From the NCBI GenBank assembly GCA_964406895.1, contig CAYOTK010000003.1, positions 9,529 to 73,528 on the forward strand: a DNA stretch of 64,000 nucleotides. Direction: 5' to 3'. The DNA comes from an uncultured Candidatus Saccharibacteria bacterium (GTDB lineage: Bacteria > Patescibacteriota > Minisyncoccia > Phycocordibacterales > PALSA-1337). The notes beneath the pieces were generated by a model. The model saw only the letters and a list, made by a program, of their open reading frames with translations. It did no database searches and had not been told where the DNA came from. The translations under genes and the position numbers were made by a program. How positions within the stretch are numbered: position 1 is the stretch's first letter; each line of letters begins with the position of its first letter. Of the stretch, positions 1 through 64,000 are shown one piece after another.

Positions 1-9
1 GCGGGCGCA

Positions 10-330
10 GTGTCGGCTAACGAACTTCTTCCATCGATTTTGAAGGGCTACATCAATCAAGCTTTCGGCCTGAGGGAGCTGGTAGGCATTTGTGGCGCGG
101 GCCTCCAGTTCTACCGAAGACACTTCGACCCAACCTTTTCCTACTACGGATGGGCTGGGCTTGTGCGGGCGAAATTTGATGGGAAAGCGGAAGAAGAGGA
201 CTTGGTTCCTTGTGTTGTGGTGAACACAGATGGAACGCCACTTATCCTTTGGCGTCGGGTGAACAATTTGTTTTTTGCCCCCACGGACGTCTCGCTTCTC
301 TACAGAGATCCGCCCATCATCTGCACCTGA
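10..330 (+). CDS. hypothetical protein in a high-GC island. It starts at GTG at 10 and the reading frame stays open to the window edge, so it may be 5'-truncated
   Basis: A 106-aa ORF in a ~58% GC block, followed by a hairpin plus T-run (361-398) and then the palindromic element at 399-423. I see no recognisable domain. Confidence 0.3.
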   Translation: MSANELLPSILKGYINQAFGLRELVGICGAGLQFYRRHFDPTFSYYGWAGLVRAKFDGKAEEEDLVPCVVVNTDGTPLILWRRVNNLFFAPTDVSLLYRDPPIICT

Positions 331-360
331 GGCATTATTCGCACTCATGCTCTTTCACCC

Positions 361-398
361 CGCCGCTTGGCTTGTCCGAGCGGCTGGTTTTTTTATGA
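361..398 (+). terminator. rho-independent terminator candidate for the island-1 ORF
   Basis: ccgcttgg-cttgt-ccgagcgg hairpin (8 bp including one G-U pair) followed by ctggttttttt. Confidence 0.4.
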
Positions 399-429
399 GG
401 TCGGACCTTCAAAAGGTCCGACCTCAAAA
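397..429. repeat. palindromic repeat element copy 1 (GGTCGGACC-ttcaaaa-GGTCCGACC)
   Basis: Perfect 9-bp stem with a 7-nt loop. A near-identical copy, with the same GA/AAAA flanks, occurs at 50702-50735. Confidence 0.55.
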
Positions 430-469
430 CTTAATGAGTTATGCACAGAAAAATGTTTTAAAGTTTATC

Positions 470-510
470 AAAGTGGTATATAATATCAACCAAGTGGGAA
501 GAAGTAGCAA
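470..510 (+). promoter_or_regulatory. mraZ promoter region with candidate MraZ operator repeats
   Basis: TATAAT at 479-484. AGTGGT, AGTGGG and AGTAGC hexamers start at 472, 493 and 504, a spacing of 21 and 11 bp. This resembles the GTGGG direct repeats bound by MraZ upstream of dcw operons. Confidence 0.35.
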
Positions 511-536
511 ATAAGTTACTCCATCTCGCGGCATAT

Positions 537-980
537 ATGCTCATCGGAGAATATTCTCATACATTCGACGAAAAGAGCCGCATTTCTCTTCCGGCCAAAT
601 TCCGCAAGGAAATGGGTCCCAAAGTCGTGATAGCACCAGGGATAGACAATTGTCTCTTCGTCTTCACGATGAAAGGATGGAAGGGTTTTGCAGAGCGACT
701 TACTCGTTCGGATACTTCTTCGGTGTTGCAGGCGGACAATCGAAACTTCAACCGCTTGATAATTGGTCGAGCGGTTGAGGTGGAGGTTGATAGTATGGGA
801 CGCATGCTTGTGCCAGAACATTTGCGAGCACACGCAAGCCTCTCAGGCAAAACCATATTTGTCGGTGTCTTGAATCGTGTTGAGATCTGGGATGAGAAGT
901 CTTGGGTCGCATATCGACAAGAATATGAGAAGAAGACCGACATTATGGCAGAGAAGTTAAGTGGTGTGGGCATGATATAG
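537..980 (+). CDS. mraZ: transcriptional regulator MraZ
   Basis: 147 aa. It has the duplicated MraZ fold and sits first in the mraZ-rsmH-ftsL-ftsI order. Confidence 0.9.
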   Translation: MLIGEYSHTFDEKSRISLPAKFRKEMGPKVVIAPGIDNCLFVFTMKGWKGFAERLTRSDTSSVLQADNRNFNRLIIGRAVEVEVDSMGRMLVPEHLRAHASLSGKTIFVGVLNRVEIWDEKSWVAYRQEYEKKTDIMAEKLSGVGMI

Positions 981-982
981 AT

Positions 983-1885
983 ATGAAAAGCGTTCATAAA
1001 TCAGTTCTTTTACAAGAAGTAGTCGACGGACTATATATCGGATTACAGGGTGGAGAGACCAAGTGGTATTTGGATGGCACATTGGGTGGTGCAGGACATG
1101 CGCTCGCAATGGCAAAAGCATTCAAAGGCAATATCGATATACTTGGTCTGGATGCGGATTCAAAAGCCATAGAGAGAGCAAAAGAAACCTTGCAAGGACA
1201 GTGCAAGAGATTGATACTCGAAGCCAGAAGCTATCGTCATTTGGATGAAGTATTGGACAAGAATGAAGTGCAGAATATCGATCTTATGTTACTAGACTTG
1301 GGTTTGTCATCAGATGAATTGGAAAATTCAGGTAAAGGATTTTCTTTTCAGAAAGATGAACCATTGCTCATGACCTTCGGAGATAAAGATTATTATTTCA
1401 ATGCATATGATGTGATCAATTCATGGAAAGAAGAAGATTTGTCCAATGTAATATTCGCTTATGGTGAAGAAAGATATGCAAGAAGAATAGCGCGATCCAT
1501 AGTGCGATACCGAGAAAAAAAGAAAGTCGAAACATCAGGAGAGTTGGCAGAACTTGTGAAGATGTCAGTACCACCACCTTATAGACACGGCAAAACCCAT
1601 CCCGCAACCAAGACTTTTCAAGCGTTGAGAATAGTTGTTAACGATGAACTTGCATGTCTAAGAGAAGGTTTACATAAAGGTTTCCAAAGATTAAATAGTG
1701 GCGGAAGGATAGCAGTAATATCATTTCATAGTTTGGAAGACAGAATAGTCAAGAATTTTTTTCAAGAAAAAAAGAAAGAGGGACTAGGAGAGATACCATC
1801 GAAACATATTGTCCCAAGTGCACAAGAAATCGTGGAGAATCCAAGATCTCGAAGTGCAAAATTAAGAATAATTCATAAAAAATAA
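983..1885 (+). CDS. rsmH: 16S rRNA (cytosine1402-N4)-methyltransferase RsmH/MraW
   Basis: 300 aa with a GGAGHA SAM-binding region, immediately downstream of mraZ. Confidence 0.9.
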   Translation: MKSVHKSVLLQEVVDGLYIGLQGGETKWYLDGTLGGAGHALAMAKAFKGNIDILGLDADSKAIERAKETLQGQCKRLILEARSYRHLDEVLDKNEVQNIDLMLLDLGLSSDELENSGKGFSFQKDEPLLMTFGDKDYYFNAYDVINSWKEEDLSNVIFAYGEERYARRIARSIVRYREKKKVETSGELAELVKMSVPPPYRHGKTHPATKTFQALRIVVNDELACLREGLHKGFQRLNSGGRIAVISFHSLEDRIVKNFFQEKKKEGLGEIPSKHIVPSAQEIVENPRSRSAKLRIIHKK

Positions 1886-1887
1886 AA

Positions 1888-2223
1888 ATGACCAAAGCAA
1901 TAGTAAAAACATACAATATAGCGAATCATTACTCGAGAAATGTCTTTTATTCTTGTCTTGTTTTCGCAACGATTTTCCTACTATCATATTGTTTTGGTGT
2001 TTACAAAGTTATTACACACACAGTTAGTTTGCAGAAATCAGAGTCATTGTCTCAAGAACTTTCTTTGCAAGTTCAGTCCTTAGACAAGAAATACATGGAA
2101 TTATCTAGTGATATAACTCCCGAGACAATAGCAAAATACGGTTTGCATGAAGTAGAAGTCAAGAATTTCATAGCCAAGAATTCTTCCTTCGGTCGTCTAG
2201 CAAGAAGTGGCCATGAACTCTAA
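1888..2223 (+). CDS. ftsL: FtsL-like cell division protein (small bitopic membrane protein)
   Basis: 111 aa with a single TM segment, then a coiled-coil-like stretch. It sits in the position between rsmH and ftsI. Confidence 0.5.
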   Translation: MTKAIVKTYNIANHYSRNVFYSCLVFATIFLLSYCFGVYKVITHTVSLQKSESLSQELSLQVQSLDKKYMELSSDITPETIAKYGLHEVEVKNFIAKNSSFGRLARSGHEL

Positions 2224-3934
2224 TCAGAAGATTAGAACTCGTATAGTACTTATCTGTATAATAGTTGTGGCATTGTGTATTGCCACAGCTTTGTATTTCA
2301 CGCAAATAGTGAATGGTGATAGTTATGCCAAAAAGGCTGATAAACAATATACGAAACCAAATATTTCTATTCTCGATAGAGGCACAATATATTTCAGGAA
2401 TAAAGACGGATCGAAAGTATCAGCCGCATCAATAATGAGTGGATATTCGATATATATGAATCCAGGATTGATCCAAAATCCTGCCGAAACATATGATGCC
2501 TTGTCACAATATATAACAATTAACAAAGATGATTTCTTGAAAAAAGCTAGCAGGAAGAATGATCCATATGAAGAAATAATTCACAAAGCTAGCAGTGATA
2601 AAGCAATATCGATTGGTGAGCTGTCGCTCAAAGGTATAGGTATTTCTAGGGAAAATTGGCGAGTATATTCAGGGGATTCTTTGGCTTCACATGTACTAGG
2701 TATTATAGGTGAGAGCAAGCTTGGATTCATGGAAGGGAAGTATGGCATAGAAAAATCTTTTGATGGTGTTCTTCATAGGAAACAATCAGGTTCAGGCAAG
2801 AATACATTCGCGGAACTTATGACAGATCTTAAGGACAGTGTTTTCGGTGGAGTTAATAGTGGTACGGAGGGAGATGTTGTGACTTCAATAGAACCCGCTG
2901 TGCAAAGTTATCTCGAGAAAGTTTTGAAACAGAAAAGCAATGAATGGCGACCTGATGAAATCGGTGGCATCATTATTGATCCTTCTACAGGAGAAATCAT
3001 AGCTATGGCTGCATTGCCTGATTTCAATCCAAATGATCTAAGTGGTCTTAAGGATTTGAAAGTTCTATCCAATCCGCTCGTAGAAAGAGTCTATGAAATG
3101 GGCTCGATAGTCAAACCGTTAACGGTAGCAATCGGTCTTGATAGTGGGACTATTGATAAGAAATTTACTTACAATGATACTGGGACATTAACACTGAGCG
3201 GAAAGAAAATAAGCAACTTCGACGGCAAGGCAAGAGGAGTTACGCCTCTTCAGCAGGTCTTGAGTCAGTCCTTGAATGTGGGATCAGCCACCATTGCTCT
3301 TAAGGTTGGTAAAGACATATTTACGAAATATATGACAAATTTCGGTTTGGGCAGTCGCTCAGGTATTGATTTGCCAAATGAAGCCACCGGACTTGTCAAT
3401 AACTTCAAAACAGGTCGTGATGTTGAAATTGCTACAGCAGCATATGGTCAGGGAATAGCGATTTCACCTATTTCTATGGTGAGAGCTTTGGCTATTTTAG
3501 CGAACGGTGGCAAACTTATCACTCCTCATGTTGTCAAAGAGATTGATTATAAGAATGGTAATACACACAGCACTTACGATCCTCAATTGGCAAAGAGTGT
3601 TATTTCTCCAGACACGGCCGAAGCGGTAACATCGATGTTGGTCACAGTCGTCGATACGGCACTGAAGCAGGGTACGATCAAAAGACAACATTATTCAGTG
3701 GCGGCCAAAACTGGCACCGCACAAATTCCCGATCATGTGAATGGTGGTTATTATTCTGACAGATATTTGCACTCATTTTTCGGATATTTCCCGGCATACA
3801 ATCCCAAATTTTTGATTTTCTTGTATCAGATTTACCCCAAGGGTGCGCAATACGCTTCTGAAACTTTGACTGAACCATTCGACGGATTGACCAAATATCT
3901 GATAGACTATTACAGCATCCCTCCTGATAGGTGA
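2207..3934 (+). CDS. ftsI: penicillin-binding protein 2 / FtsI transpeptidase
   Basis: 575 aa. N-terminal TM segment, SxxK-like GSIVKP motif, and KTGTA near the C-terminus (the KTG box). Confidence 0.85.
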   Translation: MAMNSNQKIRTRIVLICIIVVALCIATALYFTQIVNGDSYAKKADKQYTKPNISILDRGTIYFRNKDGSKVSAASIMSGYSIYMNPGLIQNPAETYDALSQYITINKDDFLKKASRKNDPYEEIIHKASSDKAISIGELSLKGIGISRENWRVYSGDSLASHVLGIIGESKLGFMEGKYGIEKSFDGVLHRKQSGSGKNTFAELMTDLKDSVFGGVNSGTEGDVVTSIEPAVQSYLEKVLKQKSNEWRPDEIGGIIIDPSTGEIIAMAALPDFNPNDLSGLKDLKVLSNPLVERVYEMGSIVKPLTVAIGLDSGTIDKKFTYNDTGTLTLSGKKISNFDGKARGVTPLQQVLSQSLNVGSATIALKVGKDIFTKYMTNFGLGSRSGIDLPNEATGLVNNFKTGRDVEIATAAYGQGIAISPISMVRALAILANGGKLITPHVVKEIDYKNGNTHSTYDPQLAKSVISPDTAEAVTSMLVTVVDTALKQGTIKRQHYSVAAKTGTAQIPDHVNGGYYSDRYLHSFFGYFPAYNPKFLIFLYQIYPKGAQYASETLTEPFDGLTKYLIDYYSIPPDR

Positions 3935-3940
3935 TGTATT

Positions 3941-5245
3941 ATGCTTAAGAAAATTGTTGTATATATTCTCACAATAGAATCCAGACTTATTCTGGCCAAA
4001 TATAAGCCCTTTATAATCACTATTACAGGTAGTGTGGGCAAGACTAGTACCAAAGATGCTATTTTTTCTGCTATCAAAAACAATTTTCATTATGCGAGGA
4101 AAAGCTATAAGAGCATGAATAGTGAGATCGGTTTGCCTCTTACCATCATAGGTGCCGCAAATGCTTGGAAAAATATTCTAGGTTGGTCTAAGAATATTTT
4201 TATTGGTTTTCAACTTATTATTTTTCGTAAAGAATACCCTGATTGTCTTGTCCTAGAAATTGGCGCAGATCATCCAAACGATATAAAGAAAGTTTCCAAA
4301 TGGTTGAAATCCGATATTGTTGTCATAAATAAAATTAGTAAAACTCCTGTACATGTCGAATTTTTCCCTTCAGCTCAAGATGTGTTCCAAGAAAAATCTT
4401 ATCTCATTGATACTTTGAAGAACAATGCAACTCTTATTCTGTATGGAGATGATGAACAAACACTCTCTCTTTCTCAAAAAGCCAAAGAAACCAATTCAAA
4501 GGTTTTGACATTTGGTGTAGATAAGCCGGCGACTGTTCGCGGTTTGTCTTGTGAAGTCAAGTATGTGAGTGACACAAGCGCCGTACCTTTGGGTATGCAA
4601 TTCGATGTTGATATGGTTGGGGACAAATTAACTTTCAATATTCCAGGTATTATCGGTAATACATATATTTATCCTATTCTCGCCGTTATTGCGGTTGCCA
4701 AATCTCTATCGATATCTTCATCACAAATCATAAAGTCCTTGAATGAGTACGAGCCACCTAGAGGTCGTATGAATATTATAAAAGGCAAGAATGATGTAAC
4801 GATAATTGATGACAGTTACAATTCTTCTCCTGATGCCGTCCTATCATCACTGCAATCCCTCAATAGTATTCGTTGTACAGGTGCCAAGATCGCTATTTTG
4901 GGTGATATGATGGAACTTGGTAAATTCTCTTCTCAAGAACACAAGAATATCGGCGCTGAATCAGTCAAATATTGCAACAAGCTTTTTGTGGTTGGTCTTA
5001 GATCTGAGGCAACTGCCAATGAAGCGATCAGAAATGGTATGAATCCAGATCTTGTAAGACGTTATAGAGATTCCCGTGAATTAGCGGCAGAAATTTCTGA
5101 TTTTGTTAAGGCAGGTGATATAGTGCTCGTGAAGGGTTCGCAATCTATGAGGATGGAAAGGATAGTCGCGGCTCTCATGGCTGAACCAGAACTTGCTTCG
5201 CAGTATTTGGTTAGGCAAGAGAAGGAATGGCTTGAGAAAAAGTAA
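3941..5245 (+). CDS. murF: Mur ligase family protein, MurF-like (UDP-MurNAc-tripeptide--D-Ala-D-Ala ligase)
   Basis: 434 aa with the ITGSVGKTSTKD P-loop of Mur ligases, in the dcw position after ftsI. Confidence 0.65.
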   Translation: MLKKIVVYILTIESRLILAKYKPFIITITGSVGKTSTKDAIFSAIKNNFHYARKSYKSMNSEIGLPLTIIGAANAWKNILGWSKNIFIGFQLIIFRKEYPDCLVLEIGADHPNDIKKVSKWLKSDIVVINKISKTPVHVEFFPSAQDVFQEKSYLIDTLKNNATLILYGDDEQTLSLSQKAKETNSKVLTFGVDKPATVRGLSCEVKYVSDTSAVPLGMQFDVDMVGDKLTFNIPGIIGNTYIYPILAVIAVAKSLSISSSQIIKSLNEYEPPRGRMNIIKGKNDVTIIDDSYNSSPDAVLSSLQSLNSIRCTGAKIAILGDMMELGKFSSQEHKNIGAESVKYCNKLFVVGLRSEATANEAIRNGMNPDLVRRYRDSRELAAEISDFVKAGDIVLVKGSQSMRMERIVAALMAEPELASQYLVRQEKEWLEKK

Positions 5246-5293
5246 TTTTTAATGTATTATTTTTTTTGCGCATTGCTTCACGCGATGTGTCAC

Positions 5294-5365
5294 GGCCCTA
5301 TCGTCTAATGGTTAGGACACGGCCTTCTCAAGGCTGTAATCCGGGTTCGAGTCCCGGTAGGGTCA
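5294..5365 (+). tRNA. tRNA-Glu (anticodon CUC)
   Basis: 72-nt cloverleaf folded by hand. Acceptor GGCCCTA/TAGGGTC, D-arm GTCT/GGAC, anticodon stem CGGCC/GGCTG with loop TTCTCAA, T-arm CCGGG-TTCGAGT-CCCGG. No CCA is encoded. Confidence 0.85.
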
Positions 5366-5478
5366 CAAAATTTCCTTAATAATATAGACTGACCTTGTTT
5401 CGTTGCCCAATTTAATGATATGTGTTATTGTTTGTTTTGTATTGAAACCGGCTTTTGTGAGCCGAGAAAGGACGACTG

Positions 5479-5643
5479 ATGAAAGTAATAAAAGCATTGC
5501 TGGGGGCACTGGCGATTACGGCAATATCCTGCACCTTACTCGCTCTCACGGGGGGTGTGCCTGACATGGAAAAGCTTCCGTGGAACGGCGGGCAGATGTT
5601 TGTCACAGCGCTTGTTGTGCTCTTGATCTACAACAAAAAATAG
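5479..5643 (+). CDS. 54-aa two-TM membrane peptide in a high-GC mini-island next to the tRNA 3' end (below the cutoff of the ORF track)
   Basis: MKVIKALLGALAITAISC...LIYNKK. GAAAGGA lies 7 nt before the ATG. The segment is ~55% GC against a ~33% backbone. Confidence 0.35.
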   Translation: MKVIKALLGALAITAISCTLLALTGGVPDMEKLPWNGGQMFVTALVVLLIYNKK

Positions 5644-5694
5644 TCCTGACAGGAGCATACAGAGGTTCTGGCTTCGGTCAGGACTTTCTGTTTT
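5644..5694 (+). terminator. hairpin plus T-run downstream of the small ORF
   Basis: gtcctgac...gtcaggac (8-bp stem, 25-nt loop) followed by tttctgtttt. Confidence 0.35.
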
Positions 5695-5720
5695 ATGACA
5701 AAAGATGCTAAGCTTATACT

Positions 5721-5987
5721 ATGAACGAGCAAGAAATTGCCAGAGAAATAGAACTCTTGAAAACTCGAAATCAACGAGTAGAAGCTGATAAGGCTTGGGA
5801 AGTAAGCTGGTCTCGCAGACTACTTATCGCACTTATAACTTTTATTGTTGCCAGTATTTGGTTAAGAGTTATTGAGGAAAACAATGTGTTCTTTAAAGCG
5901 GTAGTCCCAACCGCGGGCTATCTATTGTCTACAATTTCTATTCCGTTCATCAAGAAATTTTGGATAAATAAAATATGCAATTCTTAG
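5721..5987 (+). CDS. hypothetical membrane protein
   Basis: 88 aa with an N-terminal coiled-coil-like stretch and then a TM helix. Confidence 0.4.
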   Translation: MNEQEIAREIELLKTRNQRVEADKAWEVSWSRRLLIALITFIVASIWLRVIEENNVFFKAVVPTAGYLLSTISIPFIKKFWINKICNS

Positions 5988-6074
5988 AAAGATATCAAAA
6001 ACTAAAGCCAGCAATTGTCGCCATCTTAGGTAGAATTTTTACTGAATAAATATCAAGACAGGATTCTAAATAAT

Positions 6075-7274
6075 ATGAACAAAATAATTAATGCGATAAA
6101 TTTGTATAAGATTGTGTTAATTATTGTTTTTATTGTCGTGTTGGTGTTCACAGTGAAGTATATTCGTTTTGATGATGCAGGAAATTCTGTACATGATTCT
6201 GATTTTAATAAACCAATCATATCTACAATTGTTACTGATTCATCGATAAAGTTACTTCTGAATGCAACAACGTCACCAATTGATACAACTAATTGGATAA
6301 GTGACACTGATGATAATTTTGATATATCATTCAAATACCCGTCGTCTTGGTTCTTATCAACAAATACAGATGAAAATGGTGCATATATCCTGACCGTTAC
6401 TAACTCTGACTTGAACAATGTATTCAAAATATTTTATACAAATTATGAAAATTGTGGTGGAAATGGTTACGATCAACCAGAACTAAGAGGCTACAAAGTT
6501 TCAGATAGTAATTGGGGTATAAGAGAAACATATATTTTACGTAGTGTGTGTTTTACAGACAAGCAGGTGGTAATTTATATGTCAGCAGGTTCAATTCAAG
6601 CAAAAAGTATCGAAGAACAAATATTAAATACCATATCCTTTGCAAAAAATGATCCCAAGGCATGGAAACATTTTTCTAACAGTAATCTTGGATTAGAATT
6701 TGATTATCCAACATATCTTGGTCATGTTATCGTTGAGAAAGGATCTCGAGGTTGTCCAGAGATGAAAACTTATTCTAGAAATGGTCAATTACCCACTGAG
6801 GATTACAATATCTGGTTTACAAATATGCAACGTATTGGTGTCGGTGGTTCTTATATGGATTACCATATTTCTGTGATTAGGACTGAGAACAATGTCAATA
6901 TATGTGGTAAAGATTTACTTGATTTCCGAAAAGATATTATACGTGATCCAAAATACCAGTCATCAGAATTTCCTCACCAGTTTGCTTCAAATGCGTACGT
7001 CTCAACAGTCGATACAACTATCGGTACATCTGTCAATCAGTTCTATACTCTGTATTTTATAAAAAGAAATATGATCAATGTTATTCAGCCAAATATCACT
7101 TTTATCCCTGTTGCTGGTTCAGATGAAGCGAAAGAAATTTCAAAAAATGAAACACCTGATGATCCATTCTCATCGATAGTTAATTTTGTTTTACATCATG
7201 ATAATGCTAAAAAGATTCGCGATTATTTACATGATTTTAGAAAAATTGTTGATACAATAAAAGTTAATGATTAA
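6075..7274 (+). CDS. hypothetical membrane-anchored protein
   Basis: 399 aa with an N-terminal TM anchor. No recognisable domain. AT-rich, so native to the backbone. Confidence 0.55.
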   Translation: MNKIINAINLYKIVLIIVFIVVLVFTVKYIRFDDAGNSVHDSDFNKPIISTIVTDSSIKLLLNATTSPIDTTNWISDTDDNFDISFKYPSSWFLSTNTDENGAYILTVTNSDLNNVFKIFYTNYENCGGNGYDQPELRGYKVSDSNWGIRETYILRSVCFTDKQVVIYMSAGSIQAKSIEEQILNTISFAKNDPKAWKHFSNSNLGLEFDYPTYLGHVIVEKGSRGCPEMKTYSRNGQLPTEDYNIWFTNMQRIGVGGSYMDYHISVIRTENNVNICGKDLLDFRKDIIRDPKYQSSEFPHQFASNAYVSTVDTTIGTSVNQFYTLYFIKRNMINVIQPNITFIPVAGSDEAKEISKNETPDDPFSSIVNFVLHHDNAKKIRDYLHDFRKIVDTIKVND

Positions 7275-7384
7275 ATTTTTCAATATACTGTTTATTATTG
7301 TTTCATCTAGTATTAATGCCTTTGGTTTGTCCCAGAAATACAAAAAATATTGTATTTGACATTTGTCGTGAATAGACTTAGTCT

Positions 7385-7675
7385 TTGAATTTGAACATTC
7401 AAAACCTCAAGTTTATGACAAATGAAGAATCAAGTATCGATCTGCTTGCGACAGCATCTCCCCCTCAATTGACTGTTGAAATCGAAGGACGAGAACCCAT
7501 CATTGTTGTGCCTGAATTTGATTCTCTGGCTGAGGGTCTCTGTGCAGCTATCGCGGTGCGTTGCCCAGAACTCGGGTGTGTAACAGTAGAAGATGTGGTG
7601 AAGTGTGTGCAGGTGCTCGCAATCAACACTTCGACGCCCTATATCAAGATCCGATTCGTTCCTTTGCCAGGGTGA
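7385..7675 (+). CDS. hypothetical protein (~48% GC)
   Basis: 96 aa. Preceded by TTGACA-N17-TAGTCT at 7359-7387 and followed by a terminator at 7718-7750. Confidence 0.4.
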   Translation: MNLNIQNLKFMTNEESSIDLLATASPPQLTVEIEGREPIIVVPEFDSLAEGLCAAIAVRCPELGCVTVEDVVKCVQVLAINTSTPYIKIRFVPLPG

Positions 7676-7717
7676 CTAGGGCTGATGGTTTACGATCCGG
7701 TTGTTGATGGTCTCAAG

Positions 7718-7750
7718 AGGGAACGTGATGAACGTTTCCTCTTTTTGTAT
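7718..7750 (+). terminator. rho-independent terminator
   Basis: gagggaacg-N6-cgtttcctc followed by tttttgtat. Confidence 0.5.
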
Positions 7751-7801
7751 TATCAAAAGACAATTATTATGTAAGTATTTTTGAATTTAATATATTTATA
7801 C

Positions 7802-7836
7802 AAAAAAAGAGGCTGGAACAAGTCCAGCCCCTTTTG
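7802..7836. terminator. bidirectional rho-independent terminator
   Basis: aaaaaaa-gaggctgga-acaag-tccagcc-cctttt. An A-run precedes it and a T-run follows it. Confidence 0.55.
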
Positions 7837-7856
7837 AGTTCGTGGGGCGACGCCAA

Positions 7857-8645
7857 TCAGTGTCGCCGCCTCCATTCTTGGTGGTATCCACGACCTTTCC
7901 GACCGCGGCCATCAGTCCAACCGTTTTCGCCGGGTTTGGGCTTTTTTCCGCGATTGCACCCGCCGGCTGCCATAACCAGCTCTTCGGGACTTTTGTCTCC
8001 GGAGGTTTCTTCGCCGGATTCTCCAGTAAGACTCTCGGTGTCCGGTCCGAAAATTCCCGGACTCCACTCACGCACCGTTGTCTCGATGGTGGCCGGCAGC
8101 TTCGCTTGAGGCAAAACGGTTAAGACCGGTGCGGTTTCAGTGATGATCACCGATTGATGGCCGTTTCGCGCCGGTTTGTTTGGTTTCATGGGAATGACCT
8201 TGCCATTGAGAGCCTTTTCCAGCTCCGCCAGGCCGTTTTTGTTTTCCGCATCACGAAGGTAGAAGTGTTTGTACCCCCATACGTAAGCCCGGGGTTTTTC
8301 GCTGTCGTAGGTCGGCGGTCGATTATCCAGGATGTAAAGGATCTTATTTCCGACCCGAGGTGGTTGGTTGAAAACCTCGCGCTTAATGTAGGGGTCGCCG
8401 TTATCGTTGGCGGAGACCTTACGACTTCGATTCATTTCGAAGTAGATCTCTACGCCGCTCGCGAGATCAATTGCCAGGCCGCACCAGCGAGTCGGATTAT
8501 ACTCAGTCACTCTCGCCGTTCGGATTTTGCCCCAAATATACTGAGTTGCACTCATGTAGTTTTTCTCCCATCTCCCCAAACAAACCATTATGGTCGAGCA
8601 TAGCTCTTGGAATATCCTCATTTGATCAACCGCCAAGCTGATCAA
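7857..8645 (-). CDS. hypothetical protein in a high-GC island, with an Arg/Gly-rich C-terminal tail (start may be the internal ATG at 8555)
   Basis: 262-aa ORF in a ~57% GC block. A TTGACA-N17-TAGTCT promoter-like motif lies upstream on the minus strand (8670-8700). C-terminus ...GRGRKGRGYHQEWRRRH. No family recognised. Confidence 0.45.
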   Translation of the reverse strand: MISLAVDQMRIFQELCSTIMVCLGRWEKNYMSATQYIWGKIRTARVTEYNPTRWCGLAIDLASGVEIYFEMNRSRKVSANDNGDPYIKREVFNQPPRVGNKILYILDNRPPTYDSEKPRAYVWGYKHFYLRDAENKNGLAELEKALNGKVIPMKPNKPARNGHQSVIITETAPVLTVLPQAKLPATIETTVREWSPGIFGPDTESLTGESGEETSGDKSPEELVMAAGGCNRGKKPKPGENGWTDGRGRKGRGYHQEWRRRH

Positions 8646-8761
8646 TCAAGGTTTTCCATGTTTGGAGTTCTGCACGAGAGACTACCATAATAGTGTAGAA
8701 ATGTCAAACTATCGTGAGGCATTTTCAACAAGTAAGTGCACCATAAAATAAAACATACTTC

Positions 8762-9145
8762 TTACCTCACTAATTTTCTTATTATATCTACATAAACTTC
8801 ATGAATATTCATTTCATCAAGTTTCGATACATCACACCAAATATGTTTTGGATTATTTTTGTCAATTTTTATTTTTCCTGAATATACATATATATTTCCT
8901 GATTCATCATATTCCGGCAACGTGTATTTTGATGTTAATATAAATTTGATATTCTCTAGATTATTTATATTCGCTTCTTCTTTGAGTTCTCTTTGTAAGG
9001 CTTCACAGGGATTTTCTCCCATTTCTATTCCACCTCCAAATAATCCATATGTATTGGGAAAACGTTTGAGATGTGCACCTCTTTTTTGTAATAAAATTGC
9101 TTTTCTTTTGATTGTGAACAGAACCGATACGTCTCTTTTTTTCAT
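8762..9145 (-). CDS. NUDIX hydrolase
   Basis: Nudix box GGGIEMGENPCEALQRELKEEANI. Confidence 0.8.
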   Translation of the reverse strand: MKKRDVSVLFTIKRKAILLQKRGAHLKRFPNTYGLFGGGIEMGENPCEALQRELKEEANINNLENIKFILTSKYTLPEYDESGNIYVYSGKIKIDKNNPKHIWCDVSKLDEMNIHEVYVDIIRKLVR

Positions 9146-9214
9146 GCGACAATAATACTACAACTAAAACTTTTGCACAGTGAATTTCTATGAAAAAATC
9201 GCTATAATATTGTC

Positions 9215-12200
9215 ATGGACAGCGACGATAGCTACCCACGCCGAACCAGCGACCATAATGATACCAATAAGTTATCTTTCAAAAAGATAATTTTTCTTTT
9301 AGTTGGCATAATGTTCTTGCCTGGCATAGTTTATTCAGCGACTGGCGAGGTGCAGTTCAGTATTGCTTCTCAATATCAAATTGGTACGGCAGGAAGTTAT
9401 TTCAACAACGGCAATACTATTGCAAAAGTTTTCGATGGTGATTTGACTACTTGGTGGGATGCCAACCAATCATATGCGAATGGTTCAAATGTTGGTCTGG
9501 ATCTTACCGTAAATGCCAAGGTTACAAGAATGAGAGTGGCACCAAGAACTGGTTATACCGTGAGATTATTCGGTGCCGTATTGCAGGGAGCGACGGTAAG
9601 TTCAAGTACAGGACCTTGGACAACAATTTATACGATTCCTAGCTTCCCACCGTTCTATCCTCAGAGGCAACTCAATGAGATCTCTATAGATACTTCAGGA
9701 CAATATTACAGATATTATAGATTGGTGATGCCAAACGGGGCATACGGCTCGCTAGCGGAGATGAGATTGATAGGAGTAGCTTCTAGTACGACGCCATATT
9801 TACCAGTGGCGCCAACAATAAGTCCGATGGGAGGGAGGTTTCATCAACCGATACAAGTCAGTCTAAGTAGTCTGACAACAGACGCAACAATTTACTACAC
9901 AACAGATGGTACGACTCCAACATATAGTGGAGGTTCTCCACAAGGGACAACGCAGTTATATTCAGGACCGTTTATGGTAACAAATACTGCGACGACGACC
10001 GTCAAAGCTATTGCAGTTAGTGCTTCAACATATGTTTCTGAAGTTTCTGATACAGCGTATTTCTATATCAATCCATCATTTTATTCAGGCTGGAATTGGT
10101 ATGACACTTCAGGGCACCTCATAGAATCTCACGATGGCGGAATAAGTTATTTCAATGGTAAGTATTATTGGTACGGAGAAACTCTCAATAATAGTTCTCC
10201 CGAAATTGAGACGTTGGGTGCAACAGTTTATTCCTCGAATGACTTGCTCAATTGGAAATATGAAGGAATGGCATTATACGTCAACAATGCCTATAAACTA
10301 GAAAGACCGCATGTAATATACAATGCGACTTCAAGCACTTATGTTATGTGGGCACACAATGTGACGAATGCAAGAGCCGTCATTGCCACATCCAGTTCAC
10401 CGCTTGGACCATTTACAGCGTCTACTACATCTCAAAATCCAGACGGTATGGGCATGAATGATATGACTTTGTACAAGGATACAGACGGGACGGCATATCT
10501 TATATATACTTCAAGTGATAATACAAAGATGGTTATTTCTCGTTTAACGAGTGACTACGCTACTACTTCAAATACTTACATCACCTCATCAGCGAATGCC
10601 AATCGTAGCGCGCCTGCCGTATTCAAACGCGGTAGCATATATTTCTTGCTCAACTCCGGTCAAAACAGTTGGACAGCTACCGCCAATAAATATTCGACTT
10701 CAACAAGTATGTTGGGTACTTGGTCGACCCTTACAAATCCATTCCAATCAAGTGCAGAAGAAGATTATACTTTGGCCTATCATTCTCAAACCACTGATGT
10801 TCTTACGGTGCAGGGCAGAACAGATGGTTATGTATATATAGGCGACAGATTCGATGGTTCTGCGACCGCCTCGGGTTCTCTTTATAACAGTAGACATGTT
10901 TGGTTACCAATTACATTTCCTTATGCAGGAATGATGTCCATATCTTGGGCAAGTAGCTGGAGTTTGGACAGTGCATTTACTTCAGCGACCCTGCCAACTT
11001 CAGTTTCCAATCTTACAGCGACCAAAAACGGTTTATCAGTCAATCTTTCTTGGACTAACAATGAAACAAATTCATATAGCTTGTATTTGGATAGGGCTAC
11101 TGATAGTGCATTTACTCAAAATTTCATTTCAATATTTGCAAGTACAACTTTGAGTTCGTATACAGATTCAAATATCGTTAATGATACAAAATATTATTAT
11201 CGAATTCGAGTTATCACTGCGGCCGGGGTCAGCACATCATCGACTGTTATCGGTGATTTCTTACTATCTTCAGATACCACGGCTCCACAAGGCGAAATAA
11301 CAGTTCCGAGCAATGGAGCAACTGTGGTAGGCAGAACTGTTACACTTACTGCCTCTTCTTCAGATAATATTCAGGTCAGTTCTGTCCAATTCCAAGTCGA
11401 TAATGTAAACGTGGGTTCTTCCGGTGCAACATCGCCATATTCTATAACTTGGGATTCTACATCTGTATCAGACGGAGATCACACTATTCATGTTGTTGTA
11501 ACAGATAGTTCAGGCAATATCGCTACTTCAAGCGACGTAACTGTTCATGTTGCCAATCAGACTGTTACTGTAACTCCCGATGTCTCTACAATAGTCCAGA
11601 ATACAACCGGCAATACTATTGTTATAACAGGTAATGCGACATCATGGACGCCAGGCACTCCAGGTTCACCAACATTTAGTATAAGTGGGGGAACAGGTAC
11701 AACAATTACTAGTCAGACAGTTTCCAATAGCACAACAGCCACCCTAACTATTTCAGCGGGAAGTGCTGTTGGTACTTTCAAGATAATAGCGCCCGATAGT
11801 AATGCTTCAACAACTATAACTGTTTCGGCGGATACCATCGCACCTTTAGTTAGTATTACAACGCCGTCAGATGGCGCAACTCTTTCTGGATCAACTGTTA
11901 CTCTTACAGCATCGTCATCCGACAATGCAGCGGTTACAAGTGTTCAGTTCAAATTAGACAATGTAAGTATCGGTTCTTCAGGTGCAACATCGCCATATTC
12001 TATTACCTGGAATTCAACATCGGTGTCGGATGGTACCCACACTTTGGTTGCTGTCGTTGCGGACGGAGCAGGGAATATAAGTTCTTCTACAGCTATCAGT
12101 GTAACCATCAACAATTCTGTTGTGGCTTCTGTTTCGACATCAAACGCTTCATCCGTAGATATGTTTTCGGCTGTATTCAATGGTGTTATTTCAAATGATG

Positions 12201-15100
12201 GCGGTGCTAGTTCTACGGTGAAAGGTTTCCAATATGGTCTGACCAGTTCTCTCGGCACGACAATTTCCGAATCAGTTTTGGCAGGGGTCGGTAATTATTC
12301 TACAACCACAACAGGTCTTTCATGCGCCACTACATATTATTATAGATTCTATTCAACAAATCTTTCTGGAACTTCGTATGGTACAACCAAATCATTCACA
12401 ACATTGACTTGTCCTGCAGCCTCAGTATCAGGAGAAATACAATTTAGTACCGCATCGGCATACCAATTCGGTACTTCCGGTAGTTACAATAATAGTGGTA
12501 ACGTCATTTCAAAAGTTTTTGATAATGACGTTACAACATGGTGGGATTCTCAGACTGCAAACGGTGCTTATGCGGGATTGGATCTTAGAGTTCCACAAAT
12601 TGTTACAAGAATGAGAATTGCACCTCGAACTGGTTATACAGTTCGTGTTTATGGAGCCATTTTGCAGGGAGCGACAGTTAGTTCGACAACAGGTCCTTGG
12701 ACAAATATATACACCATACCTAGTTATCCTCCTTACTATGCGCAGAGACAGATGAATGAAATTGCAGTAGATACGGGTGGCAGTTCTTACAGATATTATA
12801 GGATAGTAATGCCTGATGGTACGAATGGTTCTTTGGCTGAATTCAAATTGATCGGTAATGCAGGAACAACGACGCCGTTTATTCCTGTAACTCCAACCAT
12901 AAGTCCAAATGGCGGGCAATATAGTTTGCCCATGAGAATAAGATTGAGTAGTTTGACTACCAACGCTTCGATCTACTATACAACTGATAATACAGTTCCT
13001 GCGGTTTCAAATGGCGTGCCTCAAGGCACTACACAACTTTATTCTGCTCCATTCACACTGAGCGCTTCGTCAACAGTTAGAGCGATAGCGGTGAGCACGC
13101 TCGGTCAAAACACTTTCACTTCAGAAGTTTCAGAACCATCATACTTTTATTTTGATACAGATTTCAAACCAGGCCAGAATTGGTACGATGAAGATGGTCA
13201 TCTCATAGAGTCTCATGATGGAGAAGTAGCATATTTCAATGGCAAGTATTATTGGTATGGACAGATATTCAACGGCAATGATCCTGAGAATGAAGCGGTG
13301 GGTGTTTCCGCTTATTCGTCGAGTGATCTTATTCATTGGAAAGATGAAGGTCCAATCATTTATATGGGTAGATCATATATGCTAGAAAGACCGCATGTTA
13401 TTTACAATGATTCAACACATAAATACGTTTTATGGGGGCATCACGTTATATCGTCAGGACATTCAACGGCTGTCGTTGCATATAACGATAGTCCTACGGG
13501 AGCATTCACTGTTGCAACAAGTTCATACAATCCTGATGGTTTGTATTTGAATGACATGAATCTTTACAAAGACGTAGATGGTCAAGCATATTTGTTATAT
13601 TCGATAGGTACAAATACTCAGTTCGTAATTTCTAGATTGACCTCAGATTATTTGCAAACTTCTGGTACGTATATAACTCCTGCCGTTCTTGCGGGTAGAG
13701 AAGCGCCCGCCATGATATTGAGAAATGGTGTGTATTTCTTATTAACTTCAGGCTTGTCTGGTTGGGCTCCAAATGAGAATAAATATTCAACTTCAACTAG
13801 TGTTATGGGTACTTGGTCATCTCTAGTAGATCCATTTCAAACAAGTGTTTTGGAGGATAGACTGACAGCATATCATTCTCAGACTACTGATATACAACAT
13901 GTACCAGGAAGAGGAGATGCTTATATTTATATTGGTGACAGATTCGATTATTCAAACACTTTGGCCGGCTCGCTTTATTATTCAAGGCATATATGGTTGC
14001 CCATGACATTCCCGACCAATAATACTATGTCTATAACGTGGGAACCGACTTGGAATCTAGACACTGTTTTCCCAACTGTTTATCCGCCTACAGCACTGAG
14101 CAATTTCACAGTTAGTAGAAGTGGCACCTCCGCAGACCTTTCTTGGACCAACAATGCCACGACATCTCACATGATATATGTAGATAGGGCAACTGATCAA
14201 AATTTCACTTCAAACGTAGTATCTGATCTTCGTCCCGAAGGTGCGACAACATTTACAGATTCATATTTATCATTGGGCACAGATTATTATTACAGAGTTC
14301 GTATAGTTAATGCAGACGGAACGAATTATTCAAGTACAGTTTCTACTATTGTAGTTGATAGTACGGCTCCAACACTTTCCTTGGCGTCTCCCTCTGGTAC
14401 TTTATCTATAAATACTACAAGTACATCTCTCAGTATTCAGACAAGTGAAAATGCTACATGTAAATATTCAACAATTTCCAATATTACATACTTGAGCATG
14501 ACCGCCTTCGACAACACAGGAGCTACCACGCACACGACAAATGTCAGTGGTTTGAGTAATGGTTCAACTTACAATTATTACGTCAAATGCGCAGACAGTT
14601 CGAATAATATAAGTGATCAAGCAACTATTACTTTCTCTGTGGCAAGTGAGACAGCGCCAACGCCTACACCGACCTCAGCATATGATCAGTCAGCCCATAC
14701 TTCATACGGTTCTTTTAATCTATATTATTACAACAAATATGTTGTACCAAACTTGCCACAAAATATTAAATCCAAGACAACTTCTAATAATCAGAAAAAT
14801 AATAATGTTTCAAGTTTCACTTCATTCAAGACAGAAATTAAAATGGGTTCTATAACAGAAGATGTTAGGGAATTGCAGAGGTTCCTGAATAAAAATGGTT
14901 TTCCAGTTGCGAAGACGGGCCCTGGATCCCCAGGCAAGGAAACAAATGTTTTCTCTACAGGAACTCAAGCAGCACTTATGAAATTCCAGGAAAAATACAA
15001 AAAACAGATTCTGGTTCCTGCTGGTCTCAATAAACCAAATGGTGTATTGGGTCCAAATACTAGGAAGCTCATTAATTCTATGAATGGAAAAAATAACTAG
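9215..15100 (+). CDS. giant secreted/cell-surface protein (1961 aa) with a tandem-duplicated module
   Basis: Each module reads, in order: F5/8-type-C (discoidin) domain with the TTWWD motif; CHB_HEX_C-like Ig domain (IYYTTDGT); GH43-like five-bladed beta-propeller (YKDTDG, S.DL..W, EAPA...YFLLTSG); FN3; Big/Ig domains. The C-terminus carries a PG_binding_1-type peptidoglycan-binding domain (LQRFLNKNGF...GPGSPG...QAALMKFQEKY). N-terminal signal/TM. Confidence 0.85.
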   Translation: MDSDDSYPRRTSDHNDTNKLSFKKIIFLLVGIMFLPGIVYSATGEVQFSIASQYQIGTAGSYFNNGNTIAKVFDGDLTTWWDANQSYANGSNVGLDLTVNAKVTRMRVAPRTGYTVRLFGAVLQGATVSSSTGPWTTIYTIPSFPPFYPQRQLNEISIDTSGQYYRYYRLVMPNGAYGSLAEMRLIGVASSTTPYLPVAPTISPMGGRFHQPIQVSLSSLTTDATIYYTTDGTTPTYSGGSPQGTTQLYSGPFMVTNTATTTVKAIAVSASTYVSEVSDTAYFYINPSFYSGWNWYDTSGHLIESHDGGISYFNGKYYWYGETLNNSSPEIETLGATVYSSNDLLNWKYEGMALYVNNAYKLERPHVIYNATSSTYVMWAHNVTNARAVIATSSSPLGPFTASTTSQNPDGMGMNDMTLYKDTDGTAYLIYTSSDNTKMVISRLTSDYATTSNTYITSSANANRSAPAVFKRGSIYFLLNSGQNSWTATANKYSTSTSMLGTWSTLTNPFQSSAEEDYTLAYHSQTTDVLTVQGRTDGYVYIGDRFDGSATASGSLYNSRHVWLPITFPYAGMMSISWASSWSLDSAFTSATLPTSVSNLTATKNGLSVNLSWTNNETNSYSLYLDRATDSAFTQNFISIFASTTLSSYTDSNIVNDTKYYYRIRVITAAGVSTSSTVIGDFLLSSDTTAPQGEITVPSNGATVVGRTVTLTASSSDNIQVSSVQFQVDNVNVGSSGATSPYSITWDSTSVSDGDHTIHVVVTDSSGNIATSSDVTVHVANQTVTVTPDVSTIVQNTTGNTIVITGNATSWTPGTPGSPTFSISGGTGTTITSQTVSNSTTATLTISAGSAVGTFKIIAPDSNASTTITVSADTIAPLVSITTPSDGATLSGSTVTLTASSSDNAAVTSVQFKLDNVSIGSSGATSPYSITWNSTSVSDGTHTLVAVVADGAGNISSSTAISVTINNSVVASVSTSNASSVDMFSAVFNGVISNDGGASSTVKGFQYGLTSSLGTTISESVLAGVGNYSTTTTGLSCATTYYYRFYSTNLSGTSYGTTKSFTTLTCPAASVSGEIQFSTASAYQFGTSGSYNNSGNVISKVFDNDVTTWWDSQTANGAYAGLDLRVPQIVTRMRIAPRTGYTVRVYGAILQGATVSSTTGPWTNIYTIPSYPPYYAQRQMNEIAVDTGGSSYRYYRIVMPDGTNGSLAEFKLIGNAGTTTPFIPVTPTISPNGGQYSLPMRIRLSSLTTNASIYYTTDNTVPAVSNGVPQGTTQLYSAPFTLSASSTVRAIAVSTLGQNTFTSEVSEPSYFYFDTDFKPGQNWYDEDGHLIESHDGEVAYFNGKYYWYGQIFNGNDPENEAVGVSAYSSSDLIHWKDEGPIIYMGRSYMLERPHVIYNDSTHKYVLWGHHVISSGHSTAVVAYNDSPTGAFTVATSSYNPDGLYLNDMNLYKDVDGQAYLLYSIGTNTQFVISRLTSDYLQTSGTYITPAVLAGREAPAMILRNGVYFLLTSGLSGWAPNENKYSTSTSVMGTWSSLVDPFQTSVLEDRLTAYHSQTTDIQHVPGRGDAYIYIGDRFDYSNTLAGSLYYSRHIWLPMTFPTNNTMSITWEPTWNLDTVFPTVYPPTALSNFTVSRSGTSADLSWTNNATTSHMIYVDRATDQNFTSNVVSDLRPEGATTFTDSYLSLGTDYYYRVRIVNADGTNYSSTVSTIVVDSTAPTLSLASPSGTLSINTTSTSLSIQTSENATCKYSTISNITYLSMTAFDNTGATTHTTNVSGLSNGSTYNYYVKCADSSNNISDQATITFSVASETAPTPTPTSAYDQSAHTSYGSFNLYYYNKYVVPNLPQNIKSKTTSNNQKNNNVSSFTSFKTEIKMGSITEDVRELQRFLNKNGFPVAKTGPGSPGKETNVFSTGTQAALMKFQEKYKKQILVPAGLNKPNGVLGPNTRKLINSMNGKNN

Positions 15101-15119
15101 ATTTTGCTAATATTCTCGT

Positions 15120-17273
15120 ATGGACAAGAAATTCCTGAAACCGTACGATCCCGCAAATACTGAAGCTAATATCTATGCCAAATGGGAGGAAAGCGGTTTT
15201 TTCAACCCAGACAAATTGCCGGGAGACAGAAAGCAAACTTTCACAATCATGTTGCCCCCACCGAACGCAACAGGTATTTTGCATTTAGGGCACGCTCTCG
15301 AAAGTGCAATACAAGACATTGCAACAAGATATTCACGCATGAAAGGCAAGAAATCCCTATGGCTTCCAGGAACTGATCATGCAGCCATAGCCACCAATAC
15401 AAAAGTCGAGAAAGAAATGATCAAAGCCGAAGGTAAGAATCGTCATGACATAGGTCGTGAGGCTTTCATAGAAAGAGTCGAGAATTATGTCGCTGGCAGT
15501 CGTGGCACAATTCAGAAACAAATCCGCAGACTTGGTGCCTCTTGTGATTGGAGTAGGGAAGCTTTTACCTTCGATGACAAGCGCAATTTCGCTGTCAACA
15601 CTGCATTCAAAGAAATGTATGATGCAGGACTTATATATCGCGGTTTCAAAGTTATCAATTGGGATCCGAAAGGTCAAACAACCGTGTCAGACGATGAGGT
15701 TAACTACAAAGCAGAAAAGGGCAGACTGTACACATTCAAATACAGTAAGGATTTTCCTATTGCAATTGCAACAACAAGACCAGAAACCAAAGTTGGTGAT
15801 ACGGCGGTTGCTGTTCATCCTGATGACGAAAGATACAAAAATTATATAGGCAAAGAATTCAAAGGCATTTCTTTCGCGGGTGCCACTTTGAATATCAAAA
15901 TAATTTCAGACGAGAATATTGATCCGCTTTTCGGCACGGGCGCGGTCGGAGTTACACCAGCTCATAGTTTGGTGGACGCGGATATGGCACAGAAGAACAA
16001 TTTACCAATGATTCAGGTCACAGATGAATATGCTCGCATGAATGAGAATGCTGGTCCAATTGTTTCTGGCAAGAAAACAAAAGAAGCAAGAGATATTATT
16101 GTTGCTTGGCTCAAAGAAAATAATTTGCTTCTGGAAGAAAAAGAAATAGACATGAATATTTCTGTGGCCGAGAGAAGCGGCGGCGTTATAGAGCCTATGC
16201 CAAAATTGCAGTGGTTCGTCAATGTCAATCATCCTATAGCCAAAAGAGGCGGCAAAACTCTCAAACAACTTATGCAGGAACCTGTCCTGAGTGGTGATAT
16301 CAAAATCATGCCTGATCGATTCGAGAAAATATACTTTCATTGGATATCCAATCTTCGTGACTGGTGTATTAGTAGGCAGCTATGGTATGGGCACAGAATT
16401 CCTGTTTGGTATAAAGACAAAGAAATATACTGTGGCACAGTGGCTCCGGAAGATTCCGGCTGGAAGCAAGACGAGGACACGCTAGATACGTGGTTTTCTT
16501 CAGCTTTGTGGACTTTTTCTACATTAGGCTGGCCTGAACAAACCAAAGATCTCAAAACTTTCCATCCAACAGATCTTATGGCTCCAGGTTATGAAATTCT
16601 ATTTTTCTGGGTTGCAAGAATGATATTAATGTCTCAATTTCTTGTCGGTGAGATTCCATTCAGGACTGTATATCTACACGGAATATTGCGTGACAAAAAA
16701 GGCCAGAAATTCAGCAAGTCTCTCGGAAATGGAATAGATCCCATAGAAATTATCAACAAATATGGTGCAGATGCGCTCCGTATGTCTCTTGTTGTTGGTA
16801 TTGGTCCAGGGAATGACGCCAACTTTGATGAAAACAAAGTCAAATCATACAAAAATTTCGCCAACAAACTCTGGAACATTACTCGATTCGTTTTGTCGAG
16901 CACGGAAGATGTGAGTGTAGATAGAGCATTTGATAGTTATTCATCTGTTGATACAGAGATTTGGAAGACATGGCGAGATTCTTTGAAGGATATTATCACT
17001 GACATGGACAACCTCAGATATTACCTTGCTGCAGAAAAACTCTATCATTATGCTTGGCATACTTTTGCTGACATAATTCTCGAACAAAGTAAGGAAATAT
17101 TACTAAATGGTCAAGAATATGACAAAGTTTCCCGTAAGAATTTATTGCTCAATATTTTGAGTGAGATACTTATTTGTTTGCACCCATTCATGCCTTTTGT
17201 TACAGAAGAAATATGGTCTTCAATGCCGATTAATGATAAGAAGATGCTCATCATCGAATCTTGGCCAATATAA
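15120..17273 (+). CDS. valS: valyl-tRNA synthetase (short, 717 aa)
   Basis: The PPPNATGILHLGHA HIGH region is characteristic of ValRS, with KFSKS as the KMSKS motif. It lacks the long C-terminal coiled-coil extension. Confidence 0.8.
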   Translation: MDKKFLKPYDPANTEANIYAKWEESGFFNPDKLPGDRKQTFTIMLPPPNATGILHLGHALESAIQDIATRYSRMKGKKSLWLPGTDHAAIATNTKVEKEMIKAEGKNRHDIGREAFIERVENYVAGSRGTIQKQIRRLGASCDWSREAFTFDDKRNFAVNTAFKEMYDAGLIYRGFKVINWDPKGQTTVSDDEVNYKAEKGRLYTFKYSKDFPIAIATTRPETKVGDTAVAVHPDDERYKNYIGKEFKGISFAGATLNIKIISDENIDPLFGTGAVGVTPAHSLVDADMAQKNNLPMIQVTDEYARMNENAGPIVSGKKTKEARDIIVAWLKENNLLLEEKEIDMNISVAERSGGVIEPMPKLQWFVNVNHPIAKRGGKTLKQLMQEPVLSGDIKIMPDRFEKIYFHWISNLRDWCISRQLWYGHRIPVWYKDKEIYCGTVAPEDSGWKQDEDTLDTWFSSALWTFSTLGWPEQTKDLKTFHPTDLMAPGYEILFFWVARMILMSQFLVGEIPFRTVYLHGILRDKKGQKFSKSLGNGIDPIEIINKYGADALRMSLVVGIGPGNDANFDENKVKSYKNFANKLWNITRFVLSSTEDVSVDRAFDSYSSVDTEIWKTWRDSLKDIITDMDNLRYYLAAEKLYHYAWHTFADIILEQSKEILLNGQEYDKVSRKNLLLNILSEILICLHPFMPFVTEEIWSSMPINDKKMLIIESWPI

Positions 17274-17274
17274 A

Positions 17275-17943
17275 ATGTTTAATAAGGAAAAGCTCATCAC
17301 GAAATTCGTCAGAATTACGCAGTTTGCGACATGGCCAATATTATATCCGCTCTTTCATGTTATGTTTCGTATAGAAATTATCAATCGTCACAAAATTGAT
17401 AATATATCAAGACCTTTTATTATTGTCGCCAATCATACCAATTTCTACGATAGTTTTATCTTCAGAATTGTTTTTGGTTTCAAATATTTGCCACTTAGAT
17501 TCATGGCTGTTACAAAGTTTGATTGGGATTTCCTGAACAAATTGGCTCATTGTGGAATTATCAATTTTATATACTCATTATTTGGAGTTTTTACGGTCAC
17601 TCCAGGTCTTGGTATTGAGAAAAATCTTATTCGTCCCATAAACATTATCCGAAATGGTGGCAATGTTCTCATATACCCTGAGGGTCGTATTATTCATTCA
17701 GAGCACATTGGTCCATTCAAGAAGGGTGCTGTTGTTCTTGCTCAGAAAACTGGTAGAGATATTTTGCCTATATGTATGAAATTTACCAAAACCAATTCAT
17801 ATCGTAAGCATTTGAAAATAATTATTTTGAAGAAATTCAGATGTCCAGCTCACAAATCTTCTGATGTTTTGACCAATGAACTAAGAGATATTATTGTGGC
17901 AGTGAATGATGCTTCCGAGAGTCATTCAGGAAGGGAAGTGTGA
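17275..17943 (+). CDS. 1-acyl-sn-glycerol-3-phosphate acyltransferase family (PlsC-like)
   Basis: ANHTNFYD (HX4D) and YPEGR motifs. Start set at the internal ATG at 17275, just after the valS stop. Confidence 0.7.
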   Translation: MFNKEKLITKFVRITQFATWPILYPLFHVMFRIEIINRHKIDNISRPFIIVANHTNFYDSFIFRIVFGFKYLPLRFMAVTKFDWDFLNKLAHCGIINFIYSLFGVFTVTPGLGIEKNLIRPINIIRNGGNVLIYPEGRIIHSEHIGPFKKGAVVLAQKTGRDILPICMKFTKTNSYRKHLKIIILKKFRCPAHKSSDVLTNELRDIIVAVNDASESHSGREV

Positions 17944-19603
17944 CTGTTACAGTTGCGCCCATATTTTCTCCAGGGGATTCGATCGTGATTTCCCCTCTAT
18001 GCGCACGAACTATTGCACGAGCCACTGACAGGCCTATGCCCATGCCGATTGGGTGAGTATCTTGAGCCTTTTTGCTCCTATAGAATAGTCGAGTAAATAA
18101 ATTATTTCTTTCTTCTTTTGTAATACCCACGCCCGTGTTTTCTACGAATACTTGGAGGACTTCACTCTCATGGCCGTGCATATTTTTCACTGATCTTTCT
18201 GTAGAGATTTTTATTTCGCCGTCTTTTCTGTTGTAACGTATAGCATTTTCTATGATTATCAATACGACTTCATGGATTTTGCTTATATCAACGTCTATTT
18301 CAGGCCAGTTTCTATCGTCTTTTGGATAAGTAATATTTATATTCATATTTCCTATATCGATTTTGAGCTCGCTCAATACTTGTTCCAGAATAGTCTTCAT
18401 GTTCGCTCTTGATATTTCGAGGATTTCTGAGCCGGTCCTAATAGCTGTAATATTCAGGAAATCATCCACCAACCTAAGTAATCTCCGCGTGCAAATGTCT
18501 ATATTACGTATCGAAGTCATTGCTTCTTCATTGATCGCGCCCCGTTCGCCCTTCATAAGTGCTTCTGTTTCCCAACGAATACTGGTAACTGGTGTGCGCA
18601 AATTATGCTGTGTAATCATAATGAACTGATCTTTCGTCTCATTGAGTTTTTCCAATTCTCGCCTGACGCCTTTTTCCATCTCAAACGCCTTCTTCACTTC
18701 CGCTGTTTGCTCCGCGACCTTCTGTTCCAGGGTGAGGTTGAGGATGCGGAGGGATTCTTGTTGATTGACTTCATGAATAATACTTTTAAATAGATACAAA
18801 GAAAAAATTATAAATAATATTAAGGTAGCAATCTTAAGCAAAACATTTGAGTTAATATCTGTAAAAATATTTATGAAGAATAATAGCGTCATACCGACAG
18901 CGAGTAGTTCAGCAATTACTGCCTTAACGTCCATTTGTTTATATTTGATTATGGAATATGAAATAATTGGAATCCATATTATTTCCGAAGCCGCCCCCAG
19001 CCAATTTAATTTGAAGTATCCGAGCCTAGGTAAAATTATACACATAATTGTTGCTGGTATTGAACCTGTTACGATGGTTAGTAACATGAATTTAATATTT
19101 GATCTGATTTTAATATCTATATTTCGGATTAATTTTTTTAGTAATATCAAGATTCCAAACACGAAGCAGAAGCCAAATATAAATTCAAACACAAATGAAA
19201 TTGGCCCAAAATCCCATCTCCAGTAGCCGGTGGTACTTAGATTGACCGTTGATATTATGCCTTCAGTAAATATAAAAATAATGCCGAGAGCCACTGATAA
19301 CAGAGTAAGGATATTTTGATATATTTTATTTACGTTATGGTTTTCTGGATAAGACAGAAAAAATATTAGAAAACTAATTGCAATTATATCGCCCATAAGG
19401 TAATTAATTCTTGCCACGTATAATGCAAGTTCTGCTGATCTCGTAGATGTTAAAATTGCAACACCAGCAATCCAGATTGATACCCAGAATATGCTATTTG
19501 AAAAAGCTTTGGAGGATATCTTGTCACTACCTAATCTTATAATAAGAGCCAAGCTAAATATAATTGAAGCCACGATCCACACAATTAGTGAAATATTAAC
19601 CAT
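17891..19603 (-). CDS. sensor histidine kinase with a multi-TM N-terminus
   Basis: 570 aa with at least 8 predicted TM helices. HisKA H-box ITQHNLRTPVTSI and HATPase_c N/G boxes. Confidence 0.8.
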   Translation of the reverse strand: MVNISLIVWIVASIIFSLALIIRLGSDKISSKAFSNSIFWVSIWIAGVAILTSTRSAELALYVARINYLMGDIIAISFLIFFLSYPENHNVNKIYQNILTLLSVALGIIFIFTEGIISTVNLSTTGYWRWDFGPISFVFEFIFGFCFVFGILILLKKLIRNIDIKIRSNIKFMLLTIVTGSIPATIMCIILPRLGYFKLNWLGAASEIIWIPIISYSIIKYKQMDVKAVIAELLAVGMTLLFFINIFTDINSNVLLKIATLILFIIFSLYLFKSIIHEVNQQESLRILNLTLEQKVAEQTAEVKKAFEMEKGVRRELEKLNETKDQFIMITQHNLRTPVTSIRWETEALMKGERGAINEEAMTSIRNIDICTRRLLRLVDDFLNITAIRTGSEILEISRANMKTILEQVLSELKIDIGNMNINITYPKDDRNWPEIDVDISKIHEVVLIIIENAIRYNRKDGEIKISTERSVKNMHGHESEVLQVFVENTGVGITKEERNNLFTRLFYRSKKAQDTHPIGMGIGLSVARAIVRAHRGEITIESPGENMGATVTVTLPFLNDSRKHHSLPQ

Positions 19604-19645
19604 GTTTGATATATTATCTGGTGTATAATTAAAATCAAGTAATAA

Positions 19646-20341
19646 ATGACTTTAAGAAACAAATTTCGTATATTTCAATCTGATCATATTTTTATAGCCT
19701 TTACATATTTGATTTTAAGAAAGGTTATTGGAATTTTGATACGATTGTTTTTTGTTAAATCTGTTAATGGTTTACAAAACATTTCTTTGCACGGCAGTTC
19801 AATAATTGTATTCAATCATCAGAGTTATATGGATTTCTTGTGTTTTGCATCTGTAGCTCCAAGGAATATACACTTCTTATCCGCTGAAAAATTCTTTGAA
19901 CACAAATTATGGAGAATACTGATGGTATTAACCGGGCAAATTAAAGTAGATCGCTTTTTGCATGATAAGAGTGTTAGTTATAAAGCAGTTGCTGATCATG
20001 TCAATAAGGGTAAGGTGATTGGTATATTTCCAGAAGGCACTCGTTCACCGCACGAAAATCATATGCTTAAGTTTTACACTGGTGCAGTAAGATTTGCATT
20101 ACATCACAAGGTGCCTATTATTCCAGTTGGAATTGTTGGAACTTTTAAAGTCTGGCCTAAACATTTAAAATTTCCTAAAATAAAAAAAATTGTAGAAATA
20201 AATATTGGCAAACCGATGACTTTCTTTGAACATTATGGCAAACAAGAAGATGATGAATTATGTTCAAATATAATGAAAAAAGTGATAAGAGAAATTGAGT
20301 TATTGTCTGGTAAGAAATATCAATATTATGAAAACAAATAA
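19646..20341 (+). CDS. lysophospholipid acyltransferase (PlsC family)
   Basis: NHQSYMD (HX4D) and FPEGTRS motifs. Confidence 0.7.
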   Translation: MTLRNKFRIFQSDHIFIAFTYLILRKVIGILIRLFFVKSVNGLQNISLHGSSIIVFNHQSYMDFLCFASVAPRNIHFLSAEKFFEHKLWRILMVLTGQIKVDRFLHDKSVSYKAVADHVNKGKVIGIFPEGTRSPHENHMLKFYTGAVRFALHHKVPIIPVGIVGTFKVWPKHLKFPKIKKIVEINIGKPMTFFEHYGKQEDDELCSNIMKKVIREIELLSGKKYQYYENK

Positions 20342-20984
20342 AATTCTTTTTGTAGATCTAGATGGAACCTTAATAGACTGCCAGACGCAAAAGGAGTTTT
20401 TGCATTTTTTGTATAAAAAAGGTGTAATAGCGTTAAATACGTATATTAGAATCTTATACTATTTTTTATTATATCGTTTAAACTTAATAAATAATTCTGA
20501 ACGCTTATATGGAGAAGCCGTTGTTTGGTTGAAGAATATGAACGTAGATTTGATCAATTTATACGTAGATGAATTTTTTAATTTAGTAAGGCCGAAGATT
20601 TTTTTGAATAGTACTCGACTCATTGATCAATATAAAAATATGAATTATAAGGTGGTCTTATTGTCTAGTGGTGTTGATGCTGTGGTAAATAAGTTCGCAT
20701 CATTTTTTTGTGTTGATGATTTAATATGCACGAAACTTGAAGTGATAAATGGGTTTTATAGTGGTAAAATTTCTGGCAGGGCAATTTATGGATATATTAA
20801 AGCTACATCTATGAAAGAGTATATAAATGAATTTAAAAATGATGTATATACTGTAGCTATCGCTGATCATGCAAGTGATATCCCATTACTTAGAAATGCG
20901 GATGAATCATATTTAGTTAATCCAACTAACAAATTGTTAAAATTAGCATCGGCTTATCAATTTGGTATAATTGAAATGAAATAA
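20328..20984 (+). CDS. HAD-superfamily hydrolase
   Basis: ILFVDLDGTLID motif I. Start set at the internal ATG. The ORF track extends to 20295 but then overlaps the previous gene. Confidence 0.6.
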   Translation: MKTNKILFVDLDGTLIDCQTQKEFLHFLYKKGVIALNTYIRILYYFLLYRLNLINNSERLYGEAVVWLKNMNVDLINLYVDEFFNLVRPKIFLNSTRLIDQYKNMNYKVVLLSSGVDAVVNKFASFFCVDDLICTKLEVINGFYSGKISGRAIYGYIKATSMKEYINEFKNDVYTVAIADHASDIPLLRNADESYLVNPTNKLLKLASAYQFGIIEMK

Positions 20985-20987
20985 TAT

Positions 20988-22589
20988 ATGAATTTGTTTT
21001 CTATATCATCAGTTATATTATGTCTTAGTGGTATTGTTTTTAGTTTTATAATATATAGGACGGACAGTAAAAACAAAATAAATAGGGCCTGGTTTTATTC
21101 ATGTATCAGTTTTTCAATATGGGCATTAAGTTTGTCGGGCGTTACATTGGCAAAAACAATTGAAACTGCGTTTTTCTGGCAAAAAATTTTAGATGTATCC
21201 GCAATTTTTTTACCTTACTTGTACTTGGTATTCGTATTAAAATTATTAAAAATAGAGTGGAAATTCATTAAACGATTTCTATTTGTTTGTGTAATACTGT
21301 TAAGTATATTCAGTTTTACTAGTCAGTTTAAAATTGGCATGAAATATGAATACGATTTCTTTTGGGTAGATGCCGGTAAATATTATTTCATGTTCTTAGA
21401 ATATTTTATATTTTATGCCATTTTGTGTATGGGACTGCTTTTTTATGGATATTTTAAATCGGAAAAAAATAGTGTTGCTCGATTTCAAATAAGAAATACA
21501 ATCTTAGGAGGTATTATTGGTTATGGTGGAGGGGTTACAAATTTTTTTCCTCAGCTTTTTAGTATATATCCATATGGTAATTATCTTGTGATTCTTTATA
21601 TAGTTGTCATGGTTTATGGTGTTTTAAGATATAAATTGCTAAGCGCTAAGGTTATAAGTGCACAAATTTTTTCAGTTTCTCTAATCCTAATTTCCTTGTT
21701 TAGTTTACTCAAGACAACCTCTACAGGAGACTGGCTAATAAATTTCTTAATTTTTGTCCTTGTTATAATCTTCAGTATATTTCTTAATAGTAGTGTTAAG
21801 CAGGAAATTAAATCTAGAGAAAAGGCTGAAATCCTCGCCTCCGATCTCGAGACCAGTAACAAGCACTTGGTGGACCTGAATAAACAAAAATCAGAATTCG
21901 TATCGTTTGCAACGCATCAGTTGAGAGCACCGCTTACAGCCATGAAAGGATATGCCTCACTTCTTCTTGAAGGTGATATGGGCAAGCTTGAACCTGAATC
22001 GAGAGTCGGTATTTCCAGGATATTCGAGGCTTCGAAGACACTCGCTAGCATTGTTGAAGATTACCTGAATTTGACTCGAATTGAACTCGGTTCCATGAAA
22101 TATGCCTTCGATGCCGTAGATCTGAGATTACTTATCGAGAATGTTCTTGCTGAATTGAAACCATCAATTGATGAGAAGACAGAGGTCAAGTTTGCATATG
22201 ATTATGAGCGTATAGGCAGTACATATCGCATTACGGCTGATAAAGAGAAATTGAAACAAGTTATATCAAACATTATTGATAATGCATTGAAATATACACC
22301 GAGCGGAAAAGTTTCAGTGTATTTGGGTTTTGATAGATCGAAACATCGATTTATTTTGACTGTAGAGGATACAGGTATAGGTATATCAAAAGATATATTA
22401 CCGAGATTATTTATGAAATTTAGTCGTGCAGATAATGCCAATATGACAAATATTAAGGGCACAGGCTTGGGCCTCTATGTCGCTAGAGAAATTATGAATG
22501 CGCACGGTGGTACTATTGATGCAAAATCAGAAGGTGAGGGGAAGGGGTCGAAATTTATCCTAGAATTTGAACCTTTGGTAACAGCATAA
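20988..22589 (+). CDS. sensor histidine kinase with a multi-TM N-terminus
   Basis: 533 aa with a 5-7 TM sensor. H-box FATHQLRAPLTAM. G-boxes DTGIGISKD and GTGLGLYVAREIMNAHGGTI. Confidence 0.8.
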   Translation: MNLFSISSVILCLSGIVFSFIIYRTDSKNKINRAWFYSCISFSIWALSLSGVTLAKTIETAFFWQKILDVSAIFLPYLYLVFVLKLLKIEWKFIKRFLFVCVILLSIFSFTSQFKIGMKYEYDFFWVDAGKYYFMFLEYFIFYAILCMGLLFYGYFKSEKNSVARFQIRNTILGGIIGYGGGVTNFFPQLFSIYPYGNYLVILYIVVMVYGVLRYKLLSAKVISAQIFSVSLILISLFSLLKTTSTGDWLINFLIFVLVIIFSIFLNSSVKQEIKSREKAEILASDLETSNKHLVDLNKQKSEFVSFATHQLRAPLTAMKGYASLLLEGDMGKLEPESRVGISRIFEASKTLASIVEDYLNLTRIELGSMKYAFDAVDLRLLIENVLAELKPSIDEKTEVKFAYDYERIGSTYRITADKEKLKQVISNIIDNALKYTPSGKVSVYLGFDRSKHRFILTVEDTGIGISKDILPRLFMKFSRADNANMTNIKGTGLGLYVAREIMNAHGGTIDAKSEGEGKGSKFILEFEPLVTA

Positions 22590-22610
22590 ACCAGCCATAG
22601 ACGGTTGTGC

Positions 22611-22640
22611 GCTCCATGGTTTCGTCCAGTGGAGCGCGGG
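22611..22640. repeat. GC-rich hairpin at the left edge of a high-GC island
   Basis: gcgctccatgg...ccagtggagcgc (10-11 bp stem), immediately 3' of the minus-strand ORF stop. No T-run follows. Confidence 0.4.
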
Positions 22641-22841
22641 TTAATCGTCGTGATGCCAACGCTCGTCTTCTTCCCGCTCCTTTTCTTCAAGAGCTGAAGC
22701 GACGTGATTGGCCCAATTGTTGCCACCTACATTTTTGTGTCTGACCGGCGACATCTTGTTACTTCCGTGGGAGGATCGAAACTCTTCTTGCATTCTTTTT
22801 ATAATTTCAGCTGGATCCTCATAGGGTTGTTCAGGTTTCAT
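22641..22841 (-). CDS. hypothetical 66-aa acidic protein in a high-GC island
   Basis: TTGACA-N16-TACAAT lies upstream on the minus strand (22865-22895). Confidence 0.35.
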   Translation of the reverse strand: MKPEQPYEDPAEIIKRMQEEFRSSHGSNKMSPVRHKNVGGNNWANHVASALEEKEREEDERWHHDD

Positions 22842-22962
22842 TTGTCCATGATTGTACGCTACTTAGTTTTTTTGTCAAATGTGGATAAACTACAATTTAT
22901 GTTGCATAAAAACTATTTATATATGTTACAATTATGTTAAATATATCTAAATAAATAAAAAA

Positions 22963-24315
22963 ATGAAATTAAAAAACCACATTTATTCATATGTAACTAT
23001 ATTACTATTTGCATTCATTACGATATTTTCAGTGAATACAAAAACAGCCTCAGCTCTCACGGTTGCAAACGTTATGGGTTATGCTTGGTCCTCCAACATC
23101 GGTTGGATTAGTTTCAGTTCTGATAATATAACCTTAGGTCCGACTCCAACGCCAACATCAGGTGGCTCTGCCCCAACTCCATACCAAGTAAAAGTCAGAG
23201 CTTCTGGAACTACCGGCATCTTCGAAGGTTATGCATGGTCGTCCAACATTGGTTGGATTAGTTTCAATTCTGCAGATATCGTGGCTGCTGGTTGTTCATC
23301 GTCTGCTAGTGATGTCGCCACCATAAAAGATTTCAAAACAGGAGAGATCGCTGGATGGGCAGTGGCTCTTGCTGGTTCTGGTAGAACTGATGGCTGGGAT
23401 GGATGTATCAAACTTGCAGGCACCAATCATCTTTCATTGAATACGGCAACAGCTCTTATTAACGGTACTAGATATAACATCGGTGGCGTTCGCTATGATC
23501 CTGCAAGCGGCACCATAAAAGGTTTTGCATGGGGAGGTAATGTCGTTGGTTGGGTCAATTTTGATACTTCTTCCGTGATAAATACAGAAACAGTCAAATG
23601 TAAAGATTGCGTGAAGATTCAGCCTATTGCGTTTTCAGCCACATGTACAACATCATCTAGTGTTTCAGGCGTAGCTCCATTGTCTGTTACTTTTTCAGCC
23701 AATCCAAATCCTAGTTCAGGTTCCTATTCTTATTCTTGGTATCTTATAGGCCAGAATTCAATAGCTCCAGGAAATACATCTACAATTTCATTTACTTATA
23801 GCACGCCAGGTACTTATAATCCGATTGTTCTCGTGGCAGATACTGCTGTAGATCCAACTAATCAATATGCTGCCGCTTGTCCTACAATTACCGTTACAGC
23901 TCCACCTGCTACTCAAACACTTAATCTTTACTTGGTCCCGAATGTTTCCAGTCCAACTGCTGCTCCAAATACAACTCAGCTTTCAAGTGCCAGAAGTGCA
24001 CCTGCTGATAACATCATAACTATGAGAAGGGGAAGTGTGGCGCTCATGGGGTTGGATGTTGCGGGGTATTCGGATTGTATTCCATTTAATGCCGGTGGAG
24101 TAACCAGTTGGAACAAAATTTTTCCCGATCAAAATGTTGACGAACTAATTACGAACGATTTGCAAAATGGTAAATTCGTAAGCATTGATACTTCAAAAGT
24201 ATCTTCAGGTATCGTATATACTGCGCGTATAATATGTGTGGAAGATTCGACAATGCAATCAAAATTTGACTATGTTAATTTTAAAGTAACCTCGTCCGGA
24301 TTAAAAGAATTTTGA
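22963..24315 (+). CDS. secreted protein with three WSSNIGWISF-type repeats and a PKD domain
   Basis: Signal/TM at the N-terminus. GYAWSSNIGWISF occurs twice and GFAWGGNVVGWVNF once. PKD-like segment APLSVTFSANPNPSSGSYSYSWYL. Confidence 0.7.
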   Translation: MKLKNHIYSYVTILLFAFITIFSVNTKTASALTVANVMGYAWSSNIGWISFSSDNITLGPTPTPTSGGSAPTPYQVKVRASGTTGIFEGYAWSSNIGWISFNSADIVAAGCSSSASDVATIKDFKTGEIAGWAVALAGSGRTDGWDGCIKLAGTNHLSLNTATALINGTRYNIGGVRYDPASGTIKGFAWGGNVVGWVNFDTSSVINTETVKCKDCVKIQPIAFSATCTTSSSVSGVAPLSVTFSANPNPSSGSYSYSWYLIGQNSIAPGNTSTISFTYSTPGTYNPIVLVADTAVDPTNQYAAACPTITVTAPPATQTLNLYLVPNVSSPTAAPNTTQLSSARSAPADNIITMRRGSVALMGLDVAGYSDCIPFNAGGVTSWNKIFPDQNVDELITNDLQNGKFVSIDTSKVSSGIVYTARIICVEDSTMQSKFDYVNFKVTSSGLKEF

Positions 24316-24329
24316 TTCATATTGCAGTA

Positions 24330-24360
24330 AGCAAAAAGGCTCGACCAGTGGTCGAGCCTC
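24330..24360. terminator. hairpin terminator (functional on the minus strand; bidirectional candidate)
   Basis: aaaaa-ggctcgacc-agtg-ggtcgagcc (perfect 9-bp stem). A T-run follows on the minus strand. Confidence 0.5.
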
Positions 24361-24386
24361 GCGAAATGGAGCATGGGTAGGTTTGT

Positions 24387-25466
24387 TTACCTTCCCATCA
24401 GATGACCCCGCTGGGCGTTTGAAAGCCCCACAGGGGTAACCTTGAAAAACCTGAGAGTTTCCGGTTTCTCGACCAACAACTTCCACTGGTTCGACGTGCT
24501 TGCGCTCGTCATGCCATAACCCTCGAGGCTCCATTCTCGAAGATTAGTTGTCGATTCGACGATGAACCCTTGAAAAGGATCGCCTTTTACAATCACGGCG
24601 ATTCCCTCTAGAGATTTGACGATACCACTTTTGGGCTTTTCGAACTCAATCTCGAGCCCAGTGTTGCCATTGAACTTGTGGTACCGATCATTCTCCTGTA
24701 CGAAGATGGTAATCTTGTACACACTGCCGCAGGCAAATTCCCGACTAGTCCGCAGGTATTTCTCACCCACGATTTGGAGGTTTGTAGTCCCATCCAAGGA
24801 GTCGTAGTTTGTAATAACGACTCCACTTTGGTCGGAAACGATCATTCGTGCCCACGTGATTCCTGGCAAGGCCAGGATACTGAGATTCTCCTCAAGCCTC
24901 GGCGTGATCTCGCGCAAGACCTGTGGAATTGTGTAGTCGTTGCCGGCCTTGTCGTACTTAAACGTCGTAGCCGACTGAAACGAGACGGGGTTGTCGACAT
25001 CAACATCGGCCATCCCTGCCACGATCGTCAGGGGAAGTTCTTTGTTGACCGTATTTGTTTTCAACCCACTCTCTGCGACTTTGACGGCGTTTAACCGTAC
25101 CTTGTCGCAGAGATCGGCGAATCCCTTGATGGCATAGTAGTCGTAGGAAGACTTTCCCACAACCTTGCCATTTTGGAACATGGACACCCTAACAAAGTAT
25201 ACGTTAGAGGCCCAGTAGTCCTTCACCCAACTTTCCTCGCCCATTACGAGCCGAAGCGGAGTGACACCGTCTGCGAGCATCGTTCCCGAAAGAACGATGA
25301 AGGCGGTTACGAGGGCCGCCAGCCCTTTGGTCATGATCTTCATCGTCTTTCTTTCTCTCCCATCGCTGGGAGTTAGATTTTGTGGTTCCGACGTCTTCCG
25401 ACATCGTCGAATCCGTACGGCAACCATACCGTACTTCTTCAGGTTCTTCAGTTTTGAAAGAACCAC
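24387..25466 (-). CDS. hypothetical secreted protein in a high-GC island (alternative start 25343, MKIM..., with signal peptide)
   Basis: 359-aa ORF in a ~52% GC block. TTGCAT-N17-TAAAAT with an extended TG lies upstream (25480-25520). Confidence 0.45.
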   Translation of the reverse strand: MVLSKLKNLKKYGMVAVRIRRCRKTSEPQNLTPSDGRERKTMKIMTKGLAALVTAFIVLSGTMLADGVTPLRLVMGEESWVKDYWASNVYFVRVSMFQNGKVVGKSSYDYYAIKGFADLCDKVRLNAVKVAESGLKTNTVNKELPLTIVAGMADVDVDNPVSFQSATTFKYDKAGNDYTIPQVLREITPRLEENLSILALPGITWARMIVSDQSGVVITNYDSLDGTTNLQIVGEKYLRTSREFACGSVYKITIFVQENDRYHKFNGNTGLEIEFEKPKSGIVKSLEGIAVIVKGDPFQGFIVESTTNLREWSLEGYGMTSASTSNQWKLLVEKPETLRFFKVTPVGLSNAQRGHLMGR

Positions 25467-25562
25467 CTTTCGACACTATTTTAACATACATAAAGATAAA
25501 ATGCAAGCAAGGGTATTTATCCACAATAAGCCTTAACAAGGCCTTGTCTCTATGGTTTAGTT

Positions 25563-26060
25563 TTATTGAGCCAAAACCTCCTCCACCGCCTTTTTAACAT
25601 CACCACCATCGGCTTTGGATGATAGTTCTTTCATCATCATGCCCACTATTTTGCCACTAGATTTGGGGTCGATAGGTCCAGCGGATTTCATTGAAGAGAC
25701 TTTTTCTTTGACTATGCGTAACACTTCTTCATAAGACATTTGTGCAGGCATGAATGTTTCTAGGATTGCGAGCTCGGCTTTTTCTTTTTGTACCAGATCT
25801 TGTCTGCCGCCTTTTTCGAATTGATCAATAGAATCTTTTCTTTGTTTTATGCTTTTCTTTATTAGAGCGAGAACTTTTTCATCGGGCAGGAATTCATCGC
25901 TGGATTTGAGTACGATGAGTTCATTCATGAATAAAGCATTCAAGCCTCGCAAAACATCGAGTCTCACTTGATCTCTCGACCTCATGGCATCTTTGATAAG
26001 TTCTTTGATTTGTTTATGCATATGTTTGTTTTTATATCTAAATACTAACATTTTTTGCAA
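25563..26060 (-). CDS. yqeY: GatB/YqeY domain protein
   Basis: IKELIKDAMRSRDQVRLDVLRGL resembles the N-terminus of YqeY. The start is uncertain: 26060 or the internal ATG at 26021. Confidence 0.65.
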   Translation of the reverse strand: MQKMLVFRYKNKHMHKQIKELIKDAMRSRDQVRLDVLRGLNALFMNELIVLKSSDEFLPDEKVLALIKKSIKQRKDSIDQFEKGGRQDLVQKEKAELAILETFMPAQMSYEEVLRIVKEKVSSMKSAGPIDPKSSGKIVGMMMKELSSKADGGDVKKAVEEVLAQ

Positions 26061-26079
26061 TTATTGTTATACTAGAGTT

Positions 26080-27180
26080 ATGCAGACAATACTCATCGTA
26101 TTAGTTTTTGTTGCTGTTGTCGTTAACATAGCCATTGCCTTTGGCTTTATTAGACGTGATAGGAAACACAATACAGACGATACCAAAGGTGACGATCAAG
26201 GCCTTAGACTTATTCTCGAACAAGTCAATGATTTGGGCAGAAATGTTGAACGCAAAATGTCTGATCTTGTGAGAACAGTTGATACCAAGATCTCTGATTC
26301 CAATCGAACAGTCCAAGAATCCATGCGCACACAACTAAGCGAGTCTGCTAGTCTCATCAAAGAAGTCACTCAAGGCTTGGTCAAACTAGACGAAACCAAT
26401 AAACAAGTAGTTTCTTTTGCTGATCAGTTACAGAATCTTCAAGACATACTGAAGAATCCGAAACACCGAGGTATTCTCGGAGAATATTATTTGGAAACAT
26501 TGCTTAGAAATGTTTTGGCCCCAGGACAATATTCTATGCAATATGCTTTCGCAAATGGTGAAATAGTCGATGCTGTAATCTTCGTAAAAGACAAAGTCAT
26601 ACCAGTTGATTCCAAATTTTCTCTCGAGAATTACAACAAATTAGCAGAGGAGAAAAATCCTGCCGAGAAAGAAAAGCTCGAGAAATTATTCGTAAATGAT
26701 CTCAAGAATCGTATTCAAGAAACTTCGAAATATATAAGACCAGAAGAGGGAACACTCGAGTTTGCATTCATGTTTATACCGCATGAAGCTATATATTATG
26801 ATCTTTTGGTCAACAAAATTGGCGCCATTACAGAAGAGACAGACAATTTGATACAAAGAGCTGCAAGTAAGTACAAAGTTATAATTGTTTCTCCGACTTC
26901 ATTCTTGGCATATTTGCAAACTGTTCTTCAAGGTCTCAAGGCTATGCAGATCGAGGAAACAGCAAAAGATATTATAAAGCGAGTTTCTGAACTTGGTATT
27001 CATCTCAAGAAATATGAGGAATATCATACGAGATTGGGCACTACTTTGGGTACGGTTGTCAATCATTACAATGGCTCGAGCAAAGAATTGAAGAAGATAG
27101 ATAAGGACGTGCTTAGAATTACCGGTTCAAGCCCGGAAATAGACGTTCCTATACTAGATAGGCCTGAAGAGGTTGCATAA
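26080..27180 (+). CDS. rmuC: DNA recombination protein RmuC
   Basis: N-terminal TM, coiled coil, and a C-terminal RmuC-like region (FAFMFIPHEAIYYDL). Start set at the internal ATG at 26080 to avoid overlap with yqeY. Confidence 0.7.
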   Translation: MQTILIVLVFVAVVVNIAIAFGFIRRDRKHNTDDTKGDDQGLRLILEQVNDLGRNVERKMSDLVRTVDTKISDSNRTVQESMRTQLSESASLIKEVTQGLVKLDETNKQVVSFADQLQNLQDILKNPKHRGILGEYYLETLLRNVLAPGQYSMQYAFANGEIVDAVIFVKDKVIPVDSKFSLENYNKLAEEKNPAEKEKLEKLFVNDLKNRIQETSKYIRPEEGTLEFAFMFIPHEAIYYDLLVNKIGAITEETDNLIQRAASKYKVIIVSPTSFLAYLQTVLQGLKAMQIEETAKDIIKRVSELGIHLKKYEEYHTRLGTTLGTVVNHYNGSSKELKKIDKDVLRITGSSPEIDVPILDRPEEVA

Positions 27181-27211
27181 CCTTAATATTCGTGTATAAT
27201 AGGCTTTACTT

Positions 27212-27529
27212 ATGGAATTTGCAGTTATACAAACAGGAGGTAAGCAATATACAGTCTCAAAGGGCGATGTTGTTGTTATTGAGAAGATAAAAGGTGACTT
27301 CAAAGTCGGAGACAAGGTTGTTTTCGACAAAGTCCTTCTTGTTGATGATGGCAAAGACACAACTATTGGTACTCCTTACATAAAAGACGCTTCAGTCAAG
27401 GCAACTATTACTGATATCGGCAGACATGACAAGGTTGTCGTTGTTCACTACAAACAAAAGAGTCGTTATTTCAAGAAAAATGGTCATCGTCAACCTTTCT
27501 TCAAGGTCAAGATAGATTCTCTCAAATAA
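27212..27529 (+). CDS. rplU: 50S ribosomal protein bL21
   Basis: MEFAVIQTGGKQYTVSKGDVV... Confidence 0.9.
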   Translation: MEFAVIQTGGKQYTVSKGDVVVIEKIKGDFKVGDKVVFDKVLLVDDGKDTTIGTPYIKDASVKATITDIGRHDKVVVVHYKQKSRYFKKNGHRQPFFKVKIDSLK

Positions 27530-27542
27530 TATTTCGTAGTTT

Positions 27543-28169
27543 TTATTTTCGGTTTTCTAAGGCACTTCTCAGTGTCTCTGGATCAGCATATTCAATCTCT
27601 GCGCCAGTAGAAAGCCCTCGACCCAAAATTGATATTTTCATATTTCGGTGAGTATTCTCCAAAACCTTTTGAATAGATTCTTTTATGATAGTACAAGTGT
27701 GCTCACCATCGGGAGTCGTACTCATAGACAGAATAACCTCAACGATGCTCTGATTGGCATTTATATGTTCAAGTAGTTTGAATAGTCTGATTCTTTTGTC
27801 TGGTTCTTTGTCTAGAATGGGTACAACCCCACCGACAATGAAATACAAACCGTCATAGACGGCGCTTTTTTCTATTGATTCAAAATCCGACTCTGTGCTG
27901 ACAACCATGAGTTTGCTCGAATCTCGATTTGTATTTGAACAGACATTACATAGTCCTGAATTAGAAATTTTTTCACTGGCGTCAATGAATATTCTCTGGC
28001 ATGAATTGCATTGTTTGGCTGATTTTTTTAGTTCTGATAACAGGCTTACCAATTCTTGCGAGAATGAATTGGGTCTAGATAATATGAAATGAACAAATCG
28101 TTTCGCTTGGCGCGGACCGATGCCAGGGAATGAAGAAAAAATTTGTTCTAATTTGCGCAACGAGTCCAT
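27543..28169 (-). CDS. recR: recombination protein RecR
   Basis: HhH segment GIGPRQAKRF, C4 zinc finger CNSCQ...CNVC, and a Toprim region. Confidence 0.9.
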   Translation of the reverse strand: MDSLRKLEQIFSSFPGIGPRQAKRFVHFILSRPNSFSQELVSLLSELKKSAKQCNSCQRIFIDASEKISNSGLCNVCSNTNRDSSKLMVVSTESDFESIEKSAVYDGLYFIVGGVVPILDKEPDKRIRLFKLLEHINANQSIVEVILSMSTTPDGEHTCTIIKESIQKVLENTHRNMKISILGRGLSTGAEIEYADPETLRSALENRK

Positions 28170-28170
28170 T

Positions 28171-29553
28171 TTATTTTGATTCGAATTCTCCGAAATCGGC
28201 CTTGTCTATGCTGAGGAATGTTGTCTTCTTGCTATCAAAGTATAGTTTGACGGTGCCAGTCGGACCATTTCTGTGTTTTTCAATGAGTAGTTCGGCTTCT
28301 TCTTTGCGTCCGCCACCTTCTTGGTCTGGTTCTCGGTGAATAAAGATAACCAGATCAGCGTCCTGTTCGATAGAGCCAGAATCACGCAAGTCAGAGAGTC
28401 GAGGTTTGCCACCACGTTGCTCTACAGCACGGCTTAGCTGTGACAAAGCTAACACTGGAACTTCGAGTTCGCGAGCGAGATTCTTGAGAGAACGGGATAT
28501 TTCTGTAACTTGCTGGACTAAATTATCACTGCCACGGGTGTTGGTAGGAACCATGAGCTGTAGATAGTCCACAACTATGAGTCCAAGGCCTTTTTCGTTT
28601 TTGAGGCGTCTTGCTACTGAACGCATTTTGAGAATATTGTTACCCGCCTGATCATCAATGTATATGGGAGCATCAGAAAGCTTGCCTATAGCCTCACCAA
28701 TCGCTTTAAAATCGTGTTCAACGGACAAATTGTGGCCAGTACGGAGCTTCCATGCGTCGACTTGGGATTCGGCTGATAGCATGCGGTCTACGAGTTGCTG
28801 GGCGCTCATTTCTAGGGAAAATATCGCAGTCGGAACACGGTGATTGATAGCGGCCTTGCGTACAATATCAAGGGCAAGAGAAGTTTTACCCATAGAAGGT
28901 CTTGCGGCCAAAATGATAAGGTCGGATTTTTGGAGGCCAGAAAGTTTGTTGTCTAGATCTGTGAATCCAGTCGGCACTCCACGAAGTTGATCTTTTGTTT
29001 TGTGTAGATGATCAAGTCTTTCCCATGCTTCACCCAAAGCGTCTTTTAGGGCTATGAATTTGTTGGAACCTGTTTTGTTTGTCACAGAGTACAGTGATTT
29101 TTCGGCTTTCTCGAGAATGTCGTGCAGATCGGCCTCTTCGTCATAACCCAAGCTCATTATGTTTTCTGCGGAACGAAGGAGTTCGCGCATTATGTGCTTT
29201 TTCTCAACAATATCTGCATAGTGATCTGCATTTGTTGAAGAGGGGACTGTATTTATGAGTTCTGATAGATATGTCATGCCGCCGACTTGGTCTAGGAGAT
29301 TTTTTTCTTTGAGCCTAGAAGAAACAGAAAGTATGTCGATAGGGGAATTCTTGGAGTGAAGTTCGAACAATACTGACCAGACCATTTTGTTTGGACTGGA
29401 ATAGAAAACTGATTCATTGATCCTGTCTGATATATCATGCATGACTTCTCCTCGAATCATGACAGATCCAAGAAGAGCCTTTTCTGCTTCTACACTATGC
29501 GGAGGTATTTTCAGGTCTTTATTTTTGAAATATGGTGACGAGATATTATTCAT
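28171..29553 (-). CDS. dnaB: replicative DNA helicase DnaB
   Basis: DnaB N-domain (VEAEKALLGSVM) and Walker A GMGKTS. 460 aa. Confidence 0.9.
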   Translation of the reverse strand: MNNISSPYFKNKDLKIPPHSVEAEKALLGSVMIRGEVMHDISDRINESVFYSSPNKMVWSVLFELHSKNSPIDILSVSSRLKEKNLLDQVGGMTYLSELINTVPSSTNADHYADIVEKKHIMRELLRSAENIMSLGYDEEADLHDILEKAEKSLYSVTNKTGSNKFIALKDALGEAWERLDHLHKTKDQLRGVPTGFTDLDNKLSGLQKSDLIILAARPSMGKTSLALDIVRKAAINHRVPTAIFSLEMSAQQLVDRMLSAESQVDAWKLRTGHNLSVEHDFKAIGEAIGKLSDAPIYIDDQAGNNILKMRSVARRLKNEKGLGLIVVDYLQLMVPTNTRGSDNLVQQVTEISRSLKNLARELEVPVLALSQLSRAVEQRGGKPRLSDLRDSGSIEQDADLVIFIHREPDQEGGGRKEEAELLIEKHRNGPTGTVKLYFDSKKTTFLSIDKADFGEFESK

Positions 29554-29725
29554 GTAGATATTGTAGCACGCATAAAATTTCGCAAATCAAAGTAAAACAA
29601 AAAAGGGTGGAAAACGTGGGGAAAAAGTAAAGTCTTTAATAAATCTTTAGGAAAAATTTATAAAATCTTTAACTGCAACTTGATAATGTGTATGTGTAAA
29701 GTATTACAAATTAATTAATAATTAC

Positions 29726-29989
29726 ATGTCATTAGAACCAAAAGATTTGGAATTAGTAGAAAGAATTGTTTATAAAAATGCCGATGATATTGCCGTGTCA
29801 ATATCGAGAAGCTTCGAGCGTTTGGAGGAACGATTAGATGGTGCAGAATCACGTATATATTCTAGGATATCTGATCTAGAAAATTACGTAGACAACATGA
29901 AGCAAGAACTTATAGATATGGTCGCAGATTTCAAGGATGAGATGAGAGCAATGAGAGTTGTACAAGAAGAAGAGTACGAAGAGGCTTGA
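29726..29989 (+). CDS. hypothetical coiled-coil protein
   Basis: 87 aa, acidic and coiled-coil-like. Confidence 0.4.
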   Translation: MSLEPKDLELVERIVYKNADDIAVSISRSFERLEERLDGAESRIYSRISDLENYVDNMKQELIDMVADFKDEMRAMRVVQEEEYEEA

Positions 29990-31393
29990 TTACTTCCTGA
30001 CTATTATTACACCTTGAGAACTATCTCTTATTTCGAAACCTCTATCTTCTATTTCTTGTCTTAAGGCGTCTGCTTTGTCCCATTCTTTGTTTTTTCGAGC
30101 TTCTTCACGCGCTTCACTTAGTGCTGTTATTTCTTCAGGTACTTTCTCAATTTCTGATTGAGTATTGGATACCGACATTTTCTCAAGATCTAGTCCGAGC
30201 ACGCGGTCGAAATCTATAATAGTGGCTCTTTTGTCAGCATCTGAATGTTTTGAATCTTTGATTATTTCCCAGATCAGAGCCAAAGCTTTCGCGGTATCCA
30301 AATCATCGTTTATATATTCTAGGAATTGATCTCTGTATTCTGTGATCACCTTTCCATTCTCTGGATATGAAGAGACAATGCCTATCAGTCTGATCAATGC
30401 TGTCTGAGATGCGCGAACTGCATCATATGAGAAATTAATTGGCGATCTATAGTGGGCGGTCAGTAGCCAGTATCTGTATGATAGGGGAGAGATTTTCTCA
30501 TCTTCTCTAAGTGTTTCAATTGTGATGAAATTGTTTGCTGACTTTGCCATTTTGCCGTCATTTATATTTACGAATGCATTGTGCATCCATATGTTTGCAA
30601 GAGGTTTGTCATATGCGGCTTGTGATTGTGCAATTTCATTGTTGTGATGTACGGGAATATGATCTATTCCACCTGTATGAATATCGAAAGGTTGACCCAA
30701 GTATTTTTTTGCCATAGCTGAACACTCTATGTGCCATCCAGGGAAACCTTTGCCCCAAGGGCTTTCCCAGCCGATTTTATTATCGAATTTCCAAAGAATA
30801 AAATCCAGATGATTTTTTTTGCCAGAAATTGGTTTGACTCTTGCGAATTCTTCATTCCATTTGAGTTTATCTTTGCCGCCTACAATTGCACCATATTCAG
30901 AGAATTTATCAGTATCGAAATATATGCCGTTTTCTGCTTTGTAAGTGAAGCCGTTTTGCTCTAGTTTTCCTATTAATTCTATGTCTTCTGTTATGTGCTC
31001 ACTGGCTCTCGGGAAATAATGTGGAGTCTCGATCTTGAGTTCATTCAGGTCTGATTTGAAAATTTCGAAATATTTTGTTGCCAAATCATACATGGCCTCC
31101 ATGGAAAGAGGCTTATTTTCTCTGATCAAAGCTTTTGTCATTTTGTCTTCACCTAGATCTCCATCGCTTACAAGGTGTCCAATGTCAGTAATATTTATAA
31201 CTTGCTTGATCTTATAGTTATTGAACTCCATAACTCTGCGCAAAGTATCAGCGAAAACATATGATCTCAAATTGCCTATATGAGCTCGGTCGTACACTGT
31301 TGGTCCGCAATGATACATATAAACTGCACCTTTGTGTATAGGCTCAAAGACTTCTGTTTTTCTCGAAAGAGTATTGTAGAGTTTTATGGACAT
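29990..31393 (-). CDS. cysS: cysteinyl-tRNA synthetase
   Basis: CGPTVYDRAHIGN HIGH region and KMAKS. Start set at the internal ATG (MSIKLYN) to avoid overlapping the upstream gene. Confidence 0.85.
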   Translation of the reverse strand: MSIKLYNTLSRKTEVFEPIHKGAVYMYHCGPTVYDRAHIGNLRSYVFADTLRRVMEFNNYKIKQVINITDIGHLVSDGDLGEDKMTKALIRENKPLSMEAMYDLATKYFEIFKSDLNELKIETPHYFPRASEHITEDIELIGKLEQNGFTYKAENGIYFDTDKFSEYGAIVGGKDKLKWNEEFARVKPISGKKNHLDFILWKFDNKIGWESPWGKGFPGWHIECSAMAKKYLGQPFDIHTGGIDHIPVHHNNEIAQSQAAYDKPLANIWMHNAFVNINDGKMAKSANNFITIETLREDEKISPLSYRYWLLTAHYRSPINFSYDAVRASQTALIRLIGIVSSYPENGKVITEYRDQFLEYINDDLDTAKALALIWEIIKDSKHSDADKRATIIDFDRVLGLDLEKMSVSNTQSEIEKVPEEITALSEAREEARKNKEWDKADALRQEIEDRGFEIRDSSQGVIIVRK

Positions 31394-31401
31394 TTTGGAA
31401 T

Positions 31402-32370
31402 TTAGTTGACCCAGCGCTTCTTCTTGAAAACCCACCAAATACATACTGCTACCAAGGCCATGATGAACATTATTACGCCCCAGCCGCTCGGACTTTCAAT
31501 AAACGGCACTTTGCTCGCTGGAATAGTGAATATGGCTGCAATGAATGTTAAAGGGTAGAAAATAAAAGCAACCAAAGTCAGAACTTTGATGATTTCGTTT
31601 TGTTTGGTGTCTAGAAGGGAATTGTTTGTTTCTCGCAAATCTATGAGAAGTTCGGATGAATTTGTGATCAATTCACGGGTTCTGTTGAACTCATTTTCTA
31701 TGTCTTTTATGTAGGTTTCGAAATCCTTATCGAAAACAGGATGATCTGCGTGTGTAAGCATATCTATCCACACATCTCTGTGAACTCTGGCTGTTTGCTT
31801 GAAGTCTATCAATTCACGACTAATATATGACAAAACTTCAACCATCTTTCTTTCATCTCCATTGAATATTCTCGTTTCAGAACTTACTAGAGCGTCCTCA
31901 ATATTCTTCAGGTCGTCTCGCATACCTTGGTAAAATCTTTTGACCATGAAGTAGAAAAGTTTGCACGCGCTCTCTGTTCTTTCTTCTTTGCTCAATATAT
32001 TGTTGGCCTCGAAAATTTTGGAGAAATATTCGAGCTGATCTACAGCCTCGTATCTGGAAGTAATAAGAAAATTCTTGCCGATAACGAAGTCTATTTCTCG
32101 TTCTGAAATTATATAATCTCCGCTTTCATTCTTGGTGCGAACTGGCAAGGTAAGTACAACCAATACATAGTCCTTGAAGAAATTGATTTTGGCCATAGAA
32201 GTAGAATTTTTGAGTTCTTCTCCTACCAGCGAGTGCAAATTGTATCTTTGTAATACTGAAGAAATTTCAGAGTCGTCTGGAGATTCCATGTCTATCCAAA
32301 CTACTCCTTTGGAGGAATGTGTTTTTGTCATGACCATATTATATCTATATGCGTCCAGAATGACAATCAT
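31402..32370 (-). CDS. CorA-like divalent cation transporter family protein with a non-canonical pore motif
   Basis: CorA-like cytoplasmic domain plus two C-terminal TM helices. In PLTFIAAIFTIPAS the canonical GMN is replaced by TIP. Confidence 0.5.
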   Translation of the reverse strand: MIVILDAYRYNMVMTKTHSSKGVVWIDMESPDDSEISSVLQRYNLHSLVGEELKNSTSMAKINFFKDYVLVVLTLPVRTKNESGDYIISEREIDFVIGKNFLITSRYEAVDQLEYFSKIFEANNILSKEERTESACKLFYFMVKRFYQGMRDDLKNIEDALVSSETRIFNGDERKMVEVLSYISRELIDFKQTARVHRDVWIDMLTHADHPVFDKDFETYIKDIENEFNRTRELITNSSELLIDLRETNNSLLDTKQNEIIKVLTLVAFIFYPLTFIAAIFTIPASKVPFIESPSGWGVIMFIMALVAVCIWWVFKKKRWVN

Positions 32371-32394
32371 ATCGGCATATGTAATAATGGTTGC

Positions 32395-33594
32395 ATGAAA
32401 TATGAAGACAAAAAACTTTCGCTTTTGCTCGTCGGCTTGCCACTTATCATAGTTGCTTTCTTTCTAGGCATGTATTACGGCAAAGAAAACAAAACCATTA
32501 CAAATGGCGTAGAATTAACCAATTCAGATATTGTTACTGTCGATCAATTCGCCAATTATTGGCGTGCTTGGAAAATTCTAGACGATAAATATGTTTCTTC
32601 TGCCAGCACTACTCCACAAGACAAGATCTGGGGTTCTATCAAGGGCTTAGCTTCTTCGTATGGGGATCCATATACAGTATTTTTCCCTCCTGTTGAGGCC
32701 AAAATGTTCCAAGAAGACATATCAGGCAATTTCGAGGGTGTTGGTATGGAGCTTGGTATCAAAAACAATCAGCTTACAGTCGTTGCGCCTATCAAGAATA
32801 GTCCTGCTTGGAAGGCGGGCGTTAAGGCGGGAGACATAATAGTCAAGATCAACGACAAGAGCGCATACGACATGCCGGTTGATCAAGCAGTCAAACTCAT
32901 TCGTGGCGCAAAGGGTACTGTCGTTAAGATTACATTCTTGCCAGTAGGTACGACGAAACAAATAGAGCGTTCACTTACTCGTGATGTTATTGATATCCCC
33001 ACTTTGGAAACATCTTCAAAGCCAGGTGGTATATTCGTTATCAAACTATACAGCTTCACTGCTCAATCACCATTTCTATTTAGAAATGCTTTGAGAGACT
33101 TCGTACTTTCTGGTAATAACAAACTAATTCTTGATTTGCGCGGTAACCCAGGAGGTTATCTGGATGCAGCTTGGGATATGGCTTCTTGGTTCTTGCCGGC
33201 AGGGGATATAGTTGTTACTGAAGATTTCGGTAATAAGCAATCTTCCAAGGTATATAGGAGTAAGGGTTACAACATCTTTGGTTCCAAGCTCAAAATGATA
33301 ATACTAGTTGATTCTGGTTCTGCTTCTGCCTCAGAGATTCTGGCCGGTGCTTTGAGTGAGCAAGGTGTGGCTAAACTTGTTGGTACCAAGACGTTCGGCA
33401 AGGGTTCAGTCCAAGAATTAGTCAGCCTTACATCTGATACTTCTCTCAAGATAACTATCGCTCGTTGGCTCACTCCGAAAGGTCACAATTTGTCTCATGA
33501 TGGCTTGGTACCTGATGTAGTTGTGCCAGTCAATGACAAAGATGTTACCAAGGATGTCCAATTAGACAAAGCAGTTGAAATTTTAAGCAAATAA
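32395..33594 (+). CDS. ctp: C-terminal processing peptidase (S41 family)
   Basis: PDZ region, and the ILDLRGNPGGYL S41 catalytic-region motif. Start at the internal ATG at 32395, with an N-terminal TM. Confidence 0.8.
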   Translation: MKYEDKKLSLLLVGLPLIIVAFFLGMYYGKENKTITNGVELTNSDIVTVDQFANYWRAWKILDDKYVSSASTTPQDKIWGSIKGLASSYGDPYTVFFPPVEAKMFQEDISGNFEGVGMELGIKNNQLTVVAPIKNSPAWKAGVKAGDIIVKINDKSAYDMPVDQAVKLIRGAKGTVVKITFLPVGTTKQIERSLTRDVIDIPTLETSSKPGGIFVIKLYSFTAQSPFLFRNALRDFVLSGNNKLILDLRGNPGGYLDAAWDMASWFLPAGDIVVTEDFGNKQSSKVYRSKGYNIFGSKLKMIILVDSGSASASEILAGALSEQGVAKLVGTKTFGKGSVQELVSLTSDTSLKITIARWLTPKGHNLSHDGLVPDVVVPVNDKDVTKDVQLDKAVEILSK

Positions 33595-33630
33595 GATAAT
33601 ATCGAAGTATTAAACATAATATTCAAAAAC

Positions 33631-34074
33631 ATGAAGATAATTTTACTGAAAGATGTTGCGAAATTAGGAAGGAAATATGACGTCAAAGACGTGAATGAAG
33701 GCCATGCATTGAATTTCCTCATACCTCAAGGCTATGCGGTTTCTGCCACTCCTTCTGCTTTGAAGAAGTTAGAGACAGATAAGGTTAAAACAGAGATGGA
33801 AAGGCGTGTTCAAGAGGAACTATTAGCTAAGAATTTGAAAGAAATAGAAAATGTAACTTTGCAATTTGTTGGTAAAGCCAATGAAAAAGGTCATTTATTT
33901 GCTGGTATTCATGTAACAGAGATCGTTTCAGAATTGTCCAAGCAATTCAGATTGAATATTGATCCCTCCATTGTTGTATTGGAACACCCTATAAAAGAGG
34001 TTGGGGAACACACCGTCGAAATCAAGAATGGTAATAAGAATGTAAAACTCAATATTGTTATAAAAGGGGAGTAG
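33631..34074 (+). CDS. rplI: 50S ribosomal protein bL9
   Basis: MKIILLKDVAKLGRKYDVKDV... Confidence 0.9.
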   Translation: MKIILLKDVAKLGRKYDVKDVNEGHALNFLIPQGYAVSATPSALKKLETDKVKTEMERRVQEELLAKNLKEIENVTLQFVGKANEKGHLFAGIHVTEIVSELSKQFRLNIDPSIVVLEHPIKEVGEHTVEIKNGNKNVKLNIVIKGE

Positions 34075-34087
34075 TATAAACAAAAAA

Positions 34088-34116
34088 CCCCTCGACAAGC
34101 TCGAGGGGTTTTTTGT
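34088..34116. terminator. bidirectional terminator between convergent rplI and rpmA
   Basis: aaaaaa-cccctcga-caagc-tcgagggg-ttttttg. Confidence 0.6.
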
Positions 34117-34127
34117 TTGTTGATTTA

Positions 34128-34400
34128 TTATTTTACGTGAACAATCTTCTTTCTGTCTATGTCATTATTGAAACTTGTCTTTCTTTTTGTCGAGAATTCG
34201 ACTACGCCGTTCTTGAGAGCAAAAAGCGTATAGTCTTTACCTGTTCCTACGTTCTTGCCAGGTAGAACTGTTGTGCCTCGTTGGCGAACTATGATCTGTC
34301 CAACTGTGATTTTCTGGCCATGATTAATCTTAACTCCAAGATATTTTGGGTTTGAATCTCTTCCGTTTTTGGTTGTACCTGCCGCTTTCTTATGTGCCAT
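34128..34400 (-). CDS. rpmA: 50S ribosomal protein bL27
   Basis: [24 protein letters not shown]... Confidence 0.9.
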
Positions 34401-34583
34401 ATAAGTAAAATATGATTGTTAGTGACTGAAAGCATAACATTTGCAATGAAATTATGCAAGGTGGTGTACTATTGCATTAAATCGATATTTCTCTCAAGAC
34501 TCACAACATTTATGTTTTGAATCTAGTTGAGTGCCCCACATTGCTGTGAGGCCGAGATTACTTCAATCTCGAAAGTGATTGGG

Positions 34584-35306
34584 TTAACTTCCAGTTGACG
34601 CTCTCGTCGCCTTGTCTTTTGCGAGTTCAGCCGCTGCTTGCCTGTAGATTTCTCCTTTATCGAGCGTCAAACCGAAGTCAATCGTGGCTGTGTTCCAGAT
34701 TCGATCAAATGCGTTCTCGCAATGTCCGATCCAGTTGCCAGCGTGAATCACGCTGTGGCGAGCCACATTCGGTACGACCCTAATTGACTCGAATTCGTCT
34801 TGTGCTGCGAGAACTCTGTAGGCAGCACTGATGAGTCGTTGCGAGACCGTCGATTCACCGAGTCCGTCCCAGTAGGGATTTCCTTGACCGAGGAAGTTGA
34901 GCGAACCAACTGACTCACGGAGTCGGGCGAACATTTCTTCGCAGGTCTCGACTTTTTCCCTTGCGGCTTGGTTTTTGTTTTCTAAACGATCAAGCCATTT
35001 GAGACACGCAAACGACATGGAGCCAATCACTACGACCCAAGGAACGCCATAGGTGCCGTGGGAAGTAATAGCAATTACCAACATTGCCGCGGTGAGACCG
35101 TAAAGCAATAATAGGATACGGTTGCTTTTTTTACAGTTTCGACTAACCTGATTAATAGCTACGTTTCTTTCTTGCGCGGCCTTAATCAAGCTGTGACCCT
35201 GGTTCACCTTGTTCTCCCACTTCAAGCGGAGACTCTCCGAGACGACACGCATCAAGCACTCGATTTCTTCGTTACTAATTTTCATGGATCTTTCTTTCAA
35301 TGCCAT
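34584..35306 (-). CDS. hypothetical membrane protein in a high-GC island
   Basis: 240-aa ORF at ~54% GC with a central TM helix. No family recognised. Confidence 0.4.
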   Translation of the reverse strand: MALKERSMKISNEEIECLMRVVSESLRLKWENKVNQGHSLIKAAQERNVAINQVSRNCKKSNRILLLLYGLTAAMLVIAITSHGTYGVPWVVVIGSMSFACLKWLDRLENKNQAAREKVETCEEMFARLRESVGSLNFLGQGNPYWDGLGESTVSQRLISAAYRVLAAQDEFESIRVVPNVARHSVIHAGNWIGHCENAFDRIWNTATIDFGLTLDKGEIYRQAAAELAKDKATRASTGS

Positions 35307-35561
35307 TTTAGACCATGGGGTTGTAGCCCATCTCTACAAGCTTGTGACCTGTAGAAATACTTCATGCAGTCTAGAACAGTTGGCGGCTATTCTTACATAA
35401 TTATACTATACATGTGTCGACAATGTCAATATTATGTACAGTTAACCATATGGGGTGATGTTCGATTAACCTTTTGGTATAATAATAATAAATCACGCGT
35501 GTTCATATAAAAAGAAGAGGCCAGAGGTTAGTCCGGCTTCTCTGTGTATTCGGTTCCTTAG

Positions 35562-35804
35562 TTACTCTTCACGAGACAATCCGAAGTCGCGACGTCGCTT
35601 GTTTCTGCGCATCTCAGTGACCGAATCGCTTATGCCCGCTACTTCGCTGAATCCACCTCTACAAAGGTGGTGTTGCTCGTGCGGAGGGCCATGATGGTGC
35701 CAACACCTTTTTTCATCGGTAAGCGCCGCTGAAGAAATTATTTCGAGGTGTTTCCGGGTGGGCTTAAGCCCCTCGAGATAAAGACCTATTAAATGTTTTA
35801 GCAT
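35562..35804 (-). CDS. hypothetical 80-aa His/Cys-rich protein in a high-GC island
   Basis: CWHHHGPPHEQHHLC. TTGACA and TATAAT lie just upstream on the minus strand. Confidence 0.3.
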   Translation of the reverse strand: MLKHLIGLYLEGLKPTRKHLEIISSAALTDEKRCWHHHGPPHEQHHLCRGGFSEVAGISDSVTEMRRNKRRRDFGLSREE

Positions 35805-36113
35805 ATTTTCATGATTATAGTACTATGAATAAGTATAGTATGTCAACTTTTGGTAATAAAACATTCTGTATGTAATTAATACGTATAATGCATCGTCTCG
35901 TCATAATTTAAGAGTCATTTCTACCAATCCAGTCCTCATTTTTTGCAGTATGGTCATAATAAATGGCTTAAAATAAGGGTATTTTGGGTCAAAAATATGG
36001 CTCTATATAAGGGTTTTGGGGGTGTAGACCCATTGACAGGGAAGTGCAAATCTGCTACACTTATTGCACAATGAGTTAGTGAGCGTCATGCTTACAAAAC
36101 TCGTTTTTAATTT

Positions 36114-36578
36114 ATGACAGAACTTACAACTGGTGTAGTGTTCCTTATGTCTTCGCTATATGGTGCCGGTCAAGTAAATGCTACAGCAAATGCCACCGTT
36201 ATTCCTACAGCAACAGACAAACAGGGCATTGAATCTGTTACAGAAAAGGACTTCAATGATTCGAAAGTAGTTGAACAGTACGTTAAAAAAGAATATGCAA
36301 GCGAACCTCTTCTTATAGAAATTGCCAGATGTGAATCTACTTTCCGTCAGTATGACAAGGATGGTACGGTTATACGTGGTAAGGTCAATAAGAACGACGT
36401 TGGCATAATGCAAATTAACGAAAAGTATCACGGCGAGACAGCGGCCAATCATGGTTATGATATATATACCGTGAAGGGTAATCTAGACTTCGCCAAATAC
36501 CTTTATGAGAAATATGGTGCTTCACCATGGTCAGCTTCGGCCAAATGTTGGTCAGGAGGTGATGTTGCGATGAAGTAA
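36114..36578 (+). CDS. secreted lytic-transglycosylase / lysozyme-like (SLT-like) protein
   Basis: Signal peptide; an E-S catalytic motif (ARCESTFRQ) and GIMQIN, as in SLT domains. TTGACA-N17-TACACT lies upstream. Confidence 0.55.
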   Translation: MTELTTGVVFLMSSLYGAGQVNATANATVIPTATDKQGIESVTEKDFNDSKVVEQYVKKEYASEPLLIEIARCESTFRQYDKDGTVIRGKVNKNDVGIMQINEKYHGETAANHGYDIYTVKGNLDFAKYLYEKYGASPWSASAKCWSGGDVAMK

Positions 36579-36618
36579 TCACTTCTCAAGGTATTGCATA
36601 CACTCAACTAATATAACC

Positions 36619-36651
36619 AAAAAACCCGCAGAGAGATCTGTGGGTTTTTTG
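36619..36651. terminator. bidirectional rho-independent terminator
   Basis: aaaaaa-cccgcaga-gaga-tctgtggg-tttttt. Confidence 0.55.
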
Positions 36652-36747
36652 GTGTGTACTTGGCTGTAGAAACGTTAGCAACCATGCACATTTAGCAAGC
36701 AGAGGAGGGTGTGACATTTTCTAGTTGTTTTTTATTCATGAATAGAA

Positions 36748-36954
36748 TTATACAATATCTTCAAGTAACTTCTTAGCAACATCCCACTTAGGAGATTTGT
36801 GTTCATTCATGTATTTTGCGAGTAATTCCTGAGATTCTTTTCGAAATAATTCCACCACTTCTATTTCGGGGAATATCTCCTTATATCCAACAGGTAATGC
36901 TTTTTTATCAATTGCTTTTATTGAACCTGTGAAATTATCCGGCAAAGCATACAC
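36748..36954 (-). CDS. hypothetical protein
   Basis: 68-aa ORF. Confidence 0.3.
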   Translation of the reverse strand: MYALPDNFTGSIKAIDKKALPVGYKEIFPEIEVVELFRKESQELLAKYMNEHKSPKWDVAKKLLEDIV

Positions 36955-37003
36955 AATTTAAGAACTAGAACAACATATCCTTTTTGTTTATTTTGCATAA
37001 TAT

Positions 37004-37246
37004 TTATTTAAATGTTGAATAAATTATATTGATTAATCCTGAAAAAATGACAAGAAAAGCGACAATTACTAATGGACAGAAGAAGCTCCACCACATCCGC
37101 TTTTTATCCTTCTTTTTAAGGATTGGATCATCTTGATCCGATGCCTTTACAGCAAAAACAATACCGAGAATTATTCCGATTGGAAGCAACAAAGCGAGTG
37201 ATAATCCTATACCTGTGTATGTAATTACATTGATTATTGGCATCAT
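37004..37246 (-). CDS. hypothetical small membrane protein
   Basis: 80 aa with two TM helices. Confidence 0.35.
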   Translation of the reverse strand: MMPIINVITYTGIGLSLALLLPIGIILGIVFAVKASDQDDPILKKKDKKRMWWSFFCPLVIVAFLVIFSGLINIIYSTFK

Positions 37247-37251
37247 GATAT

Positions 37252-38112
37252 TTACTGTGAACCTCGCAATTTTGCCTGATACTGGATTGCGGCCAACTTA
37301 CAGATTTGTTGCGCCTTGTTGTTATCACTAACTAGATCACAACGGTTAAAAACAGCGTAACAAGTGACTTTTCCTTTGTCTCCATTCATGAGCGAACATG
37401 TATTTACGTCTAACGGTCGTGAATCCGAAAGAAGAGGTGTGCTAGTGCCTATTAGGTTAGGATTGCTCGAAAGTGTAATTATAAATATAAGACATTTATT
37501 TTGTTGATCAGCAGATAAAGACTGACAATAAGCCAAGGCCTGGTCAGTAGTCTTTCCTTGGAGTGTTTTCATAAGCTGGACTGTCTGCTTTCCTTCAGAA
37601 ATACCTTTAGAAATTCCAGTACCCAATCCGATAACTAAAGGACCGATAATGCCAAGAATGAGTAAAATTACTACGATAACGACAAAATGTTTGTCGACTT
37701 TCTTGATCGACAGATTCTCTCGATCAATTGATCCGGTAACAAAGTAGTCTTTAATTTTGAGAAAATACCACAAAATTACGGCGTCAATCAGAATTGAAAA
37801 AATATTTGAGGAAATAGTCTGATATGGAATAAAGATGAAAACTACTGACAAAATCAGATCTATTGTTAATAGTGCCATTACAACACGATACAAAGATTGA
37901 CCCGGTCTTCGGATAGTAATAAATAACAGGATATAGAAGACTAAGCCGAATATTTCGTACCCGATATGGAGAGGTGTGATTATTCCCGAAATACCCCATG
38001 AGCTACTTACTGCAATGACTCCGACAAACCCGACTATTGCCAGAATAGCTGCAATTATTGTTAAGACCTGTAATAATTTTAGTCCCAATGTCAATCTATT
38101 TTTTGGTTTCAT
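37252..38112 (-). CDS. hypothetical polytopic membrane protein
   Basis: 286 aa with several TM helices. Confidence 0.5.
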   Translation of the reverse strand: MKPKNRLTLGLKLLQVLTIIAAILAIVGFVGVIAVSSSWGISGIITPLHIGYEIFGLVFYILLFITIRRPGQSLYRVVMALLTIDLILSVVFIFIPYQTISSNIFSILIDAVILWYFLKIKDYFVTGSIDRENLSIKKVDKHFVVIVVILLILGIIGPLVIGLGTGISKGISEGKQTVQLMKTLQGKTTDQALAYCQSLSADQQNKCLIFIITLSSNPNLIGTSTPLLSDSRPLDVNTCSLMNGDKGKVTCYAVFNRCDLVSDNNKAQQICKLAAIQYQAKLRGSQ

Positions 38113-38649
38113 ATTAATAATTATTTTTTAATAAAATACTCAAAACTTTTGCTATATATCTTCGCAAACCGCTGGAGCTCAACAATATCAACTTTCTGTT
38201 GCCCGGATTCAATATTTGAAATATGCGATTGTGGTCGTCTTATATACTTAGCAAATTCAAATGGACTTGACCATAATAGTACAATGGTCTATCCAAATTA
38301 TCAATATTCAAAGGTTATGACACGTCAATTGGTTGTAGGGGAGTGTGCAGGAGGCCTTTGGCTGGTATTCGATCTTTTCTGAATCCATGAATTCGATATC
38401 AAGGAGTGGGGTTCTGATCGTTATCGGTTTCTTGAGACCTGGGGAAGTGAAGATGAAGAATAAGGAGGGAACAGAACTCGAACTAGCAAATTTTAACGAC
38501 TTTTAATGTTGGTAGGGAGGCCCTTACTAGCCGGGCTTTGCTCTCAAACCTCTGGGCCTATTGTATGTCGCACAATATATCTTTTGCGACGTTTACAGCG
38601 TTTTAAATACTGATTTCGCGCGGGTCTACCCTGCTGGAGGATTTTTTTA

Positions 38650-38979
38650 TTAGTTTTGAATTTGTCGAATCGGAGGCAATGTCGGAGCGTTTGATCTTAT
38701 ACTGTCTGGCTCCCCATTCTTGATCTTGGTCAGGTTCTCTATCGCTGGTTGCCATATAAGCGGTATAAAAACTTTGTTCCAAACATAATCAGCGGGCTTT
38801 TTCAAATATCCATTCCAAGTATTCACGACTAGGCTTTTGACGTATCCGAAGTTATCCTTGCCTGTTGGTGAATTGACTATGTTTCTAAGGTTGAGTCCGA
38901 AGTAACTTAAAATCAATAATGCAACGACAATTATTAAAATAGTTTTTATGAGACCTTGATTATATGTTTTATATTTCAT
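38650..38979 (-). CDS. hypothetical membrane protein
   Basis: 109 aa with an N-terminal TM. Confidence 0.4.
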   Translation of the reverse strand: MKYKTYNQGLIKTILIIVVALLILSYFGLNLRNIVNSPTGKDNFGYVKSLVVNTWNGYLKKPADYVWNKVFIPLIWQPAIENLTKIKNGEPDSIRSNAPTLPPIRQIQN

Positions 38980-39061
38980 GATTATATTTTAACTCTAAAA
39001 TCAATTCTTGAATATGTCTAATGTGAACATTTATATCACTTAAACGACAAAATATAATTTT

Positions 39062-40351
39062 TTAAAGATAAGAAAGCGGATTTAGATACGCCTTGAAGTC
39101 AGCTACTGGCAAACGTACTCCACGACAGTTACGACTATTTGTCAACTTAACAACTTCTATACCTTGTGAAGCATAAACTCCAAAGTGAAGATGAGGGCCT
39201 GTGGTGTATCCGGTATTACCACTATAGCCTATGATTTGACCAGTAGAGACAGACTGGCCTTCGGATACAGACTGCAGCGATAGATGAGCGTAAAGAGTAC
39301 TAAGACCATTCGGGTGCTGTATGAGAACCCATTTGCCATATGAGTAACAGGTTCTAACCGTGCCAGTATTGCCTACCCCTACGACAGTACCAAGAAGCGC
39401 TGATTTGACAGGGGTGCCGACAGAAGCGCGCAAATCAATACCATTATGACCTTTACCATTATAGACTTGGGCATTTGCAGTAGCGAAGTCAGTATTGCCG
39501 AAATATTGCGTTATAGTTACAGCATCCAAAGGCCACGACAGAACACCTGAACCAGTTTTGGGTAGTTTCGATGTATCAATCATAATTTTGAGTTGAGATT
39601 CGAAATCGAGAATTTCCTTTTCGATCGATTGTTTCAGTTCTTGCTTATTGGCCAGTATTCTCTGATATTCAGCTTCTGATTGTTTGGTTTCATTCAGGAG
39701 TTGATTCTTTTCATTGGTAGCGCTTTTGACCAAATCTCTTTGATTGTTCAATTCATTCTTGAGAGCGATGAGGTCATTTTTAGCTTTTTCACTGGCTTTC
39801 TTATTGGCTTCCAAGTCGAGTTTGATATTGTTCAAAGTATTTATGCGATCATAAAGTCTTCCTTGAAGAGAGTTTAGTTTTTCCATGCTGGACAAAGTTT
39901 CAGCTATAGAATTGTTACTAAGAACTTTTTCTATAAGACTGTTGTTATCTGTCTTGTATATTTCTTTGAAGACATTATCGATAATTCTTTTGTCGTCTGA
40001 AATATCATCTTCCTTTGAATGAATCTGAGAATTGAGGTTTGAGATTTCGTAGTTTTTATTCTCGATTTTATTCTCGGTGATTTTTATGTCGGCTTCGAAT
40101 TTCTTCCTTGTAAGATCCAATGACTTGATGGCCGATTTGAGAGAATTGGCTTGTTGTCCCAAATCATCTATTTGATTCTGGTATGACTTGATCTCTTTCT
40201 CGAGATTTGCGATATCTTGATTACGTTTCTCGATTTGTTTCTGGATTTGATCGATGGTATCTGCCCTGCTGGTTGTAGTTGCAAAACAAAAAATCGCAGT
40301 GATAATGAGTAAACTGGATATTGCGGGTATTATGTTTCTTCTTTGAAACAT
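39062..40351 (-). CDS. M23 family metallopeptidase with an N-terminal coiled coil (EnvC-like murein endopeptidase)
   Basis: HNGIDL and GPHLHF M23 motifs, plus a long coiled coil. Confidence 0.8.
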   Translation of the reverse strand: MFQRRNIIPAISSLLIITAIFCFATTTSRADTIDQIQKQIEKRNQDIANLEKEIKSYQNQIDDLGQQANSLKSAIKSLDLTRKKFEADIKITENKIENKNYEISNLNSQIHSKEDDISDDKRIIDNVFKEIYKTDNNSLIEKVLSNNSIAETLSSMEKLNSLQGRLYDRINTLNNIKLDLEANKKASEKAKNDLIALKNELNNQRDLVKSATNEKNQLLNETKQSEAEYQRILANKQELKQSIEKEILDFESQLKIMIDTSKLPKTGSGVLSWPLDAVTITQYFGNTDFATANAQVYNGKGHNGIDLRASVGTPVKSALLGTVVGVGNTGTVRTCYSYGKWVLIQHPNGLSTLYAHLSLQSVSEGQSVSTGQIIGYSGNTGYTTGPHLHFGVYASQGIEVVKLTNSRNCRGVRLPVADFKAYLNPLSYL

Positions 40352-40355
40352 TGTT

Positions 40356-41705
40356 TTATTTGTTTTCGAGTTTTGATATGGCGTGCCTGATCCTCTTCAT
40401 TGTCTCTGACTTGCCAAGAATGAAGGCCGATATGAATGGGTCTGGGGATTTGTCCAATCCTGTTATGGCATAGCGCATCGGCCAAAGAACATCACCCTTG
40501 CCTTTCTCTTCTACATAAGCCCACAGTAAAGATTTGATATGATCTGCAGTGAAGGAAATTTCGTCTATTGTCTCTATGGTCTTCAATACGTGAGTGAGGT
40601 GAGTCTTAGCATTATCTATGCTAGGATTTTTCTTCCAGAGAAGTGAGTCTGCACTGTATTCAGGTAACGATTGTATGAATGAAAGTTCTGAGCGACCGGA
40701 AAGAAGCGCACCTATATCCTCAAACGTAGTTATTTTCTCTTTTATAAGAGGAAGAACTCTGTTTAGTAATTCGCGGTCGGAGAGGAGCCAGGTGGGAGAA
40801 AATTTATTAACATAATCAATGAATGAATTTTCAGGGATTTTTGCAATGTATTGTTTGTTGAACCAACGGAGTTTCTCTTCATCGAAAATAGCACCTCCCT
40901 TCTGAACTCTTTCGAGAGTGAATTTCTCTTTGATTTCAGAAAGTGATAAGACTTCCCTGTCGTCTTCTGGATGCCAACCCAAAAGTGACAAATAGTTTAC
41001 GATTGCTTCAGGAAGAAAACCGCGGTCTTTATATTCTGATATTGATTTGGCTCCGTGGCGCTTGGAGAGTTTGGATCTATCAGATGCGAGAAGCAGGGGT
41101 ATGTGAGCGTATCTGGGTATTTCCTGTCCTAGAGCCTCGTATATGAGTATCTGACGTGGTGTATTAGAAATATGGTCTTCACCTCGTATAACATGCGTTA
41201 TTCCCATATCCATATCGTCTATGACGACAGCAAGATGAAAGACAGGTTCTTCTAGTGTTTTGGCTATGACGAAATCACCGAGCTCAGTCGTGTCGAACTC
41301 GACTTTACCTCTTATGATATCCTCGAATGAAACTTTGCGATTGGGATTTTTGAATCTTATAACTGATTGTCTTTTTTCTTTATCATCGCTGGCAATGCCG
41401 TCTTCTTTTGAGACAAAAGCATGACCCGAATCTATGAGTTGCTGAATGTATTTCTTGTAAATCGAAGTGCGTTCAGATTGTCTGTAGAAATGATCATAAT
41501 CCAAACCAAGCCATTTGAGACTCTCTATAATATTGTCTTCATATTCTTTCTTTGATCTGATTTTGTCAGTGTCTTCTATGCGCAATACGAATTCACCGTT
41601 ATTCTGTCTGGCAAAAATATATGAATAAAGAGCAGTTCTATAACTACCAGAATGAAAAAGCCCAGTTGGTGAAGGCGCGAAACGCGTGATAATCTTTTTT
41701 GACAT
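40356..41705 (-). CDS. gltX: glutamyl-tRNA synthetase
   Basis: RFAPSPTGLFHSG HIGH region and KLSKR. Confidence 0.85.
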   Translation of the reverse strand: MSKKIITRFAPSPTGLFHSGSYRTALYSYIFARQNNGEFVLRIEDTDKIRSKKEYEDNIIESLKWLGLDYDHFYRQSERTSIYKKYIQQLIDSGHAFVSKEDGIASDDKEKRQSVIRFKNPNRKVSFEDIIRGKVEFDTTELGDFVIAKTLEEPVFHLAVVIDDMDMGITHVIRGEDHISNTPRQILIYEALGQEIPRYAHIPLLLASDRSKLSKRHGAKSISEYKDRGFLPEAIVNYLSLLGWHPEDDREVLSLSEIKEKFTLERVQKGGAIFDEEKLRWFNKQYIAKIPENSFIDYVNKFSPTWLLSDRELLNRVLPLIKEKITTFEDIGALLSGRSELSFIQSLPEYSADSLLWKKNPSIDNAKTHLTHVLKTIETIDEISFTADHIKSLLWAYVEEKGKGDVLWPMRYAITGLDKSPDPFISAFILGKSETMKRIRHAISKLENK

Positions 41706-41731
41706 GAAGATATTATAGCTTAATTTGTAAA

Positions 41732-41761
41732 CAAAAACAGCCTCGGGTGAGGCTGTTTTTG
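41732..41761. terminator. bidirectional rho-independent terminator
   Basis: aaaaa-cagcctc-gggt-gaggctg-ttttt. Confidence 0.55.
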
Positions 41762-41772
41762 CGAGGCGAATA

Positions 41773-42279
41773 TTAGCCTTTTATGTCGATCGTTGCTTCA
41801 GAAGTTGCCTTGAAGACTTTCATAATAACCTTACCACTTGAATCTTTCATTTCTAGATCTTTGGTTGCGTCGAATTTCTTGTCACCATCATCAGCATGCA
41901 ATACAGCATAGTATGTACTACCATCAACTGTTGGTGATGTTAGTGTTACTTTGCCCGGAGCTATACCTTTGTCGAAGTATGCTGTGCCAAGAACTGCGCC
42001 TGGTTTGCCAGCATTGTCTTTGTGTATAACCACAAATCCTGGTTGCTCAAGAGCAACTGAAGAAAGATAAACAATGTTGCCTGGATATTGATCTGTCATA
42101 ACAATGCGATTTGCACTGTTCGTTGTTTCAGTTGGAGCAGGAGTATTATCGACTACTGGCTCTACTGGGCTGCTCTTCTTGCCGAATACCATGACACCTA
42201 TAATAATAAGTGCAATGATGACTATGATAGTAACGACCCACTGCCACATTTTGACGCCATTTGATACGTTAGGTTCCAT
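41773..42279 (-). CDS. hypothetical membrane-anchored protein
   Basis: 168 aa. N-terminal TM, then a Pro/Thr linker, then a beta-rich domain. Confidence 0.45.
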   Translation of the reverse strand: MEPNVSNGVKMWQWVVTIIVIIALIIIGVMVFGKKSSPVEPVVDNTPAPTETTNSANRIVMTDQYPGNIVYLSSVALEQPGFVVIHKDNAGKPGAVLGTAYFDKGIAPGKVTLTSPTVDGSTYYAVLHADDGDKKFDATKDLEMKDSSGKVIMKVFKATSEATIDIKG

Positions 42280-42339
42280 ATATAATGTTATTAAGTACTA
42301 ATAAAAGTCGACTTTGTTTTAGATCTCTATTGTAGCATA

Positions 42340-43467
42340 TTACTCATAATGTTCCAAGGCAGTATTCAATATGGCATCAGCTATAATATTGGCACTATCT
42401 AAGCGAGAAAAAGCCTTTGCTTTGTCACGCATTGTCTGTCTAATAGTAGGAGAAGTGACAATGCGGTCAATTTCTTCTATGAGAACGTGAGAACTCAAAT
42501 TGTTTTCTTCTATAACAACAGCAGCGCCACTTTTCGCATAGGCAAAAGCATTGGCTGTCTGGTCATGACTAATAGTATTTGGTAATGGAATAATGATAGA
42601 AGGCAAACCCCATGCCGCAATTTCAAATATAGTCGAACCAGCTCTCGAAACGACTATTTCTGCTGTTCCTGCAGACATTCTGAGTGCCAATTCATTCAGG
42701 AAATCATAAGGATGATAACGATATGAATATGGGTGATCTTTCAGAACCACAGACATGGTATTTTGAGTTTCCTCGAAGTTATTCTTGCCTGTCTGATGAA
42801 TGATTTGATATCTGTTCAATAATTCAGGTGCTGATTCTATGATAATATCGTTAATCATTTTGGATCCTTGTGAGCCACCCAAAATCAAAATTGTAGGTAC
42901 GTTATTTTCGAGTTTCAAGAATTCTATAGCACCATTAGATAGAGGCTCAGTTATTTCTTTGCGAATAGGATTGCCGGTCAAAGCGACTTTATCCTGTTTG
43001 AAATATTTAGATGCTTCAGGATAAGAGATGGCAACTTTCTTGGCGAATTTGCCGGCCCAGAGATTGACTCTACCAGGTTTGCTGTCTGATTCGTGTATGA
43101 TAACAGGAATATGCAGAATCTTTGCAGCAAACAAAGCGGGGAAACTGACATAACCACCCTTTCCAAATACAACATCTGGGAAAATTCTATACATTTGTAT
43201 TAATGCCCATAGACATCCATATATAGTCCTGAATATGTCGAAGAAATTGAGTATCGAGAAATATCTGCGCATCTTCCCTGCTGGCACTTTGAGGAATTGC
43301 AGTTCACTATCGAAGACGGCACGCGGATTGTATTTGGACGGAGCCATGTAGTATAACTGCGGCGGAATAATTTTCCGGTCAGTTACACGCTGACGTAATG
43401 CATTTGCAACTGCAATAATAGGATAGAAATGTCCGCCTGTTCCTCCGCCTGTGAATAATATTTTCAT
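42340..43467 (-). CDS. murG: UDP-N-acetylglucosamine--N-acetylmuramyl-(pentapeptide) pyrophosphoryl-undecaprenol N-acetylglucosamine transferase
   Basis: MKILFTGGGTGGHFYPIIAV... N-terminus, typical of MurG. Confidence 0.9.
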   Translation of the reverse strand: MKILFTGGGTGGHFYPIIAVANALRQRVTDRKIIPPQLYYMAPSKYNPRAVFDSELQFLKVPAGKMRRYFSILNFFDIFRTIYGCLWALIQMYRIFPDVVFGKGGYVSFPALFAAKILHIPVIIHESDSKPGRVNLWAGKFAKKVAISYPEASKYFKQDKVALTGNPIRKEITEPLSNGAIEFLKLENNVPTILILGGSQGSKMINDIIIESAPELLNRYQIIHQTGKNNFEETQNTMSVVLKDHPYSYRYHPYDFLNELALRMSAGTAEIVVSRAGSTIFEIAAWGLPSIIIPLPNTISHDQTANAFAYAKSGAAVVIEENNLSSHVLIEEIDRIVTSPTIRQTMRDKAKAFSRLDSANIIADAILNTALEHYE

Positions 43468-43478
43468 ATAATTTGAAT

Positions 43479-44573
43479 TTAACTTTCTCTAGATACATTC
43501 CCTATCATTCCTGCTGCGCCCAAAGTTACAATGAGTGCTGTACCTCCATGACTTACGAATAAAAGCGGAATACCCGATAAAGGTAATAGTCCTAGCATAG
43601 CTGAAATGTTCATGAATGATTCTGTGACAATAAGTATAGCAATTCCGATTGCTAATAGTCCACCAAATAGGTCTTTGGATCTTGTGCCTATCCTGAAGCA
43701 ACTTATAGCAAATATGATGTACAGAGAAATAAGTATAATGCTACCAATGAAACCGAATTCTTCTGCTGCAACAGCGAAAACTGAATCATCGGTCGGTTGA
43801 GGTAAATAGCCGAATTTCTGTATACTTTGACCGAATCCCCTACCGGCTATTTGTCCTGATCCTATAGCGATAAGTGATTGATTGATTTGATATCCTGCGC
43901 CTTGCGCATCGCCACCTCTGTGTAAGAAAGTCATGAATCTTTGCTTCGCATAAGGCCTGAAATATATTACACCGCCCACAACTACAGCCATGATAAGCAA
44001 AGAAATCAAGAAATGTCGTATGGGTAAACCCGCCACTAGTAACATGACCATACCCGTAAATCCAATTATAACCAGAGTATCGGTATCTGATTGAGCAAGT
44101 AGAAGAAATGTAAGCAATATCATAATTGCCACATAAGGTAATAATCCGAATTTCATCATTTTGATCTTGTCTTTTACAAAATGTGCCCAAGCGGCAACAT
44201 AAATAATAAAAGCAATTTTCATGAATTCACTTGGCTGGAATGATAGCGGACCTACATTGATCCATCTAGATGCTCCGCCGTGGTAGAGGGCAATTCCTGG
44301 GAAGAATAAAAGAAGATTAGCTATGACAGCTCCGAGTAAAATAAAAAATGCCAATTTCCTGAGCAAGTTGTGATTGATTCTCGAAAAAATGAAGAACATT
44401 ATGATGCCGAGTATCAGACTGATTGTTTGTTTCATCGCTACTGTGCCAAAACTTACCCCGTCTTGAGCTAAGAGACCTAGAGATGCAGATAGAAATACTA
44501 TGAAACCTGTAATAGTTAGTGTAATAACAGAAAAAAGAAAAAGTCTGTCAATTTTTTTTGCTTTCGTCGACAT
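43479..44573 (-). CDS. ftsW: SEDS-family peptidoglycan glycosyltransferase FtsW/RodA
   Basis: 364 aa with about 10 TM helices, immediately upstream of murG. Confidence 0.85.
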   Translation of the reverse strand: MSTKAKKIDRLFLFSVITLTITGFIVFLSASLGLLAQDGVSFGTVAMKQTISLILGIIMFFIFSRINHNLLRKLAFFILLGAVIANLLLFFPGIALYHGGASRWINVGPLSFQPSEFMKIAFIIYVAAWAHFVKDKIKMMKFGLLPYVAIMILLTFLLLAQSDTDTLVIIGFTGMVMLLVAGLPIRHFLISLLIMAVVVGGVIYFRPYAKQRFMTFLHRGGDAQGAGYQINQSLIAIGSGQIAGRGFGQSIQKFGYLPQPTDDSVFAVAAEEFGFIGSIILISLYIIFAISCFRIGTRSKDLFGGLLAIGIAILIVTESFMNISAMLGLLPLSGIPLLFVSHGGTALIVTLGAAGMIGNVSRES

Positions 44574-45151
44574 TATGATTTTTCTTTGTTTATAGGATCA
44601 GAATTGTTGGATTTCTCTATCGCAGAATTTTTGAATGAATCAATTTCTTGTCTAACTTTTTCGAATTCTGGTATGTCTGAAATGTTATTCACGCCAAGGT
44701 GAGCCAATAATTGCAATGTGGGTTTGTATAAGAAGCTACGCATGTCTTTGGGATTGTCTACTCTCTCTATCAAACCGCGTATTGATAAGTTGCGGATTAT
44801 GAATTGTGAATTTACACCACGTATATAATCAATATCTGCACGGGAAATTGGTCCTTGATATAGGATGATTGAAAGTGTTTCCAACCCCGCTTTACCCAAG
44901 TCGCGTATTAGTTCTTCTTTGGTTAGTTTCTCAATGAGAGGTGAAAGTTCTTTCGCTGTACCCAACATCACATCGCTGTCAGTTTGCACTAATGTCAGCC
45001 CTCTGTTATTCAGGTTGTTTTGCAATTCATCCAAGCCTTTTTTAATTGATTCACTGTCGCATTCTAGGAATTTGGCTAGTTTTTCTATTGATACAGGCTC
45101 TGCTTTCCAAAACAATATAGCTTCGATTTTTTGAGAAAGATTCGTATTCAT
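44573..45151 (-). CDS. scpB: segregation and condensation protein B
   Basis: Winged-helix ScpB region (IEAILFWKAEPVS). Confidence 0.85.
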   Translation of the reverse strand: MNTNLSQKIEAILFWKAEPVSIEKLAKFLECDSESIKKGLDELQNNLNNRGLTLVQTDSDVMLGTAKELSPLIEKLTKEELIRDLGKAGLETLSIILYQGPISRADIDYIRGVNSQFIIRNLSIRGLIERVDNPKDMRSFLYKPTLQLLAHLGVNNISDIPEFEKVRQEIDSFKNSAIEKSNNSDPINKEKS

Positions 45152-45202
45152 GTCTGAATTATAACTTATAGAAGTCGGACCTCCAAGAGGTTGAACCTCG
45201 TA

Positions 45203-45934
45203 CTAATATCTTGGCACTCCCACCTCTTTTGTCTCCATTTGAATATCTCCGAATGTTGATTCTTGCTGAACATGGAGAATGCCATTTTTGACTAATTCAA
45301 GCATAGCCAAAAAACTGACAATAACGTGAACGCGATTCTCACGATTTTCTCGAGTAAATTCTTTGAAACTCATTCTTATATGACTAGTGATTCTATTCGA
45401 TAGAGTATTTATCATCTCTTCCAAACTCATTACTTTCTGAATAACCTTGTTTGGTATCTTCTCATTTTTTGGTAAACGGATTATGAGATCTTTGAGTAAT
45501 TGCAAAGCCTTGTTCAGTGTAAATTCAGGGTCTGGAGTGAATACGGGTTCTGTCTTGCGCATTTGTGATTGCTCAAATATTATATTTTGTCCGAATATTT
45601 CACTTATTTTCAAACTGGCTTGTTTGATGACTTTATAAATCTTAAGGCGAGTTTCTAGATCTTTGATGTTGCTCTCTTCTTCGTCGGTTAGACTTAATTC
45701 AGGTAAAAGAGATTTTGATTTTATGAGAAGTAATGTAGACGCTATCAAAATGAAATGAGCTGACTCACCCATCGGAATATTTGAAAACTGTTTTATATGT
45801 TCGATGAAATCATCAGTAACTTTGGCTAACGAAATATCATTTATGAATAATTTTCTTTTCTCGATTAGTTCGAGAAGTAATTCTAGCGGTCCCTCGAAAG
45901 ATTGTGTCTTTATTGTAAATGACATTTTTATCAA
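45203..45934 (-). CDS. scpA: segregation and condensation protein A
   Basis: FEGPLELLLELIEKRKL ScpA N-terminus. Confidence 0.85.
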   Translation of the reverse strand: MIKMSFTIKTQSFEGPLELLLELIEKRKLFINDISLAKVTDDFIEHIKQFSNIPMGESAHFILIASTLLLIKSKSLLPELSLTDEEESNIKDLETRLKIYKVIKQASLKISEIFGQNIIFEQSQMRKTEPVFTPDPEFTLNKALQLLKDLIIRLPKNEKIPNKVIQKVMSLEEMINTLSNRITSHIRMSFKEFTRENRENRVHVIVSFLAMLELVKNGILHVQQESTFGDIQMETKEVGVPRY

Positions 45935-45937
45935 GGA

Positions 45938-46888
45938 TTAACCTCGAACGCCGATTTTAGTTTTGATTTCGGCTAGTTTCGCATCTGCAATCTTTCTTGC
46001 TTGTTCGGCACCTCTTTCTAATGTTTTGGTTAACATTTTCTCATCTCCGGCATATTTTGTGCGTGTCTCGCGGAGTGGTTTGATGAAAGCGTCTATATCT
46101 TCGATCAACGCCTCCTTCAAGACTTTGTATTTGCCTACATTTGCATCGTAGAGATTCTTGAGTTCGATCTCATTCTTGAAAAGTTTATGGATATTGTAAA
46201 CATTGGTCGGTACTCCTGTACCTGAATCAGTGACTATACTCATGACGGCAGAAATAATTTCTTCTCTACTCGCGAAAAGCGGTATGGTGTTGTTATAACT
46301 CTTGGACATTTTGCGACCATCGATTCCTGGTACAGTAGCAACATTTTCAAGAATTAATTCTTCGGGTAATTTGAAAGTTTCGCCAAAAATATTATTGAAT
46401 TTTTGAGCAATATCTCGGGCATACTCAACATGTTGTTTTTGATCCTGTCCTACAGGCACGATGTCTGTGTCGTAAAGTAAAATATCGGCGCTCATAAGGA
46501 CCGGATAATTGAATGTGCCTACGTTGATCTCTTTGTTTTTGGCTTCTGCGTCTTTGTAAGCATGCGCACGCATAAGGTATGGCATAGTAACTATGGTGTC
46601 GAAAATCCAAGCGAGCTCTGTATGTGCGTAGACATCTGATTGTTTGAATATTATAGATTTGTCTGGATCCATGCCAAGCGCCAAATAGTCTGCTAATAAG
46701 TCATATGTGAGCTGTCTCATTTCTGTGCCATTTTGGATCAAGTTGAGCGCATGATAGTCCGCAATCATAAAAAGACAATCGTACTTGCCAGAATTTTGTA
46801 ATTCGACGAATTGCCTTATAGCGCCGAAGTAGTTACCGATGTGCGGGCGCCCCGTGGGTTTGACTCCGGATAATAGTATTTTATTCAT
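45938..46888 (-). CDS. trpS: tryptophanyl-tRNA synthetase
   Basis: SGVKPTGRPHIGNY HIGH region and KMSKS. Confidence 0.9.
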   Translation of the reverse strand: MNKILLSGVKPTGRPHIGNYFGAIRQFVELQNSGKYDCLFMIADYHALNLIQNGTEMRQLTYDLLADYLALGMDPDKSIIFKQSDVYAHTELAWIFDTIVTMPYLMRAHAYKDAEAKNKEINVGTFNYPVLMSADILLYDTDIVPVGQDQKQHVEYARDIAQKFNNIFGETFKLPEELILENVATVPGIDGRKMSKSYNNTIPLFASREEIISAVMSIVTDSGTGVPTNVYNIHKLFKNEIELKNLYDANVGKYKVLKEALIEDIDAFIKPLRETRTKYAGDEKMLTKTLERGAEQARKIADAKLAEIKTKIGVRG

Positions 46889-46950
46889 GCGGTAATTATA
46901 ACAAATAAGGTTAAAGGGTAAAAGGTAACTTTGAGTTTTAAGCTAATATG

Positions 46951-47850
46951 CTAAATCCCTTCTTTCTTCAGCTCCTCAATCAACCTCTGCGCCTCACGCG
47001 ACAACTTCCTTGGCATTTCAACCTTCGTGACTATAAGAAGATCCCCTCTCCTACCGTCTTCTGTCATCACACCTTTCTTTTTGATTCGAAGAATTTCATT
47101 ATGAGTCGTGCCTTGAGGAATTTTGAGCTCAATCTTGCCATCTATCGTTTCAAAATCGATTGTGCCTCCTGTGAGAGCGAGAGTTAATTTTACTGGAAGT
47201 TCCGTAATGAGATTGTAACCTTCTTTCCTGAAATGTGGATGTGGCGCAACCCAAACTCTGACTATGAGATCTCCGCGCCCACCTTCACCCTGCTCTCCTC
47301 TGCCACTAATTCGCAAACCTTGTCCATCTTCTATTCCTGGAGGAATCTTAATGGCCAAATTTTCTTTGCCACCTATAGAAATGTCTTTCTCAACACCAAA
47401 AACAGATTCCTTGAATGAAATATTTATATCTATAGTTATGTTCTTACCTTTTCTCGGTCTCTTGGTCCTACCTTGACCGAAAAAGTCGCTGAAAATATCT
47501 CCGAGGTCAAACTCTACACCCTGACCACCACCGAAATTCGAAAAATCAAAATGAAATCCTTGACCATTACCAGTATTGAAACCTTGGAAACCGTTGAAGC
47601 CCTGACCGAAACCGCCTTGATAGTTTGCTCCTCCTGCCCCCGCAGACCCAAACATGTCATATTGCTTACGTTTTTCATCATCAGAAAGGACAGAGTAAGC
47701 TTCGCTAGCTTCTTTGAATTTCTTCTCTGCCTCGGCGTTGCCCTTATTTTTGTCTGGATGAAATTCATGGGCAAGCTTACGAAATGCTTTCTTGATGTCA
47801 TCTTTCGATGCGTTTTTTTCTAGTCCTAGTGTTTTGTAATAATCTTTCAT
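46951..47850 (-). CDS. dnaJ: DnaJ-class chaperone without a zinc finger (type II/CbpA-like)
   Basis: J-domain with HPD, a G/F-rich region and a C-terminal substrate-binding domain. There are no CxxCxGxG repeats. Confidence 0.8.
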   Translation of the reverse strand: MKDYYKTLGLEKNASKDDIKKAFRKLAHEFHPDKNKGNAEAEKKFKEASEAYSVLSDDEKRKQYDMFGSAGAGGANYQGGFGQGFNGFQGFNTGNGQGFHFDFSNFGGGQGVEFDLGDIFSDFFGQGRTKRPRKGKNITIDINISFKESVFGVEKDISIGGKENLAIKIPPGIEDGQGLRISGRGEQGEGGRGDLIVRVWVAPHPHFRKEGYNLITELPVKLTLALTGGTIDFETIDGKIELKIPQGTTHNEILRIKKKGVMTEDGRRGDLLIVTKVEMPRKLSREAQRLIEELKKEGI

Positions 47851-47883
47851 GATTTTAATTTAATACAATTTTTACCTCTTCAC

Positions 47884-47908
47884 TGGCCGATCGATTTGAC
47901 CGGCCAGT
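47884..47908. promoter_or_regulatory. intergenic hairpin between dnaK and dnaJ (attenuator or processing-site candidate)
   Basis: ctggccg-atcgatttga-ccggccag. No T-run follows on the coding (minus) strand. Confidence 0.3.
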
Positions 47909-47924
47909 TCTGAGATAAAACTAA

Positions 47925-49847
47925 CTATTTCTTCTCCTTGAATTCAGCATCTTTTACATTTCCATCACCTCCATTACCACTATCAGTACTACCTCCATTA
48001 GCCGATGCGCCACTTTGATTATTGGTGTTTGGAGCTTGATTATTCTGATTCATATACTGACCAATCTTTTGAATCTCCGCCGACAACGCTTCTGTCGCTG
48101 TCTTCAATGTGTTGATATCTGGTGTTGCCATATCCTTCGCTGTCTTAAGCGCTGTGACCTTCTCCTCAATGTTTTTCTTGAGATCAGCAGGTACTTTGTC
48201 GCCCGCCTCCTTCAAGGCCTTCTCTGAGGTGTATACGAGTTGCTCAGCAATATTCTTGGCCTCGACTATATCTCTCTTGGCCTTGTCATCGGCTTCATGG
48301 GTAGCAGCCTCCTGTTTCATCTTCTCGACTTCGTCTTTCGATAGTCCTGAAGAAGCAGTGATCTTGATAGAATTGGCCTTTCCTGTTGCTTTGTCTTTTG
48401 CTGTCACACTCAATATACCGTTTGCATCGACATCGAATGATACTTCGATCTGAGGCATGCCTCTTGGTGCTGGTGGAATACCGTCTAGTATAAATCTGCC
48501 TAGAGACTTATTGTCCGCGGACATTGCGCGTTCACCTTGAGTAATGTGTATCTCTACTGAAGTTTGATTGTCGGATGCTGTAGAGAATATTTGAGAGCGT
48601 TGGGTAGGAACAGTTGTATTTTTCTCAATGAGCTTCGTCGCAACTCCACCCATTGTTTCTATACCGAGAGAAAGTGGTATAACGTCGAGAAGTAATACGT
48701 CTTTGACGTCTCCCGCCAATATACCTCCTTGTATCGCCGCGCCCACCGCAACCACCTCGTCGGGATTCACTCCCATGTGAGGATCTCTACCGAAAAACTG
48801 TTTGACTGCATTTTGCATAGCTGGCATACGTGTTTGACCACCAACTAGGATGACTTCATTAAGTTCATTTACCTTGAATGGGGACGCACCCATGGCGCGC
48901 TTTGTGATCTCAATTGCTCGGTCTATGAATTCCTGAGTAATTTCTTCGAGTTTAGCTCTAGTCATAGTTATGAGTAGATGCTTTGGTCCATCTGATCCAG
49001 AAGTGATGAATGGTATGTTGATTTCCGTTTGAACTGCAGTAGAAAGTTCGATCTTTGCTTTCTCTGCTGCTTCATCTAGTCTCTGTAAAGCAAGAGGATC
49101 TTTGCGCAAATCTATGCCATTTTCTTTCTGGAATTGATCTGCTATCCAGTGCAATATCTTCTGGTCTATATCACGACCACCGAGGTGAGCGTCTCCGTCT
49201 GTGGACTTCACTTCTATGACATCGTCCGCTACTTCTAGGATGGAAATGTCGAATGTTCCACCACCGAAGTCGAAGACTGCAATCTTCTCATTTTTCTTCT
49301 TGTTGAAACCATAGGCGAGAGCTGCCGCTGTTGGCTCATTGATAATGCGCTTCACTTCTAGGCCTGCGATCTTACCTGCATCGCGAGTTGCTTGTCTCTG
49401 TGAGTCATTGAAGTATGCCGGAACAGTGATAACTGCCTCGGTTATCTTCTCGCCCAAACGTGCCTCCGCGTCATTCTTGAGCTTGGTAAGTATCATGGCT
49501 GAGATTTCTTCTGGTCTATACCATTTGCCTGACATGTTCACTTCTACTCCACCGTTTGCGGCTTTGCGAGTTTCGAATGGTACAGACTTTGCGTCTTTCT
49601 GGACTCCTTCTTCATCGAAAGTGTGTCCGATGAATCTCTTGATCTGGAATATTGTATTCTTCGGATTCGTAACCGCTTGTCTGCGCGCCAAAAGGCCGAC
49701 GATCCTCTCGCCTGTTTTTGACTGTGCAACTATAGAAGGTGTTGTTCGTGCACCTTCACTGTTCTCTAGGACTCTCGGAGTACCCGCTTCCATCACTGCG
49801 ACGGCGCTGTTGGTAGTTCCAAGGTCGATACCTATGATTTTGGACAT
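47925..49847 (-). CDS. dnaK: molecular chaperone DnaK (Hsp70)
   Basis: [15 protein letters not shown]...; 640 aa. Confidence 0.95.
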
Positions 49848-49878
49848 GGTTGTTAATGATTAAGTTTTTAAATTTATA

Positions 49879-49914
49879 TTGACAACTAATAGTTATTGAC
49901 TTACAATTGTGTTG
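49879..49914 (+). promoter_or_regulatory. consensus sigma70-type promoter
   Basis: TTGACA-N17-TACAAT. Confidence 0.5.
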
Positions 49915-49935
49915 AACCCTAAACCAACTGATCAC

Positions 49936-50073
49936 ATGATTGCCACGATATTGGCCGATCTCCTTTCAAATCCCTTCGTATATCTGGAAGCGTTCATAGT
50001 TGGGGCGCTGATCTGGACGCTCATGGGCTTCCCCGAATTTTGGACGCGCAAGTTCTGGGATCGCAAATCATAG
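49936..50073 (+). CDS. 45-aa hydrophobic peptide in a high-GC island
   Basis: MIATILADLLSNPFVYLEAFIVGALIWTLMGFPEFWTRKFWDRKS. A promoter lies upstream and a terminator downstream. Below the ORF-track cutoff. Confidence 0.35.
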   Translation: MIATILADLLSNPFVYLEAFIVGALIWTLMGFPEFWTRKFWDRKS

Positions 50074-50097
50074 CGCGTCTTGTCCCATTTCACTCGT

Positions 50098-50133
50098 CCG
50101 ACTGGCGTCATGCTGGTCGGGCGGCTTTTTTTT
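50098..50133 (+). terminator. rho-independent terminator
   Basis: ccgactggc-gtcat-gctggtcgg followed by gcggcttttttttt. Confidence 0.45.
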
Positions 50134-50217
50134 ACAACGAACTTACTAATCCACAAAGTTCTATCTCGCAAAGTTGATCCTTGAATTTATCTTATTTTTC
50201 CTAATTATTTCCAACAT

Positions 50218-50253
50218 TGACAAATAGGGTCAAATAATGCTATAATGCTTGCA
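50218..50253 (+). promoter_or_regulatory. consensus sigma70-type promoter
   Basis: TTGACA-N18-TATAAT. Confidence 0.5.
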
Positions 50254-50351
50254 GTTTTAACATCGCTCTTTGACCAAAATGTAGACTGCGGAAGTGAGGG
50301 TAACGAGGCAACGACGTCTCGCATCTTCACAAACCGCGGTTTACCAAACTT

Positions 50352-50603
50352 ATGGAAACTTTACTGTCGATTTTGTCTCTGAGTTTCATTCTCTTTGTGG
50401 CTTTATTCGGCTCTGTCACCGGATTTTGTCGCTGTGCGAAGTGCAAGAGTTGGAATGTCAGGTACCGAGTTGGTCGGAGTTTCGATAACCACCATCCCGA
50501 TCACTACTGGAGGAGTGAATATTTCTTGTGCAAAAAATGTGGGACGGAAACTCAGATCAGCCATAGTCTGGAAAGACAAAGCGACTCCCCATTTTTTGAT
50601 TGA
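50352..50603 (+). CDS. 83-aa protein with an N-terminal TM and a 4-Cys zinc-ribbon-like region
   Basis: CRCAKC...CKKC spacing, in a high-GC island. A terminator lies at 50638-50665. Confidence 0.4.
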   Translation: METLLSILSLSFILFVALFGSVTGFCRCAKCKSWNVRYRVGRSFDNHHPDHYWRSEYFLCKKCGTETQISHSLERQSDSPFFD

Positions 50604-50637
50604 GATCGCCCACTTTCAGGGCAGAATGTAACTCCGA

Positions 50638-50665
50638 AGCCGTGCGCAAGTGCGGCTTTTGTTTT
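50638..50665 (+). terminator. rho-independent terminator
   Basis: agccgtgc-gcaa-gtgcggct followed by tttgtttt. Confidence 0.4.
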
Positions 50666-50701
50666 ACCTTATTTGTCATTTCAATGAACTTACCAATCCA
50701 C

Positions 50702-50735
50702 GAGGTCGGACCTCTAAAAGGTCCGACCTAAAAAA
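50702..50735. repeat. palindromic repeat element copy 2 (GGTCGGACC-tctaaaa-GGTCCGACC)
   Basis: Near-identical to the copy at 397-429. It lies just 3' of an island ORF terminator, as copy 1 does. Confidence 0.55.
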
Positions 50736-50799
50736 TTAGAAAGCAGGCGCTCTTATTTTTATATTAGTTAAAAGATAAAGTGAAGAATAAGGAGAAACT

Positions 50800-50943
50800 A
50801 TGTCACTTGTATCAAACCAAGAAATGTCAGTTGTATTTGAAATACATGTAGGACAAGGTAATGAGAAACGATTGACTTTGTTTTGTGCGGTTGAACATGG
50901 ATCTGCCTTGAGCGATATGACTGGCTCTATGGAAAGAATATGA
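50800..50943 (+). CDS. 47-aa ORF with a strong Shine-Dalgarno, in an AT-rich segment
   Basis: AAGGAG 7 nt before the ATG. It overlaps the next ORF by ATGA. Confidence 0.3.
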   Translation: MSLVSNQEMSVVFEIHVGQGNEKRLTLFCAVEHGSALSDMTGSMERI

Positions 50944-51131
50944 CCCTTGAGTACGCCGTCGATCTCATAGACTTCGAATCTGACACGCACCAAAGAGCCG
51001 TTGTTATCTGTAACAACTCTGGTGAATATTCCCTTCTGGTTTATATTAGAAATACTGAGCATGTTCTCATTTTACTAGAATGTGGGCGGAGGTCAAGTCA
51101 ATTTATACAAAATCCCCGACCGATCGGTTGA
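50940..51131 (+). CDS. 63-aa ORF translationally coupled to the previous ORF
   Basis: ATGA overlap. It ends inside a GC-rich hairpin. Confidence 0.3.
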   Translation: MTLEYAVDLIDFESDTHQRAVVICNNSGEYSLLVYIRNTEHVLILLECGRRSSQFIQNPRPIG

Positions 51132-51147
51132 ACCGAAGGGCCGGGGG
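51100..51147 (-). terminator. GC-rich hairpin terminator for the minus-strand two-gene operon
   Basis: ccccgacc-gatcggttgaaccgaag-ggccgggg stem, with a T-rich tract 3' on the minus strand. Confidence 0.4.
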
Positions 51148-51193
51148 TGACAGAATTACCGTATGGATCTCACCTTGTCAACAGCATCGAACT

Positions 51194-51586
51194 TTACCTC
51201 AAAGACGCTAGAAGACCACTCACACTTGACGAGGTAACCGAAAGGGTGAATTCATCGTCAGTCGAAATTACTTCAAGTGTCCACAGTGGTGATTGAAGCT
51301 TGATGGTTCCGCCTCCACCAACACCATGCACGCCAGAGACCGTTATTTCTTGCGCGTGCACAGAGGGAAGACCAAGTTCGGGCAACTTGCTCACCAACTG
51401 ACCTAGGGGTGTACAGCCAAGCTCGGTCAGAGCACTGTCAATGTTGTGTCCGTTCGGCATCAGATTTGGCGTCTCGTTCGCAATCGCTACTTGTTCGAAT
51501 AACTGCAGGAACTCTGCCATTTGGACAGCTTGAGAGTTCCCACCATCCAACAATTTCAACAGGTTGATATTTGTTTGCATAACCAT
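51194..51586 (-). CDS. hypothetical 130-aa protein with a Gly-rich loop (GVHGVGGGGT), in a high-GC island
   Basis: Second gene of a two-gene minus-strand operon. No family recognised. Confidence 0.45.
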   Translation of the reverse strand: MVMQTNINLLKLLDGGNSQAVQMAEFLQLFEQVAIANETPNLMPNGHNIDSALTELGCTPLGQLVSKLPELGLPSVHAQEITVSGVHGVGGGGTIKLQSPLWTLEVISTDDEFTLSVTSSSVSGLLASLR

Positions 51587-51592
51587 ACTCCT

Positions 51593-51904
51593 TCACTTAT
51601 TCCTCCGGGGTGAGCCGGGGAACTTAGTTGTTAGCAACACTTCCAATTTCTCCGCGCCGTGCGGGGAGTTGAGTATTGCTGTGAGTGCACCAAGAGAATC
51701 CTTTCCGTGGTCCCGAATCGCGCATGCATACCAGCGTCCAGCTTTCGCTTTCTTCTGGCTTCCGGTGTATTTAAACACCAGTGCATATGCTTTTGTGGGA
51801 CTTGAAGCAGATTCAACAAGGTTGAGCAATTTAGGACAAGTCCAAATTGCCTTGGAGCGTGTCAGATAACCAATGATTTCGACAGCGTCGTCCTCAGAGT
51901 ACAT
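51593..51904 (-). CDS. hypothetical 103-aa basic protein in a high-GC island
   Basis: First gene of the operon. A TTGTAA-N17-TG-TATAAT promoter and an AGGAA SD lie upstream on the minus strand (~51925-51985). Confidence 0.45.
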   Translation of the reverse strand: MYSEDDAVEIIGYLTRSKAIWTCPKLLNLVESASSPTKAYALVFKYTGSQKKAKAGRWYACAIRDHGKDSLGALTAILNSPHGAEKLEVLLTTKFPGSPRRNK

Positions 51905-52056
51905 GACGTGTTCCTTTCCTTTTCAAAGTGCCATTCAGAATGATGTTCCAAATACAGCTGTATCTGGCATTCTTACTGACAGTAATTATAACACGAGATT
52001 AAATATATTACAAGTCATAAAACATTCGAATATACCATCTTATTTTTTACGCTTAA

Positions 52057-52205
52057 GAAGCACCTGCATATACTTTTTGCACTCACCGCAAAATCGCCAT
52101 TCCAAATTGCAACCGTATTCGCTTCCACGGCTTCAGCGAATACGGGCAATTTGTTCATGGCTCAATCGCATTGCGGTGAGTGCAAAAAGTATATGCAGGT
52201 GCTTC
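52057..52205. repeat. 35-bp perfect inverted repeat with nested inner inverted repeats, forming a ~150-nt extended hairpin (MITE-like or structured-RNA element)
   Basis: Left arm 52057-52091 (gaagcacctgcatatactttttgcactcaccgcaa) is the exact reverse complement of the right arm 52171-52205. Inner pairs are caaattgc/gcaatttg and ccgtattcgc/gcgaatacgg around a 13-nt loop. Confidence 0.7.
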
Positions 52206-52232
52206 TCTACCCAATGTAAAAAATAGATGTAA

Positions 52233-52829
52233 TTAACTCCTAAACTCCCCAACCTTAACTCTCGGCGCCTTGAGTAACTTACCATTCAATGAGTAACCTT
52301 TTTGCAATACCTGTATAACAACTTGATCTTGTTTTTTGTCATCAACAGCAACGTGTTCAATCGCCTCATCTCTGTTGTGATCGAATTTTTCGCCTATAGG
52401 ATTGACTTCCTTCCAGCCATTTTCTCCGAGAACTTTCTTGAGTTGATTGTAGATATATTCGACACCTACACGCCAATTTTTGTCGACTTTCTCCCATGAT
52501 TCCTTGTTACCAATAGCCATGTCGAAACTTTCTAGGACAGGAATAAGGTCGCCAACAAGTCCTTCATTGGCATATTTCATGAATTCAGTGCGGTCAGCTT
52601 CATCACGCTTGCGAGCATTGATGAGATCTGCCTTGGCTCTTTGCCAACCGGTCAAATACTCTAGTTTCTCTGTTTCGGCTTTCTTAAGTTTTTCTTTGAG
52701 TGTCTTGATGATCTCTTTTGCGCTTTCTTCCGCCACGACAGAATCATCTACATTATCCGAATCAGTGTCGGATGAAATGTCAGCATCAATTTCAGGAACA
52801 ATATCTTTGTCGTCTAAATTATTGGCCAT
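52233..52829 (-). CDS. grpE: nucleotide exchange factor GrpE
   Basis: Coiled-coil N-terminus and a GrpE C-terminal domain (LIPVLESFDMA...). Confidence 0.9.
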   Translation of the reverse strand: MANNLDDKDIVPEIDADISSDTDSDNVDDSVVAEESAKEIIKTLKEKLKKAETEKLEYLTGWQRAKADLINARKRDEADRTEFMKYANEGLVGDLIPVLESFDMAIGNKESWEKVDKNWRVGVEYIYNQLKKVLGENGWKEVNPIGEKFDHNRDEAIEHVAVDDKKQDQVVIQVLQKGYSLNGKLLKAPRVKVGEFRS

Positions 52830-52901
52830 AGATAAATAATATCAAAAGTGTTGGAATTGGCAATTGCCAACAAATGAGATGTGTCGATATTAATAATGAC
52901 T

Positions 52902-53312
52902 TTAACGTTTGGACCACTGAGGACTCTTTCTGGCTTTCTTGAGACCGAATTTTCTGCGCTCTTTAGCACGAGGATCACGTTTCAAGAAACCGAGTTTCTT
53001 CAACTTACCACGAAGTTCTTTGTCGTATTCAATGAGAGCTCTAGCTATACCGTGTCTTGTTGCCTCTGATTGTGCAGATACGCCACCACCAACAACTTTG
53101 ACTACGACGTGAAATTTCTCTGAGATTTTGGAATTCTGTATAGGTTCCATAACTGTAGCTTGCATTTCTTTGACTGGGAAATATCCTGCTAAGTCTTTTT
53201 CGTTTATTTCATAACCAGCTTTTGATCCAGGGAATATGCGAACTCTCGCAACAGCAGTTTTGCGTCTTCCTACGGCCTCTATGTATTTGTGTGTTGATTT
53301 GGTTGGTGTCAT
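52902..53312 (-). CDS. rpsI: 30S ribosomal protein uS9
   Basis: GRRKTAVARV...GGGVSAQSEATRHGIARAL...KRDPRAKERRK. Confidence 0.9.
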   Translation of the reverse strand: MTPTKSTHKYIEAVGRRKTAVARVRIFPGSKAGYEINEKDLAGYFPVKEMQATVMEPIQNSKISEKFHVVVKVVGGGVSAQSEATRHGIARALIEYDKELRGKLKKLGFLKRDPRAKERRKFGLKKARKSPQWSKR

Positions 53313-53316
53313 TGTA

Positions 53317-53673
53317 TTAATTCTTTATTGTGAGATTCTTCATTCTAGGATCACGGAGCTTGTTGTCAGGAATCATTCTTCTAATAGCTCTCAAATATGC
53401 TTCTTTTATTCCTGCTCTTCTTATGAGCTCGCCCAATGTTTCTGACTCTAGACCACCGCGATGTCCTGTATATGTTACATATTTGTCGGAATCGCGTTTC
53501 TTGGCAGAAATATCCGTTGAATTGGCGTTTATGATTTCTACTTTGACTTGAGCTACAGTGTTCTTTGCGAAACTTGTAGACTTTTTGCCAAGCAAAATAC
53601 TAGCTGCTTCGCTCGCTATACGTCCCAATTTCTTGCCTTGTGCGTCTAGTGTGTATTTCATGGTTTTATACAA
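53317..53673 (-). CDS. rplM: 50S ribosomal protein uL13
   Basis: Typical L13 N-terminus; 118 aa. Confidence 0.9.
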   Translation of the reverse strand: MYKTMKYTLDAQGKKLGRIASEAASILLGKKSTSFAKNTVAQVKVEIINANSTDISAKKRDSDKYVTYTGHRGGLESETLGELIRRAGIKEAYLRAIRRMIPDNKLRDPRMKNLTIKN

Positions 53674-54016
53674 ATTCTATAAGTGACATCGGACTTCCAT
53701 CCATATCTCTGTTTGGTAATTTGACTATGCGTGTGTATCCTCCTTTGCGATCTTTGTATTTTGGAGCGACGACATCGAAAAGTTTCTTTGTTTCTTTTGC
53801 ACCCTGAATAGAAGTCATAACATTTCTCCTAGAAGCAACTGTGGAAACTTTTGCTTTTGTGATGAGCTTCTCTATCATGGGTCTCAACTCTTTTGCCTTG
53901 GCAGTAGTTGTTTTGATCTTTGAACCATTGATAAGATTGCGAGCCAAAGAACGCATCAAAGCATGACGTTGTGTTTTCTCTCTTCCAAATTTTCTTACGT
54001 TTGAATGATGTCGCAT
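53666..54016 (-). CDS. rplQ: 50S ribosomal protein bL17
   Basis: MRHHSNVRKFGREKTQRHALMRSLA... Confidence 0.9.
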   Translation of the reverse strand: MRHHSNVRKFGREKTQRHALMRSLARNLINGSKIKTTTAKAKELRPMIEKLITKAKVSTVASRRNVMTSIQGAKETKKLFDVVAPKYKDRKGGYTRIVKLPNRDMDGSPMSLIEFV

Positions 54017-54023
54017 GGTATTA

Positions 54024-54992
54024 TTATTTCAGACTTATGCCGTATTCAGATAAGACTTTTTTGATTTCTTGTATACCTTTTGAACCAAGGCCATCAATAT
54101 CCATAATATCTGACTCTTTCTTTCTGGCCAAACCTCCCAAAGTGCGAATGTTGCCATTTGTGAGAGCTTTGATAGTTCTGGAAGAAAAACCGAGAGCGTC
54201 GATCCTTGTTTTCAAAAGTTCTGCATTGTTCTCTTTCGAAGAGGCGTCTTCTGAAGATTCTGATTCATCTGCTTTCGCAGCAACTTCTGGTACAACTTCT
54301 TCTTCCTTGAATCCTACAACTGATTTGAGCTGATTGATCATAAGGATAATAGACTTTTCTAGAGCTTCACGTGCTGTGATAGTACCATCTGTTTCAATGG
54401 TTAATCTCAATCTGTTGAAATCTGTCCTGTCTCCAACGCGCATGTTTTCAACTTCATAATTTGCTTTTCTTATAGGTGTGAAAGCGGCATCAAGTGTTAT
54501 TGCGCCTATTTCTACTCTGTCTTTCTGAATGACTTCTTTTGATACGTAGCCGAGACCTTTCTCTGCAGTTAATTCGATCTCGAGTTCTGATGACTTGTCT
54601 GTAAGAGATGCTATGTGCTCATCTGCATTCATGATTTCGACTTGTCCTGGAGCCTCTATGTCTTTTGCTGTTACTTCCTTGATACCCTTTGCTTTGAGAG
54701 TCATTGTTTGTGGCTCATCTGTATTCAAACGAATGCGAAGTTTCTTCAAGTTGAGCAAAAGTGTTATAACGTCTTCCTTGACGCCATCAATTGCAGAAAA
54801 TTCATGGCTTACGCCTTTAATTTTGACTTTTGTAACCGCTGCACCAGGTAGGGATGAAAGTATGATTCTGCGAAGAGAGTTACCTAATGTGTGGCCATAT
54901 CCTGGATATAGGCCATCAATCTCATATGTACCAACGTTATCTTCCTCACGGATAATCTTTGGCTTTGATGGGAGTATTACTTCGTATATCAT
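54024..54992 (-). CDS. rpoA: DNA-directed RNA polymerase subunit alpha
   Basis: N-terminal dimerisation domain and a C-terminal alpha-CTD HhH region. Confidence 0.9.
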   Translation of the reverse strand: MIYEVILPSKPKIIREEDNVGTYEIDGLYPGYGHTLGNSLRRIILSSLPGAAVTKVKIKGVSHEFSAIDGVKEDVITLLLNLKKLRIRLNTDEPQTMTLKAKGIKEVTAKDIEAPGQVEIMNADEHIASLTDKSSELEIELTAEKGLGYVSKEVIQKDRVEIGAITLDAAFTPIRKANYEVENMRVGDRTDFNRLRLTIETDGTITAREALEKSIILMINQLKSVVGFKEEEVVPEVAAKADESESSEDASSKENNAELLKTRIDALGFSSRTIKALTNGNIRTLGGLARKKESDIMDIDGLGSKGIQEIKKVLSEYGISLK

Positions 54993-55039
54993 ATGTTTTT
55001 AAAATAGATTAGTAATTATACATTAAAATGATTAATTGT

Positions 55040-55642
55040 CTAGCGTGTATAGAACTCTAGCACTGCCTTAACGTCAAACAATAAGTCAGTCGTTTCAACA
55101 CTTGGAATACCATCAATCGTTATGGATTTCTTCTCGGCATCTATCTTGATCCATGCAGGAAACTTGACATTCTTGATTTCTTCATCGAGTTTGGCAAAAA
55201 TCGCTTTGTTCTTACTGCCCTCTCGGATAGTGATGACATCACCTTTTTTGACTGACAATGAAGGTATGGTTACGGCTTTGCCATTCACACAAATATGTCT
55301 ATGTGCAACCATTTGACGAGCTGCTGATCTAGAAGAAGCGAAACCTGCTCGCAAAATAACATTGTCCAATCTACTTTCTAGGATCTGAAGCAAATTCTTG
55401 GCATTGTCTCCTTGAGATTGGAGGGCCATCTTAACGTACTTTGTGAATTGATTACCAGATACACCATAGCTGAAACGTGCGCGTTGTTTCTCGATCATTT
55501 GCTTGCCGTACTCACTCTTTGCAGAAAAACTCTTATTCTTGAGTTTTCTCTGAGAACGTATTGCGTATTTTTGTGTTTGAGTCTTACGGAAGACTGGAAC
55601 ACCCAAATATCTAGCTCTTTTGTATCTTGGACCGATTTTCAT
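55040..55642 (-). CDS. rpsD: 30S ribosomal protein uS4
   Basis: S4 domain (RQMVAHRHICVNGKAVTIPS). Confidence 0.9.
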   Translation of the reverse strand: MKIGPRYKRARYLGVPVFRKTQTQKYAIRSQRKLKNKSFSAKSEYGKQMIEKQRARFSYGVSGNQFTKYVKMALQSQGDNAKNLLQILESRLDNVILRAGFASSRSAARQMVAHRHICVNGKAVTIPSLSVKKGDVITIREGSKNKAIFAKLDEEIKNVKFPAWIKIDAEKKSITIDGIPSVETTDLLFDVKAVLEFYTR

Positions 55643-55652
55643 ATGATTTTAA

Positions 55653-56084
55653 TTATACTCTTCTTGGCTTCTTAGGCTGAGGACCATTGTGAGGTACAGG
55701 AGTCTCATCCTTGATAGATGAAATGGTCACACCTTTGCTGATAAAACCTCTAATGGCTGATTCTCGACCAGATCCAACACCCTTTACTACGACACTAATC
55801 TCGCGAAGACCAAGGTTTTGTGCTTTGAGGGCCAAAGTCTCGCCAACTTTTGCAGCTGCGAAAGGTGTGCCTTTCTTGGCTCCACGGAATCCTGCGCCAC
55901 CACTCGATCCCCACATAAGCGCATTACCATGTGTGTCTGTAAGCATGACTTTTGTATTGTTGTATGTTGATTGGACATGAAGAATACCAACATCAACACG
56001 CTTCTTTGAGCCAGAAGAAACTGGCTTGGACTTTCCATCATTTGATTCTGCACCTTGAGTTGTGACAATGCGTTTTTTTCCCAT
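55653..56084 (-). CDS. rpsK: 30S ribosomal protein uS11
   Basis: GILHVQSTYNNTKV... Confidence 0.9.
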   Translation of the reverse strand: MGKKRIVTTQGAESNDGKSKPVSSGSKKRVDVGILHVQSTYNNTKVMLTDTHGNALMWGSSGGAGFRGAKKGTPFAAAKVGETLALKAQNLGLREISVVVKGVGSGRESAIRGFISKGVTISSIKDETPVPHNGPQPKKPRRV

Positions 56085-56099
56085 GTTAATGTTTTATGA

Positions 56100-56480
56100 T
56101 TATTTCTTTTCTTCTTTCCTGCGACCTGATCCCATAGTCTTGCGTGTATTACCACGAACTGTTCTGGAATTGGTCTTTGATCTTTGACCACGAGCAGGAA
56201 GATGTCTGCTATGTCTCGAACCTCTGTAGGTTTTGATATCCTTGAGGCGTTTTATGTTGCCAGCAACTTCACGTTTCAAGTCTCCCTCTATCTTGAAGGA
56301 CTCAACTAGTTTGCGAATAGAATTTTCTTGATCTACTGTAAGGTCTTTTGGTTTGATCGAAGCGTCAATCCTGGTTTTGAGTAAAATATGTTTTGCTCTG
56401 GATCTGCCGATGCCATAAACAGCTGTCAAAGCAATATCAAGTCTTTTGTTTTCTGGAAGTGTTATACCAAGGATTCTCAT
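56100..56480 (-). CDS. rpsM: 30S ribosomal protein uS13
   Basis: MRILGITLPENKRLDIALTAVYGIGRSRA. Confidence 0.9.
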   Translation of the reverse strand: MRILGITLPENKRLDIALTAVYGIGRSRAKHILLKTRIDASIKPKDLTVDQENSIRKLVESFKIEGDLKREVAGNIKRLKDIKTYRGSRHSRHLPARGQRSKTNSRTVRGNTRKTMGSGRRKEEKK

Positions 56481-56493
56481 TGTATTAAAATAT

Positions 56494-56610
56494 TAGCCTT
56501 GTCTTTGCTTGTGACGTGGATTGGCCTTGCAGATAACATAAACATAACTACCGCGGCGCACCACGTTACATTTCGGACAAATTCTTTTTACTGCTGCTTT
56601 GACTTTCATT
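56494..56610 (-). CDS. rpmJ: 50S ribosomal protein bL36 (38 aa, below the ORF-track cutoff)
   Basis: Translated by hand as [38 protein letters not shown]. It lies between rpsM and infA, as expected. Confidence 0.7.
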
Positions 56611-56831
56611 TATAATCTTCGCGTTATCCTTGCTCTTCCCCCATAAGGGTCAAGCTCCAATTCAACCTTATCCCCTATAAGCACACGAATTCTGTTCATT
56701 CGCATCTTGCCAGCAAGATATGCCAATACTATATTTTCGCTTCCTTCGATTTGGACTCGAAATAAAGTATCTGGCAAGGCTTCTGTAACTGTGCCTCTTT
56801 CTGTGCTTTTTGATTTGGGCGCGGTTTCCAT
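56610..56831 (-). CDS. infA: translation initiation factor IF-1
   Basis: S1-like OB fold (GTVTEALPDTLFRVQIEGSENIVLAYLAGKMRMNRIRVLIGDKV). Confidence 0.85.
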   Translation of the reverse strand: METAPKSKSTERGTVTEALPDTLFRVQIEGSENIVLAYLAGKMRMNRIRVLIGDKVELELDPYGGRARITRRL

Positions 56832-56887
56832 TGTTTGTAGCGCGTTAAGAGATATTAGCAGATAAGCCCTATAATAGTCAATAGGTA

Positions 56888-58294
56888 TTACTTGTTTTCG
56901 ACATTAATAGTAATCTTATCGGGATTCGATGGGACTCTTGACCATGGTGGTACTAATTCTCCTGAAGCTTTGTCTACAACAGCTCCATATGGCTTGAATA
57001 TAGACAATGTTTGTGAAAGAGATGATCCTGCAAGCTTGGATTTTATTTCGTCTATAGGAACAATTCCTACGAGTTTCAAATCTCCCTTCGCATGAATTAT
57101 CAAAGTGTTTTTATTTGTCGCCGAAAAGTCTTTTGTATTTGCAACATTCACTGCAAGTTTATCCAAGCCCACGGCGTCAAATTCAAAATTATCGAAAGAT
57201 GCCACCGTTTTGCTTCCTGCGAGTTTTGTAATAAGATCTCGCTTTTTCATTATCACTCCACTCATTGTTCCCTGAATTGAAAGCAAAGCGACACTACTAG
57301 AAGTTGCATTTGATATTGATGGCGAAGAATAGTTGGTTTGTTTCAAGGTATTGAAGAATATATATCCTTCAGGGACTGAATTCTGGATTTTCTCTGCAAG
57401 CATATCTACCAATTTGCCTTGAAGAATTGCAGTAGATGATGCCAGAGTTTTCGAATCCACAATTTTCTTATCACTATCAGCACCACCTGAAATATCAGCT
57501 GTTACATCAGCATAAATAGTATCGTATTTCGGAGATCCTTTGTAAGCTACTATTTTGAGTCTCGTGTCGGATGAATTCCTGGAAATATTGTATATCTGTC
57601 CGGGTTGATCGGCGGTTACTAATACGGAGATTTTACCCGGTGTTGATTTGCCATTTGTGACGATCTGCCCAGGAATTATAACTGACGATTGTGTTTTGTA
57701 TATATAACCCTTACTAGAAGCCAAACGAGTTCCCGCTATCAGTCTTTGAGGCTGCGAACTAAAAGTATTGTATACAGTGATCTTTCCCTTTGCCTTCGTA
57801 GAGCTTTGAGGAATATTAGATGCGGGAACTGATAGTGTCTGAGTATCTGTTACGGATATTAGTTCGTATGAAAGAGTATCTGCTGAAGGAGCGTGTCTAA
57901 CCACATAATCACCGTTTATATTCACAGGAATGATCTTCGGAGTAATAGTAAAAGTGGCTTTTGTATAGAATGAAGATGCGAAATATCCAATAACGGCGAT
58001 TATAAGAATAACAGATGCAGAAATAATGAAGACATTGGGTCTTCTCTTCTCCCCATTGCGTTCGCGGGTCTTCTTGGTTGGTGCTGTATCTATTGTGATC
58101 TTTCGGAGATGTATTTCTCTTTCGCTTATTTCCTCATCATCTATTGTGGCCACGCTATTATCGACCTCATCGACAGATGATATCTCCTCTGGTTCTTTTT
58201 CTTTGCGAGTTTTTTTGCGAGGCTTGTCATCGAGAGATATATCTCGGATTGAGCGTCGTTCATTTGGAACTATATCTTGTACTCTTCTTGGCAT
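56888..58294 (-). CDS. hypothetical bitopic membrane protein with a large extracytoplasmic domain
   Basis: 468 aa. A charged N-terminal ~100 aa, one TM helix, then a Ser/Thr-rich beta domain. Confidence 0.5.
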   Translation of the reverse strand: MPRRVQDIVPNERRSIRDISLDDKPRKKTRKEKEPEEISSVDEVDNSVATIDDEEISEREIHLRKITIDTAPTKKTRERNGEKRRPNVFIISASVILIIAVIGYFASSFYTKATFTITPKIIPVNINGDYVVRHAPSADTLSYELISVTDTQTLSVPASNIPQSSTKAKGKITVYNTFSSQPQRLIAGTRLASSKGYIYKTQSSVIIPGQIVTNGKSTPGKISVLVTADQPGQIYNISRNSSDTRLKIVAYKGSPKYDTIYADVTADISGGADSDKKIVDSKTLASSTAILQGKLVDMLAEKIQNSVPEGYIFFNTLKQTNYSSPSISNATSSSVALLSIQGTMSGVIMKKRDLITKLAGSKTVASFDNFEFDAVGLDKLAVNVANTKDFSATNKNTLIIHAKGDLKLVGIVPIDEIKSKLAGSSLSQTLSIFKPYGAVVDKASGELVPPWSRVPSNPDKITINVENK

Positions 58295-58313
58295 AAGAAT
58301 AATTTAACACAAA

Positions 58314-59417
58314 TTATCTAGTGTGTATATTGTTAATAGTTCCTATCAAAATTTCATTATGATTGAAATCAAGAATTGTTGAACCGGAAAATTCTGAATT
58401 CAGAAATGTTTTGAACAATTCTTTGTATTGGTCTGAATTGATGGTTATGTTTTTTGTAAACTTGGCCAAATTCTGCAGGTCTTTCATGGTCATGTCTAAT
58501 ACATTTTTCCATTCTTTCAAAGATTGTCTTATTGCCTCGAATTCATGATTATTGGAATGTATCAGAATATTTTTTTCATACATAGAAATGAGTGAATCAG
58601 TTGAATGATGTTTATGTTTTGATTTTTCACTTACTTTGCGCAGTAGAGTTTTGTATCCATAAGGAAATGAAGCCGTGAATATATTTCTGCCCCTATCTAG
58701 AACAGTAACTTCTGACAATTCGCCGTGTATATTGATTATTGAACCAGAGAACGTATCTGGGAAGGTGTCTCTGATGCCTAATTGGAGCAAAGAAATGATC
58801 GAATGATAGTGTATCTTCTTGCTGGTTGTGTATTTCTTGCAAATTGCCTGAATGCTTTTGATAAAATCTCTACTAGAAATACTGATGATATAAGAAATTT
58901 CCAAATGAGAAGCAATATGTTTTGTGAAATTCTTGACTTCATAACCATTGAGCTTGATGGTGGTGACTTTTTCCTCTATGACTGCTAGATTTTTGTCCAA
59001 TTGCAATTGTTTCTTGTGATTCTTGAGTATATCGTCCACGTGGCGATAGTTAATCTCTGTATTCGGTTTCGTATCAAGAGAAATTGTTTTGGTTTGAGTT
59101 GTCGACCATGGAGAAGATAGGCATATATCCACAAAACCAATACTGCCACCGAGTTTAGATTGAGGATCAGTCTTTTTTAGCTTGGTTATGTGTAAATGCA
59201 CTTGTTCCAGTGTTTCTGAAAGGCAATTCTTGACTGTATTCACATATCTCTTACTGCCCTCTTTCTCTTTGTACTCGAAATGGCTTTCGAATGCTCCAAT
59301 AACAAGTCTCTCTTGTGCATTCTTCATAGCGAGTAGTAGATGAACTCTTATGAGAGAACTTTGTATTTCAATGATAAGGTCAATATTGTTTTTCTTTTGT
59401 AGACCCAAAAAACTCAT
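58314..59417 (-). CDS. hypothetical cytoplasmic protein, possibly an actin-like ATPase (PilM/FtsA-like) - weak
   Basis: 367 aa. The N-terminus IDLIIEIQSSLIRVHLL loosely resembles the IDIGSSSIKVVEL phosphate-1 motif of PilM/FtsA. Confidence 0.4.
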   Translation of the reverse strand: MSFLGLQKKNNIDLIIEIQSSLIRVHLLLAMKNAQERLVIGAFESHFEYKEKEGSKRYVNTVKNCLSETLEQVHLHITKLKKTDPQSKLGGSIGFVDICLSSPWSTTQTKTISLDTKPNTEINYRHVDDILKNHKKQLQLDKNLAVIEEKVTTIKLNGYEVKNFTKHIASHLEISYIISISSRDFIKSIQAICKKYTTSKKIHYHSIISLLQLGIRDTFPDTFSGSIINIHGELSEVTVLDRGRNIFTASFPYGYKTLLRKVSEKSKHKHHSTDSLISMYEKNILIHSNNHEFEAIRQSLKEWKNVLDMTMKDLQNLAKFTKNITINSDQYKELFKTFLNSEFSGSTILDFNHNEILIGTINNIHTR

Positions 59418-59438
59418 GCCTATATTATATCACAAGTA

Positions 59439-61325
59439 TTATGATAGAACTGCTTTTATTCTTCTCACACCTTGCGCTACGGCCTCTTCCTTCTGAATTT
59501 TGAATTTCCATGAATGATTCGGCCCAGACAATTCATCTGTGTTGTTTACGTGCGGGCCGCCACAAAATTCTTTGGAATATGCTGATTGCAAATCATTGCC
59601 AATGAAATATATCGACACTTCATCACCGTATTTTTCTCCGAAGAAATGCTTGGCTCCTGTCTTCTCTGCTTCAGCAAATGGCAATACTATCTTATTTACT
59701 GGTAATTTTGCTTTGATTTTTTCATTTACTATGTCTTCGACTCGTTTCTTTTCTTCATCGGTCATCTTGGTTCCGTGTGCAAAATCAAAACGCAGTCTTT
59801 CTTTTGTAATATTCGAACCTTTCTGCATGACATTCGGGCCCAATACGTCAAACAGTGCCTGATGTAAGAGATGTGTGGCTGTATGATATCGGACAACCAT
59901 GTCATCATTTGCATCTGCTAGACCGCCCTTGAACTTCTGTTCAGCACCGGCGCGGGAAAGGGCTTGGTGTTTTTGAAATTCTTCGTTGAAACCTTTAATA
60001 TCAACATTCATATGTCTTTCTCCCGCTTCTTCAATTATTAGTTCTAAAGGGAAGCCATGATTTTGAAACAGGTCAAACGCTACTTTGCCCGAAATATGTT
60101 CTCTTTTTATACTGTCAACGATCTTATTGTCTTCATATTTGTGTGCAATTATTTTATCAAATTCTGCAAGCCCTCTTTTCAAAGTTTCCCTGAATTCATT
60201 CTCCTCGGCCAAAATTTCCTTCTTAATTAGCTCGCTTCTTTCATCAAGATTTTTATAGAGACCATTATAAACACCTCGAATAGAATCAACAATTTCTGAT
60301 ATTTGTCCTGATTTATTTATACCAATAAGACCTGCATGCCTTATGGCTCTGCGTATTAGCTTTCTTAGGACGTAACCGCGATCTGTGTTCGATGGTAATG
60401 CGCCGTCCGAAATCAAAAACGTTGAAGAACGTATATGATCAGCCACTATCCTAGCTGATTTTAATTGCTTATCATCAAATTTCGTAATTCCCGACAATTG
60501 AGATATCTTGTTCATGACCGGCTTCAACAAATCTGTATCATAAATATTATCGACTCCCTGCATGACCATGCATAGTCTTTCCAAACCAGCTCCTGTATCA
60601 ACATTTTTCTTTTCAAGTTTAGAAATTATTACCCCGTCTTTTTTTTCATATTCCATGAATACATCATTCCAGATCTCAACTACATCTCTCTTATCATCTG
60701 CGACATTATATTCCTCAGGGCTCATATCTCCCAATCCTTTCGGAGTTACATCATAAAACATTTCTGAACAAGGACCGGTCGGACCTGTCCAATTGTCTTT
60801 TCCTTTGACTGCTGGCCACCAATTCGCAGATGCATCCATGAAATATATTCTATTTTCGGGCAGACCAACTGATTTCCATATTTCGGCCGATTCTGAATCT
60901 TTTCCGGAATTTTTATCGCCCTCAAACACTGTTACATAAAGCCTTTTTGGATCCAAACCAAGACCTTCTTCTTTTGAAGTCAAAAATTCGTAACTCCACT
61001 TGATAGCTTCTTTCTTGAAATAATCACCCAATGACCAGTTGCCGAGCATTTCAAAAAATGTTGCGTGAGTTTTGTCGCCTATATCATCTATATCAATAGT
61101 TCTGAGACATTTCTGCGAGTCTGCCAATCTTTTGCCTGATGGATGATCTTTGCCCAATAGATACGGAATGAGTGGTTGCATTCCTGCAGTATTGAATAGC
61201 GTAGGATTTGTAATGCCTTTTTCGTCAGTTGTAATTAGTGAAGCAGAAGGAATAATGACGTGACCTCTTATCTTAAAGAATTCTAGAAATCTACTGCGTA
61301 TTTCATTGGATGTCATATATTTCAT
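59439..61325 (-). CDS. alaS: alanyl-tRNA synthetase (short form, 628 aa)
   Basis: N-terminal FLEFFKIRGH...SASL...NTAGMQP AlaRS catalytic-core motifs, and the HxxxH editing-region motif (HTATHLLH). It lacks the C-terminal oligomerisation domain. Confidence 0.85.
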   Translation of the reverse strand: MKYMTSNEIRSRFLEFFKIRGHVIIPSASLITTDEKGITNPTLFNTAGMQPLIPYLLGKDHPSGKRLADSQKCLRTIDIDDIGDKTHATFFEMLGNWSLGDYFKKEAIKWSYEFLTSKEEGLGLDPKRLYVTVFEGDKNSGKDSESAEIWKSVGLPENRIYFMDASANWWPAVKGKDNWTGPTGPCSEMFYDVTPKGLGDMSPEEYNVADDKRDVVEIWNDVFMEYEKKDGVIISKLEKKNVDTGAGLERLCMVMQGVDNIYDTDLLKPVMNKISQLSGITKFDDKQLKSARIVADHIRSSTFLISDGALPSNTDRGYVLRKLIRRAIRHAGLIGINKSGQISEIVDSIRGVYNGLYKNLDERSELIKKEILAEENEFRETLKRGLAEFDKIIAHKYEDNKIVDSIKREHISGKVAFDLFQNHGFPLELIIEEAGERHMNVDIKGFNEEFQKHQALSRAGAEQKFKGGLADANDDMVVRYHTATHLLHQALFDVLGPNVMQKGSNITKERLRFDFAHGTKMTDEEKKRVEDIVNEKIKAKLPVNKIVLPFAEAEKTGAKHFFGEKYGDEVSIYFIGNDLQSAYSKEFCGGPHVNNTDELSGPNHSWKFKIQKEEAVAQGVRRIKAVLS

Positions 61326-61390
61326 ACGACAATCATAATATGAATTTGAACAAATGTCATGTATTCAATTATGACTGCGAAATATATTAA

Positions 61391-63166
61391 TTACTTCAAA
61401 AGCTTTTCCAACTCATTGACATCATTCTCGATAATTTTCAAGCCACCCTCAAATACGCTCTTATCTTTGAGATCAATACCAATTTTTCTTAGAATGTTTT
61501 CAGGAGAATCAGAAGAACCTGCAGACAAGAATTGTTCTATTGATTTCCAGAATGATTTGTCTTGTTTATATTTCTGTAAGAGAGTCATGCTAACAAGCAA
61601 TCCATAAGCATAGGTATAAACATAGAAGAAATACCTAAGATGAGGCCAAGAAACATAACTTAAACCATCAGAATTTTCAAATTTCACAGAAGGACCCATA
61701 TAGGCAGACATATTACGATTATGAATATTCAATATCTCATTATTATCAACATAGCCTTTCGCTCGAATAGTGTTGTGAAGTTCTAGTTCAAACTTGAAAC
61801 AAGCGACTTGTCTGAATATGGTCGAAATAGAATCAGAAATTTTGTTGTGGAGGAAAATTATCTTGCTTTTCTTGTCCAGATCTTTTATCACACTATCAAA
61901 AGCAATTTTCTCAAATAAAGTGCTCGCAGTTTCAGCAAGTGAAATAGAATAATCCTCGTATATGACACTTTGCTTTTTCGACATTTCACTGTGGATAGCG
62001 TGCCCCATTTCGTGAGCAAATGTTAGGAAAGCATTGAGAGTATCGTCGTGGTTCAACATTATGTGTGTGGTGATTTTATGAGAAGAAGCACAATATGCAC
62101 CAACCTTTTTACCTACCTTAATCTCTGCATCAATAACACCTTCCTTGATATATGTATCCAAATATTTGATATATTCAGGATTGAGTTCAGAGTACATTTG
62201 TTTAAGTCTCTTAACACTATCATCAAAAGTAAACTTGGTTTTCGACTCATCAACCTTCAGACTTCTTTCGTAGTATTTAAGATATTTTAGTTTGTGAATT
62301 TTGGCTTTTAACTTATAGAATTTATGCGCAATATGATTGTGAGCAGAAACGACATCGATAAGATTTTCTATTACGTTTGCTTCATTGTCATTCATCAGTA
62401 ATGTTGCAGAGTAAGGCTTTTCGAAACCACGAAGTTCATCGTCAATTTTTTTATCAGTAAATATCGCATTGATTTCTGCTTCAGAGAATTCACTAACATG
62501 GCCTAGTTCAATATTAACAAGCTCATTTAGCTTGGCTCTTTCTTTGGCACTTTTTGTCTGACTGATTTTTTTTGTGGCTAGAGTAAGTGGCAATTTCTTA
62601 TTTTTCCAAATTATAGATCTCTTACCGAGAATTTTATCATTTCCATTTACCCATGATTCATATGAAGGCAGCGATTTCAAACTCAAAATTTTTTCTTCAG
62701 ATTCAGTGAGATTGTATTTGGCCTGTTCGAATACTCGCTTTAATAACTGTTTGTAATGACTAAGTTTTGGTTCAGCCAGGAATTTGACCTGATTGTCTTT
62801 TGAGATTTTGCCCAAACTTATACTGAAGAATGTAAGATTATTCAATATCTTCGAATGGCGATTTGATACAATAGCAGACTTTGCTAAGGCTTTACTATTA
62901 CCAGAATCAATCGTTAACAATCGTGATAAATAGAAAATAGGTTTATCAATTATTTCATCATTCATTCTTTCATTATCTTGCAGTGCTTGTAACAATAGAT
63001 CCGGATTATTCAAATACGGCTTATCGATCGTATTGTATTTCTTGCAGAATTCGTCAACTTTTTTCTCAATTTGGTCAAGATCAATATCAATCTGTGGGTC
63101 ATTCGGGGACTTGTATATGTTTTCTAACTTCCAGACTGGCAATTTTGATTTCTTATTTTTTTTCAT
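61391..63166 (-). CDS. pepF: oligoendopeptidase F (M3B family)
   Basis: HEMGHAIH zinc-binding HExxH motif; 591 aa. Confidence 0.85.
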   Translation of the reverse strand: MKKNKKSKLPVWKLENIYKSPNDPQIDIDLDQIEKKVDEFCKKYNTIDKPYLNNPDLLLQALQDNERMNDEIIDKPIFYLSRLLTIDSGNSKALAKSAIVSNRHSKILNNLTFFSISLGKISKDNQVKFLAEPKLSHYKQLLKRVFEQAKYNLTESEEKILSLKSLPSYESWVNGNDKILGKRSIIWKNKKLPLTLATKKISQTKSAKERAKLNELVNIELGHVSEFSEAEINAIFTDKKIDDELRGFEKPYSATLLMNDNEANVIENLIDVVSAHNHIAHKFYKLKAKIHKLKYLKYYERSLKVDESKTKFTFDDSVKRLKQMYSELNPEYIKYLDTYIKEGVIDAEIKVGKKVGAYCASSHKITTHIMLNHDDTLNAFLTFAHEMGHAIHSEMSKKQSVIYEDYSISLAETASTLFEKIAFDSVIKDLDKKSKIIFLHNKISDSISTIFRQVACFKFELELHNTIRAKGYVDNNEILNIHNRNMSAYMGPSVKFENSDGLSYVSWPHLRYFFYVYTYAYGLLVSMTLLQKYKQDKSFWKSIEQFLSAGSSDSPENILRKIGIDLKDKSVFEGGLKIIENDVNELEKLLK

Positions 63167-63764
63167 TTTGATTGTTGATTTTTGCTAGTATCTCCATGTC
63201 TTTCTTGAGATTGGGAATGTTATTTGGATTGTATACTCCCATGCATGGATGATATTGGATAACGACATTGATATTACCATAAGTAGTTTTTGCATCAAAA
63301 CTTCTACCATGAAGTTGACCTATCGGTGCAAGATGTGAATTTAATCCAAACTTTTCCATAATATAACCCATTGAATACCTGCCGAGCGCAACTATAATCT
63401 TTGGTTTAATAATTTCGATCTGCCTGTCTAGAAATGGTCCGTAGATTTTTATTTCTTCCTTCGTTGGGTCGCGATTTTCCGGCGGTCTATCTTTGACGAT
63501 GTTTGTAATGTAAATCAAGTTTCGAGTAATCTTTATATGCTCGAGTAATTGATCCAGTATTTTACCCGCAGCGCCACAAAAAGGTTTGCCTGTCTTGGCT
63601 TCATTTCTTCCTGGTGCTTCACCTACGAACATCATTTTTGCATCAAGACTTCCCTCTCCTATGACTGGAAAGAAATTATTTTGAGTTCTGTACTCATACA
63701 GCGGGGACTCTTTTAACGCAATAATTTCTTCATGAATAATGCGTATTTGTTCTGATTTAGTCAT
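63153..63764 (-). CDS. uracil-DNA glycosylase, family 4
   Basis: GEAPGRNEAKTGKPFCGAAGKILDQLL. Start set at the internal ATG (MTKSEQ...). Confidence 0.75.
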   Translation of the reverse strand: MTKSEQIRIIHEEIIALKESPLYEYRTQNNFFPVIGEGSLDAKMMFVGEAPGRNEAKTGKPFCGAAGKILDQLLEHIKITRNLIYITNIVKDRPPENRDPTKEEIKIYGPFLDRQIEIIKPKIIVALGRYSMGYIMEKFGLNSHLAPIGQLHGRSFDAKTTYGNINVVIQYHPCMGVYNPNNIPNLKKDMEILAKINNQNEKK

Positions 63765-64000
63765 GAGGATATTATGGCATTTTTCAATAAATATGCCTAT
63801 AAACAGGTCCGCCGCCAACCCATGGGGTAAGCGGCAGATTGAGTGCGGAGGCAAAGATCAAGTCTCGTTTGCGCCCGCCGAAACCAGTAGCTCATACAGG
63901 GCAGTGAGGCATAGCACGACGAGAAGCGCTACGGGTCCGAATACGTAGCACAATGTACCGGCGCATTTCCACGGATGCGGATGATTGCTTTTTGTGGTTT

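Follow-up and report, generated by a model that had tools for sequence, protein, structure and literature searches.

Short GC-rich transcription units between housekeeping genes of a Paceibacterota chromosome: candidate accessory-gene slots with recombinational allele turnover

We have identified about a dozen short GC-rich genes, each with its own predicted promoter and terminator, between the housekeeping genes of an ultra-small bacterium with a Paceibacterota (Patescibacteria/CPR) chromosome. They were found in one stretch of 64,000 nucleotides (the window) and are referred to as islands. With slightly better than even confidence, we read them as conserved accessory-gene slots with recombinational allele turnover. 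A slot would be an insulated transcription unit of one or two genes, placed between housekeeping operons; it would comprise a sigma-70-type promoter, in some cases followed by a long conserved leader, then a small coding sequence (CDS) and an intrinsic terminator. The regulatory frame would be inherited vertically and be as conserved as the backbone, as checked for islands 3b, 4 and 5. The CDS within the frame would be lineage-restricted, with a non-synonymous rate roughly 2-30 times that of its neighbours, and about half of the island genes are predicted to encode secreted or membrane proteins. At island 5, for which sufficient relatives were available, the CDS would be swapped for divergent alleles via homologous recombination anchored in the conserved flanks, without dedicated mobility machinery, and a non-homologous gene would occasionally take over a slot. 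The turnover may be driven by selection, diversifying or frequency-dependent, that acts on functions of the cell envelope or of host interaction, and the ~50% GC may mirror the wider Patescibacteria gene pool that supplies the alleles, or else a local GC-maintaining force. Horizontal transfer within the phylum is frequent in Patescibacteria (PMC12455944).

The compositional discontinuity is real, though smaller than first claimed. An earlier note on this DNA had set nine blocks of 48-58% GC in a backbone of 30-35%; the enrichment holds for all nine, with corrected figures of 44-53.5% and ~38%. The window has a GC content of 39.3% and the non-block remainder (88.8% of the window) one of 0.382, and the blocks measure, in order, 0.535, 0.490, 0.495, 0.487, 0.495, 0.484, 0.487, 0.440 and 0.520. 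For five of the nine, no non-island segment of the same length matched the block GC; for the other four, it was equalled by 14-18 of about 1,700-2,200 such segments. GC3 was 0.53 +/- 0.09 in 14 island ORFs and 0.34 +/- 0.05 in 54 backbone genes (Mann-Whitney P=2.8e-7), and GC1 and GC2 were elevated as well (GC1, GC2 and GC3 of 0.53, 0.42 and 0.53). The blocks, which do lie between housekeeping genes, also look foreign by tetranucleotide composition, their correlation with the backbone being 0.12-0.38 as against 0.53-0.85 for control backbone chunks. The GC step falls on ORF borders and does not taper into the flanks. Because the native genes mraZ, dnaK and dnaB reach a GC of 0.44-0.47, an island is not definable by GC alone. 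The block at 49870-52230 is not a single island but a mosaic (GC 0.46, 0.42, 0.39, 0.49 and 0.38) in which at least four transcription units occur together with an AT-rich ORF and a giant hairpin, and island 1 belongs to a two-gene operon (147 aa and 166 aa) that extends upstream of the window and is complete in L001. The features are as follows.

1..330, plus strand: island 1, C-terminal 109 codons; the 5' part of this 166-aa ORF lies before the window start; GC 0.53, GC3 0.60
362-384, plus strand: putative intrinsic terminator of island 1, a strong hairpin
397-425, plus strand: palindrome GAGGTCGGACC-N7-GGTCCGACCTC after the island 1 terminator
5294-5366: tRNA-Glu(CTC), directly before island 2
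5479..5643, plus strand: island 2, 54-aa hydrophobic protein with a TM-like segment, 113 nt past tRNA-Glu(CTC); GC3 0.62
5662-5687: terminator-like hairpin of island 2
7415..7675, plus strand: island 3a, 86-aa acidic soluble ORF, GC 0.47; putative terminator 7715-7743
7805..8705, minus strand: island 3b, putative promoter and conserved ~150-nt leader 8556-8705; 232-aa ORF 7857-8555; putative terminator 7835-7805
22641..22878, minus strand: island 4, putative TTGACA-16-TACAAT promoter 22878-22851; 66-aa charged ORF 22641-22841
24336..25506, minus strand: island 5, putative TTGCAT-17-TAAAAT promoter ~25506-25478; ~125-nt leader; 318-aa ORF 24387-25343; putative terminator 24360-24336
34584..35429, minus strand: island 6, perfect TTGACA-18-TATAAT putative promoter 35429-35400; 240-aa two-TM helical protein 34584-35306
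35520..35846, minus strand: island 7, putative TTGACA-18-TACTAT promoter 35846-35817; 80-aa His-rich ORF 35562-35804; putative terminator 35537-35520
49879..50156, plus strand: island 8a, putative TTGACA-17-TACAAT promoter; 45-aa one-TM ORF 49936-50074; putative terminator with a 14-bp stem 50094-50124; 18-nt motif
50217..50730, plus strand: island 8b, perfect TG-extended putative promoter 50217-50246; 83-aa ORF with TM segment and CxxC/CxxC 50352-50603; putative terminator 50636-50659
50686-50703 and 50702-50730, plus strand: 3' elements of island 8b, the 18-nt motif as in 8a and the palindrome as after island 1
51194..52013, minus strand: island 8d/e, operon with promoter-like site 52013-51985; 103-aa ORF 51593-51904; 130-aa ORF 51194-51586
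63858..63998, minus strand: island 9, C-terminal 46 codons of a hydrophobic ORF running past the window end

The GC content is 0.50 for island 7, 0.49 for island 8d/e (GC3 0.50) and 0.52 over 63780-64000, the block of island 9; GC3 is 0.59 in island 3b and 0.64 in island 5. Two landmarks of the earlier note were confirmed, namely the tRNA-Glu that precedes island 2 and the separation of grpE (52233-52829) from dnaK (47925-49847), here by a 2.4-kb spacer.

Seven promoter-like sites have 11 or 12 of 12 positions matched, and four of these stand directly upstream of island ORFs in the correct orientation: 35429-35400 (minus), 22878-22851 (minus), 49879-49907 (plus) and 50217-50246 (plus). The island 4 ORF starts 9 nt past the -10 box. 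Seven of the ten strongest terminator-like hairpins were located at island 3' ends (362, 5662, 7715, 7835, 24360, 50094 and 50636). These hairpins consist of short GC stems followed by T-runs and were therefore taken to be terminators. Three segments were scanned for generic promoter-like sites, and two of them showed no overall enrichment (72 versus 62 expected; 61 versus 60), so only the top-scoring promoter sites are informative. The modular layout described in the earlier note, with promoter, ORF and terminator in one unit, is supported.

The ORFs had been described as unassignable, and indeed no island protein reached the threshold in a Pfam search. The 147-aa protein of the island 1 operon, which has four TM segments and is encoded upstream of the window start, gave the sole weak Pfam match for it, a full-length, sub-threshold, EamA-like one. 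The island 8b protein has a weak Prok-RING_2 match below threshold, and that of island 7 has no match in Pfam, PHROG or PADLOC. A signal or TM segment was predicted in 8 of 15 island proteins, including a signal peptide in the presumably secreted island 5 protein, whose AF2 model (pLDDT 65) is beta-rich with weak FN3/Ig-like matches. When compared with one another, the island proteins were unrelated and formed no common sequence family, contrary to the notion of a single family of islands. Apart from the 18-nt motif that 8a has in common with 8b, the islands share no sequence and so do not form a cassette family.

Islands 1, 3b, 4 and 5 have orthologues in identical syntenic slots in related Paceibacterota lineages (L008-L013, L094, L095 and L102-L106), with a GC3 of 0.42-0.68 versus 0.2-0.4 in neighbouring genes. 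The high GC persists in synteny in several lineages. The island 1 operon is represented in L008 by orthologues 77% and 86% identical (GC 0.52 and 0.49) in the same mraZ-aspS slot, where the palindrome flanks it on both sides. Island 3b has six homologues (50-62% identity), with a GC of 0.56-0.57 in L008 and L102; the three with contexts read (six loci for P0005, L102 for P0006) occupy the same slot by the GH43 giant protein, and only in L102 does NUDIX precede. The seven homologues of island 5 are 46-95% identical, and its orthologues in L094, L095, L103, L105 and L106 have a GC of 0.50-0.54 and a GC3 of 0.59-0.68. All six whose contexts were read adjoin the PKD-protein gene. On contigs long enough to show it, yqeY is upstream, directly so in L094 and L103 and with an extra NUDIX gene in between in L105. 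These were the only matches of islands 3b and 5 (6 and 7, respectively) among 5.8 billion proteins, all from close AT-rich relatives, and no GC-rich donor pool for the two islands was found in that search.

Given orthologues in the same slots with the same high GC, recent insertion is refuted for at least islands 1, 3b, 4 and 5. Related genomes that carry these islands at matching loci and with matching composition are what the earlier note had expected of ancient native genes. Its suggestion of horizontal acquisition survives in part, as exchange at island 5 and as slot turnover in L094, where the slot of island 6 holds a GC-rich ORF unrelated to it, and in L008. In the latter, a sister species, the segment ~5375-6060 (island 2 and an 88-aa ORF) is missing and tRNA-Glu abuts the next gene; island 3a has no homologue there, its position holding AT-rich Ham1/acetyltransferase and SET genes. 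As AT-rich flexible genes also sit in such slots (these and the NUDIX gene in L105), flexibility alone fails to account for the high GC. Matches to island 8d/e are confined to its own species (97-100% identity). The island 6 protein, from a 30-sequence family, has an AF2 model with pLDDT 93. Its homologues have a GC of 0.41-0.48 whether the host has 38% or 50% GC, which hints at a gene pool.

In these comparisons, the islands are hypervariable and evolve far more quickly than their neighbours. Protein identity to relatives is 46-77% versus 76-99% for neighbours, and dN is 0.20-0.52 versus 0.002-0.20, roughly 2-30 times higher (for island 3b, 0.31-0.37 versus 0.02-0.04). The dN/dS ratio is 0.22-0.48 (0.37 for island 1) versus 0.01-0.11 for 17 of 18 neighbours, indicating purifying but weak selection (dN/dS 0.2-0.5). 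Both rates were calculated by NG86, whose estimates are rough for compositionally skewed genes. In island 3b, leader and terminator are ~95% conserved at the nucleotide level versus ~55-65% for the CDS. The island 4 orthologue in the near-identical strain L095 is only 53% identical, and in L094 the promoter and the MNPEQ start are kept, the remainder being beyond BLAST detection. Island 5 is conserved at its ends and variable in its centre (5' end 88-100% identical versus 46-53%).

The allele genealogies are decoupled from the backbone in both directions, each direction being represented by one strain pair (L095 and L105) and both at the island 4/5 locus. Against L095, dS is 1.36 for island 5, 0.71 for island 4 and 0.146 for HisK, which adjoins island 4; the value of 1.36 contrasts with 0.15 for a gene 1.8 kb away. 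Against L105, island 5 has a dS of 0.185 and the flanking yqeY one of 0.543. The island 5 allele thus has a history separate from that of the backbone. Because backbone dS among the island-sharing lineages is already near saturation (0.5-1.5+), most between-species contrasts could reflect fast protein evolution alone.

Apart from the discontinuity itself, nothing recommends an assembly or binning chimera, in which GC-rich fragments of another organism would have been joined to an AT-rich contig, and we consider this refuted. The junctions of islands 1, 2, 3, 6, 7 and 8d/e recur at 99-100% identity in other assemblies, namely in Logan contigs of SRR12487045 (lengths 44 kb, 18 kb and 8.9 kb) and in JGI contigs of four further metagenomes; the junction of 8d/e with grpE is present in four JGI contigs. 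At least 10 other assemblies, from other samples, have orthologous islands between the same flanks, and the promoters and leaders are conserved and continuous with backbone sequence. In AT-rich genomes, structured non-coding RNA genes classically stand out by their GC, and GC-rich sequence gives chance ORFs, so the blocks might be structured RNA genes with incidental ORFs; the mean MFE z of island 5 is -2.9, and islands 3b and 5 each have a conserved leader that can fold. Nevertheless, an Rfam scan of the window returned tRNA only, even at E<=1, structure in island mRNAs does not exceed that in backbone mRNAs (mean z -0.41 versus -0.33, P=0.52), and frames, lengths and start codons are preserved in orthologues at 46-77% identity with dN/dS 0.2-0.5. 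Together with the confident island 6 model, this makes the RNA reading exceedingly improbable and largely refutes it for islands 1, 3b, 5 and 6; for the smallest units (2, 7 and 8a) it retains a slight probability. Mobile mini-cassettes had been one suggestion of the earlier note. In an active form, comparable to integron cassettes, morons or MITE-borne genes and inserting site-specifically into intergenic gaps, they would suit the self-contained promoter-ORF-hairpin design, the atypical composition, the common palindrome at some borders and the position of island 2 directly 3' of a tRNA and its absence in the sister species. In other samples of the same strain, a tyrosine-integrase element lies beside grpE; it has a GC of 0.40-0.44 and targets the 3' end of rpsI rather than an island. 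We find mobile cassettes very unlikely and largely refuted: the window contains no integrase or transposase, as had been noted, the islands have no flanking direct repeats beyond chance and no attC-like sites, their hairpins are terminators, they have next to no sequence in common, their proteins lack homology to phage, plasmid (including PHROG and IMG/VR) and defence-system proteins, and the same genes fill the same slots across species with a backbone dS of 0.5-1.5.

Two further explanations concern the high GC. Each island might stem from a single ancient acquisition, by a genus-level ancestor, from a donor of roughly 50-60% GC, followed by vertical descent under relaxed constraint with incomplete amelioration. 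The synteny in all relatives examined, codon-position GC resembling ordinary genes of a ~50% GC genome, and the existence of close relatives at 55% GC (lineage relatives span 30%-66%, and the one at 55% has a DnaB 78% identical) favour this, as do polarised third-position changes in island 3b (S-to-W 38 versus W-to-S 21, the ratio being reversed in backbone controls, in which parsimony bias is visible), which would fit ongoing decay. We think it unlikely, however, given the backbone dS of 0.5-1.5 between island-sharing lineages: in a two-state estimate, decay at backbone rates since the deepest ancestor in common needs a starting GC3 of at least 1 to leave 0.6 today. The least-diverged pair has equal third-position changes in island 5 (14 S-to-W, 14 W-to-S, with the same parsimony bias in controls), and ancient acquisition leaves unexplained the non-homologous cargo in the island 6 slot and an island 5 allele that is less diverged than its flank in L105 but much more diverged than it in L095. 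Alternatively, high GC could be kept in situ by GC-biased gene conversion (gBGC) at recombination hotspots or by transcript selection, such as resistance to AU-directed RNases or translational tuning via rare GC-ending codons; composition would then say nothing on foreign origin. The balanced counts in island 5, a GC3 of 0.59-0.68 retained in every lineage despite synonymous saturation, the island 4/5 locus as a demonstrated recombination hotspot and a shift at all three codon positions, hence a nucleotide-level force, agree with this. We nonetheless hold it to be quite improbable, as the GC step lies at ORF borders without a taper, island mRNAs show no structure excess, and island 6 homologues in GC-rich hosts fall below host GC (0.45 versus 0.50), unlike the gBGC prediction. 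The reported bacterial gBGC effect is moreover only a few GC3 points, not 20-30.

Accessory-gene slots with allele turnover, the reading we prefer, resemble the replacement-type flexible genomic islands or hypervariable regions known from Alteromonas, Prochlorococcus and SAR11 in their fixed chromosomal position in all strains, conserved flanks, divergent or non-homologous content, bias to cell-envelope or exposed products, and homologous recombination in the flanks without mobility genes. They differ in scale (0.25-1.3 kb and one or two genes, with about 1.4 slots in every 10 kb, where the known islands carry tens of kilobases of glycosylation or surface-polysaccharide genes), in cargo that is GC-richer than the genome where flexible islands are usually AT-richer, and in encoding orphan proteins without assigned function. 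Phage morons, as described by Hendrix and colleagues, are reportedly promoter-gene-terminator units of deviant composition between phage genes. As in morons, a single small ORF of an island has its own sigma-70-type promoter and factor-independent terminator and differs in composition from the neighbours. The islands, however, lie between housekeeping operons of a cellular chromosome instead of in a prophage; phage genes are absent from their surroundings, PHROG and IMG/VR gave no homologues, and their position is conserved across species. Like integron gene cassettes, they are short, mostly orphan ORFs ending in hairpin-forming sequence; unlike these typically promoterless cassettes, each has its own promoter and a T-run terminator as its hairpin, and IntI integrase, attI, attC and an array are absent. 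From tRNA-linked genomic islands and those of Patescibacteria MAGs they are set apart by the lack of integrase and direct repeats, by a size an order of magnitude below what island predictors report and by being syntenic across species rather than strain-specific; they share the atypical composition and, in one unit, a place beside a tRNA. In Patescibacteria MAGs, up to 13% of genome length has been attributed to horizontal transfer, with most individual transfers occurring within Patescibacteria (PMC12455944), which is consistent with an intra-phylum gene pool.

We find that the GC-rich blocks flagged in an earlier note (islands 1-9) are best described as hypervariable slots for orphan genes in a CPR chromosome, each small, insulated and deviant in composition; a slot is the fixed position of an island between housekeeping genes. 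The window, part of the chromosome of a Paceibacterota/Parcubacteria (Patescibacteria, CPR) bacterium, contains mraZ-rsmH-ftsL-ftsI-murE, valS, dnaB, recR, rplU, rpmA, rplI, cysS, gltX, murG, ftsW, scpAB, trpS, dnaJ-dnaK, grpE, a ribosomal-protein/rpoA block and alaS, with names taken in part from Pfam domains and otherwise from inspection of the translations. A tRNA-Glu(CTC) gene (5294-5366) is its sole RNA gene according to Rfam, both at the gathering threshold and at E<=1. Overall GC is 39.3%, and the nine blocks range from 0.44 to 0.535 versus 0.382 for the remaining window, a gap of 6-15 points. The contrast between islands and backbone is real, and the figures first attached to it (backbone 30-35%, islands 48-58%) were each off by about 5-8 points. 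The GC of five of the nine blocks was matched by no non-island segment of equal length, and that of the remaining blocks by less than 1% of such segments. Mean GC1/GC2/GC3 was 0.53/0.42/0.53 for 14 island ORFs versus 0.46/0.35/0.34 for 54 backbone genes (GC3, Mann-Whitney P=2.8e-7), and tetranucleotide correlation to the backbone was 0.12-0.38 for islands and 0.53-0.85 for backbone control chunks. The block at 49870-52230, described as a single island, proved to be a mosaic: the plus strand has two small units, of 45 aa and 83 aa, and the minus strand an operon of 103-aa and 130-aa genes, alongside an AT-rich ORF of 108 aa and a 151-nt hairpin. Island 1 extends left past the window start and is an operon of 147-aa and 166-aa genes.

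An assembly chimera, offered as an alternative origin of the islands, is refuted by independent assemblies that reproduce the junctions of islands 1-3, 6-7 and 8d/e. Logan contigs of SRR12487045 (44 kb, 18 kb and 8.9 kb) match the window at 100% identity over islands 1-3 and 6-7, and the junction between grpE and island 8d/e recurs at 99.2-100% identity in four JGI metagenome contigs.

Consensus promoter-like sites are frequent throughout this AT-rich window, with no overall excess in two of three scans. The best sites are seven that match 11 or 12 of 12 positions, and four of these, including both perfect 12/12 sites, lie in the right orientation 9-106 nt 5' of island start codons. The upstream zones of islands make up about 1.6% of strand space, and by our own arithmetic the binomial probability of this placement is about 2e-6. 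Seven of the ten strongest terminator-like hairpins directly follow island stop codons, the island hairpins consisting of 6-14-bp GC stems followed by T-runs. Because of the placement of the top promoter-like sites and of the terminators, the description of each island as a promoter-ORF-hairpin unit holds for islands 1, 3a, 3b, 5, 7, 8a and 8b; it applies only partly to islands 2, 4, 6 and 8d/e.

Additional features of the window, within the islands and beside them, are located as follows.

397-425, 45171-45207 and 50702-50730: REP-like palindrome GAGGTCGGACC-N7-GGTCCGACCTC
537-980: mraZ
557-997: 146-aa ORF antisense to mraZ
8556-8705, minus strand: island 3b leader, ~150 nt
9215-15100: giant protein of 1961 aa with GH43/Big domains
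23077-23129 and 23227-23279: 53-nt repeat in the PKD-domain protein gene
25344-25470: island 5 leader, ~125 nt
50139-50156 and 50686-50703: 18-nt motif GAACTTACYAATCCACRA
52056-52206: 151-nt near-perfect hairpin, directly 3' of grpE
52922: junction at rpsI in same-strain variant contigs

The island 3b leader is also present in the closer strain L102 (2985-3139) and in the sister species L008 (9848-10003), with about 60 nt near-invariant in the three lineages. Its consensus fold is predicted at -40 kcal/mol, with covariation in one pair only, and it may be a cis-regulatory RNA. The island 5 leader is conserved to a similar degree. The 18-nt motif lies 3' of the 8a and 8b terminators, with 0.1 chance matches expected, and is the only sequence found to be shared among islands; its presence at both sites suggests that units 8a and 8b are the product of a tandem module duplication. 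In L008 the REP-like palindrome (18595-18619 and 19745-19769) flanks island 1 on either side.

A reading of the islands as recently acquired mobile cassettes is refuted for islands 1, 3b, 4 and 5 by relatives that carry them at the same loci with the same high GC. The 232-aa protein of island 3b has six full-length homologues among 5.8 billion proteins (50-62% identity), and those with readable context occupy the same slot, adjoining the giant GH43 protein. This slot is shared with the sister species (six contigs, including GCA_964627975.1) and with L102, where a NUDIX gene precedes island 3b as it does in the window; the homologues have a GC of 0.56-0.57 and GC3 of 0.61-0.63 within a 39% backbone. 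Both island 1 genes occur in the sister species between mraZ and aspS (77% and 86% identity; GC 0.52 and 0.49). The 318-aa protein of island 5, predicted to be secreted, has seven homologues (46-95% identity; GC 0.50-0.54, GC3 0.59-0.68), and all six that could be placed lie directly upstream of the PKD-protein gene. On the other side is yqeY wherever the contig extends, directly so in relatives L094 and L103 and with an additional AT-rich NUDIX gene in between in L105. Island 4 has a counterpart in relative L095 at 53% identity. Islands 1, 3b, 4 and 5 were found in all relatives examined for their slots. By the criterion set in the note, the same islands at the same loci with the same composition in related genomes, they are old residents rather than recent insertions.

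Other slots differ between relatives. A segment of ~690 bp comprising island 2 and an 88-aa ORF is absent from L008, where tRNA-Glu abuts the next gene, and island 3a is absent from L008 as well. The island 6 position is taken in L094 by an unrelated GC-rich 348-aa ORF. The DnaB of the window shares 81% identity with that of a Hainich groundwater Patescibacteria MAG and 78% with that of Parcubacteria BP_639; in these closest species among the GTDB species representatives the dnaB neighbourhood holds no islands 4-7, synteny being lost beyond four genes.

In the same genome pairs, island proteins are 46-77% identical versus 76-99% for their neighbours. Nei-Gojobori estimates gave a dN of 0.20-0.52 for islands, roughly 2-30 times that of neighbours (0.002-0.20), and dN/dS was 0.22-0.48 for islands versus 0.01-0.11 in 17 of 18 neighbouring genes. 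The island ratios indicate that these are genuine protein-coding genes under weak purifying selection. Judged from the alignments, divergence is restricted to the cargo of the units. Between L102 and the window, the promoter, ~150-nt leader and terminator of island 3b are ~95% identical and the coding sequence ~55-65%. In L094, island 4 retains its promoter, spacing to the ATG and first residues (MNPEQ...), and the other ~60 codons are unalignable. Between L095 and the window, identity is 92-100% in the backbone, 69-75% in island 4, 46-53% in the centre of island 5 and 88-100% at its 5' end.

For the L095 pair, dS was 1.36 in island 5, 0.71 in island 4 and 0.146 in the nearby HisK gene, and for the L105 pair the pattern was reversed, with 0.185 in island 5 versus 0.543 in the flanking yqeY. 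Elevated mutation cannot yield both patterns and allele exchange by recombination can; the genealogy of island 5, one locus in two strains, thus appears decoupled from that of the core genome by recombinational exchange. Since direct repeats at island borders did not exceed chance (longest 6-10 nt, P 0.06-0.99 versus shuffles) and Pfam detected no recombinase among the island ORFs and 12 backbone ORFs scanned, the earlier note likewise recognising no integrase, homologous recombination acting on the conserved flanking sequence is the preferred explanation of the exchange.

The island proteins had no significant matches in Pfam, PHROGs or PADLOC, and a PDB sequence search with those of islands 3b and 1 returned nothing. 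The 147-aa protein of the island 1 operon has four TM segments and a full-length, sub-threshold EamA-like match. Scans of IMG/VR with islands 3b, 5 and 6, of INPHARED phages with island 5 and of PLSDB plasmids with island 6 found no relatives. A signal peptide or TM segment is present in 8 of 15 island proteins. The island 6 family comprises 43 representative clusters at 50% identity, all of ~225-250 aa, and its homologues elsewhere in Patescibacteria are single genes between unrelated housekeeping genes; an 8-sequence alignment served as the query for the metagenome scan, a 30-sequence alignment having no conserved stretch. AF2 folds the island 6 protein (pLDDT 93) into a long helical hairpin that includes two TM helices and has no specific structural neighbour. 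The AF2 model of island 5 is mediocre (pLDDT 65) and beta-rich with weak FN3/Ig-like matches, which fits a secreted adhesin-like protein, an assignment that we do not regard as established. Homologues of the 130-aa island 8d protein are confined to its own species, and exact look-ups of the 318-aa start variant of island 5 and of protein P0001 found neither on record.

For a native gene, mraZ is unusually GC-rich (GC3 0.51), and its synonymous sites have hardly changed between the window and the sister species, with a dS of 0.11 compared with 0.5-1.7 in neighbouring genes. The mRNA is much more stably folded than shuffled sequences (mean z -4.1), and the antisense ORF over it is 98.6% conserved; these properties suggest that mraZ overlaps a structured RNA or carries a second layer of coding. 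The hairpin beside grpE combines arms of 36 nt, 100% complementary to each other, with inner stems (-109.6 kcal/mol, z -16.7), has no match in Rfam, and is the point within which the Logan assembly breaks. In JGI contigs of the same strain (L003 1-2733; also L004 and L005), an element with a GC of 0.40-0.44 and a tyrosine integrase, a 360-aa PF00589 protein, directly adjoins grpE, at the position that rpsI has in the window. About 50 nt upstream, these contigs carry the rpsI 3' end (...PQWSKR*) a second time as a synonymous copy, as is typical when an integrative element inserts at the end of a gene and restores it. The GH43/Big giant gene has an internal duplication of ~3.08 kb (64-81% nucleotide identity); in the sister species it is divided between ORFs of 1780 aa and 201 aa. 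The two copies of the 53-nt repeat in the PKD-domain protein are 87% identical, 150 nt apart, and encode a GYAWSSNIGWISF motif; in L095 a deletion or replacement affects the C-terminal half of the protein, window positions ~23400-24000 having no counterpart there.

Why the islands are GC-rich admits three readings that remain. High GC could reflect continuing import of genes from a pool within the phylum whose GC is intermediate. The GC of relatives spans 30% to 66%, and one of them, Parcubacteria BP_639 (JAXDMJ010000038.1), has a GC of 55% and GC3 of 0.82, from which it follows that genome GC has moved by more than 15 points inside this family-level group. Island 6 homologues have a GC of 0.41-0.48 in hosts of 38% or 50%, and a published survey found that transfers into Patescibacteria come mostly from other Patescibacteria (PMC12455944), in keeping with import; however, homologues of islands 3b and 5 were seen in no GC-rich host. 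High GC could instead mark an old import in which amelioration is in progress. Island 3b has an excess of S-to-W changes as this predicts, but this reading sits poorly with a backbone dS that has reached 0.5-1.5 since the shared ancestor. Biased gene conversion or selection acting locally to maintain GC would account for GC3 being constant in every lineage, yet the GC step is sharp and ORF-limited, and island 6 homologues fall below host GC in GC-rich hosts. A polarised count of S-to-W versus W-to-S changes, which first gave a binomial P of 0.001, was discarded because parsimony biased the backbone controls towards apparent W-to-S change, so such counts cannot separate the three readings. Extra mRNA structure does not account for high GC, as the islands showed no excess of it (MFE z versus dinucleotide shuffles, 47 genes).

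It is conceivable, and we consider it improbable, that the GC-rich state is actively maintained, by selection on transcripts or strong biased gene conversion, rather than being a relic of transfer, and that it is confined to insulated, vertically inherited slots housing the fastest-evolving envelope/host-interaction genes of an ultra-small episymbiont. If this were true, the genome would have a compositionally distinct second compartment, marking genes of a symbiont-host or symbiont-phage arms race in Patescibacteria.

To our knowledge, the Patescibacteria genes that potentially serve host attachment or exploitation are mostly unannotatable. The signature described here, which combines a 10-15-point GC step with a fixed slot, hyper-divergent alleles and a strong promoter and terminator of the gene's own, would allow candidate host-interaction genes to be picked from MAGs and prioritised for expression and localisation work. 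Compositional islands are habitually taken as recent HGT, and the present ones, old and syntenic yet still compositionally deviant, advise caution in that practice. Island genes withstand the AT pressure of the genome over saturating synonymous divergence, for which re-import, gene conversion or selection could be the cause.

Structured ncRNA genes are not supported, with an Rfam result of tRNA only and a mean MFE z of -0.41 in islands versus -0.33 in the backbone. A diversity-generating retroelement has a reverse transcriptase and a template/variable repeat pair differing at adenines. No reverse transcriptase was found among the island ORFs and 12 backbone ORFs scanned, the repeat search gave no TR/VR-like pair involving an island, and divergence spans the whole CDS, not a region of ~100 nt. 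Nor is a family of mobile cassettes supported: apart from the 18-nt motif the islands have no common sequence, their border repeats do not exceed chance, and the phage and plasmid searches described above gave no relatives.

The hallmark of an integron array is an IntI-type tyrosine recombinase with an adjacent attI and Pc promoter, and its cassettes are promoterless ORFs arranged head-to-tail, each followed by an attC imperfect inverted repeat. By contrast, the only integrase seen is that on the JGI variant contigs beside rpsI/grpE, with no adjoining array, and the islands are scattered over 64 kb on both strands, each with a promoter-like site and hairpins with T-runs. Classical integrative genomic islands carry an integrase, are bordered by direct repeats (attL/attR) and often lie at the 3' end of a tRNA. 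The islands differ in that their borders lack repeats beyond chance and island 2 has no tRNA-end duplication; presence/absence polymorphism, a genomic-island trait, was seen for islands 2 and 3a but not for 1, 3b, 4 and 5. Like phage morons, the islands are promoter-ORF-terminator units of a composition unlike that of their neighbours. Unlike morons, they do not lie in a phage or prophage: PHROG matches are zero, islands 3b, 5 and 6 lack IMG/VR relatives, and the neighbours are mraZ, murE, valS, dnaB, rpmA, dnaK and grpE. With replacement flexible genomic islands, or hypervariable loci, they share a constant chromosomal position with flanks conserved in relatives, a content that either diverges far more than the flanks do or is non-homologous (as at the island 6 position of L094), and an incongruent allele genealogy (island 5; one locus, two strains). 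Overall, the islands look like small-scale versions of replacement-type flexible genomic islands that have the anatomy of morons.

Follow-up and report, generated by a model that had tools for sequence, protein, structure and literature searches.

Probable REP-type palindromic repeats in a Saccharibacteria genome fragment and their likely relation to RAYT-type transposases of Patescibacteria

The short palindromes found in a 64-kb stretch of DNA from an uncultured Saccharibacteria bacterium (the window, meaning the whole of the stretch that was analysed) are very likely REP-type elements, that is, short non-autonomous mobile hairpin repeats of REPIN-like build that belong to a RAYT system. In other genomes the same unit lies beside genes for a RAYT-type transposase, the type of unit covaries with the lineage of the gene, and near-identical strains differ in whether they carry the element. 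The elements are neither terminators nor cassette recombination sites. As they stand in the window, the three elements look like ordinary intergenic REPs, and the interest lies in the family to which they belong.

Two near-identical palindromes with shared flanks had been described in this DNA in an earlier note, and both are real. The pattern GGTCGGACC-N7-GGTCCGACC matches the window at exactly two positions (399-423 and 50704-50728), the looser GGTCGGACC-N5-9-GGTCCGACC returns the same two sites only, and the expected count of the doublet pattern over 100 dinucleotide shuffles is 0. Copy 1 (396-426, no strand assigned) is an exact pattern match reading t-GAGGTCGGACCT-TCAAA-AGGTCCGACCTC-a; copy 2 (50702-50729, likewise without strand), also exact, reads GAGGTCGGACCT-CTAAA-AGGTCCGACCT. 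Both begin with GAGG and have an A-rich 3' flank. Pairing extends beyond the 9-bp stem given earlier with its 7-nt loop. Folded as DNA, copy 1 forms a 14-bp stem (396-409/413-426) with a CAA loop (dG -16.7 kcal/mol, z -8.8) and copy 2 an 11-bp stem (50703-50713/50719-50729) with a CTAAA loop (dG -13.1 kcal/mol, z -6.6). The unit of the elements is an 11-mer, AGGTC[G/C]GACCT, and in the window the elements carry it twice, in inverted orientation and 16 nt apart start to start, much like a REPIN in miniature. In copy 1 the units occupy 398-408 (the G form) and 414-424 (the C form), in copy 2 50703-50713 and 50719-50729, and in both copies it is the pairing between the two inverted units that makes the stem, as in a REPIN.

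The count of two copies stands for the exact pattern and misses a third, degenerate doublet at 45171-45199 (no strand assigned; full sequence GAAGTCGGACCTCCAAGAGGTTGAACCTC), a decayed copy that was found by repeat search as repeat family D5 and reads GAAGTCGGACCT-CCAAG-AGGTTGAACCTC. Its second unit, AGGTTGAACCT, is an AGGTTSAACCT variant and one of the compensated types, a palindromic-unit scan picks up 45188-45198 within it, and the single long hairpin is no longer formed. With three mismatches allowed in the doublet pattern, no extra copy was found in the window. Palindromic AGG-N5-CCT units number five in the window against 0.59 expected, all five of them inside the three elements, and each of these elements answers to the usual description of a REP, a short (20-40 nt), over-represented palindrome between genes. 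An uncertain candidate for a decayed paralogue of copy 2 and its 5' flank lies at 50132-50185 on the forward strand (direct repeat D1, 74% over 42 nt); its flank TTaCAAcGAACTTACtAATCCAC occurs again at 50679-50701, and the next ~30 nt are only weakly doublet-like. The 16-mer GAACTTACYAATCCAC, with two occurrences (at 50139 and 50686), was rejected as a part of the element: it is missing at copies 1 and 3 and alone is not significant. No Rfam family matches the elements. Only a tRNA-Glu passes its gathering threshold in the window, and the best scores around the elements are 20 bits against thresholds of 50-90.

Copy 1 has a 166-aa ORF of unknown function on one side and the mraZ-rsmH-ftsL-ftsI-murF cluster on the other. 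Copy 2 is located inside a 2.4-kb insert of small ORFs without Pfam match between dnaK (47925-49847, minus strand) and grpE (52233-52829, minus strand), and copy 3 between the core genes scpA and scpB. For the last pair, the ORF at 45203-45934 has an SMC_ScpA Pfam match in the related locus L064, and the ORF at 44573-45151 is exactly the SMC_ScpB protein looked up in that locus; in the window, Pfam gave no significant domain in the ORFs adjoining the elements. The earlier note had placed both intact copies at the right edge of high-GC cassettes, at a transition from GC-rich to AT-rich sequence. The window averages 0.393 in GC content and its first 396 positions 0.535, whereas the ORFs left of copy 2 have a GC content of 0.44-0.49, no higher than that of dnaK (0.458), and higher-GC ORFs carry on to its right. 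The description thus fits copy 1 at best. Copy 2 sits in the middle of its insert and not at the right edge, and copy 3, between scpA and scpB, likewise gives no support to the element as a marker of cassette edges.

The same note was right that each intact copy comes just after the terminator of an ORF. An intrinsic-terminator-like hairpin with a T-run, belonging to the upstream ORF (362-394, hairpin 362-384, forward strand), ends 2 nt before copy 1, a similar hairpin with a T-tail, belonging to the 83-aa ORF (50636-50669, hairpin 50636-50659, forward strand), ends ~32 nt before copy 2, and a promoter-like site for mraZ, TTTAAA-16-TATAAT (457-484, forward strand), lies 30 nt downstream of copy 1. 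We treat all three as context and not as parts of the element. The position 3' of an ORF and its terminator, together with the very high stability of the hairpins, is what would be expected if the elements were locally evolved terminators (back-up or bidirectional) or stabilisers of mRNA 3' ends, alike by convergence, and such secondary roles have been proposed for classical REPs (PMC3733652). We nevertheless judge this reading very unlikely, as no T-run follows the hairpin on either strand and both copies already have a canonical terminator in front of them. Terminator calling on both strands called the terminators just upstream and did not call the elements.

The wider distribution of the unit bears on the same question. 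When one genome from each of 185,579 species was scanned with the exact pattern AGGTCGGACCT-N3-7-AGGTCCGACCT, 44 loci (stretches of up to 8 kb) in 30 genomes were returned. Of these loci, 27 are labelled as Patescibacteria/CPR (Saccharibacteria, Microgenomates, Parcubacteria, Curtissbacteria, Nealsonbacteria and WWE3), 4 as 'bacterium', 10 as 'uncultured Gammaproteobacteria' and 3 as other. The Gammaproteobacteria loci are third-party assemblies, and we distrust the label of one of them (L032) because its RAYT-gene region is near-identical to that of the Microgenomates locus L007. At three non-CPR loci (Faecousia L024 and L042; Anaerolineae L031) a T-run follows the hairpin, and these may be ordinary terminators, a point in favour of the terminator reading. 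Against it, the 30 genomes have the 11-mer in unrelated settings, as tandem arrays, in ORFs and around RAYT genes, and the element is gained and lost between strains. Flanks and spacers vary between genomes, and the constant part is AGGTC[G/C]GACCT, palindromic except for the central base; single units, units with palindromic extensions that vary, and tandem arrays are found as well. Searched for in metagenomes at large, the spacer type of the window, AGGTCGGACCTYYAAAAGGTCCGACCT, was met only on two JALOBW01 contigs that had already been found, so that the scan did not reach the source population, and tblastx of the window against the motif loci found no close relative. CRISPR was considered for the array at L005 and rejected, the array having 16-nt periods and zero spacers.

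Among the options that the earlier note had listed, that of REP elements is supported by what adjoins the unit in other genomes. The HUH-type gene that it proposed to look for is missing from the window (tblastn; best E-value of the family HMM 0.49) and from ~20 kb of additional sequence from related strains (L045-L065), but a Y1_Tnp protein is encoded in 10 of the 44 pattern loci. Six complete genes among the ten have a unit within ~110 nt on both sides, and two further genes, cut by a contig end, have one on the visible side, so that eight of the ten are flanked by the window-type unit; the remaining two (L030 and L034) are flanked by the unrelated palindromes CTTACGAGGCGAAGCCTCGTAA and TTTCCCGTACCCCTGGGGTACGGGAAA. 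Further flanked RAYT genes were found at L057, L067, L068 and L069. We estimate that a random 8-kb stretch of a ~1-Mb genome would contain a given single-copy gene in ~1% of cases. The ORF at L005 has one doublet on one side and eight tandem units (GAGGTCCGACCTCCAAAA) on the other and encodes a protein reading MKRIFFETDEIYHVYNRG...LMPNHFHLL...YIHFNP.

The identity of this protein as a RAYT-type enzyme is supported by several comparisons. It scores 28.7 bits against the Pfam Y1_Tnp model (cutoff 23), and its sole NCBIfam match is REP_Tyr_transpos, with scores of 36.2 and 28.3 bits against the NF047646 equivalog that fall below the cutoff of 80. The HUH motif MPNHFHLL (H88/H90) and Y148 in YIHxNP are invariant in 41 aligned relatives. 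When the family profile was compared with PDB sequences, the top match was 4er8 (E. coli TnpA-REP), and an AlphaFold model (pLDDT 85.5) likewise had as its top PDB fold 4er8_A (E 2.4e-6), an entry entitled 'REP associated tyrosine transposase bound to a REP hairpin', with the TnpA proteins of IS608 and ISDra2 ranking behind. At least 1,950 database proteins match the family; the named members are annotated as 'transposase' and come from Paceibacterota, Parcubacteria, Minisyncoccota and Omnitrophota. One close homologue, P0002, is 76% identical to the L005 enzyme.

The sequence of the repeat covaries with the lineage of the RAYT gene, as it does in known REP/RAYT systems. RAYT genes that are 53-65% identical to that of L005 carry differing but related types of unit. 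The L005 locus itself has eight tandem copies of AGGTCCGACCT, L053 has AGGCCCGGCCT in tandem, L055 has AGGTTCAACCT in tandem and L066 has AGGCTSAGCCT, while more distant RAYT genes adjoin GCGAAGGYCAGACCTTCGC (L067) or unrelated palindromes (L030 and L034). Three homologues, with 65%, 60% and 58% identity to the L005 enzyme, share an upstream gene of ~1,130 aa, and their units are tandem AGGCCCGGCCT, tandem AGGTTCAACCT or AGGTCSGACCT; the units of other homologues are AGGCTSAGCCT, GCGAAGGYCAGACCTTCGC, TACAAGGTTCAACCTTGTA or ACAAGGTCSGACCTTGT. Homologous genes are thus adjoined by five AGG-N5-CCT types (AGGTCSGACCT, AGGCCCGGCCT, AGGTTCAACCT, AGGCTSAGCCT and AGGYCAGACCT) and by two unrelated palindromes. 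Common to them is a plan in which the lower stem varies, AGG/CCT is invariant and five bases occupy the centre. Over 65 distinct units, whose rows are non-independent in that several come from one genome and whose AGG/CCT columns are fixed by the selection of units, the N4:N8 pair is UA in 51, CG in 11 and other in 3, and the N5:N7 pair is CG in 47, UA in 16 and other in 2. Pairing cells amount to 72.7% at the correct register against at most 45% at shifted registers.

Near-full palindromy, with the central base excepted, that is kept by compensatory changes would also suit a dimer on duplex DNA. The 11-mer might then be the duplex site of a symmetric protein, either the operator of a conserved Patescibacteria regulator or a DNA-uptake sequence with frequent inverted pairs, and the conservation of its core over many CPR lineages, at sites both intergenic and intragenic, agrees with this. 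Uptake sequences have the same mixed distribution within and between genes. We consider such a role highly improbable, however, since it does not predict the unit at the flanks and in the interior of transposase genes, nor the switching of unit type with the gene. The genes downstream of the window elements (mraZ, scpB and a small ORF) are without common function, and known uptake sequences are far denser than the five units in 64 kb seen here.

Copies of the element also lie inside genes of other genomes; in the window, none of the three does. Five RAYT genes (L012, L030, L067, L068 and L069) contain an in-frame copy of the REP of their own genome, ~24 codons before the HUH motif. This internal copy includes the genome-specific lower stem, that of L030 being of the unusual CGAGGC-NNN-GCCTCG type, and its type is the same as that of the flanking units in all five genes. 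In the protein the region reads QG[S/R/P/Q]T[L/F], and G-x-T-[hydrophobic] is present upstream of the HUH motif in 45 of 118 relatives, mostly as QGSTL or QGRTL and, in 30 of the 45, exactly 24 residues before the HUH methionine. P0001-P0006, the clade closest to the spacer type of the window, are without an internal copy. The presence of a cognate REP in frame in the transposase gene may hint at self-regulation or self-targeting.

Beyond the transposase genes, 27 of the 69 doublet matches in the motif loci are inside stop-free stretches of at least 120 codons, a figure that includes overlapping matches from the tandem array of L005 and several short stretches that probably arise by chance. 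Fifteen in-gene cases were followed up, 14 of them in ORFs of at least 250 aa, and the host genes were named from their translations, with tool matches for some. The hosts include a penicillin-binding protein similar to FtsI of the window, a Mur-ligase-like protein, Mfd (with a shared site in two Nealsonbacteria), MiaB, Der, LeuRS, a P-type ATPase and ComEC; in the Nth-like case at L019 the true start codon probably lies 3' of the copy. The peptides encoded by the element in Der and MiaB fall in gaps of the alignments to solved homologues, and the EVGPQVRSDL segment of Der at L035 is missing from Der proteins that are 77-86% identical.

This spread of copies also weighs on a further alternative, in which the elements would be remnants of the ends of IS200/IS605-type elements, i.e. 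subterminal hairpins left behind after loss of the transposase and never dispersed on their own. The enzyme does belong to the Y1_Tnp superfamily, and its gene is bracketed by hairpins as in an insertion sequence. Yet the elements are 28-31 nt long, no Y1 gene or fragment is found beside any of the three in the window, and isolated doublets, tandem arrays and in-frame copies all occur. In addition, the structure is closest to TnpA-REP and not to an IS transposase, and no tnpB-like partner was called beside the transposase genes whose neighbours were listed. An origin as IS ends is, on this evidence, scarcely credible.

Evidence that the element is gained and lost comes from contigs of several samples that encode an identical MraZ protein. 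Upstream of mraZ, the window, L045, L047 and L050 have it intact, with a spacer of TCAAA or CCAAA, L046 has a mutated form and L048 and L049 have none, the length difference being 28 nt; the borders of the filled and empty sites cannot be drawn exactly because the AT-rich flanks vary between strains too. A further copy, CGAGGTCGGACCTTTTGGAGGCCCGACCTCG, directly 3' of the aspS stop codon, is present in L046 and L048 and not in L045. Near-identical strains therefore differ in the presence of the element at two sites. For copy 2, no record of the 83-aa ORF was found when strain variants were sought, and contigs with the exact DnaK and GrpE end at the borders of the dnaK-grpE insert or, where longer, before copy 2. 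For copy 3, the ScpB search led to the same strain only. L048 and L049 retain both of the upstream 'island' ORFs and lack the element; therefore element and island are gained and lost independently, and the common insertion mechanism that had been suggested for the islands is not supported.

An integron attC site is an imperfect palindrome with RYYYAAC...GTTRRRY cores that follows a promoterless cassette, with intI/attI nearby. That the elements are attC-like sites at the ends of acquired cassettes, an idea favoured by two copies that adjoin small ORFs of unknown function that are each equipped with a promoter and a terminator and are somewhat raised in GC, and by a tyrosine recombinase gene beside grpE in some related strains, has a negligible chance of being correct, given that the ORFs are kept without the element in L048 and L049, that copy 3 lies between core genes, that the palindrome, of 28-31 nt, is perfect and its flanks are free of RYYYAAC/GTTRRRY core sites, that the promoter-like and terminator-like sites of the neighbouring ORFs are their own, and that the recombinase gene of L060-L062 is strain-specific and located elsewhere. 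All four of these alternatives fail to predict the linkage to a transposase and the switching of unit type, and those of terminators and attC sites are also contradicted by direct tests.

How a RAYT system might maintain such elements can be sketched by analogy with the characterised enzymes. In single-stranded DNA, for example at a replication fork, the element would fold as a hairpin, which the Patescibacteria RAYT would bind through the conserved AGG...CCT at the top of the stem and cut by means of its HUH motif and catalytic tyrosine. Rejoining of the strands could then excise copies or insert them elsewhere, and copies might build up where harm is small, for instance directly 3' of terminators, in intergenic DNA and in protein loops that tolerate them. 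We infer that the elements are cleaved and mobilised in trans in this manner and that the source genome has, or once had, a RAYT of its own. Two observations sit less easily with this scheme: three elements per 64 kb is a low density compared with a classical REP family, and a hairpin within the single unit fails to explain palindromy that reaches N5:N7.

A broader proposal, which we put forward tentatively and hold with less confidence than the assignment of the window elements, is that these repeats represent an undescribed Patescibacteria-wide REP/RAYT system with an apical AGG-N5-CCT core, cognate REPs in frame in many of its transposase genes, and 30-nt doublets that have come to lie repeatedly in frame in loops of essential genes. 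If so, the doublets in loops of Der, Mfd, MiaB, LeuRS, the penicillin-binding protein and ComEC would be a source of protein-loop variation in ultra-small genomes. A literature search for REP/RAYT together with Patescibacteria, and for the sequence itself, found no description in the papers that it covered, and Patescibacteria hosts are not named in the RAYT surveys consulted. One 2026 preprint gives a KEGG match to RAYT in an archaeon.

Work on REP/RAYT systems has, to our knowledge, been confined almost entirely to Proteobacteria, where they are viewed as long-lived, vertically inherited passengers of the genome. Genomes of Patescibacteria are ~1 Mb in size and have little intergenic space. 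A system in this group would carry REP/RAYT biology to a distant, genome-reduced part of the bacterial tree, and would supply a second, simpler architecture of recognition against which the E. coli TnpA-REP/GTAG model could be set. If copies in frame are general in housekeeping and transposase genes, they would allow the shaping of protein loops by mobile DNA to be tested, and they may also be a case of a transposase controlled via its own target site. The repeats also coincide with assembly breaks and with strain-level differences in metagenome-assembled genomes.

Taken as a whole, the family is a variant of the known REP/RAYT kind that lacks some of the classical features of REP membership. 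As in the REP/BIME and TnpA-REP systems of E. coli, Pseudomonas and Stenotrophomonas (PMC3479197, PMC3116915, PMC5581495), palindromes are dispersed between genes, the same repeats surround an HUH/Y1 gene, the repeat changes with the lineage of the enzyme, and the units come singly, in inverted pairs and in clusters; the best match of the Patescibacteria enzyme among solved structures is, moreover, that of TnpA-REP itself, 4er8. In the E. coli model TnpA-REP binds the folded single strand together with a 5' GTAG; it cuts at CT and is capable of strand transfer (PMC3479197). A GTAG or CGTC tetranucleotide 5' of the foot of the hairpin marks most described REPs (PMC3479197, PMC3733652, PMC6006769). 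In described systems the RAYT gene is single-copy per genome and domesticated rather than IS-like (PMC5581495). The Patescibacteria repeat has no GTAG/CGTC tag 5' of its stems, where the bases vary (TATG, CACG, CAGCC, AACA, TTGCG and others), and has instead an invariant AGG...CCT at the top of the stem; its stems are perfect and not bulged, and its unit is of 11 nt and itself palindromic. The enzyme, at ~220-245 aa, is larger than the 165 aa of the 4er8 chain, scores below the NCBIfam cutoff for a RAYT and is encoded in some Patescibacteria by genes with an in-frame internal REP.

REPINs of Pseudomonas are several times longer than the elements described here, and we know of no transposase linked to the Rickettsia palindromic elements (RPE). 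With REPINs, which are thought to be the unit of RAYT mobilisation (Bertels and Rainey 2011, PMC3116915), our elements share two inverted REP units that form one long hairpin; they differ in a spacer of 3-7 nt, in a total length of 27-29 nt and in the direct tandem arrays, of eight or more units, beside the RAYT gene. With IS200/IS605 elements (IS608 and ISDra2) they have in common a Y1 HUH fold, hairpins on both sides of the gene and, presumably, a chemistry of single-stranded DNA, whereas here the hairpins are dispersed far from transposase genes, no tnpB was seen beside those whose neighbours were listed, and no 5' guide tetranucleotide was identified. As with RPE (PMC10969869), palindromes of a reduced genome lie in frame in housekeeping genes that are kept, in our case in Patescibacteria other than the source of the window, but where an RPE adds ~150 bp, the insert here is of ~30 nt, or 10-11 codons, and is linked to a RAYT.

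Between grpE and dnaK, the window holds 2.4 kb of small ORFs (49848-52232) that have no Pfam match, each with promoter-like and terminator-like sites of its own. A segment of about 60 nt within this insert, made up of a terminator tail and GAACTTACYAATCCAC, is present in two copies 547 nt apart, and after the first copy comes a possible decayed doublet, that is, an inverted pair of AGGTCSGACCT units (S = G/C). Immediately past the grpE stop codon lies a perfect 36-nt inverted repeat (52056-52206), whose arms (52056-52091 and 52171-52206) are separated by 79 nt. One contig of a related strain stops just past grpE, and another begins 4 nt ahead of dnaK. Mobile gene content varies among strains that share identical GrpE or MraZ proteins: at two strain loci a 360-aa tyrosine recombinase (L060 1438-2520; L061 115-1197) lies upstream of grpE, replacing ribosomal protein genes, and in some strains murF is followed by a 573-aa serine recombinase (L048 6062-7783; L049 5885-7606).

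Elsewhere in the window, a 1,961-aa ORF (9215-15100) carries glycoside hydrolase 43 and Ig-like domains according to precomputed Pfam hits. It also has an internal duplication (about 3.08 kb, 70-75% identity; e.g. 9521-9774 vs 12602-12855). Up to about 34 kb the long ORFs are mainly on the plus strand, beyond it mainly on the minus strand, and cumulative GC skew reaches its maximum near 46-47 kb; the interval spanning the strand switch and the skew peak (about 34000-47000) may represent either a replication terminus or a point of rearrangement.

Among the RAYT genes of related genomes, which encode HUH transposases, five contain an in-frame REP of the same genome-specific type as their flanks (L012 3026-3036; L030 7462-7472; L067 10180-10190; L068 4159-4169; L069 4159-4169). 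This internal copy sits about 24 codons ahead of the HUH motif and is translated as QG[S/R/P/Q]T[L/F]; a G-x-T-[hydrophobic] motif N-terminal to the HUH motif is found in 45 of 118 relatives. The internal REP could serve in self-regulation, or else the repeat could itself derive from the RAYT gene. One RAYT clade also has head-to-tail arrays immediately 3' of the gene (L005 2129-2251; L053 3738-3861; L055 3748-3800), with at least 8 units of the genome's own type in a single orientation and at a period of 15-16 nt. The label 'uncultured Gammaproteobacteria' is attached to the third-party assemblies behind ten motif loci (L013, L014, L017, L019, L023, L025, L027, L032, L033 and L044); two of these loci (L027 and L032) have the RAYT family linked to the units. 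Since L032 is nearly identical to the Microgenomates locus L007 around the RAYT gene, this label looks unreliable.

In two genomes a second repeat family, containing GGGAATGAC, adjoins the units (L006 20-60 and 700-770; L012 3460-3556). Some Der proteins (P0168, P0172 and P0175) have a linker insert, …HSSLxEVxRNDK…, that this family could encode. The AGGTCSGACCT doublet itself is present in frame in long ORFs of other Patescibacteria genomes (L003 4399-4426; L010 1824-1851; L014 3358-3385; L021 6000-6028; L026 4981-5008; L028 1526-1634; L030 5723-5751; L033 1041-1067; L035 4249-4276; L038 6198-6226; L041 4196-4223), including those for a penicillin-binding protein, a Mur-ligase-like protein, MiaB, Der, LeuRS, a P-type ATPase and ComEC, and in Mfd it occupies an identical site in two genomes. 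The resulting peptides include EVGPxxRSDL and GGRTSxGGPTS, and the doublet-encoded segment is missing from Der relatives at 77-86% identity. In being palindromic and lying in frame inside genes, the doublets of these other Patescibacteria resemble the Rickettsia palindromic elements.

Follow-up and report, generated by a model that had tools for sequence, protein, structure and literature searches.

The CPR/Patescibacteria have tiny genomes, and the ways in which they acquire sugars and hold their partners are largely unknown. Surface proteins of a partly similar plan are found among the large, multi-domain wall-associated glycosidases of Gram-positive bacteria, in which FN3/Ig spacers and a wall anchor accompany CBM32-type modules, while the GH18 chitinase-like lectins are pseudo-glycosidases in which the catalytic glutamate has been replaced and which are used as lectins. 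A literature search returned nothing relevant on GH43 in Patescibacteria, nor on inactive tandem GH43 domains.

The closest described enzymes belong to GH43 subfamily 24 (GH43_24), the exo-beta-1,3-galactanases and galactosidases, with an exo-beta-1,3-galactanase activity that passes over beta-1,6 side chains: Pc1,3Gal43A (7bys), Ct1,3Gal43A (3vsf) and the Bacteroides proteins BT3683 (6eug) and BT0265 (6euf), all sharing a five-bladed propeller with the protein described below at about 30-35% identity. In Pc1,3Gal43A, Glu208 serves as the acid, Gln263 as the base, Glu102 in recognition of O4, and Asp158 as the pKa modulator; Glu102, Glu208 and Gln263 are each individually essential, activity of the E208A and E208Q variants was undetectable, and the catalytic site of the E208A crystal was without ligand (PMC7939473). 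The Tyr126 loop contacts O4/C6 of the galactose in subsite -1, and the Glu57 and Tyr126 positions are given as fully conserved in the subfamily (PMC7939473). In the title of Montanier 2011 and the discussion of PMC5063996, the specificity of CBM62 is given as being for polysaccharides that contain galactose, which agrees with the galacto-specificity of GH43_24.

The window, the whole stretch of 64,000 nucleotides that was analyzed, comes from a CPR/Patescibacteria bacterium, as judged by DnaK similarity. It contains a giant gene, one uninterrupted 1961-aa open reading frame starting with ATG, with the following features:

9215..15100, + strand: whole gene of a putatively secreted 1961-aa multi-domain protein, the stop codon lying within the end coordinate
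9215..9337, + strand: N-terminal signal peptide or anchor (hydropathy scan; charged n-region, then hydrophobic aa 20-44)
9338..9784, + strand: CBM62 copy 1, a galactose-binding-like jelly roll (phmmer against 2yb7_A, E 1.2e-20)
9824..10060, + strand: CHB_HEX_C_1 / Fn3_assoc copy 1 (Pfam 53.2 bits, cut-off 22)
10082..10984, + strand: GH43 subfamily-24-like five-bladed propeller of module 1 (6eug/6euf/3vsf/7bys, E 1e-34 to 7e-51)
11003..11269, + strand: FN3-like domain after propeller 1 (fn3 E 0.021, below the Pfam threshold; 43% identical to the module-2 copy)
11282..12412, + strand: spacer or stalk of Big_7, unassigned Ig-like (aa 785-870), Big_7 and FN3/PhoD_N-like (aa 968-1066) domains
12425..12868, + strand: CBM62 copy 2 (69% identical to copy 1; in the CBM62 domain alignment)
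12905..13144, + strand: CHB_HEX_C_1 / Fn3_assoc copy 2 (Pfam 45.9 bits, cut-off 22)
13166..14077, + strand: GH43 subfamily-24-like propeller of module 2 (PDB matches, E 1e-36 to 6e-48)
14090..14644, + strand: FN3-like and a further Ig/FN3-like domain after propeller 2 (all matches below threshold)
14645..14854, + strand: low-complexity linker rich in Thr/Pro/Asn/Ser (direct sequence reading)
14858..15067, + strand: C-terminal PG_binding_1 (Pfam 36.1 bits, cut-off 23, E 7.4e-9)

A sequence-only reading of this DNA had described a giant 1961-aa tandem-module protein with a PG_binding_1 domain at its end. Both points were borne out: the identical protein was found on two independently assembled public contigs, and the C-terminal domain (PF01471, aa 1882-1951) passed its gathering threshold. 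In the HMMER/Pfam search that the reading had proposed, two CHB_HEX_C_1/Fn3_assoc, two Glyco_hydro_43 and two Big_7 domains also scored above their gathering thresholds.

The sole hydrophobic segment of the protein in the hydropathy scan, aa 20-44, ends in VYS followed by ATGEV. Canonical AxA sites precede ATGEV at the same place in the orthologues, and signal-peptide cleavage before ATGEV would be expected in the window protein as well, with export by Sec. Genes for FtsI/PBP, a Mur ligase, MurG and FtsW within the window indicate that the organism makes peptidoglycan, and PG_binding_1, also found at the C-terminus of the orthologues (two copies in P0122/L005, one in P0123), would tether the protein to the wall. 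The same domain could equally bind the wall of another cell.

The two repeats of the protein (aa 41-690 and aa 1070-1720) have an identical domain order and align with 53% identity over 761 columns (E = 0). Identity between modules 1 and 2 is 69% for CBM62, 61% for CHB_HEX_C, 57% for the propeller and 43% for FN3, whereas the Ig domains are weakly similar (25%). These values set the repeat unit at about 650-750 aa; judging from the alignments, the well-conserved repeat is about 650 aa long, or about 750 aa with the weakly similar Ig domain. The claim of two ~850-aa modules of the same architecture thus stood for the shared order and the similarity of the modules, and failed for their length. 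The CHB_HEX_C-like domain claimed for each module was confirmed, both copies scoring far above the cut-off. As to the claimed FN3 and Ig-like domains, both Big_7 copies exceeded the Pfam gathering score, while fn3 stayed below threshold when the window sequence alone was searched. The two units are parted by a spacer of about 380 aa, in which the Big_7 copies, 66% identical to each other, gave 110 bits together (cut-off 24.1); its domain order is repeated in the orthologues. The region following propeller 2 matched fn3 (E 3.6e-4) and PhoD_N / Pur_ac_phosph_N-like domains (E 0.004-0.013).

Each unit begins with a domain for which "discoidin" or F5/8 type C had been suggested. The superfamily was right, and the more precise label is CBM62, of the same fold superfamily, on account of the matches to 2yb7 and 2yg0. 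For copy 1, the profile search gave E 9e-59, and the AF2 model (pLDDT 85) matched 2yg0 in Foldseek with E 4e-12, TM 0.78/0.90, rmsd 1.8 A and 35% identity. With the window sequence alone, PF00754 (F5/8 type C) scored 22.4 and 18.6 bits against a gathering threshold of 28.2; among homologous domains, 22/22 matched it at E <= 1e-3. PF22633 scored 23.8 bits for one copy (threshold 27.8) and 29.2 bits for the whole protein.

The five-bladed GH43-like propellers of the sequence-only reading also held up. The module-1 propeller (aa 290-590) matched 6eug (7e-51), 6euf (1e-41), 3vsf (6e-41) and 7bys (2e-34), and that of module 2 (aa 1318-1621) matched 6eug (6e-48), 3vsf (4e-42), 6euf (4e-42) and 7bys (3e-36), with 51.7 bits for Pfam GH43 (cut-off 32.2). 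The best solved relatives of both, 6eug, 6euf, 3vsf, 7bys, 5flw and 3nqh (E 1e-21 to 7e-51), are all exo-beta-1,3-galactanases or galactosidases; the best match of module 2 lacking a beta-1,3-galactanase label, 3kst, reached merely 4e-8. The assignment of both propellers to subfamily 24 rests on these nearest solved structures. The AF2 model of the module-1 propeller (pLDDT 86.3, pTM 0.88) aligned with 6euf/3vsf/7bys at TM 0.81-0.85, and its top 10 Foldseek matches were all GH43_24 (TM 0.78-0.85), not members of a non-glycosidase fold.

The two propellers differ at the position of the catalytic acid:

10607..10609, + strand: codon AGC of Ser465, module 1, at the position of the Pc1,3Gal43A catalytic acid Glu208
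13700..13702, + strand: codon GAA of Glu1496, predicted catalytic acid of module 2

The residues lie in the motifs RSAPAVFKRGSIYFLLNSG (Ser465) and REAPAMILRNGVYFLLTSG (Glu1496). On the sequence alignments on which this mapping is based, the position coincides with Glu208 in Pc1,3Gal43A; in the remaining solved GH43_24 enzymes it corresponds to the REAP/NEAP/YEAP motif. The putative acid in the second propeller and the serine in the first, both noted in the sequence-only reading, were therefore found where expected, and the catalytic residues of the modules are not identical. The Asp/Asp/Glu triad proposed in the same reading is inapplicable, as GH43_24 has no Asp base and the relevant set is Glu102, Asp158, Glu208 and Gln263. 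Module 2 keeps all four (Glu1391, Asp1447, Glu1496 and Gln1556, respectively). When the full -1 subsite was scored (Glu57, Glu102, Arg103, Tyr126, Asp158, Glu208, Trp229 and Gln263), module 2 kept six positions and had Gln1350 for Glu57 and Ser for Tyr126. Compared with the GH43_24 enzymes, it shares Glu208, Gln263, Glu102/Arg103, Asp158, Asn180, Gly228 and Trp229, and has Glu57 replaced by Gln and Arg157 by Asn, as well as, in the window protein, Tyr126 by Ser. In view of the departures at 57, 157 and 126, the substrate of module 2 may be other than beta-1,3-galactan. In module 1 of the window protein, Glu102, Asp158 and Gln263 have kept equivalents (Glu363, Asp416 and Gln525), Glu208 is replaced by Ser465, and Glu322 is retained at the Glu57 position, where module 2 has lost the glutamate.

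The probability that Ser465 or the tandem duplication is a product of sequencing or assembly error is negligible. The orthologous loci L002 and L003 do carry frameshifts within the gene, so that long repetitive genes of this kind are prone to errors in assemblies. However, AGC and GAA differ at all three bases, and Ser465 is thus not a single-base read error; the two contigs carry the identical 1961-aa protein; at least five further assemblies show the same architecture; and modules merely 53% identical could be neither collapsed nor duplicated by an assembler. A sequencing error behind Ser465 was rejected on the codon difference, the two contigs and the orthologues.

With at least five orthologues, full-length or frameshifted, the tandem protein forms a small conserved family in which the disabled and intact propellers are paired in the same way throughout. 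Among eight module-1 propeller rows, representing seven distinct orthologues (L005 duplicates P0122), none has Glu at the acid position (S, D, D, A, A, N, S, L), and Glu is present in every module-2 propeller. Glu102 is lost in 6/7 scorable module-1 rows, and a deletion of the Tyr126 loop is common to all aligned module-1 copies. The eight module-2 rows agree wherever scorable at H41, Q (position 57), E102, R103, N (position 157), D158, N180, E208, G228, W229 and Q263, so that 11/12 scored positions are constant, including the Gln found at the Glu57 position in all orthologues. Tyr126, Ser in the window, is kept in module 2 of P0121/P0122 and, by sequence reading, of P0123. Outside the family, the acid Glu is kept in 170/183 related propellers; it is missing in 19/195 full-length related propeller copies (about 1 in 10). 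In a neighbor-joining tree the module-1 propellers form one clade, sister to the module-2 clade, and the duplication and the disabling consequently predate these species. For the same species pairs, module-1 orthologues share 52-60% identity, compared with 58-67% for module 2. At about 55-60% identity between orthologues, synonymous sites have reached saturation.

Module 1 is still evolving under constraint. Shared loss of the acid and constraint, the marks by which a pseudo-enzyme is judged, coincide in it, in 8/8 rows and a monophyletic clade. This supports the earlier suggestion of one inactive and one active copy; we regard module 1 as a predicted pseudo-enzyme that has probably lost activity, and module 2 as a predicted active glycosidase. 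By homology the module-1 propeller is a member of GH43_24, yet it ought not to be annotated as one of its enzymes.

It is highly improbable that module 1 is still catalytic by means of another acid or reaction, for example as a transglycosylase or on substrates whose leaving groups are good, which would give the protein two enzymes that differ in specificity. Multi-domain proteins with both GH43 domains active are known from bifidobacteria, the window copy keeps Glu363, Asp416 and Gln525 together with the Glu322 that module 2 lost, and Asp occupies the acid position in two orthologues. However, there is no conserved replacement acid (S, D, A, N or L across orthologues), the Asp-bearing orthologues have lost both Glu102 and Gln263, and Glu102, Glu208 and Gln263 are the residues without any one of which Pc1,3Gal43A does not work (PMC7939473).

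The pocket of module 1 varies by orthologue, with Glu102 replaced by R/T/Q, Asn180 by S/T/R, Trp229 by F/Y and Gln263 by I/L. This variability and the loss of the Tyr126 loop weaken the case for a conserved galactose-binding pocket, as does the ligand-free catalytic site of Pc1,3Gal43A E208A. It is quite improbable, though, that module 1 is decaying or purely structural, a folded spacer that gives the protein greater reach while neither cutting nor binding sugar. The widely varying pocket residues and branches longer than those of module 2 in the neighbor-joining tree would fit such a role; yet the propeller is intact in every orthologue (46-61% identity) and confidently folded (pLDDT 86), all copies have His41 (where covered), a basic residue at 103, an acidic one at 158 and an aromatic one at 229, as a sugar-binding pocket needs, and cheaper Ig/FN3 domains already serve as spacers in the same protein. 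A sugar-binding role of module 1 is suggested by these retained residues. The outer propeller is probably confined to sugar binding, with the cutting done by the inner one.

From the observed architecture, homologies, residue mapping and pairing of propellers, we propose, with moderate confidence, a Sec-exported protein tethered by PG_binding_1, in which the inner propeller is an active galactosidase and the outer one a lectin-like pseudo-enzyme. The protein would be exported to the surface of the CPR cell, where PG_binding_1 would hold it non-covalently on peptidoglycan, most simply that of its own wall, with the remainder projecting outward. The wall-proximal unit (CBM62, CHB_HEX_C, GH43_24-type propeller and FN3) would be a working exo-acting inverting beta-galactosidase or galactanase, with Glu1496 as the acid, Gln1556 as the base, Asp1447 as the pKa modulator and Glu1391 reading the axial O4 of galactose; its substrate would be a galactose-terminated, probably beta-1,3-linked glycan. 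The distal unit, carried on the Ig/FN3 stalk of about 380 aa, would be an old paralogue that no longer hydrolyzes, having lost the acid at the Ser465 position and the Tyr126 loop and presumably retaining a sugar pocket (Glu363, Arg364, Asp416, Asn436, Trp486 and Gln525). This unit and the two galactose-binding CBM62 modules could jointly act as a lectin, capturing galactan chains on which the active unit would work.

DnaK and TypA matches, together with one MAG labelled Saccharibacteria, place the family members in CPR/Patescibacteria. Apart from the giant gene, there is no synteny between the window and loci L002-L005, and hence no functional hint from the gene neighborhood. Promoter and terminator scans around the giant gene gave results at chance level. 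A mobile or phage origin was rejected, as the flanks are housekeeping genes and the composition is unremarkable.

This setting bears on a host-attachment role, which we consider unlikely: as an adhesin, the disabled distal propeller and CBM62 would grip a galactose-containing polymer of the host, with the active propeller remodeling it locally, or, in a variant covered by the same estimate, PG_binding_1 would grip the wall of the host, with the N-terminus remaining anchored in the membrane. An attachment role in an episymbiont had been offered in the sequence-only reading as an inference, and that is still its standing. The window and L002, which carries another family member, both have CPR-type housekeeping genes, and a third member is in the Saccharibacteria-labelled MAG; a long Ig/FN3 stalk with distal binding modules is typical adhesin geometry; no sugar transporter or galactose-catabolism gene lies near the giant gene in the window, which also speaks against the preferred reading; and the N-terminal hydrophobic segment of the window protein, lacking a canonical AxA site, could remain as an anchor. 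However, the signal peptides of the orthologues are canonical and cleavable, GH43_24 and CBM62 are classically tools for plant arabinogalactan and hemicellulose, and no link from the protein to a host was found. A more specific version, a CPR-specific attachment device whose fossil propeller is the receptor head for a galactose-bearing polymer of the partner while the active paralogue digests locally, is distinctly unlikely; if true, local digestion would bring the two envelopes together or feed the symbiont, and the variable pocket residues of module 1 would be adaptations to different partners.

On the preferred reading of a wall-tethered galactosidase with a lectin-like outer copy, the family has a fixed division of labor between a predicted disabled outer propeller and an intact inner one, both accompanied by a CBM62. 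A gene of 5.9 kb takes up much of the resources of a tiny CPR genome. The family is a testable candidate for surface glycan capture in CPR/Patescibacteria, and a case from nature in which a glycosidase has probably become a lectin within the same chain as a predicted active paralogue. For CAZyme annotation, the 19/195 copies without the acid are a warning that counts of GH43 domains overstate catalytic capacity. As far as the alignments tell, what is new here is a conserved tandem family with an acid-less module-1 clade beside conserved module-2 propellers.

Among known systems, the GH43_24 enzymes likewise pair the propeller with a galactan-binding CBM (CBM35 in Pc, CBM13 in Ct, CBM62 in the window protein). 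The window protein differs from them in having two propellers per chain, the first without the acid and the Tyr126 loop, in its additional Ig/FN3 stalk and peptidoglycan-binding tail, and in its source, which is a CPR bacterium and not a degrader of plant biomass. Its CBM62 resembles that of Clostridium thermocellum CtXyl5A (2yb7/2yfu/2yg0) at the identity and TM values given above, with the residues invariant in the domain alignment kept in both copies; unlike in CtXyl5A, a cellulosomal xylanase, the module occurs twice, on the N-terminal side of a GH43_24 propeller. Gram-positive wall glycosidases share the signal peptide, catalytic and CBM modules, Ig/FN3 spacers and a C-terminal wall-retention domain. 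They use LPXTG/sortase, SLH or choline-binding repeats, whereas the window protein has a non-covalent PG_binding_1 domain and a duplicated catalytic unit with one copy disabled. The GH18 chitinase-like lectins are alike in the retained fold, the substituted acid and the long evolutionary maintenance of the copy; they have another fold and belong to another family, while in the window protein the dead copy, whose binding is a prediction, shares one chain with its live paralogue, and the pair is conserved together.

The giant gene is a single uninterrupted ORF (window 9215..15100, + strand) encoding 1961 aa, and two public contigs, of which Logan SRR12487045_10031 is the longer, carry the identical protein; the probability of an artefact is negligible. 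Two copies each of CHB_HEX_C_1/Fn3_assoc, Glyco_hydro_43 and Big_7, and a C-terminal PG_binding_1 (36.1 bits vs 23), exceed the Pfam gathering scores; fn3 and F5/8-type-C matches are under the Pfam threshold. When the protein was split and its halves aligned, aa 41-690 (module 1, the predicted outer unit) and aa 1070-1720 (module 2, the predicted inner unit) showed 53% identity (E = 0): 69% in CBM62, 61% in CHB_HEX_C, 57% in the propeller, 43% in FN3 and 25% in the Ig-like domain that follows. The domain order proposed by a sequence-only reading agrees with the Pfam matches and this alignment; the well-conserved repeat, put there at ~850 aa, is ~650 aa long, and between the two units lies a ~380-aa spacer (Big_7, unassigned Ig-like, Big_7, FN3-like). 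The N-terminus has one hydrophobic segment (aa 20-44), ending immediately before ATGEV, where orthologues have canonical signal-peptidase sites (AxA followed by ATGEV). A perfect TATAAT hexamer (window 9203-9214), not called by a consensus promoter scan, precedes the ATG by 6 nt; as neither a Shine-Dalgarno-like sequence nor a matching -35 box was found around it, the mRNA may be leaderless.

In both modules the N-terminal domain, previously taken for a discoidin (F5/8-type-C) domain, is below the Pfam thresholds under that name, but it directly matches the CBM62 of C. thermocellum CtXyl5A (E 1.2e-20; 9e-59 as a profile), and its model (pLDDT 85) superposes on 2yg0 with TM 0.78/0.90 and rmsd 1.8 A at 35% identity. 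Galactose-containing polysaccharides are the specificity stated for CBM62 in a reference title and the discussion of PMC5063996, which fits the galacto-specific propellers. Among PDB sequences, both propellers have high-significance matches solely to exo-beta-1,3-galactanases/galactosidases of GH43 subfamily 24 (GH43_24): 6eug (7e-51), 6euf (1e-41), 3vsf (6e-41) and 7bys (2e-34) for module 1, and 6e-48 to 3e-36 with the same entries for module 2; other GH43 structures score 1e-12 or worse. The top ten Foldseek hits of the AlphaFold2 model of the module-1 propeller (pLDDT 86.3, pTM 0.88) are the ten GH43_24 structures (TM 0.78-0.85). Neither comparison revealed a non-glycosidase fold, so the GH43-like assignment holds.

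The Asp/Asp/Glu triad suggested earlier is the wrong template, since the Asp base found in other GH43 enzymes is absent from GH43_24 (Matsuyama et al., PMC7939473). In the reference enzyme Pc1,3Gal43A (PDB 7bys), Glu208 is the acid, Gln263 the base, Glu102 recognizes the axial O4 and Asp158 modulates the pKa; Glu102, Glu208 and Gln263 mutants gave no detectable product (PMC7939473). Paper numbering equals 7bys chain numbering + 21, as checked on the E208A and E208Q mutant chains.

Residues aligned with Pc1,3Gal43A (reference; module 1; module 2)
Glu57; Glu322; Gln1350
Glu102/Arg103; Glu363/Arg364; Glu1391/Arg1392
Tyr126; 3-residue deletion; Ser (ISSGH)
Arg157; Asn; Asn
Asp158; Asp416; Asp1447
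Asn180; Asn436; Asn1467
Glu208 (acid); Ser465; Glu1496
Gly228; Ser485; Gly1516
Trp229; Trp486; Trp1517
Gln263 (base); Gln525; Gln1556

Both motifs quoted in the sequence-only reading occur in the protein, and its opposition of Ser in module 1 to an acid in module 2 is borne out by Ser465 and Glu1496, which align with Glu208; their codons (AGC and GAA) differ at 3/3 bases.

An exhaustive HMMER search, queried with the propeller of module 1, and a word-indexed search with module 1 delineated a small close family at 52-64% identity:
P0121 (1840 aa), P0122 (2330 aa), P0123 (1919 aa): two propellers each
P0124, P0006: N-truncated fragments, module 2 alone visible
P0004: module-2-type fragment beginning at a contig end
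P0001, P0002, P0003: module-1-like fragments

PG_binding_1 domains close the C-terminus of P0123 and of P0122/L005, L005 being a locus whose 2427-aa orthologue is colinear with the window protein over aa 18-1794 of the latter. At metagenome loci L003 and L002 the genes go on in another frame, and P0001 and P0003 are therefore frameshifted pieces of tandem proteins. The orthologue is split inside the Ig spacer in L003 (about 12528-12541) and at about 8615-9090 in L002, with discoidin/CBM62 upstream in another frame; these frameshifts may be artefacts of assembling a long repetitive gene, or may reflect genuine pseudogenisation. At the P0004 locus (L004 3284-4111), the PG_binding-like C-terminal part is a separate 275-aa ORF right after the module-2-type gene, reflecting either another frameshift or a wall-binding tail that is there a separate polypeptide.

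All propeller copies were extracted and aligned to one HMM, and key columns were tabulated for eight module-1 rows (seven distinct orthologues, L005 duplicating P0122) and eight module-2 rows. The latter agree wherever scorable: H, Q(57), E102, R103, N(157), D158, N180, E208, G228, W229, Q263. In module 1, the acid position is occupied by S, D, D, A, A, N, S and L, Glu102 is lost in 6 of 7 scorable rows (R/T/Q) and Gln263 in two orthologues, and the Tyr126-loop deletion is common to all aligned copies; the window's copy is the least degenerate. That module 1 is still catalytic is very improbable, as no replacement acid is conserved. All module-1 copies keep His41 (where the sequence covers it), basic 103, acidic 158 and aromatic 229. 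The same species pairs share 52-60% identity in module 1 vs 58-67% in module 2; module 1 thus evolves somewhat faster, yet is clearly maintained, and its being an inert spacer is decidedly unlikely. In a neighbour-joining tree, module-1 propellers group as a single clade whose sister is the module-2 clade, so duplication and acid loss are ancestral to the family.

Outside the family, the acid is kept in 170 of 183 propellers. A second, unrelated GH43_24-like group (P0035, P0038, P0125, P0137, P0162, P0101, P0102), often with two propellers per protein and including one protein named from a Eubacterium sp. MAG, has A/T/S at the acid position, with His41 replaced by Cys, Glu102 by Ala and Arg103 by His; therefore, disabled GH43_24 propellers arose more than once.

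When one genome per GTDB species was scanned, the sole close locus (59%) belonged to a MAG labelled "uncultured Candidatus Saccharibacteria bacterium", the remaining loci (<=39%) being mostly from Bacteroidota. The window DnaK shares 82-84% identity with proteins under the names Patescibacteria group, Paceibacterota, Parcubacteria or Pacebacteria, and TypA on L002, adjoining another family member, shares 74-81% with proteins from Parcubacteria, Taylorbacteria and Paceibacterota; thus, all three placeable family members are CPR. The window is housekeeping chromosome, with several aminoacyl-tRNA synthetases, DnaK, DnaJ, GrpE, RpoA, ribosomal protein S4 and tRNA-Glu. It also encodes FtsI/PBP, a Mur ligase, MurG and FtsW, so the cell synthesises peptidoglycan. 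Among window genes near the giant gene, none for sugar transport or galactose catabolism was found. Other features of the window are:
983-5245 and 42340-44573: wall/division clusters ~37 kb apart, one with MraW, FtsI/PBP and the Mur ligase, the other with MurG and FtsW
36114-36578 and 39062-40351: SLT-domain protein and M23 peptidase near wall/division genes
15120-17273 (+): class Ia aminoacyl-tRNA synthetase, 717 aa, beginning 20 nt past the giant gene, with no terminator-like site found between them
17891-19603 (-) and 20988-22589 (+): paralogous histidine kinases with a HisKA_7TM sensor region, no adjoining response regulator seen
17161-17943 (+) and 19646-20341 (+): acyltransferases (PF01553) interleaved with the kinases
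6075-7274, 7857-8645 (both just upstream of the giant gene), 22963-24315, 24387-25466, 34584-35306, 37252-38112, 56888-58294, 58314-59417: eight ORFs of 240-468 aa without significant Pfam family
The synthetase may have a reduced editing domain, since its match to the Leu-type editing-domain model is weak, with E about 1e-3 across some 30 residues.

With the architecture, homologies, residue states and their conservation established, a mechanism can be proposed. The protein would be exported by Sec and held on the wall by PG_binding_1; module 2 is a predicted inverting exo-beta-galactosidase/galactanase, although at Glu57, Arg157 and Tyr126 its -1 subsite is unlike that of characterised enzymes, making linkage specificity uncertain. 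Module 1 would be unable to protonate the leaving group and hence hydrolytically dead; its partly conserved pocket, together with the two CBM62, could provide multivalent capture of galactose-terminated chains at the far end of the stalk. Glycan binding by module 1 is only plausible, since the catalytic site of the Pc1,3Gal43A E208A crystal holds no ligand (PMC7939473); the loop lost from module 1 is one contacting the -1 galactose. Attachment to a partner cell as the main role agrees with everything seen but draws support only from the CPR taxonomy and the adhesin-like geometry, and is conceivable if rather unlikely; that a fossil glycosidase has become a host-recognition head is quite doubtful.

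No literature on the fixed combination of a disabled propeller in cis with a live paralogue, CBM62 on each, conserved across CPR lineages, was found within our partial coverage, and it appears undescribed. For CPR surface biology the protein offers a solid lead that can be tested, and it makes a neat example of a pseudo-enzyme, with no new principle involved, its components (GH43_24, CBM62, PG_binding_1, Ig/FN3 spacers, pseudo-glycosidases) being of known kinds.
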